From: Paramoeba atlantica
Lineage: Eukaryota; Protista; Discosea
Direction of reading: 5' to 3'
DNA length: 37,264 bases
Assembly (NCBI GenBank): GCA_977017575.1
Contig: CDRNVI010000096.1
Span: 1-37,264 of the forward strand
The notes under the pieces were generated by a model. It was not told the DNA's origin, did not search any database, and was given only the letters and a program-made list of their open reading frames with translations. Shown here piece after piece: positions 1 through 37,264 of this stretch. The position numbers were made by a program, and so were the translations under genes. Within the stretch, counting starts at the first letter, position 1; the number at the start of each line of letters is the position of its first letter.

Positions 1-532
1 TTATAAAAAAAATATAAATAGTAATTGTATGTGTGCAAAGTTAAATCTCATAATGGGAACGAATATAACGACAAAGCTGATGTTCTTGGCTCTTTCGGCG
101 TCACGAAGGCCGTTAAAATCACAAGAGGCAAAGAGGTTGAAGACGACAAAAGCTCCTTCTTCTTCTTCTTCTTGACCCAATATCCTCGCCAGAAGCGACA
201 CTCATATTGCGCCCAAGAAGGAATGTTGACACTATTTCATCCAAACGCAAGAATAACACTACTGCAAGTGGGGCTCTATCCAAAAAGGGTAGCTCACTGT
301 CTAGGTGAGAGCCTGGAGTGAAACCGTCTGAAAAAAACGAATGCTATGATCCTGAGTAGTAGCCTGGATGTCGGTAAAGAAAAAAGTTGCAAGGGAAATA
401 GGGAGTCTGATAATGATCGTGGAAACAAAGGGAAAGAAGTCTCCCAAGAGAAAGAAGGCTTCACGAAAATTAGAACAGTAGTATCTTTAATCGGTTTTTA
501 ACCGATCTATTAGGATAGGATAGGATAGGAGG
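1..532 (+). mobile_element. 3' part of the non-LTR retrotransposon insertion (copy 0, cut by window start, many indels)
   Basis: Matches the end of the RNase H, basic tail, 3' UTR hairpin and (TAGGA)4 of the full copies from about nt 21; followed by ATTGTAATAGTGT at 533-545. The frame is broken by small insertions. Confidence 0.9.
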
Positions 533-1175
533 ATTGTAATAGTGTGGTGGAAAAAAACGTCGGTTTCACACGAAACTCGCATCCACCGTGCGACCCCATT
601 CCGTGGAGGAACGATCTTTGTTTTCTTCGATCGCACTTGATTCCGTTAGATGCACAGAGCGTGATTTCACGTGAATCGAACAATTCCGCGAGATGTTTTA
701 CTTGGGGCAAAGCAGGGCAGCACATGAACAATGAAAACAGGACGCGCAATGGCGCGGAATACACACCTTCCACGTGACACCTTTCCGAAACGCGTTCTGC
801 ACAATCCAGGTATAAAACAACGAATTTCTTCGCCCGGCCGTTGCAAAGACCCACCCCTTACCGATAGATTTCGTAGCTCTGCTCTAAACGTGAACGCATC
901 GTGCTCAACCTCTCTTCCGACTATGTCATCGCAAAATTGTATGTGTCACTTCTGGGCCGTTCGCATGGGCATGTGTTGGGCACACTTCAAGACCCACCCA
1001 TTTCATTCATCAATGCGACCTTACGGTTGTGAATGTCGCCTTGCTTGGGGGGGGGGGGGGCTGTAAGGATCGTTAAGCGAGCGAAATCGGGGAGTTTCCA
1101 TTATGACATGAATTAGCAAGGTAAAGTGCACACCGCTATGGACACACAAAATTCGAGACACACCACGACGTTGAA

Positions 1176-1258
1176 GCGTCCATACCCAAGTGGTTAAGGG
1201 GCCTTGACTTGAAATCAGGTGTGTTCTCACGCGGCAGGTTCGAACCCTGCTGGGCGCG
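1176..1258 (+). tRNA. trnS(UGA): tRNA-Ser(UGA), copy 1 (two extra bases, probably consensus errors)
   Basis: Same gene as the other copies but with an extra T in the anticodon stem (CCTTGA) and an extra G before the T stem; lies in the indel-rich first 1.3 kb. Confidence 0.75.
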
Positions 1259-2040
1259 TTTTTGCGATTCTCTTCGTTCACAATCGTGTGGCCGCTTTTG
1301 GGCGCGCGCGAGAGACGCAACGTGAATCGCAGAAGCAATGGTACATTTTAGGGTATTTTCTTTGCTGAAATGAAGTCTTTTTGGCCTGTGTAGCAGATGA
1401 CGTTTGGCGGCAGAGACGGTGAATGGGTAGATGGCCGTGCGCGTGTCAAATGTAAAAGCCCGAAAAGTGTACCGCTTTTTAGCGCATCATATCTTAAAAT
1501 TCAAAATGACGTCAGATTTACCTCTTTCCGCCTGCACGGTGAAGGGGGGTTTTCAGATATCTCTGGACGCGACGTTTGCATGACTTCCGTGCATGGCGTG
1601 CGTCGATTGCGAAACGCCGAACCAGCAAGCTACACCTCCTGAGTGGTCGTGCTTCGCGCGATATTTTCTGTAGAGATAGAGTTTTTCCGTTAGTCAGTAT
1701 GATTGCGAAACAAAACGTGGGTTTCGCCAGTCCACTTTTTGTCCGTTCTTCCCTGAATCAAATCTTAAACAATTTTAACCCTTTCTAATTGATGAGCGTT
1801 CTGATCGCTCGTGCTTTGCTCTGATATTTGCTTTGGGCACTCTTTTCACATGATTTCACTGATACTATAAGACTTCCCCTCTTCTAACGCAAGAATTTGT
1901 TGTCATCGGACATTCTTTTAGTCAAATCAATGCTTGATTGCACAAGCTTCCTGCATCTCAAGGGGGGGGGTTGTATTTCTCTACACCTCTTTCACTTTTC
2001 ACCTGCTCTTCCAAGCAACAGGGTCACAGGGCGCGCGCGT

Positions 2041-2053
2041 ATTGTAATAGTGT
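2041..2053 (+). repeat. Target-site duplication ATTGTAATAGTGT (5' copy; 3' copy at 3602-3614)
   Basis: Empty site: GCGCGCGT-ATTGTAATAGTGT-GGTGGAAAAA (17300, 21840, 26384, 27876, 29368, 30860, 32352, 33844, 35336, 36828). Filled site: the same 13-mer on both sides of the insert. Confidence 0.95.
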
Positions 2054-3550
2054 CTTGTTGACTCTTACCGCTATCTGGGAAACATTCAGGATTCAGGCGT
2101 TTCTTCGCCAGTAAAAGACCGCTTAAGGCTCACCTGGGCCGCATTTCGGAAGCTCAAGGGCATTTGGGACTCGCCACTGAGTGCATCAACAAAACTGCGT
2201 TTGTTTGATTGCCTCGTTTACCCAATCATGACCTTTGGTGCCGCTTCGCTTTCCATATCCAACAAAATGCTTCGGCAAACAGAAGTTGAGCTCAATATGA
2301 TGCGAAGATTTTGCTGTAATTGTGCTAAATTGGACGAGTTTGGACACTGCTACCCTATCGAGTCACTTTATTGCGGCACTCCTCGTTTCTCCACCGTACA
2401 TCGCGTTAGTCGGGCTAAAATTGTTGGTCACATTCTAAGGCACTCATTCATGTTTCGAGATCTTATCCAGTGGAAATGCAGCGATAGGAAACGAAATCTC
2501 TCACCAAGCGAAGCTTGCTTTCACGATCTGGACATTACCGAAGAACAAGCCCTCGTATACGCTCAGGATCGAGATCACTGGAAAAAGTTATGTGAAGATT
2601 TAAAGGTAGCACTCGAACCGCTTCCGGATTACGAAAGACTCTCTTCTCCTAGATGGAAAAGTAAACATGCCCACGCCTTGAAGCAAGATACGCCTTACGA
2701 TTTGCAATTTGTCGAAGAAAGTTCTGATCCTTTTCCATTAAAAGATGATGAGGTTCACTTCTATATTGATGGTTCAGTCCGTGCCTTGCGGGTGACAAAC
2801 GAGATCAGAGCAGGTGCTGGAATTGTTGTGCTTCAACGATGGACAACCGATAAATGTTTTTCCTTAACATTAGATGTTGATAGTGCCGAGCAAGCTGAGG
2901 CTGAATCTTTTCGAGAGGCGCTTAAAAGAATACCGGACGGAGCAAAAGATATCGTAGTACACACAGATTCGTTCTATGTGTGGAACTTCTTTCATCACGT
3001 TCGCATCCGGAGACGGGTAATAGGGTATGACCGCGTCGTCAACAGAAACATTCTACAAGATATAGATCATCAGGTGCGGAAACTAAAATCTCAGAATGTT
3101 AATTTGTATGTGTGCAAAGTTAAATCTCATAATGGGAACGAATATAACGACAAAGCTGATGTCTTGGCTCTTTCGGCGTCACGAAGGCCGTTAAAATCAC
3201 AAGAGGCAAAGAGGTTGAAGACGACAAAAGCTCCTTCTTCTTCTTCTTCTGACCCAATATCCTCGCCAGAAGCGACACTCATATTGCGCCCAAGAAGGAA
3301 TGTTGACACTATTTCATCCAAACGCAAGAATAACACTACTGCAAGTGGGGCTCTATCCAAAAAGGGTAGCTCACTGTCTGGAGAGCCTGGAGTGAAACCG
3401 TCTGAAAAAACGAATGCTATGATCCTGAGTAGGCCTGATGTCGGTAAAGAAAAAAGTTGCAAGGGAAATAGGGAGTCTGATAAGATCGTGGAAACAAAGG
3501 GAAAGAAGTCTCCCAAGAGAAAGAAGGCTTCACGAAAATTAGAACAGTAG
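2054..3550 (+). CDS. Truncated pol-like ORF: RT C-terminal motif and thumb, RNase H, basic tail (498 codons open; first ATG at 2228)
   Basis: Hand translation upstream of the 2201 ORF call gives LVDSYRYLGNIQDSGVSSPVKDRLRLTWAAFRKLKGIWDSPLSASTKLRLFDCLVYPIMTFG (non-LTR RT YLG motif and thumb), then GHILR and AQDRDHW. RNase H motifs: YIDGS (D at 2768), QAE (E 2897), HTDS (D 2966), KSH (H 3128), NDKAD (D 3158). Confidence 0.88.
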   Translation, partial: LVDSYRYLGNIQDSGVSSPVKDRLRLTWAAFRKLKGIWDSPLSASTKLRLFDCLVYPIMTFGAASLSISNKMLRQTEVELNMMRRFCCNCAKLDEFGHCYPIESLYCGTPRFSTVHRVSRAKIVGHILRHSFMFRDLIQWKCSDRKRNLSPSEACFHDLDITEEQALVYAQDRDHWKKLCEDLKVALEPLPDYERLSSPRWKSKHAHALKQDTPYDLQFVEESSDPFPLKDDEVHFYIDGSVRALRVTNEIRAGAGIVVLQRWTTDKCFSLTLDVDSAEQAEAESFREALKRIPDGAKDIVVHTDSFYVWNFFHHVRIRRRVIGYDRVVNRNILQDIDHQVRKLKSQNVNLYVCKVKSHNGNEYNDKADVLALSASRRPLKSQEAKRLKTTKAPSSSSSDPISSPEATLILRPRRNVDTISSKRKNNTTASGALSKKGSSLSGEPGVKPSEKTNAMILSRPDVGKEKSCKGNRESDKIVETKGKKSPKRKKASRKLEQ

Positions 3551-3558
3551 TATCTTTA

Positions 3559-3599
3559 ATCGGTTTTTAACCGATCTATTAGGATAGGATAGGATAGGA
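3559..3599 (+). other. Retroelement 3' end: stem-loop ATCGGTT-TTT-AACCGAT (3559-3575) plus (TAGGA)4 (3580-3599)
   Basis: Perfect 7-bp inverted repeat and four 5-nt repeats read directly; present in every copy (last repeat is CAGGA in copy 6). Confidence 0.85.
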
Positions 3600-4227
3600 G
3601 GATTGTAATAGTGTGGTGGAAAAACGTCGGTTTCACACGAAACTCGCATCCACCGTGCGACCCCATTCCGTGGAGAACGATCTTTGTTTTCTTCGATCGC
3701 ACTGATTCCGTTAGATGCACAGAGCGTGATTTCACGTGAATCGAACAATTCCGCGAGATGTTTTACTTGGGGCAAAGCAGGGCAGCACATGAACAATGAA
3801 AACAGGACGCGCAATGGCGCGGAACACCTTCCACGTGACACCTTCCGAAACGCGTTCTGCACAATCCAGGTATAAAACAACGAATTTCTTCGCCCGGCCG
3901 TTGCAAAGACCCACCCCTTACCGATAGATTTCGTAGCTCTGCTCTAAACGTGAACGCATCGTGCTCAACCTCTCTTCCCGACTATGTCATCGCAAAAATT
4001 GTATGTGTCACTTCTGGGCCGTTCGCATGGGCATGTGTTGGGCACACTCAAACCCCCATTTCATTCATCAATGCGACCTACGGTTGTGAATGTCGCCTTG
4101 CTTGGGGGGGGGGGGGCTGTAAGGATCGTTAAGCGAGCGAAATCGGGGAGTTTCCATTATGACATGAATTAGCAAGGTAAAGTGCACCGCTATGGACACA
4201 CAAAATTCGAGACACACCACGACGGAA

Positions 4228-4308
4228 GCGTCCATACCCAAGTGGTTAAGGGGCCTGACTTGAAATCAGGTGTGTTCTCACGCGCAGGTTCGAACCCTGC
4301 TGGGCGCG
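4228..4308 (+). tRNA. trnS(UGA): tRNA-Ser(UGA), copy 2, fully paired
   Basis: Acceptor GCGTCCA/TGGGCGC plus discriminator G; D arm CCC-AAGTGGTTAA-GGG; anticodon arm CCTGA-CTTGAAA-TCAGG; long variable arm TGTG-TTCT-CACG; T arm GCAGG-TTCGAAC-CCTGC; no encoded CCA. Confidence 0.96.
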
Positions 4309-4313
4309 TTTTT
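4309..4313 (+). terminator. RNA polymerase III terminator (T5); present after every tRNA copy
   Basis: TTTTT immediately follows the discriminator base. Confidence 0.85.
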
Positions 4314-5104
4314 GCGATTCTCTTCGTTCACAATCGTGTGGCCGCTTTTGGGCGCGCGCGAGAGACGCAACGTGAATCGCAGAAGCAATGGTACATTTTA
4401 GGGTATTTTCTTTGCTGAAATGAAGTCTTTTTGGCCTGTGTAGCAGATGACGTTTTGGCGGCAGAGACGGTGAATGGGTAGATGGCCGTGCGCGTGTCAA
4501 ATGTAAAAGCCCGAAAAGTGTACCGCTTTTTAGCGCATCATATCTTAAAATTCAAAATGACGTCAGATTTACCTCTTTCCGCCTGCACGGTGAAGGGGGG
4601 TTTTCAGATATCTCTGGACGCGACGTTTGCATGACTTCCGTGCATGGCGTGCGTCGATTGCGAAACGCCGAACCAGCAAGCTACACCTCCTGAGTGGTCG
4701 TGCTTCGCGCGATATTTTCTGTAGAGATAGAGTTTTTCCGTTAGTCAGTATGATTGCGAAACAAAACGTGGGTTTCGCCAGTCCACTTTTTGTCCGTTCT
4801 TCCCTGAATCAAATCTTAAACAATTTTAACCCTTTCTAATTGATGAGCGTTCTGATCGCTCGTGCTTTGCTCTGATATTTGCTTTGGGCACTCTTTTCAC
4901 ATGATTTCACTGATACTATAAGACTTCCCCTCTTCTAACGCAAGAATTTGTTGTCATCGGACATTCTTTTAGTCAAATCAATGCTTGATTGCACAAGCTT
5001 CCTGCATCTCAAGGGGGGGGGTTGTATTTCTCTACACCTCTTTCACTTTTCACCTGCTCTTCCAAGCAACAGGGTCACAGGGCGCGCGCGTATTGTAATA
5101 GTGT

Positions 5105-6601
5105 CTTGTTGACTCTTACCGCTATCTGGGAAACATTCAGGATTCAGGCGTTTCTTCGCCAGTAAAAGACCGCTTAAGGCTCACCTGGGCCGCATTTCGG
5201 AAGCTCAAGGGCATTTGGGACTCGCCACTGAGTGCATCAACAAAACTGCGTTTGTTTGATTGCCTCGTTTACCCAATCATGACCTTTGGTGCCGCTTCGC
5301 TTTCCATATCCAACAAAATGCTTCGGCAAACAGAAGTTGAGCTCAATATGATGCGAAGATTTTGCTGTAATTGTGCTAAATTGGACGAGTTTGGACACTG
5401 CTACCCTATCGAGTCACTTTATTGCGGCACTCCTCGTTTCTCCACCGTACATCGCGTTAGTCGGGCTAAAATTGTTGGTCACATTCTAAGGCACTCATTC
5501 ATGTTTCGAGATCTTATCCAGTGGAAATGCAGCGATAGGAAACGAAATCTCTCACCAAGCGAAGCTTGCTTTCACGATCTGGACATTACCGAAGAACAAG
5601 CCCTCGTATACGCTCAGGATCGAGATCACTGGAAAAAGTTATGTGAAGATTTAAAGGTAGCACTCGAACCGCTTCCGGATTACGAAAGACTCTCTTCTCC
5701 TAGATGGAAAAGTAAACATGCCCACGCCTTGAAGCAAGATACGCCTTACGATTTGCAATTTGTCGAAGAAAGTTCTGATCCTTTTCCATTAAAAGATGAT
5801 GAGGTTCACTTCTATATTGATGGTTCAGTCCGTGCCTTGCGGGTGACAAACGAGATCAGAGCAGGTGCTGGAATTGTTGTGCTTCAACGATGGACAACCG
5901 ATAAATGTTTTTCCTTAACATTAGATGTTGATAGTGCCGAGCAAGCTGAGGCTGAATCTTTTCGAGAGGCGCTTAAAAGAATACCGGACGGAGCAAAAGA
6001 TATCGTAGTACACACAGATTCGTTCTATGTGTGGAACTTCTTTCATCACGTTCGCATCCGGAGACGGGTAATAGGGTATGACCGCGTCGTCAACAGAAAC
6101 ATTCTACAAGATATAGATCATCAGGTGCGGAAACTAAAATCTCAGAATGTTAATTTGTATGTGTGCAAAGTTAAATCTCATAATGGGAACGAATATAACG
6201 ACAAAGCTGATGTCTTGGCTCTTTCGGCGTCACGAAGGCCGTTAAAATCACAAGAGGCAAAGAGGTTGAAGACGACAAAAGCTCCTTCTTCTTCTTCTTC
6301 TGACCCAATATCCTCGCCAGAAGCGACACTCATATTGCGCCCAAGAAGGAATGTTGACACTATTTCATCCAAACGCAAGAATAACACTACTGCAAGTGGG
6401 GCTCTATCCAAAAAGGGTAGCTCACTGTCTGGAGAGCCTGGAGTGAAACCGTCTGAAAAAACGAATGCTATGATCCTGAGTAGGCCTGATGTCGGTAAAG
6501 AAAAAAGTTGCAAGGGAAATAGGGAGTCTGATAAGATCGTGGAAACAAAGGGAAAGAAGTCTCCCAAGAGAAAGAAGGCTTCACGAAAATTAGAACAGTA
6601 G
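5105..6601 (+). CDS. Truncated RT thumb, RNase H, basic tail ORF, copy 2
   Basis: Translation identical to copy 1 (ORF track 5252-6601; frame open from the insertion start). Confidence 0.88.
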   Translation, partial: LVDSYRYLGNIQDSGVSSPVKDRLRLTWAAFRKLKGIWDSPLSASTKLRLFDCLVYPIMTFGAASLSISNKMLRQTEVELNMMRRFCCNCAKLDEFGHCYPIESLYCGTPRFSTVHRVSRAKIVGHILRHSFMFRDLIQWKCSDRKRNLSPSEACFHDLDITEEQALVYAQDRDHWKKLCEDLKVALEPLPDYERLSSPRWKSKHAHALKQDTPYDLQFVEESSDPFPLKDDEVHFYIDGSVRALRVTNEIRAGAGIVVLQRWTTDKCFSLTLDVDSAEQAEAESFREALKRIPDGAKDIVVHTDSFYVWNFFHHVRIRRRVIGYDRVVNRNILQDIDHQVRKLKSQNVNLYVCKVKSHNGNEYNDKADVLALSASRRPLKSQEAKRLKTTKAPSSSSSDPISSPEATLILRPRRNVDTISSKRKNNTTASGALSKKGSSLSGEPGVKPSEKTNAMILSRPDVGKEKSCKGNRESDKIVETKGKKSPKRKKASRKLEQ

Positions 6602-6652
6602 TATCTTTAATCGGTTTTTAACCGATCTATTAGGATAGGATAGGATAGGAGG
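5105..6652 (+). mobile_element. 5'-truncated non-LTR retrotransposon, copy 2
   Basis: Same ends and TSD as copy 1. Confidence 0.93.
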
Positions 6653-7279
6653 ATTGTAATAGTGTGGTGGAAAAACGTCGGTTTCACACGAAACTCGCAT
6701 CCACCGTGCGACCCCATTCCGTGGAGAACGATCTTTGTTTTCTTCGATCGCACTGATTCCGTTAGATGCACAGAGCGTGATTTCACGTGAATCGAACAAT
6801 TCCGCGAGATGTTTTACTTGGGGCAAAGCAGGGCAGCACATGAACAATGAAAACAGGACGCGCAATGGCGCGGAACACCTTCCACGTGACACCTTCCGAA
6901 ACGCGTTCTGCACAATCCAGGTATAAAACAACGAATTTCTTCGCCCGGCCGTTGCAAAGACCCACCCCTTACCGATAGATTTCGTAGCTCTGCTCTAAAC
7001 GTGAACGCATCGTGCTCAACCTCTCTTCCCGACTATGTCATCGCAAAAATTGTATGTGTCACTTCTGGGCCGTTCGCATGGGCATGTGTTGGGCACACTC
7101 AAACCCCCATTTCATTCATCAATGCGACCTACGGTTGTGAATGTCGCCTTGCTTGGGGGGGGGGGGGGCTGTAAGGATCGTTAAGCGAGCGAAATCGGGG
7201 AGTTTCCATTATGACATGAATTAGCAAGGTAAAGTGCACCGCTATGGACACACAAAATTCGAGACACACCACGACGGAA

Positions 7280-7360
7280 GCGTCCATACCCAAGTGGTTA
7301 AGGGGCCTGACTTGAAATCAGGTGTGTTCTCACGCGCAGGTTCGAACCCTGCTGGGCGCG
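7280..7360 (+). tRNA. trnS(UGA): tRNA-Ser(UGA), copy 3, fully paired
   Basis: Identical to copy 2. Confidence 0.96.
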
Positions 7361-8156
7361 TTTTTGCGATTCTCTTCGTTCACAATCGTGTGGCCGCTTT
7401 TGGGCGCGCGCGAGAGACGCAACGTGAATCGCAGAAGCAATGGTACATTTTAGGGTATTTTCTTTGCTGAAATGAAGTCTTTTTGGCCTGTGTAGCAGAT
7501 GACGTTTTGGCGGCAGAGACGGTGAATGGGTAGATGGCCGTGCGCGTGTCAAATGTAAAAGCCCGAAAAGTGTACCGCTTTTTAGCGCATCATATCTTAA
7601 AATTCAAAATGACGTCAGATTTACCTCTTTCCGCCTGCACGGTGAAGGGGGGTTTTCAGATATCTCTGGACGCGACGTTTGCATGACTTCCGTGCATGGC
7701 GTGCGTCGATTGCGAAACGCCGAACCAGCAAGCTACACCTCCTGAGTGGTCGTGCTTCGCGCGATATTTTCTGTAGAGATAGAGTTTTTCCGTTAGTCAG
7801 TATGATTGCGAAACAAAACGTGGGTTTCGCCAGTCCACTTTTTGTCCGTTCTTCCCTGAATCAAATCTTAAACAATTTTAACCCTTTCTAATTGATGAGC
7901 GTTCTGATCGCTCGTGCTTTGCTCTGATATTTGCTTTGGGCACTCTTTTCACATGATTTCACTGATACTATAAGACTTCCCCTCTTCTAACGCAAGAATT
8001 TGTTGTCATCGGACATTCTTTTAGTCAAATCAATGCTTGATTGCACAAGCTTCCTGCATCTCAAGGGGGGGGGTTGTATTTCTCTACACCTCTTTCACTT
8101 TTCACCTGCTCTTCCAAGCAACAGGGTCACAGGGCGCGCGCGTATTGTAATAGTGT

Positions 8157-9653
8157 CTTGTTGACTCTTACCGCTATCTGGGAAACATTCAGGATTCAGG
8201 CGTTTCTTCGCCAGTAAAAGACCGCTTAAGGCTCACCTGGGCCGCATTTCGGAAGCTCAAGGGCATTTGGGACTCGCCACTGAGTGCATCAACAAAACTG
8301 CGTTTGTTTGATTGCCTCGTTTACCCAATCATGACCTTTGGTGCCGCTTCGCTTTCCATATCCAACAAAATGCTTCGGCAAACAGAAGTTGAGCTCAATA
8401 TGATGCGAAGATTTTGCTGTAATTGTGCTAAATTGGACGAGTTTGGACACTGCTACCCTATCGAGTCACTTTATTGCGGCACTCCTCGTTTCTCCACCGT
8501 ACATCGCGTTAGTCGGGCTAAAATTGTTGGTCACATTCTAAGGCACTCATTCATGTTTCGAGATCTTATCCAGTGGAAATGCAGCGATAGGAAACGAAAT
8601 CTCTCACCAAGCGAAGCTTGCTTTCACGATCTGGACATTACCGAAGAACAAGCCCTCGTATACGCTCAGGATCGAGATCACTGGAAAAAGTTATGTGAAG
8701 ATTTAAAGGTAGCACTCGAACCGCTTCCGGATTACGAAAGACTCTCTTCTCCTAGATGGAAAAGTAAACATGCCCACGCCTTGAAGCAAGATACGCCTTA
8801 CGATTTGCAATTTGTCGAAGAAAGTTCTGATCCTTTTCCATTAAAAGATGATGAGGTTCACTTCTATATTGATGGTTCAGTCCGTGCCTTGCGGGTGACA
8901 AACGAGATCAGAGCAGGTGCTGGAATTGTTGTGCTTCAACGATGGACAACCGATAAATGTTTTTCCTTAACATTAGATGTTGATAGTGCCGAGCAAGCTG
9001 AGGCTGAATCTTTTCGAGAGGCGCTTAAAAGAATACCGGACGGAGCAAAAGATATCGTAGTACACACAGATTCGTTCTATGTGTGGAACTTCTTTCATCA
9101 CGTTCGCATCCGGAGACGGGTAATAGGGTATGACCGCGTCGTCAACAGAAACATTCTACAAGATATAGATCATCAGGTGCGGAAACTAAAATCTCAGAAT
9201 GTTAATTTGTATGTGTGCAAAGTTAAATCTCATAATGGGAACGAATATAACGACAAAGCTGATGTCTTGGCTCTTTCGGCGTCACGAAGGCCGTTAAAAT
9301 CACAAGAGGCAAAGAGGTTGAAGACGACAAAAGCTCCTTCTTCTTCTTCTTCTGACCCAATATCCTCGCCAGAAGCGACACTCATATTGCGCCCAAGAAG
9401 GAATGTTGACACTATTTCATCCAAACGCAAGAATAACACTACTGCAAGTGGGGCTCTATCCAAAAAGGGTAGCTCACTGTCTGGAGAGCCTGGAGTGAAA
9501 CCGTCTGAAAAAACGAATGCTATGATCCTGAGTAGGCCTGATGTCGGTAAAGAAAAAAGTTGCAAGGGAAATAGGGAGTCTGATAAGATCGTGGAAACAA
9601 AGGGAAAGAAGTCTCCCAAGAGAAAGAAGGCTTCACGAAAATTAGAACAGTAG
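8157..9653 (+). CDS. Truncated RT thumb, RNase H, basic tail ORF, copy 3
   Basis: Translation identical to copy 1 (ORF track 8304-9653). Confidence 0.88.
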   Translation, partial: LVDSYRYLGNIQDSGVSSPVKDRLRLTWAAFRKLKGIWDSPLSASTKLRLFDCLVYPIMTFGAASLSISNKMLRQTEVELNMMRRFCCNCAKLDEFGHCYPIESLYCGTPRFSTVHRVSRAKIVGHILRHSFMFRDLIQWKCSDRKRNLSPSEACFHDLDITEEQALVYAQDRDHWKKLCEDLKVALEPLPDYERLSSPRWKSKHAHALKQDTPYDLQFVEESSDPFPLKDDEVHFYIDGSVRALRVTNEIRAGAGIVVLQRWTTDKCFSLTLDVDSAEQAEAESFREALKRIPDGAKDIVVHTDSFYVWNFFHHVRIRRRVIGYDRVVNRNILQDIDHQVRKLKSQNVNLYVCKVKSHNGNEYNDKADVLALSASRRPLKSQEAKRLKTTKAPSSSSSDPISSPEATLILRPRRNVDTISSKRKNNTTASGALSKKGSSLSGEPGVKPSEKTNAMILSRPDVGKEKSCKGNRESDKIVETKGKKSPKRKKASRKLEQ

Positions 9654-9704
9654 TATCTTTAATCGGTTTTTAACCGATCTATTAGGATAGGATAGGATAG
9701 GAGG
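8157..9704 (+). mobile_element. 5'-truncated non-LTR retrotransposon, copy 3
   Basis: Same ends and TSD as copy 1. Confidence 0.93.
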
Positions 9705-10329
9705 ATTGTAATAGTGTGGTGGAAAAACGTCGGTTTCACACGAAACTCGCATCCACCGTGCGACCCCATTCCGTGGAGAACGATCTTTGTTTTCTTCGAT
9801 CGCACTGATTCCGTTAGATGCACAGAGCGTGATTTCACGTGAATCGAACAATTCCGCGAGATGTTTTACTTGGGGCAAAGCAGGGCAGCACATGAACAAT
9901 GAAAACAGGACGCGCAATGGCGCGGAACACCTTCCACGTGACACCTTCCGAAACGCGTTCTGCACAATCCAGGTATAAAACAACGAATTTCTTCGCCCGG
10001 CCGTTGCAAAGACCCACCCCTTACCGATAGATTTCGTAGCTCTGCTCTAAACGTGAACGCATCGTGCTCAACCTCTCTTCCCGACTATGTCATCGCAAAA
10101 ATTGTATGTGTCACTTCTGGGCCGTTCGCATGGGCATGTGTTGGGCACACTCAAACCCCCATTTCATTCATCAATGCGACCTACGGTTGTGAATGTCGCC
10201 TTGCTTGGGGGGGGGGGGCTGTAAGGATCGTTAAGCGAGCGAAATCGGGGAGTTTCCATTATGACATGAATTAGCAAGGTAAAGTGCACCGCTATGGACA
10301 CACAAAATTCGAGACACACCACGACGGAA

Positions 10330-10410
10330 GCGTCCATACCCAAGTGGTTAAGGGGCCTGACTTGAAATCAGGTGTGTTCTCACGCGCAGGTTCGAACCCT
10401 GCTGGGCGCG
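10330..10410 (+). tRNA. trnS(UGA): tRNA-Ser(UGA), copy 4, fully paired
   Basis: Identical to copy 2. Confidence 0.96.
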
Positions 10411-11206
10411 TTTTTGCGATTCTCTTCGTTCACAATCGTGTGGCCGCTTTTGGGCGCGCGCGAGAGACGCAACGTGAATCGCAGAAGCAATGGTACATTT
10501 TAGGGTATTTTCTTTGCTGAAATGAAGTCTTTTTGGCCTGTGTAGCAGATGACGTTTTGGCGGCAGAGACGGTGAATGGGTAGATGGCCGTGCGCGTGTC
10601 AAATGTAAAAGCCCGAAAAGTGTACCGCTTTTTAGCGCATCATATCTTAAAATTCAAAATGACGTCAGATTTACCTCTTTCCGCCTGCACGGTGAAGGGG
10701 GGTTTTCAGATATCTCTGGACGCGACGTTTGCATGACTTCCGTGCATGGCGTGCGTCGATTGCGAAACGCCGAACCAGCAAGCTACACCTCCTGAGTGGT
10801 CGTGCTTCGCGCGATATTTTCTGTAGAGATAGAGTTTTTCCGTTAGTCAGTATGATTGCGAAACAAAACGTGGGTTTCGCCAGTCCACTTTTTGTCCGTT
10901 CTTCCCTGAATCAAATCTTAAACAATTTTAACCCTTTCTAATTGATGAGCGTTCTGATCGCTCGTGCTTTGCTCTGATATTTGCTTTGGGCACTCTTTTC
11001 ACATGATTTCACTGATACTATAAGACTTCCCCTCTTCTAACGCAAGAATTTGTTGTCATCGGACATTCTTTTAGTCAAATCAATGCTTGATTGCACAAGC
11101 TTCCTGCATCTCAAGGGGGGGGGTTGTATTTCTCTACACCTCTTTCACTTTTCACCTGCTCTTCCAAGCAACAGGGTCACAGGGCGCGCGCGTATTGTAA
11201 TAGTGT

Positions 11207-12703
11207 CTTGTTGACTCTTACCGCTATCTGGGAAACATTCAGGATTCAGGCGTTTCTTCGCCAGTAAAAGACCGCTTAAGGCTCACCTGGGCCGCATTTC
11301 GGAAGCTCAAGGGCATTTGGGACTCGCCACTGAGTGCATCAACAAAACTGCGTTTGTTTGATTGCCTCGTTTACCCAATCATGACCTTTGGTGCCGCTTC
11401 GCTTTCCATATCCAACAAAATGCTTCGGCAAACAGAAGTTGAGCTCAATATGATGCGAAGATTTTGCTGTAATTGTGCTAAATTGGACGAGTTTGGACAC
11501 TGCTACCCTATCGAGTCACTTTATTGCGGCACTCCTCGTTTCTCCACCGTACATCGCGTTAGTCGGGCTAAAATTGTTGGTCACATTCTAAGGCACTCAT
11601 TCATGTTTCGAGATCTTATCCAGTGGAAATGCAGCGATAGGAAACGAAATCTCTCACCAAGCGAAGCTTGCTTTCACGATCTGGACATTACCGAAGAACA
11701 AGCCCTCGTATACGCTCAGGATCGAGATCACTGGAAAAAGTTATGTGAAGATTTAAAGGTAGCACTCGAACCGCTTCCGGATTACGAAAGACTCTCTTCT
11801 CCTAGATGGAAAAGTAAACATGCCCACGCCTTGAAGCAAGATACGCCTTACGATTTGCAATTTGTCGAAGAAAGTTCTGATCCTTTTCCATTAAAAGATG
11901 ATGAGGTTCACTTCTATATTGATGGTTCAGTCCGTGCCTTGCGGGTGACAAACGAGATCAGAGCAGGTGCTGGAATTGTTGTGCTTCAACGATGGACAAC
12001 CGATAAATGTTTTTCCTTAACATTAGATGTTGATAGTGCCGAGCAAGCTGAGGCTGAATCTTTTCGAGAGGCGCTTAAAAGAATACCGGACGGAGCAAAA
12101 GATATCGTAGTACACACAGATTCGTTCTATGTGTGGAACTTCTTTCATCACGTTCGCATCCGGAGACGGGTAATAGGGTATGACCGCGTCGTCAACAGAA
12201 ACATTCTACAAGATATAGATCATCAGGTGCGGAAACTAAAATCTCAGAATGTTAATTTGTATGTGTGCAAAGTTAAATCTCATAATGGGAACGAATATAA
12301 CGACAAAGCTGATGTCTTGGCTCTTTCGGCGTCACGAAGGCCGTTAAAATCACAAGAGGCAAAGAGGTTGAAGACGACAAAAGCTCCTTCTTCTTCTTCT
12401 TCTGACCCAATATCCTCGCCAGAAGCGACACTCATATTGCGCCCAAGAAGGAATGTTGACACTATTTCATCCAAACGCAAGAATAACACTACTGCAAGTG
12501 GGGCTCTATCCAAAAAGGGTAGCTCACTGTCTGGAGAGCCTGGAGTGAAACCGTCTGAAAAAACGAATGCTATGATCCTGAGTAGGCCTGATGTCGGTAA
12601 AGAAAAAAGTTGCAAGGGAAATAGGGAGTCTGATAAGATCGTGGAAACAAAGGGAAAGAAGTCTCCCAAGAGAAAGAAGGCTTCACGAAAATTAGAACAG
12701 TAG
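11207..12703 (+). CDS. Truncated RT thumb, RNase H, basic tail ORF, copy 4
   Basis: Translation identical to copy 1 (ORF track 11354-12703). Confidence 0.88.
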   Translation, partial: LVDSYRYLGNIQDSGVSSPVKDRLRLTWAAFRKLKGIWDSPLSASTKLRLFDCLVYPIMTFGAASLSISNKMLRQTEVELNMMRRFCCNCAKLDEFGHCYPIESLYCGTPRFSTVHRVSRAKIVGHILRHSFMFRDLIQWKCSDRKRNLSPSEACFHDLDITEEQALVYAQDRDHWKKLCEDLKVALEPLPDYERLSSPRWKSKHAHALKQDTPYDLQFVEESSDPFPLKDDEVHFYIDGSVRALRVTNEIRAGAGIVVLQRWTTDKCFSLTLDVDSAEQAEAESFREALKRIPDGAKDIVVHTDSFYVWNFFHHVRIRRRVIGYDRVVNRNILQDIDHQVRKLKSQNVNLYVCKVKSHNGNEYNDKADVLALSASRRPLKSQEAKRLKTTKAPSSSSSDPISSPEATLILRPRRNVDTISSKRKNNTTASGALSKKGSSLSGEPGVKPSEKTNAMILSRPDVGKEKSCKGNRESDKIVETKGKKSPKRKKASRKLEQ

Positions 12704-12754
12704 TATCTTTAATCGGTTTTTAACCGATCTATTAGGATAGGATAGGATAGGAGG
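11207..12754 (+). mobile_element. 5'-truncated non-LTR retrotransposon, copy 4
   Basis: Same ends and TSD as copy 1. Confidence 0.93.
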
Positions 12755-13382
12755 ATTGTAATAGTGTGGTGGAAAAACGTCGGTTTCACACGAAACTCGC
12801 ATCCACCGTGCGACCCCATTCCGTGGAGAACGATCTTTGTTTTCTTCGATCGCACTGATTCCGTTAGATGCACAGAGCGTGATTTCACGTGAATCGAACA
12901 ATTCCGCGAGATGTTTTACTTGGGGCAAAGCAGGGCAGCACATGAACAATGAAAACAGGACGCGCAATGGCGCGGAACACCTTCCACGTGACACCTTCCG
13001 AAACGCGTTCTGCACAATCCAGGTATAAAACAACGAATTTCTTCGCCCGGCCGTTGCAAAGACCCACCCCTTACCGATAGATTTCGTAGCTCTGCTCTAA
13101 ACGTGAACGCATCGTGCTCAACCTCTCTTCCCGACTATGTCATCGCAAAAATTGTATGTGTCACTTCTGGGCCGTTCGCATGGGCATGTGTTGGGCACAC
13201 TCAAACCCCCATTTCATTCATCAATGCGACCTACGGTTGTGAATGTCGCCTTGCTTGGGGGGGGGGGGGGGCTGTAAGGATCGTTAAGCGAGCGAAATCG
13301 GGGAGTTTCCATTATGACATGAATTAGCAAGGTAAAGTGCACCGCTATGGACACACAAAATTCGAGACACACCACGACGGAA

Positions 13383-13463
13383 GCGTCCATACCCAAGTGG
13401 TTAAGGGGCCTGACTTGAAATCAGGTGTGTTCTCACGCGCAGGTTCGAACCCTGCTGGGCGCG
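13383..13463 (+). tRNA. trnS(UGA): tRNA-Ser(UGA), copy 5, fully paired
   Basis: Identical to copy 2. Confidence 0.96.
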
Positions 13464-14259
13464 TTTTTGCGATTCTCTTCGTTCACAATCGTGTGGCCGC
13501 TTTTGGGCGCGCGCGAGAGACGCAACGTGAATCGCAGAAGCAATGGTACATTTTAGGGTATTTTCTTTGCTGAAATGAAGTCTTTTTGGCCTGTGTAGCA
13601 GATGACGTTTTGGCGGCTGAGACGGTGAATGGGTAGATGGCCGTGCGCGTGTCAAATGTAAAAGCCCGAAAAGTGTACCGCTTTTTAGCGCATCATATCT
13701 TAAAATTCAAAATGACGTCAGATTTACCTCTTTCCGCCTGCACGGTGAAGGGGGGTTTTCAGATATCTCTGGACGCGACGTTTGCATGACTTCCGTGCAT
13801 GGCGTGCGTCGATTGCGAAACGCCGAACCAGCAAGCTACACCTCCTGAGTGGTCGTGCTTCGCGCGATATTTTCTGTAGAGATAGAGTTTTTCCGTTAGT
13901 CAGTATGATTGCGAAACAAAACGTGGGTTTCGCCAGTCCACTTTTTGTCCGTTCTTCCCTGAATCAAATCTTAAACAATTTTAACCCTTTCTAATTGATG
14001 AGCGTTCTGATCGCTCGTGCTTTGCTCTGATATTTGCTTTGGGCACTCTTTTCACATGATTTCACTGATACTATAAGACTTCCCCTCTTCTAACGCAAGA
14101 ATTTGTTGTCATCGGACATTCTTTTAGTCAAATCAATGCTTGATTGCACAAGCTTCCTGCATCTCAAGGGGGGGGGTTGTATTTCTCTACACCTCTTTCA
14201 CTTTTCACCTGCTCTTCCAAGCAACAGGGTCACAGGGCGCGCGCGTATTGTAATAGTGT

Positions 14260-15756
14260 CTTGTTGACTCTTACCGCTATCTGGGAAACATTCAGGATTC
14301 AGGCGTTTCTTCGCCAGTAAAAGACCGCTTAAGGCTCACCTGGGCCGCATTTCGGAAGCTCAAGGGCATTTGGGACTCGCCACTGAGTGCATCAACAAAA
14401 CTGCGTTTGTTTGATTGCCTCGTTTACCCAATCATGACCTTTGGTGCCGCTTCGCTTTCCATATCCAACAAAATGCTTCGGCAAACAGAAGTTGAGCTCA
14501 ATATGATGCGAAGATTTTGCTGTAATTGTGCTAAATTGGACGAGTTTGGACACTGCTACCCTATCGAGTCACTTTATTGCGGCACTCCTCGTTTCTCCAC
14601 CGTACATCGCGTTAGTCGGGCTAAAATTGTTGGTCACATTCTAAGGCACTCATTCATGTTTCGAGATCTTATCCAGTGGAAATGCAGCGATAGGAAACGA
14701 AATCTCTCACCAAGCGAAGCTTGCTTTCACGATCTGGACATTACCGAAGAACAAGCCCTCGTATACGCTCAGGATCGAGATCACTGGAAAAAGTTATGTG
14801 AAGATTTAAAGGTAGCACTCGAACCGCTTCCGGATTACGAAAGACTCTCTTCTCCTAGATGGAAAAGTAAACATGCCCACGCCTTGAAGCAAGATACGCC
14901 TTACGATTTGCAATTTGTCGAAGAAAGTTCTGATCCTTTTCCATTAAAAGATGATGAGGTTCACTTCTATATTGATGGTTCAGTCCGTGCCTTGCGGGTG
15001 ACAAACGAGATCAGAGCAGGTGCTGGAATTGTTGTGCTTCAACGATGGACAACCGATAAATGTTTTTCCTTAACATTAGATGTTGATAGTGCCGAGCAAG
15101 CTGAGGCTGAATCTTTTCGAGAGGCGCTTAAAAGAATACCGGACGGAGCAAAAGATATCGTAGTACACACAGATTCGTTCTATGTGTGGAACTTCTTTCA
15201 TCACGTTCGCATCCGGAGACGGGTAATAGGGTATGACCGCGTCGTCAACAGAAACATTCTACAAGATATAGATCATCAGGTGCGGAAACTAAAATCTCAG
15301 AATGTTAATTTGTATGTGTGCAAAGTTAAATCTCATAATGGGAACGAATATAACGACAAAGCTGATGTCTTGGCTCTTTCGGCGTCACGAAGGCCGTTAA
15401 AATCACAAGAGGCAAAGAGGTTGAAGACGACAAAAGCTCCTTCTTCTTCTTCTTCTGACCCAATATCCTCGCCAGAAGCGACACTCATATTGCGCCCAAG
15501 AAGGAATGTTGACACTATTTCATCCAAACGCAAGAATAACACTACTGCAAGTGGGGCTCTATCCAAAAAGGGTAGCTCACTGTCTGGAGAGCCTGGAGTG
15601 AAACCGTCTGAAAAAACGAATGCTATGATCCTGAGTAGGCCTGATGTCGGTAAAGAAAAAAGTTGCAAGGGAAATAGGGAGTCTGATAAGATCGTGGAAA
15701 CAAAGGGAAAGAAGTCTCCCAAGAGAAAGAAGGCTTCACGAAAATTAGAACAGTAG
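14260..15756 (+). CDS. Truncated RT thumb, RNase H, basic tail ORF, copy 5
   Basis: Translation identical to copy 1 (ORF track 14407-15756). Confidence 0.88.
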   Translation, partial: LVDSYRYLGNIQDSGVSSPVKDRLRLTWAAFRKLKGIWDSPLSASTKLRLFDCLVYPIMTFGAASLSISNKMLRQTEVELNMMRRFCCNCAKLDEFGHCYPIESLYCGTPRFSTVHRVSRAKIVGHILRHSFMFRDLIQWKCSDRKRNLSPSEACFHDLDITEEQALVYAQDRDHWKKLCEDLKVALEPLPDYERLSSPRWKSKHAHALKQDTPYDLQFVEESSDPFPLKDDEVHFYIDGSVRALRVTNEIRAGAGIVVLQRWTTDKCFSLTLDVDSAEQAEAESFREALKRIPDGAKDIVVHTDSFYVWNFFHHVRIRRRVIGYDRVVNRNILQDIDHQVRKLKSQNVNLYVCKVKSHNGNEYNDKADVLALSASRRPLKSQEAKRLKTTKAPSSSSSDPISSPEATLILRPRRNVDTISSKRKNNTTASGALSKKGSSLSGEPGVKPSEKTNAMILSRPDVGKEKSCKGNRESDKIVETKGKKSPKRKKASRKLEQ

Positions 15757-15807
15757 TATCTTTAATCGGTTTTTAACCGATCTATTAGGATAGGATAGGA
15801 TAGGAGG
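14260..15807 (+). mobile_element. 5'-truncated non-LTR retrotransposon, copy 5
   Basis: Same ends and TSD as copy 1. Confidence 0.93.
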
Positions 15808-16435
15808 ATTGTAATAGTGTGGTGGAAAAACGTCGGTTTCACACGAAACTCGCATCCACCGTGCGACCCCATTCCGTGGAGAACGATCTTTGTTTTCTTC
15901 GATCGCACTGATTCCGTTAGATGCACAGAGCGTGATTTCACGTGAATCGAACAATTCCGCGAGATGTTTTACTTGGGGCAAAGCAGGGCAGCACATGAAC
16001 AATGAAAACAGGACGCGCAATGGCGCGGAACACCTTCCACGTGACACCTTCCGAAACGCGTTCTGCACAATCCAGGTATAAAACAACGAATTTCTTCGCC
16101 CGGCCGTTGCAAAGACCCACCCCTTACCGATAGATTTCGTAGCTCTGCTCTAAACGTGAACGCATCGTGCTCAACCTCTCTTCCCGACTATGTCATCGCA
16201 AAAATTGTATGTGTCACTTCTGGGCCGTTCGCATGGGCATGTGTTGGGCACACTCAAACCCCCATTTCATTCATCAATGCGACCTACGGTTGTGAATGTC
16301 GCCTTGCTTGGGGGGGGGGGGGGGCTGTAAGGATCGTTAAGCGAGCGAAATCGGGGAGTTTCCATTATGACATGAATTAGCAAGGTAAAGTGCACCGCTA
16401 TGGACACACAAAATTCGAGACACACCACGACGGAA

Positions 16436-16516
16436 GCGTCCATACCCAAGTGGTTAAGGGGCCTGACTTGAAATCAGGTGTGTTCTCACGCGCAGGTTCG
16501 AACCCTGCTGGGCGCG
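16436..16516 (+). tRNA. trnS(UGA): tRNA-Ser(UGA), copy 6, fully paired
   Basis: Identical to copy 2. Confidence 0.96.
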
Positions 16517-17925
16517 TTTTTGCGATTCTCTTCGTTCACAATCGTGTGGCCGCTTTTGGGCGCGCGCGAGAGACGCAACGTGAATCGCAGAAGCAATGGT
16601 ACATTTTAGGGTATTTTCTTTGCTGAAATGAAGTCTTTTTGGCCTGTGTAGCAGATGACGTTTTGGCGGCAGAGACGGTGAATGGGTAGATGGCCGTGCG
16701 CGTGTCAAATGTAAAAGCCCGAAAAGTGTACCGCTTTTTAGCGCATCATATCTTAAAATTCAAAATGACGTCAGATTTACCTCTTTCCGCCTGCACGGTG
16801 AAGGGGGGTTTTCAGATATCTCTGGACGGGACGTTTGCATGACTTCCGTGCATGGCGTGCGTCGATTGCGAAACGCCGAACCAGCAAGCTACACCTCCTG
16901 AGTGGTCGTGCTTCGCGCGATATTTTCTGTAGAGATAGAGTTTTTCCGTTAGTCAGTATGATTGCGAAACAAAACGTGGGTTTCGCCAGTCCACTTTTTG
17001 TCCGTTCTTCCCTGAATCAAATCTTAAACAATTTTAACCCTTTCTAATTGATGAGCGTTCTGATCGCTCGTGCTTTGCTCTGATATTTGCTTTGGGCACT
17101 CTTTTCACATGATTTCACTGATACTATAAGACTTCCCCTCTTCTAACGCAAGAATTTGTTGTCATCGGACATTCTTTTAGTCAAATCAATGCTTGATTGC
17201 ACAAGCTTCCTGCATCTCAAGGGGGGGGGTTGTATTTCTCTACACCTCTTTCACTTTTCACCTGCTCTTCCAAGCAACAGGGTCACAGGGCGCGCGCGTA
17301 TTGTAATAGTGTGGTGGAAAAACGTCGGTTTCACACGAAACTCGCATCCACCGTGCGACCCCATTCCGTGGAGAACGATCTTTGTTTTCTTCGATCGCAC
17401 TGATTCCGTTAGATGCACAGAGCGTGATTTCACGTGAATCGAACAATTCCGCGAGATGTTTTACTTGGGGCAAAGCAGGGCAGCACATGAACAATGAAAA
17501 CAGGACGCGCAATGGCGCGGAACACCTTCCACGTGACACCTTCCGAAACGCGTTCTGCACAATCCAGGTATAAAACAACGAATTTCTTCGCCCGGCCGTT
17601 GCAAAGACCCACCCCTTACCGATAGATTTCGTAGCTCTGCTCTAAACGTGAACGCATCGTGCTCAACCTCTCTTCCCGACTATGTCATCGCAAAAATTGT
17701 ATGTGTCACTTCTGGGCCGTTCGCATGGGCATGTGTTGGGCACACTCAAACCCCCATTGCATTCATCAATGCGACCTACGGTTGTGAATGTCGCCTTGCT
17801 TGGGGGGGGGGGGGCTGTAAGGATCGTTAAGCGAGCGAAATCGGGGAGTTTCCATTATGACATGAATTAGCAAGGTAAAGTGCACCGCTATGGACACACA
17901 AAATTCGAGACACACCACGACGGAA

Positions 17926-18006
17926 GCGTCCATACCCAAGTGGTTAAGGGGCCTGACTTGAAATCAGGTGTGTTCTCAGGCGCAGGTTCGAACCCTGCTG
18001 GGCGCG
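17926..18006 (+). tRNA. trnS(UGA): tRNA-Ser(UGA), copy 7, variable-arm variant
   Basis: C>G at 17979 (CACG to CAGG) breaks one G-C pair of the variable-arm stem. Confidence 0.88.
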
Positions 18007-18802
18007 TTTTTGCGATTCTCTTCGTTCACAATCGTGTGGCCGCTTTTGGGCGCGCGCGAGAGACGCAACGTGAATCGCAGAAGCAATGGTACATTTTAGG
18101 GTATTTTCTTTGCTGAAATGAAGTCTTTTTGGCCTGTGTAGCAGATGACGTTTTGGCGGCAGAGACGGTGAATGGGTAGATGGCCGTGCGCGTGTCAAAT
18201 GTAAAAGCCCGAAAAGTGTACCGCTTTTTAGCGCATCATATCTTAAAATTCAAAATGACGTCAGATTTACCTCTTTCCGCCTGCACGGTGAAGGGGGGTT
18301 TTCAGATATCTCTGGACGGGACGTTTGCATGACTTCCGTGCATGGCGTGCGTCGATTGCGAAACGCCGAACCAGCAAGCTACACCTCCTGAGTGGTCGTG
18401 CTTCGCGCGATATTTTCTGTAGAGATAGAGTTTTTCCGTTAGTCAGTATGATTGCGAAACAAAACGTGGGTTTCGCCAGTCCACTTTTTGTCCGTTCTTC
18501 CCTGAATCAAATCTTAAACAATTTTAACCCTTTCTAATTGATGAGCGTTCTGATCGCTCGTGCTTTGCTCTGATATTTGCTTTGGGCACTCTTTTCACAT
18601 GATTTCACTGATACTATAAGACTTCCCCTCTTCTAACGCAAGAATTTGTTGTCATCGGACATTCTTTTAGTCAAATCAATGCTTGATTGCACAAGCTTCC
18701 TGCATCTCAAGGGGGGGGGTTGTATTTCTCTACACCTCTTTCACTTTTCACCTGCTCTTCCAAGCAACAGGGTCACAGGGCGCGCGCGTATTGTAATAGT
18801 GT

Positions 18803-20299
18803 CTTGTTGACTCTTACCGCTATCTGGGAAACATTCAGGATTCAGGCGTTTCTTCGCCAGTAAAAGACCGCTTAAGGCTCACCTGGGCCGCATTTCGGAA
18901 GCTCAAGGGCATTTGGGACTCGCCACTGAGTGCATCAACAAAACTGCGTTTGTTTGATTGCCTCGTTTACCCAATCATGACCTTTGGTGCCGCTTCGCTT
19001 TCCATATCCAACAAAATGCTTCGGCAAACAGAAGTTGAGCTCAATATGATGCGAAGATTTTGCTGTAATTGTGCTAAATTGGACGAGTTTGGACACTGCT
19101 ACCCTATCGAGTCACTTTATTGCGGCACTCCTCGTTTCTCCACCGTACATCGCGTTAGTCGGGCTAAAATTGTTGGTCACATTCTAAGGCACTCATTCAT
19201 GTTTCGAGATCTTATCCAGTGGAAATGCAGCGATAGGAAACGAAATCTCTCACCAAGCGAAGCTTGCTTTCACGATCTGGACATTACCGAAGAACAAGCC
19301 CTCGTATACGCTCAGGATCGAGATCACTGGAAAAAGTTATGTGAAGATTTAAAGGTAGCACTCGAACCGCTTCCGGATTACGAAAGACTCTCTTCTCCTA
19401 GATGGAAAAGTAAACATGCCCACGCCTTGAAGCAAGATACGCCTTACGATTTGCAATTTGTCGAAGAAAGTTCTGATCCTTTTCCATTAAAAGATGATGA
19501 GGTTCACTTCTATATTGATGGTTCAGTCCGTGCCTTGCGGGTGACAAACGAGATCAGAGCAGGTGCTGGAATTGTTGTGCTTCAACGATGGACAACCGAT
19601 AAATGTTTTTCCTTAACATTAGATGTTGATAGTGCCGAGCAAGCTGAGGCTGAATCTTTTCGAGAGGCGCTTAAAAGAATACCGGACGGAGCAAAAGATA
19701 TCGTAGTACACACAGATTCGTTCTATGTGTGGAACTTCTTTCATCACGTTCGCATCCGGAGACGGGTAATAGGGTATGACCGCGTCGTCAACAGAAACAT
19801 TCTACAAGATATAGATCATCAGGTGCGGAAACTAAAATCTCAGAATGTTAATTTGTATGTGTGCAAAGTTAAATCTCATAATGGGAACGAATATAACGAC
19901 AAAGCTGATGTCTTGGCTCTTTCGGCGTCACGAAGGCCGTTAAAATCACAAGAGGCAAAGAGGTTGAAGACGACAAAAGCTCCTTCTTCTTCTTCTTCTG
20001 ACCCAATATCCTCGCCAGAAGCGACACTCATATTGCGCCCAAGAAGGAATGTTGACACTATTTCATCCAAACGCAAGAATAACACTACTGCAAGTGGGGC
20101 TCTATCCAAAAAGGGTAGCTCACTGTCTGGAGAGCCTGGAGTGAAACCGTCTGAAAAAACGAATGCTATGATCCTGAGTAGGCCTGATGTCGGTAAAGAA
20201 AAAAGTTGCAAGGGAAATAGGGAGTCTGATAAGATCGTGGAAACAAAGGGAAAGAAGTCTCCCAAGAGAAAGAAGGCTTCACGAAAATTAGAACAGTAG
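18803..20299 (+). CDS. Truncated RT thumb, RNase H, basic tail ORF, copy 6
   Basis: Translation identical to copy 1 (ORF track 18950-20299). Confidence 0.88.
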   Translation, partial: LVDSYRYLGNIQDSGVSSPVKDRLRLTWAAFRKLKGIWDSPLSASTKLRLFDCLVYPIMTFGAASLSISNKMLRQTEVELNMMRRFCCNCAKLDEFGHCYPIESLYCGTPRFSTVHRVSRAKIVGHILRHSFMFRDLIQWKCSDRKRNLSPSEACFHDLDITEEQALVYAQDRDHWKKLCEDLKVALEPLPDYERLSSPRWKSKHAHALKQDTPYDLQFVEESSDPFPLKDDEVHFYIDGSVRALRVTNEIRAGAGIVVLQRWTTDKCFSLTLDVDSAEQAEAESFREALKRIPDGAKDIVVHTDSFYVWNFFHHVRIRRRVIGYDRVVNRNILQDIDHQVRKLKSQNVNLYVCKVKSHNGNEYNDKADVLALSASRRPLKSQEAKRLKTTKAPSSSSSDPISSPEATLILRPRRNVDTISSKRKNNTTASGALSKKGSSLSGEPGVKPSEKTNAMILSRPDVGKEKSCKGNRESDKIVETKGKKSPKRKKASRKLEQ

Positions 20300-20350
20300 T
20301 ATCTTTAATCGGTTTTTAACCGATCTATTAGGATAGGATAGGACAGGAGG
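18803..20350 (+). mobile_element. 5'-truncated non-LTR retrotransposon, copy 6
   Basis: Same ends and TSD; T>C at 20344 in the last TAGGA repeat. Confidence 0.93.
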
Positions 20351-20975
20351 ATTGTAATAGTGTGGTGGAAAAACGTCGGTTTCACACGAAACTCGCATCC
20401 ACCGTGCGACCCCATTCCGTGGAGAACGATCTTTGTTTTCTTCGATCGCACTGATTCCGTTAGATGCACAGAGCGTGATTTCACGTGAATCGAACAATTC
20501 CGCGAGATGTTTTACTTGGGGCAAAGCAGGGCAGCACATGAACAATGAAAACAGGACGCGCAATGGCGCGGAACACCTTCCACGTGACACCTTCCGAAAC
20601 GCGTTCTGCACAATCCAGGTATAAAACAACGAATTTCTTCGCCCGGCCGTTGCAAAGACCCACCCCTTACCGATAGATTTCGTAGCTCTGCTCTAAACGT
20701 GAACGCATCGTGCTCAACCTCTCTTCCCGACTATGTCATCGCAAAAATTGTATGTGTCACTTCTGGGCCGTTCGCATGGGCATGTGTTGGGCACACTCAA
20801 ACCCCCATTGCATTCATCAATGCGACCTACGGTTGTGAATGTCGCCTTGCTTGGGGGGGGGGGGCTGTAAGGATCGTTAAGCGAGCGAAATCGGGGAGTT
20901 TCCATTATGACATGAATTAGCAAGGTAAAGTGCACCGCTATGGACACACAAAATTCGAGACACACCACGACGGAA

Positions 20976-21056
20976 GCGTCCATACCCAAGTGGTTAAGGG
21001 GCCTGACTTGAAATCAGGTGTGTTCTCAGGCGCAGGTTCGAACCCTGCTGGGCGCG
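20976..21056 (+). tRNA. trnS(UGA): tRNA-Ser(UGA), copy 8, variable-arm variant
   Basis: Same CAGG variant as copy 7. Confidence 0.88.
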
Positions 21057-22466
21057 TTTTTGCGATTCTCTTCGTTCACAATCGTGTGGCCGCTTTTGGG
21101 CGCGCGCGAGAGACGCAACGTGAATCGCAGAAGCAATGGTACATTTTAGGGTATTTTCTTTGCTGAAATGAAGTCTTTTTGGCCTGTGTAGCAGATGACG
21201 TTTTGGCGGCAGAGACGGTGAATGGGTAGATGGCCGTGCGCGTGTCAAATGTAAAAGCCCGAAAAGTGTACCGCTTTTTAGCGCATCATATCTTAAAATT
21301 CAAAATGACGTCAGATTTACCTCTTTCCGCCTGCACGGTGAAGGGGGGTTTTCAGATATCTCTGGACGGGACGTTTGCATGACTTCCGTGCATGGCGTGC
21401 GTCGATTGCGAAACGCCGAACCAGCAAGCTACACCTCCTGAGTGGTCGTGCTTCGCGCGATATTTTCTGTAGAGATAGAGTTTTTCCGTTAGTCAGTATG
21501 ATTGCGAAACAAAACGTGGGTTTCGCCAGTCCACTTTTTGTCCGTTCTTCCCTGAATCAAATCTTAAACAATTTTAACCCTTTCTAATTGATGAGCGTTC
21601 TGATCGCTCGTGCTTTGCTCTGATATTTGCTTTGGGCACTCTTTTCACATGATTTCACTGATACTATAAGACTTCCCCTCTTCTAACGCAAGAATTTGTT
21701 GTCATCGGACATTCTTTTAGTCAAATCAATGCTTGATTGCACAAGCTTCCTGCATCTCAAGGGGGGGGGTTGTATTTCTCTACACCTCTTTCACTTTTCA
21801 CCTGCTCTTCCAAGCAACAGGGTCACAGGGCGCGCGCGTATTGTAATAGTGTGGTGGAAAAACGTCGGTTTCACACGAAACTCGCATCCACCGTGCGACC
21901 CCATTCCGTGGAGAACGATCTTTGTTTTCTTCGATCGCACTGATTCCGTTAGATGCACAGAGCGTGATTTCACGTGAATCGAACAATTCCGCGAGATGTT
22001 TTACTTGGGGCAAAGCAGGGCAGCACATGAACAATGAAAACAGGACGCGCAATGGCGCGGAACACCTTCCACGTGACACCTTCCGAAACGCGTTCTGCAC
22101 AATCCAGGTATAAAACAACGAATTTCTTCGCCCGGCCGTTGCAAAGACCCACCCCTTACCGATAGATTTCGTAGCTCTGCTCTAAACGTGAACGCATCGT
22201 GCTCAACCTCTCTTCCCGACTATGTCATCGCAAAAATTGTATGTGTCACTTCTGGGCCGTTCGCATGGGCATGTGTTGGGCACACTCAAACCCCCATTGC
22301 ATTCATCAATGCGACCTACGGTTGTGAATGTCGCCTTGCTTGGGGGGGGGGGGGGCTGTAAGGATCGTTAAGCGAGCGAAATCGGGGAGTTTCCATTATG
22401 ACATGAATTAGCAAGGTAAAGTGCACCGCTATGGACACACAAAATTCGAGACACACCACGACGGAA

Positions 22467-22547
22467 GCGTCCATACCCAAGTGGTTAAGGGGCCTGACTT
22501 GAAATCAGGTGTGTTCTCAGGCGCAGGTTCGAACCCTGCTGGGCGCG
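22467..22547 (+). tRNA. trnS(UGA): tRNA-Ser(UGA), copy 9, variable-arm variant
   Basis: Same CAGG variant as copy 7. Confidence 0.88.
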
Positions 22548-23343
22548 TTTTTGCGATTCTCTTCGTTCACAATCGTGTGGCCGCTTTTGGGCGCGCGCGA
22601 GAGACGCAACGTGAATCGCAGAAGCAATGGTACATTTTAGGGTATTTTCTTTGCTGAAATGAAGTCTTTTTGGCCTGTGTAGCAGATGACGTTTTGGCGG
22701 CAGAGACGGTGAATGGGTAGATGGCCGTGCGCGTGTCAAATGTAAAAGCCCGAAAAGTGTACCGCTTTTTAGCGCATCATATCTTAAAATTCAAAATGAC
22801 GTCAGATTTACCTCTTTCCGCCTGCACGGTGAAGGGGGGTTTTCAGATATCTCTGGACGGGACGTTTGCATGACTTCCGTGCATGGCGTGCGTCGATTGC
22901 GAAACGCCGAACCAGCAAGCTACACCTCCTGAGTGGTCGTGCTTCGCGCGATATTTTCTGTAGAGATAGAGTTTTTCCGTTAGTCAGTATGATTGCGAAA
23001 CAAAACGTGGGTTTCGCCAGTCCACTTTTTGTCCGTTCTTCCCTGAATCAAATCTTAAACAATTTTAACCCTTTCTAATTGATGAGCGTTCTGATCGCTC
23101 GTGCTTTGCTCTGATATTTGCTTTGGGTACTCTTTTCACATGATTTCACTGATACTATAAGACTTCCCCTCTTCTAACGCAAGAATTTGTTGTCATCGGA
23201 CATTCTTTTAGTCAAATCAATGCTTGATTGCACAAGCTTCCTGCATCTCAAGGGGGGGGGTTGTATTTCTCTACACCTCTTTCACTTTTCACCTGCTCTT
23301 CCAAGCAACAGGGTCACAGGGCGCGCGCGTATTGTAATAGTGT

Positions 23344-24840
23344 CTTGTTGACTCTTACCGCTATCTGGGAAACATTCAGGATTCAGGCGTTTCTTCGCCA
23401 GTAAAAGACCGCTTAAGGCTCACCTGGGCCGCATTTCGGAAGCTCAAGGGCATTTGGGACTCGCCACTGAGTGCATCAACAAAACTGCGTTTGTTTGATT
23501 GCCTCGTTTACCCAATCATGACCTTTGGTGCCGCTTCGCTTTCCATATCCAACAAAATGCTTCGGCAAACAGAAGTTGAGCTCAATATGATGCGAAGATT
23601 TTGCTGTAATTGTGCTAAATTGGACGAGTTTGGACACTGCTACCCTATCGAGTCACTTTATTGCGGCACTCCTCGTTTCTCCACCGTACATCGCGTTAGT
23701 CGGGCTAAAATTGTTGGTCACATTCTAAGGCACTCATTCATGTTTCGAGATCTTATCCAGTGGAAATGCAGCGATAGGAAACGAAATCTCTCACCAAGCG
23801 AAGCTTGCTTTCACGATCTGGACATTACCGAAGAACAAGCCCTCGTATACGCTCAGGATCGAGATCACTGGAAAAAGTTATGTGAAGATTTAAAGGTAGC
23901 ACTCGAACCGCTTCCGGATTACGAAAGACTCTCTTCTCCTAGATGGAAAAGTAAACATGCCCACGCCTTGAAGCAAGATACGCCTTACGATTTGCAATTT
24001 GTCGAAGAAAGTTCTGATCCTTTTCCATTAAAAGATGATGAGGTTCACTTCTATATTGATGGTTCAGTCCGTGCCTTGCGGGTGACAAACGAGATCAGAG
24101 CAGGTGCTGGAATTGTTGTGCTTCAACGATGGACAACCGATAAATGTTTTTCCTTAACATTAGATATTGATAGTGCCGAGCAAGCTGAGGCTGAATCTTT
24201 TCGAGAGGCGCTTAAAAGAATACCGGACGGAGCAAAAGATATCGTAGTACACACAGATTCGTTCTATGTGTGGAACTTCTTTCATCACGTTCGCATCCGG
24301 AGACGGGTAATAGGGTATGACCGCGTCGTCAACAGAAACATTCTACAAGATATAGATCATCAGGTGCGGAAACTAAAATCTCAGAATGTTAATTTGTATG
24401 TGTGCAAAGTTAAATCTCATAATGGGAACGAATATAACGACAAAGCTGATGTCTTGGCTCTTTCGGCGTCACGAAGGCCGTTAAAATCACAAGAGGCAAA
24501 GAGGTTGAAGACGACAAAAGCTCCTTCTTCTTCTTCTTCTGACCCAATATCCTCGCCAGAAGCGACACTCATATTGCGCCCAAGAAGGAATGTTGACACT
24601 ATTTCATCCAAACGCAAGAATAACACTACTGCAAGTGGGGCTCTATCCAAAAAGGGTAGCTCACTGTCTGGAGAGCCTGGAGTGAAACCGTCTGAAAAAA
24701 CGAATGCTATGATCCTGAGTAGGCCTGATGTCGGTAAAGAAAAAAGTTGCAAGGGAAATAGGGAGTCTGATAAGATCGTGGAAACAAAGGGAAAGAAGTC
24801 TCCCAAGAGAAAGAAGGCTTCACGAAAATTAGAACAGTAG
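23344..24840 (+). CDS. Truncated RT thumb, RNase H, basic tail ORF, copy 7
   Basis: As copy 1 except one V>I change (G>A at 24166) inside the RNase H domain (ORF track 23491-24840). Confidence 0.88.
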   Translation, partial: LVDSYRYLGNIQDSGVSSPVKDRLRLTWAAFRKLKGIWDSPLSASTKLRLFDCLVYPIMTFGAASLSISNKMLRQTEVELNMMRRFCCNCAKLDEFGHCYPIESLYCGTPRFSTVHRVSRAKIVGHILRHSFMFRDLIQWKCSDRKRNLSPSEACFHDLDITEEQALVYAQDRDHWKKLCEDLKVALEPLPDYERLSSPRWKSKHAHALKQDTPYDLQFVEESSDPFPLKDDEVHFYIDGSVRALRVTNEIRAGAGIVVLQRWTTDKCFSLTLDIDSAEQAEAESFREALKRIPDGAKDIVVHTDSFYVWNFFHHVRIRRRVIGYDRVVNRNILQDIDHQVRKLKSQNVNLYVCKVKSHNGNEYNDKADVLALSASRRPLKSQEAKRLKTTKAPSSSSSDPISSPEATLILRPRRNVDTISSKRKNNTTASGALSKKGSSLSGEPGVKPSEKTNAMILSRPDVGKEKSCKGNRESDKIVETKGKKSPKRKKASRKLEQ

Positions 24841-24891
24841 TATCTTTAATCGGTTTTTAACCGATCTATTAGGATAGGATAGGATAGGAGG
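23344..24891 (+). mobile_element. 5'-truncated non-LTR retrotransposon, copy 7
   Basis: Same ends and TSD as copy 1. Confidence 0.93.
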
Positions 24892-25519
24892 ATTGTAATA
24901 GTGTGGTGGAAAAACGTCGGTTTCACACGAAACTCGCATCCACCGTGCGACCCCATTCCGTGGAGAACGATCTTTGTTTTCTTCGATCGCACTGATTCCG
25001 TTAGATGCACAGAGCGTGATTTCACGTGAATCGAACAATTCCGCGAGATGTTTTACTTGGGGCAAAGCAGGGCAGCACATGAACAATGAAAACAGGACGC
25101 GCAATGGCGCGGAACACCTTCCACGTGACACCTTCCGAAACGCGTTCTGCACAATCCAGGTATAAAACAACGAATTTCTTCGCCCGGCCGTTGCAAAGAC
25201 CCACCCCTTACCGATAGATTTCGTAGCTCTGCTCTAAACGTGAACGCATCGTGCTCAACCTCTCTTCCCGACTATGTCATCGCAAAAATTGTATGTGTCA
25301 CTTCTGGGCCGTTCGCATGGGCATGTGTTGGGCACACTCAAACCCCCATTTCATTCATCAATGCGACCTACGGTTGTGAATGTCGCCTTGCTTGGGGGGG
25401 GGGGGGGGCTGTAAGGATCGTTAAGCGAGCGAAATCGGGGAGTTTCCATTATGACATGAATTAGCAAGGTAAAGTGCACCGCTATGGACACACAAAATTC
25501 GAGACACACCACGACGGAA

Positions 25520-25600
25520 GCGTCCATACCCAAGTGGTTAAGGGGCCTGACTTGAAATCAGGTGTGTTCTCACGCGCAGGTTCGAACCCTGCTGGGCGCG
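25520..25600 (+). tRNA. trnS(UGA): tRNA-Ser(UGA), copy 10, fully paired
   Basis: Identical to copy 2. Confidence 0.96.
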
Positions 25601-27011
25601 TTTTTGCGATTCTCTTCGTTCACAATCGTGTGGCCGCTTTTGGGCGCGCGCGAGAGACGCAACGTGAATCGCAGAAGCAATGGTACATTTTAGGGTATTT
25701 TCTTTGCTGAAATGAAGTCTTTTTGGCCTGTGTAGCAGATGACGTTTTGGCGGCAGAGACGGTGAATGGGTAGATGGCCGTGCGCGTGTCAAATGTAAAA
25801 GCCCGAAAAGTGTACCGCTTTTTAGCGCATCATATCTTAAAATTCAAAATGACGTCAGATTTACCTCTTTCCGCCTGCACGGTGAAGGGGGGTTTTCAGA
25901 TATCTCTGGACGCGACGTTTGCATGACTTCCGTGCATGGCGTGCGTCGATTGCGAAACGCCGAACCAGCAAGCTACACCTCCTGAGTGGTCGTGCTTCGC
26001 GCGATATTTTCTGTAGAGATAGAGTTTTTCCGTTAGTCAGTATGATTGCGAAACAAAACGTGGGTTTCGCCAGTCCACTTTTTGTCCGTTCTTCCCTGAA
26101 TCAAATCTTAAACAATTTTAACCCTTTCTAATTGATGAGCGTTCTGATCGCTCGTGCTTTGCTCTGATATTTGCTTTGGGCACTCTTTTCACATGATTTC
26201 ACTGATACTATAAGACTTCCCCTCTTCTAACGCAAGAATTTGTTGTCATCGGACATTCTTTTAGTCAAATCAATGCTTGATTGCACAAGCTTCCTGCATC
26301 TCAAGGGGGGGGGTTGTATTTCTCTACACCTCTTTCACTTTTCACCTGCTCTTCCAAGCAACAGGGTCACAGGGCGCGCGCGTATTGTAATAGTGTGGTG
26401 GAAAAACGTCGGTTTCACACGAAACTCGCATCCACCGTGCGACCCCATTCCGTGGAGAACGATCTTTGTTTTCTTCGATCGCACTGATTCCGTTAGATGC
26501 ACAGAGCGTGATTTCACGTGAATCGAACAATTCCGCGAGATGTTTTACTTGGGGCAAAGCAGGGCAGCACATGAACAATGAAAACAGGACGCGCAATGGC
26601 GCGGAACACCTTCCACGTGACACCTTCCGAAACGCGTTCTGCACAATCCAGGTATAAAACAACGAATTTCTTCGCCCGGCCGTTGCAAAGACCCACCCCT
26701 TACCGATAGATTTCGTAGCTCTGCTCTAAACGTGAACGCATCGTGCTCAACCTCTCTTCCCGACTATGTCATCGCAAAAATTGTATGTGTCACTTCTGGG
26801 CCGTTCGCATGGGCATGTGTTGGGCACACTCAAACCCCCATTGCATTCATCAATGCGACCTACGGTTGTGAATGTCGCCTTGCTTGGGGGGGGGGGGGGG
26901 CTGTAAGGATCGTTAAGCGAGCGAAATCGGGGAGTTTCCATTATGACATGAATTAGCAAGGTAAAGTGCACCGCTATGGACACACAAAATTCGAGACACA
27001 CCACGACGGAA

Positions 27012-27092
27012 GCGTCCATACCCAAGTGGTTAAGGGGCCTGACTTGAAATCAGGTGTGTTCTCACGCGCAGGTTCGAACCGTGCTGGGCGCG
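27012..27092 (+). tRNA. trnS(UGA): tRNA-Ser(UGA), copy 11, T-stem variant
   Basis: C>G at 27081 (CCTGC to CGTGC) turns the G52-C62 pair into a G/G mismatch. Confidence 0.82.
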
Positions 27093-28503
27093 TTTTTGCG
27101 ATTCTCTTCGTTCACAATCGTGTGGCCGCTTTTGGGCGCGCGCGAGAGACGCAACGTGAATCGCAGAAGCAATGGTACATTTTAGGGTATTTTCTTTGCT
27201 GAAATGAAGTCTTTTTGGCCTGTGTAGCAGATGACGTTTTGGCGGCAGAGACGGTGAATGGGTAGATGGCCGTGCGCGTGTCAAATGTAAAAGCCCGAAA
27301 AGTGTACCGCTTTTTAGCGCATCATATCTTAAAATTCAAAATGACGTCAGATTTACCTCTTTCCGCCTGCACGGTGAAGGGGGGTTTTCAGATATCTCTG
27401 GACGCGACGTTTGCATGACTTCCGTGCATGGCGTGCGTCGATTGCGAAACGCCGAACCAGCAAGCTACACCTCCTGAGTGGTCGTGCTTCGCGCGATATT
27501 TTCTGTAGAGATAGAGTTTTTCCGTTAGTCAGTATGATTGCGAAACAAAACGTGGGTTTCGCCAGTCCACTTTTTGTCCGTTCTTCCCTGAATCAAATCT
27601 TAAACAATTTTAACCCTTTCTAATTGATGAGCGTTCTGATCGCTCGTGCTTTGCTCTGATATTTGCTTTGGGCACTCTTTTCACATGATTTCACTGATAC
27701 TATAAGACTTCCCCTCTTCTAACGCAAGAATTTGTTGTCATCGGACATTCTTTTAGTCAAATCAATGCTTGATTGCACAAGCTTCCTGCATCTCAAGGGG
27801 GGGGGTTGTATTTCTCTACACCTCTTTCACTTTTCACCTGCTCTTCCAAGCAACAGGGTCACAGGGCGCGCGCGTATTGTAATAGTGTGGTGGAAAAACG
27901 TCGGTTTCACACGAAACTCGCATCCACCGTGCGACCCCATTCCGTGGAGAACGATCTTTGTTTTCTTCGATCGCACTGATTCCGTTAGATGCACAGAGCG
28001 TGATTTCACGTGAATCGAACAATTCCGCGAGATGTTTTACTTGGGGCAAAGCAGGGCAGCACATGAACAATGAAAACAGGACGCGCAATGGCGCGGAACA
28101 CCTTCCACGTGACACCTTCCGAAACGCGTTCTGCACAATCCAGGTATAAAACAACGAATTTCTTCGCCCGGCCGTTGCAAAGACCCACCCCTTACCGATA
28201 GATTTCGTAGCTCTGCTCTAAACGTGAACGCATCGTGCTCAACCTCTCTTCCCGACTATGTCATCGCAAAAATTGTATGTGTCACTTCTGGGCCGTTCGC
28301 ATGGGCATGTGTTGGGCACACTCAAACCCCCATTGCATTCATCAATGCGACCTACGGTTGTGAATGTCGCCTTGCTTGGGGGGGGGGGGGGGCTGTAAGG
28401 ATCGTTAAGCGAGCGAAATCGGGGAGTTTCCATTATGACATGAATTAGCAAGGTAAAGTGCACCGCTATGGACACACAAAATTCGAGACACACCACGACG
28501 GAA

Positions 28504-28584
28504 GCGTCCATACCCAAGTGGTTAAGGGGCCTGACTTGAAATCAGGTGTGTTCTCACGCGCAGGTTCGAACCGTGCTGGGCGCG
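28504..28584 (+). tRNA. trnS(UGA): tRNA-Ser(UGA), copy 12, T-stem variant
   Basis: Identical to copy 11. Confidence 0.82.
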
Positions 28585-29995
28585 TTTTTGCGATTCTCTT
28601 CGTTCACAATCGTGTGGCCGCTTTTGGGCGCGCGCGAGAGACGCAACGTGAATCGCAGAAGCAATGGTACATTTTAGGGTATTTTCTTTGCTGAAATGAA
28701 GTCTTTTTGGCCTGTGTAGCAGATGACGTTTTGGCGGCAGAGACGGTGAATGGGTAGATGGCCGTGCGCGTGTCAAATGTAAAAGCCCGAAAAGTGTACC
28801 GCTTTTTAGCGCATCATATCTTAAAATTCAAAATGACGTCAGATTTACCTCTTTCCGCCTGCACGGTGAAGGGGGGTTTTCAGATATCTCTGGACGCGAC
28901 GTTTGCATGACTTCCGTGCATGGCGTGCGTCGATTGCGAAACGCCGAACCAGCAAGCTACACCTCCTGAGTGGTCGTGCTTCGCGCGATATTTTCTGTAG
29001 AGATAGAGTTTTTCCGTTAGTCAGTATGATTGCGAAACAAAACGTGGGTTTCGCCAGTCCACTTTTTGTCCGTTCTTCCCTGAATCAAATCTTAAACAAT
29101 TTTAACCCTTTCTAATTGATGAGCGTTCTGATCGCTCGTGCTTTGCTCTGATATTTGCTTTGGGCACTCTTTTCACATGATTTCACTGATACTATAAGAC
29201 TTCCCCTCTTCTAACGCAAGAATTTGTTGTCATCGGACATTCTTTTAGTCAAATCAATGCTTGATTGCACAAGCTTCCTGCATCTCAAGGGGGGGGGTTG
29301 TATTTCTCTACACCTCTTTCACTTTTCACCTGCTCTTCCAAGCAACAGGGTCACAGGGCGCGCGCGTATTGTAATAGTGTGGTGGAAAAACGTCGGTTTC
29401 ACACGAAACTCGCATCCACCGTGCGACCCCATTCCGTGGAGAACGATCTTTGTTTTCTTCGATCGCACTGATTCCGTTAGATGCACAGAGCGTGATTTCA
29501 CGTGAATCGAACAATTCCGCGAGATGTTTTACTTGGGGCAAAGCAGGGCAGCACATGAACAATGAAAACAGGACGCGCAATGGCGCGGAACACCTTCCAC
29601 GTGACACCTTCCGAAACGCGTTCTGCACAATCCAGGTATAAAACAACGAATTTCTTCGCCCGGCCGTTGCAAAGACCCACCCCTTACCGATAGATTTCGT
29701 AGCTCTGCTCTAAACGTGAACGCATCGTGCTCAACCTCTCTTCCCGACTATGTCATCGCAAAAATTGTATGTGTCACTTCTGGGCCGTTCGCATGGGCAT
29801 GTGTTGGGCACACTCAAACCCCCATTGCATTCATCAATGCGACCTACGGTTGTGAATGTCGCCTTGCTTGGGGGGGGGGGGGGGCTGTAAGGATCGTTAA
29901 GCGAGCGAAATCGGGGAGTTTCCATTATGACATGAATTAGCAAGGTAAAGTGCACCGCTATGGACACACAAAATTCGAGACACACCACGACGGAA

Positions 29996-30076
29996 GCGTC
30001 CATACCCAAGTGGTTAAGGGGCCTGACTTGAAATCAGGTGTGTTCTCACGCGCAGGTTCGAACCGTGCTGGGCGCG
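29996..30076 (+). tRNA. trnS(UGA): tRNA-Ser(UGA), copy 13, T-stem variant
   Basis: Identical to copy 11. Confidence 0.82.
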
Positions 30077-31487
30077 TTTTTGCGATTCTCTTCGTTCACA
30101 ATCGTGTGGCCGCTTTTGGGCGCGCGCGAGAGACGCAACGTGAATCGCAGAAGCAATGGTACATTTTAGGGTATTTTCTTTGCTGAAATGAAGTCTTTTT
30201 GGCCTGTGTAGCAGATGACGTTTTGGCGGCAGAGACGGTGAATGGGTAGATGGCCGTGCGCGTGTCAAATGTAAAAGCCCGAAAAGTGTACCGCTTTTTA
30301 GCGCATCATATCTTAAAATTCAAAATGACGTCAGATTTACCTCTTTCCGCCTGCACGGTGAAGGGGGGTTTTCAGATATCTCTGGACGCGACGTTTGCAT
30401 GACTTCCGTGCATGGCGTGCGTCGATTGCGAAACGCCGAACCAGCAAGCTACACCTCCTGAGTGGTCGTGCTTCGCGCGATATTTTCTGTAGAGATAGAG
30501 TTTTTCCGTTAGTCAGTATGATTGCGAAACAAAACGTGGGTTTCGCCAGTCCACTTTTTGTCCGTTCTTCCCTGAATCAAATCTTAAACAATTTTAACCC
30601 TTTCTAATTGATGAGCGTTCTGATCGCTCGTGCTTTGCTCTGATATTTGCTTTGGGCACTCTTTTCACATGATTTCACTGATACTATAAGACTTCCCCTC
30701 TTCTAACGCAAGAATTTGTTGTCATCGGACATTCTTTTAGTCAAATCAATGCTTGATTGCACAAGCTTCCTGCATCTCAAGGGGGGGGGTTGTATTTCTC
30801 TACACCTCTTTCACTTTTCACCTGCTCTTCCAAGCAACAGGGTCACAGGGCGCGCGCGTATTGTAATAGTGTGGTGGAAAAACGTCGGTTTCACACGAAA
30901 CTCGCATCCACCGTGCGACCCCATTCCGTGGAGAACGATCTTTGTTTTCTTCGATCGCACTGATTCCGTTAGATGCACAGAGCGTGATTTCACGTGAATC
31001 GAACAATTCCGCGAGATGTTTTACTTGGGGCAAAGCAGGGCAGCACATGAACAATGAAAACAGGACGCGCAATGGCGCGGAACACCTTCCACGTGACACC
31101 TTCCGAAACGCGTTCTGCACAATCCAGGTATAAAACAACGAATTTCTTCGCCCGGCCGTTGCAAAGACCCACCCCTTACCGATAGATTTCGTAGCTCTGC
31201 TCTAAACGTGAACGCATCGTGCTCAACCTCTCTTCCCGACTATGTCATCGCAAAAATTGTATGTGTCACTTCTGGGCCGTTCGCATGGGCATGTGTTGGG
31301 CACACTCAAACCCCCATTGCATTCATCAATGCGACCTACGGTTGTGAATGTCGCCTTGCTTGGGGGGGGGGGGGGGCTGTAAGGATCGTTAAGCGAGCGA
31401 AATCGGGGAGTTTCCATTATGACATGAATTAGCAAGGTAAAGTGCACCGCTATGGACACACAAAATTCGAGACACACCACGACGGAA

Positions 31488-31568
31488 GCGTCCATACCCA
31501 AGTGGTTAAGGGGCCTGACTTGAAATCAGGTGTGTTCTCACGCGCAGGTTCGAACCGTGCTGGGCGCG
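31488..31568 (+). tRNA. trnS(UGA): tRNA-Ser(UGA), copy 14, T-stem variant
   Basis: Identical to copy 11. Confidence 0.82.
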
Positions 31569-32979
31569 TTTTTGCGATTCTCTTCGTTCACAATCGTGTG
31601 GCCGCTTTTGGGCGCGCGCGAGAGACGCAACGTGAATCGCAGAAGCAATGGTACATTTTAGGGTATTTTCTTTGCTGAAATGAAGTCTTTTTGGCCTGTG
31701 TAGCAGATGACGTTTTGGCGGCAGAGACGGTGAATGGGTAGATGGCCGTGCGCGTGTCAAATGTAAAAGCCCGAAAAGTGTACCGCTTTTTAGCGCATCA
31801 TATCTTAAAATTCAAAATGACGTCAGATTTACCTCTTTCCGCCTGCACGGTGAAGGGGGGTTTTCAGATATCTCTGGACGCGACGTTTGCATGACTTCCG
31901 TGCATGGCGTGCGTCGATTGCGAAACGCCGAACCAGCAAGCTACACCTCCTGAGTGGTCGTGCTTCGCGCGATATTTTCTGTAGAGATAGAGTTTTTCCG
32001 TTAGTCAGTATGATTGCGAAACAAAACGTGGGTTTCGCCAGTCCACTTTTTGTCCGTTCTTCCCTGAATCAAATCTTAAACAATTTTAACCCTTTCTAAT
32101 TGATGAGCGTTCTGATCGCTCGTGCTTTGCTCTGATATTTGCTTTGGGCACTCTTTTCACATGATTTCACTGATACTATAAGACTTCCCCTCTTCTAACG
32201 CAAGAATTTGTTGTCATCGGACATTCTTTTAGTCAAATCAATGCTTGATTGCACAAGCTTCCTGCATCTCAAGGGGGGGGGTTGTATTTCTCTACACCTC
32301 TTTCACTTTTCACCTGCTCTTCCAAGCAACAGGGTCACAGGGCGCGCGCGTATTGTAATAGTGTGGTGGAAAAACGTCGGTTTCACACGAAACTCGCATC
32401 CACCGTGCGACCCCATTCCGTGGAGAACGATCTTTGTTTTCTTCGATCGCACTGATTCCGTTAGATGCACAGAGCGTGATTTCACGTGAATCGAACAATT
32501 CCGCGAGATGTTTTACTTGGGGCAAAGCAGGGCAGCACATGAACAATGAAAACAGGACGCGCAATGGCGCGGAACACCTTCCACGTGACACCTTCCGAAA
32601 CGCGTTCTGCACAATCCAGGTATAAAACAACGAATTTCTTCGCCCGGCCGTTGCAAAGACCCACCCCTTACCGATAGATTTCGTAGCTCTGCTCTAAACG
32701 TGAACGCATCGTGCTCAACCTCTCTTCCCGACTATGTCATCGCAAAAATTGTATGTGTCACTTCTGGGCCGTTCGCATGGGCATGTGTTGGGCACACTCA
32801 AACCCCCATTGCATTCATCAATGCGACCTACGGTTGTGAATGTCGCCTTGCTTGGGGGGGGGGGGGGGCTGTAAGGATCGTTAAGCGAGCGAAATCGGGG
32901 AGTTTCCATTATGACATGAATTAGCAAGGTAAAGTGCACCGCTATGGACACACAAAATTCGAGACACACCACGACGGAA

Positions 32980-33060
32980 GCGTCCATACCCAAGTGGTTA
33001 AGGGGCCTGACTTGAAATCAGGTGTGTTCTCACGCGCAGGTTCGAACCGTGCTGGGCGCG
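32980..33060 (+). tRNA. trnS(UGA): tRNA-Ser(UGA), copy 15, T-stem variant
   Basis: Identical to copy 11. Confidence 0.82.
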
Positions 33061-34471
33061 TTTTTGCGATTCTCTTCGTTCACAATCGTGTGGCCGCTTT
33101 TGGGCGCGCGCGAGAGACGCAACGTGAATCGCAGAAGCAATGGTACATTTTAGGGTATTTTCTTTGCTGAAATGAAGTCTTTTTGGCCTGTGTAGCAGAT
33201 GACGTTTTGGCGGCAGAGACGGTGAATGGGTAGATGGCCGTGCGCGTGTCAAATGTAAAAGCCCGAAAAGTGTACCGCTTTTTAGCGCATCATATCTTAA
33301 AATTCAAAATGACGTCAGATTTACCTCTTTCCGCCTGCACGGTGAAGGGGGGTTTTCAGATATCTCTGGACGCGACGTTTGCATGACTTCCGTGCATGGC
33401 GTGCGTCGATTGCGAAACGCCGAACCAGCAAGCTACACCTCCTGAGTGGTCGTGCTTCGCGCGATATTTTCTGTAGAGATAGAGTTTTTCCGTTAGTCAG
33501 TATGATTGCGAAACAAAACGTGGGTTTCGCCAGTCCACTTTTTGTCCGTTCTTCCCTGAATCAAATCTTAAACAATTTTAACCCTTTCTAATTGATGAGC
33601 GTTCTGATCGCTCGTGCTTTGCTCTGATATTTGCTTTGGGCACTCTTTTCACATGATTTCACTGATACTATAAGACTTCCCCTCTTCTAACGCAAGAATT
33701 TGTTGTCATCGGACATTCTTTTAGTCAAATCAATGCTTGATTGCACAAGCTTCCTGCATCTCAAGGGGGGGGGTTGTATTTCTCTACACCTCTTTCACTT
33801 TTCACCTGCTCTTCCAAGCAACAGGGTCACAGGGCGCGCGCGTATTGTAATAGTGTGGTGGAAAAACGTCGGTTTCACACGAAACTCGCATCCACCGTGC
33901 GACCCCATTCCGTGGAGAACGATCTTTGTTTTCTTCGATCGCACTGATTCCGTTAGATGCACAGAGCGTGATTTCACGTGAATCGAACAATTCCGCGAGA
34001 TGTTTTACTTGGGGCAAAGCAGGGCAGCACATGAACAATGAAAACAGGACGCGCAATGGCGCGGAACACCTTCCACGTGACACCTTCCGAAACGCGTTCT
34101 GCACAATCCAGGTATAAAACAACGAATTTCTTCGCCCGGCCGTTGCAAAGACCCACCCCTTACCGATAGATTTCGTAGCTCTGCTCTAAACGTGAACGCA
34201 TCGTGCTCAACCTCTCTTCCCGACTATGTCATCGCAAAAATTGTATGTGTCACTTCTGGGCCGTTCGCATGGGCATGTGTTGGGCACACTCAAACCCCCA
34301 TTGCATTCATCAATGCGACCTACGGTTGTGAATGTCGCCTTGCTTGGGGGGGGGGGGGGGCTGTAAGGATCGTTAAGCGAGCGAAATCGGGGAGTTTCCA
34401 TTATGACATGAATTAGCAAGGTAAAGTGCACCGCTATGGACACACAAAATTCGAGACACACCACGACGGAA

Positions 34472-34552
34472 GCGTCCATACCCAAGTGGTTAAGGGGCCT
34501 GACTTGAAATCAGGTGTGTTCTCACGCGCAGGTTCGAACCGTGCTGGGCGCG
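34472..34552 (+). tRNA. trnS(UGA): tRNA-Ser(UGA), copy 16, T-stem variant
   Basis: Identical to copy 11. Confidence 0.82.
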
Positions 34553-35963
34553 TTTTTGCGATTCTCTTCGTTCACAATCGTGTGGCCGCTTTTGGGCGCG
34601 CGCGAGAGACGCAACGTGAATCGCAGAAGCAATGGTACATTTTAGGGTATTTTCTTTGCTGAAATGAAGTCTTTTTGGCCTGTGTAGCAGATGACGTTTT
34701 GGCGGCAGAGACGGTGAATGGGTAGATGGCCGTGCGCGTGTCAAATGTAAAAGCCCGAAAAGTGTACCGCTTTTTAGCGCATCATATCTTAAAATTCAAA
34801 ATGACGTCAGATTTACCTCTTTCCGCCTGCACGGTGAAGGGGGGTTTTCAGATATCTCTGGACGCGACGTTTGCATGACTTCCGTGCATGGCGTGCGTCG
34901 ATTGCGAAACGCCGAACCAGCAAGCTACACCTCCTGAGTGGTCGTGCTTCGCGCGATATTTTCTGTAGAGATAGAGTTTTTCCGTTAGTCAGTATGATTG
35001 CGAAACAAAACGTGGGTTTCGCCAGTCCACTTTTTGTCCGTTCTTCCCTGAATCAAATCTTAAACAATTTTAACCCTTTCTAATTGATGAGCGTTCTGAT
35101 CGCTCGTGCTTTGCTCTGATATTTGCTTTGGGCACTCTTTTCACATGATTTCACTGATACTATAAGACTTCCCCTCTTCTAACGCAAGAATTTGTTGTCA
35201 TCGGACATTCTTTTAGTCAAATCAATGCTTGATTGCACAAGCTTCCTGCATCTCAAGGGGGGGGGTTGTATTTCTCTACACCTCTTTCACTTTTCACCTG
35301 CTCTTCCAAGCAACAGGGTCACAGGGCGCGCGCGTATTGTAATAGTGTGGTGGAAAAACGTCGGTTTCACACGAAACTCGCATCCACCGTGCGACCCCAT
35401 TCCGTGGAGAACGATCTTTGTTTTCTTCGATCGCACTGATTCCGTTAGATGCACAGAGCGTGATTTCACGTGAATCGAACAATTCCGCGAGATGTTTTAC
35501 TTGGGGCAAAGCAGGGCAGCACATGAACAATGAAAACAGGACGCGCAATGGCGCGGAACACCTTCCACGTGACACCTTCCGAAACGCGTTCTGCACAATC
35601 CAGGTATAAAACAACGAATTTCTTCGCCCGGCCGTTGCAAAGACCCACCCCTTACCGATAGATTTCGTAGCTCTGCTCTAAACGTGAACGCATCGTGCTC
35701 AACCTCTCTTCCCGACTATGTCATCGCAAAAATTGTATGTGTCACTTCTGGGCCGTTCGCATGGGCATGTGTTGGGCACACTCAAACCCCCATTGCATTC
35801 ATCAATGCGACCTACGGTTGTGAATGTCGCCTTGCTTGGGGGGGGGGGGGGGCTGTAAGGATCGTTAAGCGAGCGAAATCGGGGAGTTTCCATTATGACA
35901 TGAATTAGCAAGGTAAAGTGCACCGCTATGGACACACAAAATTCGAGACACACCACGACGGAA

Positions 35964-36044
35964 GCGTCCATACCCAAGTGGTTAAGGGGCCTGACTTGAA
36001 ATCAGGTGTGTTCTCACGCGCAGGTTCGAACCGTGCTGGGCGCG
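35964..36044 (+). tRNA. trnS(UGA): tRNA-Ser(UGA), copy 17, T-stem variant
   Basis: Identical to copy 11. Confidence 0.82.
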
Positions 36045-37264
36045 TTTTTGCGATTCTCTTCGTTCACAATCGTGTGGCCGCTTTTGGGCGCGCGCGAGAG
36101 ACGCAACGTGAATCGCAGAAGCAATGGTACATTTTAGGGTATTTTCTTTGCTGAAATGAAGTCTTTTTGGCCTGTGTAGCAGATGACGTTTTGGCGGCAG
36201 AGACGGTGAATGGGTAGATGGCCGTGCGCGTGTCAAATGTAAAAGCCCGAAAAGTGTACCGCTTTTTAGCGCATCATATCTTAAAATTCAAAATGACGTC
36301 AGATTTACCTCTTTCCGCCTGCACGGTGAAGGGGGGTTTTCAGATATCTCTGGACGCGACGTTTGCATGACTTCCGTGCATGGCGTGCGTCGATTGCGAA
36401 ACGCCGAACCAGCAAGCTACACCTCCTGAGTGGTCGTGCTTCGCGCGATATTTTCTGTAGAGATAGAGTTTTTCCGTTAGTCAGTATGATTGCGAAACAA
36501 AACGTGGGTTTCGCCAGTCCACTTTTTGTCCGTTCTTCCCTGAATCAAATCTTAAACAATTTTAACCCTTTCTAATTGATGAGCGTTCTGATCGCTCGTG
36601 CTTTGCTCTGATATTTGCTTTGGGCACTCTTTTCACATGATTTCACTGATACTATAAGACTTCCCCTCTTCTAACGCAAGAATTTGTTGTCATCGGACAT
36701 TCTTTTAGTCAAATCAATGCTTGATTGCACAAGCTTCCTGCATCTCAAGGGGGGGGGTTGTATTTCTCTACACCTCTTTCACTTTTCACCTGCTCTTCCA
36801 AGCAACAGGGTCACAGGGCGCGCGCGTATTGTAATAGTGTGGTGGAAAAACGTCGGTTTCACACGAAACTCGCATCCACCGTGCGACCCCATTCCGTGGA
36901 GAACGATCTTTGTTTTCTTCGATCGCACTGATTCCGTTAGATGCACAGAGCGTGATTTCACGTGAATCGAACAATTCCGCGAGATGTTTTACTTGGGGCA
37001 AAGCAGGGCAGCACATGAACAATGAAAACAGGACGCGCAATGGCGCGGAACACCTTCCACGTGACACCTTCCGAAACGCGTTCTGCACAATCCAGGTATA
37101 AAACAACGAATTTCTTCGCCCGGCCGTTGCAAAGACCCACCCCTTACCGATAGATTTCGTAGCTCTGCTCTAAACGTGAACGCATCGTGCTCAACCTCTC
37201 TTCCCGACTATGTCATCGCAAAAATTGTATGTGTCACTTCTGGGCCGTTCGCATGGGCATGTGT

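Follow-up and report, generated by a model that had tools for sequence, protein, structure and literature searches.

How the same truncated LINE fragment came to lie at the same spacer position in many units of a tandem tRNA array, and whether it arrived there once or repeatedly, is the question raised by this locus. The window analysed here (37 kb, the entire contig G000:C96) contains nothing other than a tRNA-Ser(UGA) array, in which ARAGORN detected 17 tRNA genes spaced by 1490-1492 bp in empty units, which are 1492 bp long, and by 3050-3053 bp in the filled units of ~3052 bp. The basic unit carries one tRNA-Ser per 1.49 kb with a G+C content of ~47%, with nothing besides tRNAs matched in an Rfam scan of the unit and no ORF longer than 106 aa in the spacer. 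Unit boundaries were set by the tRNA anchors, as Tandem Repeats Finder returned an empty result owing to a repeat period above its 500-bp limit.

Filled and empty units in the tRNA-Ser array

The scan of the contig with the motif ATTGTAATAGTGT recovered seven motif pairs that bracket inserts, ten single copies of the motif without an insert and one further insert 3' end. The contig thus holds seven complete inserts of 1548 bp, a partial one at its start and ten empty sites (Table 1), the insertion site being located ~780 bp downstream of the tRNA. A sequence-only reading of this DNA had described seven complete inserts with a shared start, tail and spacer position beside ten sites carrying the pre-insertion allele; we confirmed both counts, the latter by the single-copy 13-mers. 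All seven inserts start with CTTGTTGAC, finish with GGATAGGAGG and have the identical first base, (TAGGA)4GG tail and 13-bp target-site duplication (TSD), and over their exactly 1548 bp they differ by substitutions at just two positions in total. The tail is the same in all array copies except for one substitution, and the 7-bp stem-loop that precedes it did not exceed shuffled sequences in stability (z = -0.2). The common 13-bp TSD claimed earlier stands as far as the motif is concerned, which is the same at all seven inserts, while its exact length does not, since the parent element also has a T just before the insert start (a microhomology of only 1 nt at the 5' junction), which leaves the junction uncertain by one base and the TSD length at either 12 or 13 bp. 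Many indels occur across the first ~1.2 kb of the contig, and the abundant small indels in the partial insert probably represent contig-end sequencing error.

The reading frame of the insert opens with LVDSYRYLG, has an in-frame TAG in the spacer two codons 5' of the first insert's junction and stops after 498 codons. It had been proposed that a frame starting at VDSYRYLG would lack the reverse transcriptase (RT) core and any endonuclease, and Pfam indeed found RNase_H only in the truncated ORF, with neither of the other two domains. As endonuclease and RT catalytic core are missing, the array fragment is unable to move on its own.

Table 1. Coordinates of the array, the inserts and the empty sites in the window
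Feature	Position	Strand	Basis
Tandem tRNA-Ser(UGA) array	1..37264	+	ARAGORN; Rfam tRNA matches; contig identity
tRNA-Ser(UGA) starts, first nine	1176, 4228, 7280, 10330, 13383, 16436, 17926, 20976, 22467	+	ARAGORN
tRNA-Ser(UGA) starts, last eight	25520, 27012, 28504, 29996, 31488, 32980, 34472, 35964	+	ARAGORN
Partial eighth insert, 3' end only, clipped by contig start	1..532	+	motif scan; insert comparison
Upstream TSD copy of insert 1, 13 bp ATTGTAATAGTGT	2041..2053	+	motif scan
Insert 1, 5'-truncated LINE copy, 1548 bp (parent ORF residues 986-1483, 3' UTR and tail)	2054..3601	+	
Open frame of insert 1, 498 codons and stop	2054..3550	+	
RNase H domain, fragment residues 233-375	2750..3178	+	Pfam PF00075, E 7e-14
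Element tail of insert 1, (TAGGA)4 then GG	3580..3601	+	sequence
Downstream TSD copy of insert 1	3602..3614	+	motif scan
Insert 2, 1548 bp	5105..6652	+	
Insert 3, 1548 bp	8157..9704	+	
Insert 4, 1548 bp	11207..12754	+	
Insert 5, 1548 bp	14260..15807	+	
Insert 6, 1548 bp; private T>C in tail; flank haplotype 54G/394G/2885G	18803..20350	+	
Insert 7, 1548 bp; private G>A at insert position 823	23344..24891	+	
Empty site, single 13-mer	17300..17312	+	motif scan
Empty site, single 13-mer	21840..21852	+	motif scan
Empty site, first in run of eight	26384..26396	+	motif scan
Remaining seven empty sites of that run, starts	27876, 29368, 30860, 32352, 33844, 35336, 36828	+	

The parent LINE family and its independent insertions

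The array insert is a 5'-truncated copy of an APE-type non-LTR (LINE) retrotransposon. The search for a full-length parent that the sequence-only reading had suggested succeeded within the same genome, where the family is present with a single ORF of 1483 aa (APE, RT and RNase H) that is uninterrupted in the copy on C43. In this ORF, Exo_endo_phos occupies residues 191-443 (4e-10), N-terminal to RT, which is matched by RVT_1 at residues 732-994 (5e-28) with YADD at 922, and RNase_H lies near residues 1218-1360. The array copy begins at parent residue 986, past the YADD box, and retains just the 3'-terminal 1548 bp of the element, which in full measures ~4.5-5.1 kb and has an 18-bp-repeat leader, a (TAGGA)n tail and no LTRs. 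The closest database proteins to the parent ORF in homologue and Atlas searches were metagenome sequences of 35-74% identity with the same APE, RT and RNase H architecture.

Dispersed copies on C43, C87, C29/C49, C1 and C7 show 99.3-99.6% identity over the common 1.5 kb and represent at least five independent insertions with five different 5' ends and unrelated target sites, so that the variable 5' truncation per event assumed earlier is borne out in this genome. Their 5' ends fall within the 18-bp-repeat leader (C43, C87, C29/C49), ~100 nt further in (C1) and ~950 nt further in (C7), as compared against the C43 copy, the C7 copy being unsuitable as a reference because it is itself truncated. 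A single 5' end common to all dispersed copies, which appeared with the C7 reference, was an artefact of that choice and was discarded. The dispersed TSDs (ACAAGAGAA, ATTGAGTTTTTA and AATCACCCTTT) are 9-12 bp long, giving lengths of 9, 11, 12 and 13 bp over four events including the array insertion, and all TSDs of the family start with A immediately after the tail. Tail length varies among the dispersed copies whereas it is constant among the array copies.

Distribution of the insert across the assembly

Across the assembly we located 14 filled junctions, on C96, C106 and C56, with identical geometry, every 3' junction lying exactly 1561 bp past its 5' junction. Inserts with differing 5' ends or TSDs, which the sequence-only reading had named as the mark of independent insertions at the site, were not seen at any of these 14. 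The site was empty in 39 exact copies and in 36 further copies with one mismatch each, which belong to paralogous arrays on C57 and C72 that are ~5% diverged and have the single-copy site only; the 75 further copies of the site are thus empty without exception, and one insertion event is seen in ~90 units. On C56, one filled site stands against 21 empty ones (20 exact and one edge variant), and C106 and C96 jointly hold 13 or 14 filled among roughly 32 sites. Taken together, these three contigs hold 14 filled and 40 empty sites, so that ~1/4 of the units as assembled are filled; these counts refer to assembled units, the filled runs of C106 and C96 could partly be the same DNA, and as both contigs are mostly array sequence some of their units could be assembler over-replication.

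The 14 array copies have one truncation point, one tail and one TSD, with four private substitutions. These four changes occur in every array copy and in none of the four dispersed copies aligned (C7, C43 and two on C87), from which the array copy differs at 6-11 of 1500 positions, the mean among array copies being 0.33 differences per 1548. The flanks carry a further signal at unit position 2885, which lies 460 bp downstream of the site: among the units read, 11 of 13 filled ones and none of 13 empty ones have T there (Fisher p = 2e-5, with units that are not independent). The confinement of 2885T to filled units indicates that whole filled units were copied. Filled units occur in runs at least five identical units long, ten on C96 and C106 being identical in sequence, and a block of alternating empty and filled units (E-F-E-F) carries a common 394G variant. 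The insert is found on at least four flank haplotypes, which either need extra exchange or conversion events or reflect polishing errors.

Probable origin and multiplication of the insert

The array pattern, with identical junctions beside the pre-insertion allele, runs of filled units and linked flank variants, fits a repeat-unit variant spread by concerted evolution. We consider it very probable that a single target-primed insertion was followed by multiplication through array recombination. One event of target-primed reverse transcription would have placed a copy of this young LINE into the spacer of one tRNA-Ser(UGA) unit and generated the 13-bp TSD, after which the filled unit may have been multiplied by the homology-driven turnover of the array, that is, by unequal exchange between sister chromatids or homologues in registers of one and two units, filled and empty units also undergoing some exchange or conversion with each other, presumably leading to the at least 14 assembled filled copies on three contigs. 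The proposal made from the window, that a single insertion was copied and transposition was not repeated, gains support from the 14 identical junctions, the private substitutions and the empty paralogous sites. The analysis shows directly the anatomy of inserts and sites, the parent family, the contrast to its independent insertions and the linked flank variant; the recombination mechanism, be it crossover or gene conversion, is inferred from these, as is whether the insert is gaining or losing ground in the array.

An assembly artefact, in which one or a few real filled units were over-replicated by the long-read assembler in a near-identical array, is an unlikely source of the pattern. It would suit a window contig made purely of repeats with an indel-rich first ~1.2 kb, the sequence identity of the ten filled units on C96 and C106, and the short contigs from four public runs, which break at each repeat variant such that none spans a unit and unit order and number are not given by them. 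However, at least four flank/insert haplotypes can be distinguished on three contigs and individual units are marked by private variants (236T, 771A, 662T and two insert substitutions). The depth of insert words in the four runs, ~0.15-0.33 of spacer depth, also lies above the expectation for one unit, a weak hint as depth is not copy number. Among the short contigs of the runs, an X4 contig extends past the filled 5' junction by 30 letters, one below the criterion, and an X3 contig spans an empty site.

We regard repeated independent insertion into the same spacer site, by a site-specific element or from a truncated master RNA with a fixed 5' end, as highly improbable. Site-specific LINEs in tandem RNA genes are known, such as R1/R2 in rDNA and, as cited in PMC3706591, Dewa in a zebrafish tRNA-Leu spacer, and the A that begins every TSD of the family right after the tail would agree with this reading. 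However, the dispersed copies sit in unrelated sequences and 75 of 75 other site copies are empty; the 36 of them in the paralogous C57/C72 arrays, empty throughout, disfavour site-specific re-insertion. Moreover, tail length is fixed in the array and variable among independent events, the spacer-derived 5' extension expected of a read-through master transcript is absent, and 5' junction microhomology amounts to just 1 nt. Least credible of all is an ancestral filled unit that gave rise to the empty ones through precise deletion between the 13-bp repeats, for although direct repeats can mediate deletion and the majority of units are empty, the insert has all the features that mark a LINE 3' end as retrotransposed, is 99.3-99.6% identical to dispersed copies of which one has an uninterrupted ORF, and is missing from two paralogous arrays, ~5% diverged, with the single-copy site only.

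There is a modest chance that C56 on the one side and C106 with C96 on the other are two alleles or cell-line variants of one locus. The sequence flanking the C56 array on its right is single-copy in the assembly, which is compatible with either a collapsed allele or a separate locus. If they were such alleles or variants, the dead LINE copy would serve as a natural marker by which the array is seen to turn over through multi-unit unequal exchange within the life of a strain, and exchange rates and registers in a Pol III tRNA array would become directly measurable. More speculatively, filled units might be favoured in exchange, or the intact RNase H frame might be expressed.

Significance and comparison with known systems

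The process is already known from rDNA (PMC4370867, PMC2637433), and the array adds no new mechanism; it is a very clean natural example, with both alleles, and along with them the parent element and independent insertions that act as controls, in a single genome. It shows that in this organism the unit copying known from rDNA also homogenises tRNA arrays, and that a transposon fragment, though dead, can come to occupy ~1/4 of the units of an array family without transposing. The insert can be used as a marker for array assembly checks, isolate typing and exchange-rate estimates.

The nearest counterpart is R2 in rDNA, where likewise a dead LINE copy resides inside a tandem RNA-gene array and identical truncation is the signature of one insertion that became multi-copy via unequal recombination and not transposition (PMC4370867, PMC2637433). 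In the stick insect Bacillus rossius all truncated R2 variants of the rDNA are multi-copy, which the authors credit to unequal recombination (PMC4370867), and R2 truncation profiles have been described in the rDNA of Drosophila simulans (PMC2637433). Unlike those systems, the host array belongs to a protist-like eukaryote and consists of Pol III tRNA-Ser genes, the element encodes an APE endonuclease and is not site-specific whereas R2 has a restriction-like endonuclease, and only one insertion event is seen in ~90 units. Dewa of zebrafish, reported to have the spacer of tRNA-Leu arrays as its target (as cited in PMC3706591), is similarly a non-LTR element in a tandem tRNA spacer; the family studied here differs in having dispersed copies at unrelated sites, with no other copy of its array target occupied. 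Compared with the site-specific LINEs R1, R2, Dewa, Keno and Mutsu, this family is not concentrated at one target sequence, and at the array target the 14 identical junction pairs give no sign of several independent insertions differing in their 5' ends.

APE-type LINEs with a C-terminal RNase H include the I, Tad1, LOA and ingi-like architectures. The parent resembles them in architecture, with the APE-RT-RNase H order within a single ORF, a simple-repeat tail, 5' truncation that varies between copies and TSDs 9-13 bp long. The array itself recalls those of Entamoeba, another protist with tRNA genes in long homogenised tandem arrays, although Entamoeba units are AT-rich and contain short tandem repeats along with as many as five tRNAs (PMC2652664), as against one tRNA-Ser at ~47% G+C here, the likeness being one of organisation.

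Array units, inserts and empty sites

Contig C96, which makes up the window, comprises 37,264 bases of a 45.7-Mb assembly in 248 contigs and carries 17 + strand genes for tRNA-Ser(UGA), at intervals of 1490-1492 bp or 3050-3053 bp (ARAGORN). An Rfam scan of the unit gave no matches besides the tRNA-Ser(UGA) genes, and no spacer ORF exceeded 106 aa. We scanned the window for the 13-mer ATTGTAATAGTGT, which brackets the insert as a TSD and is single copy in units lacking it. Seven pairs of the 13-mer flank an insert that starts with CTTGTTGAC and ends with GGATAGGAGG (filled units), and ten unpaired copies are without insert (empty units). The seven complete inserts are all exactly 1548 bp long, with two variable positions in total. 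Their frame starts LVDSYRYLG, extends over 498 codons and encodes a Pfam RNase H domain (7e-14), the Pfam search of this frame returning no other significant domain. The sequence-only reading had described inserts of identical ends and TSD at one spacer position beside ten empty sites; the 13-mer scan, the insert alignment and the frame agree with it in every element, the sole correction being that the insert junction is ambiguous by one T.

A poly-G tract of roughly 10-16 bases, depending on the unit, lies ~130 bp before each tRNA (e.g. 4101-4113 and 26887-26901). Unit-length differences in the window are mostly due to the length of this tract, which reflects either true slippage or long-read homopolymer error. 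Many single-base insertions and deletions occur at the contig start (window 1-1260), where two additional bases bring the tRNA at 1176 to 83 nt; small indels are likewise numerous in the partial insert copy and the first ~1.2 kb of C96. This error-rich start is probably an unpolished contig end and not a diverged unit. The tRNA-Ser genes at 27012, 28504, 29996, 31488, 32980 and 34472 (window 27012-36044) have G in place of C at tRNA position 70, a change that disrupts a T-stem pair and lowers the Rfam score from ~61 to 51 bits. The variant is also present in three empty units on C56, and the intact C is found in empty units of C106 (11078, 12567) and of the window (16436, 20976, 25520), so that empty units as a class are not linked to the impaired allele.

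The parent LINE and its dispersed copies

When the genome was searched with the insert, the same 1548 bp were recovered at 98-100% identity in arrays of the same type on C106 and C56, along with non-array matches (98-100%) on C7, C43, C87 (twice), C29, C1 and C49. A full-length parent had been suggested as the object of such a search, and longer copies were indeed found: the dispersed copies, flanks included, are longer than the array copy, and that on C43 bears an uninterrupted ORF of 1483 aa between a leader of 18-bp repeats and a 3' UTR with (TAGGA)n tail as in the array copy. Pfam placed Exo_endo_phos at residues 191-443, RVT_1 at 732-994 and RNase_H near 1218-1360 of this ORF. As the array copy begins at residue 986 and YADD lies at residue 922, the fragment is without the endonuclease and the RT catalytic core, as had been deduced from the insert itself. 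A stop interrupts the ORF in the remaining long copies read, at codon 115 (C87) or codon 228 (C29/C49). The closest database relatives of the parent are metagenome proteins, likewise of APE-RT-RNase H order.

LINE copies other than that on C43 begin with far fewer 18-bp repeats, so that the repeat number differs among insertions. The copies on C87 (the second, L035), C29, C1 and C49 are each split by a stretch of additional DNA (~3.5, 0.6, 0.5 and 1.1 kb, respectively), the interruption on C49 falling within a few bases of the truncation point of the array copy. A sister subfamily, 96% identical, occurs as rearranged fragments inside a ~5.2-kb tandem repeat on C65, and may represent a second instance of LINE pieces multiplied within a larger repeat.

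Coordinates of array features and characteristics of the dispersed LINE insertions
Feature	Location	Strand	Characteristics	TSD
Further insert 3' end	window 1-532		cut off by contig start	
Paralogous tRNA-Ser(UGA) array	G000:C57:79-28874	-		
Paralogous tRNA-Ser(UGA) array	G000:C72:60452-85449	+		
End of C56 array	L049 (G000:C56:436223-440552)		stops within unit, at unit position 1148	
Leader of C43 copy	L033:6005-6607	-	~30 tandem copies of 18-bp unit TTTTTATAAAGAACACAC	
C43 insertion	L033		long leader	ACAAGAGAA
C87 insertion, two copies	L034, L035		29 kb apart; common flanks; differ at 1/1500 positions	
C29 and C49 insertion	L036, L038		common flanks; short leader; each ~98% to C43 copy	ATTGAGTTTTTA
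C1 insertion	L037		truncation ~100 nt in	
C7 insertion	C7		truncation ~950 nt in; 11 extra bases at 5' junction	AATCACCCTTT
Sister subfamily fragments	L044 (G000:C65:1-10000); also L045, L046		within tandem repeat	

Independent insertions and array copies

The dispersed copies account for at least five insertion events, among which tail length and composition vary. Their common flanks mark the two C87 copies as a single event that was duplicated afterwards. The C87 pair and the C29/C49 pair are segmental duplications or uncollapsed haplotypes, and such duplicated insertions bear on how C56 is to be read against C96 and C106. The array 5' junction occurs 14 times genome-wide (seven on C96, six on C106, one on C56), with no other 5' end or TSD at the site, and the distance from 5' to 3' junction is exactly 1561 bp in every array copy. 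Four substitutions are common to all array copies and absent from 4/4 dispersed copies aligned (C7, C43 and the two on C87), from which the array copies differ at 6-11 per 1500 positions, as against a mean of 0.33 differing positions among themselves. Whereas the dispersed insertions differ, the array junctions and substitutions are uniform, which supports the sequence-only reading that one truncated insertion was copied by the array and not transposed repeatedly; we regard this multiplication of a single truncated LINE insertion as highly probable.

Exact empty sites number 39 on C56, C96 and C106, and none of the 36 regularly spaced sites in the paralogous arrays on C57 and C72 (units ~1480 bp, spacers ~5% diverged, site variant ACTGTAATAGTGT) carries the insert. 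Taken with the dispersed copies, whose targets are unrelated, these empty sites rule out a target-specific element of the R2 or Dewa type (PMC3706591). Matches to tRNA-Ser(UGA) in the genome total 117, with an irregular cluster on C87.

Probable multiplication of filled units

We aligned 26 complete units, drawn from C96, C106 and C56, and found the array to be highly homogeneous (~1.5 substitutions per 1483 bp flank). Of the filled units, ten (five each on C96 and C106) constitute essentially a single haplotype and lie in unbroken runs. At unit position 2885, which lies downstream of the site by 460 bp, T is found in 11/13 filled and 0/13 empty units, pointing to duplication of entire filled units. 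At the run edge (16436-25519), empty and filled units alternate as E-F-E-F with 394G in common and 54G in part; this block with 394G is consistent with duplication in a two-unit register. Flanks with 2885G likewise carry the insert (C96:17926 and C56:430627); unless 2885G is a polishing error there, filled units have undergone exchange or conversion with empty ones. Two empty units read on C106 are identical in haplotype to C96:25520. Provided that the private variants are genuine, the overlap between C106 and C96 amounts to about two units at most, which gives 13-14 assembled filled units for the C106/C96 array, in addition to one on C56.

The final array unit on C56 is truncated and the most diverged unit read (7 substitutions in 1148 bp); diverged, truncated units are commonly seen where a homogenised array ends. 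The right flank of this array is single-copy in the assembly, and an 89-bp stretch from just beyond the array end is repeated ~1.3 kb deeper in it.

Four public runs from one study contain this DNA, in short contigs that are broken at each variant and yield no unit order or count. Insert and spacer were both present in 4/4 samples, the word depth of the insert being about 0.15-0.33 of the spacer depth, a ratio that does not equal copy number.

Comparison with known systems

The insert of the filled units provides a tidy, useful marker, and its mechanism is a known one rather than new. For R2 in rDNA, identical 5' truncation is the standard mark of a single TPRT event (PMC2637433). In stick insects every truncated R2 variant is multi-copy and degenerate R2 multiplies without transposing, which the authors ascribe to unequal recombination (PMC4370867). 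The array of P. atlantica appears to undergo the same process; however, the host here is a Pol III tRNA array and the LINE is not site-specific.
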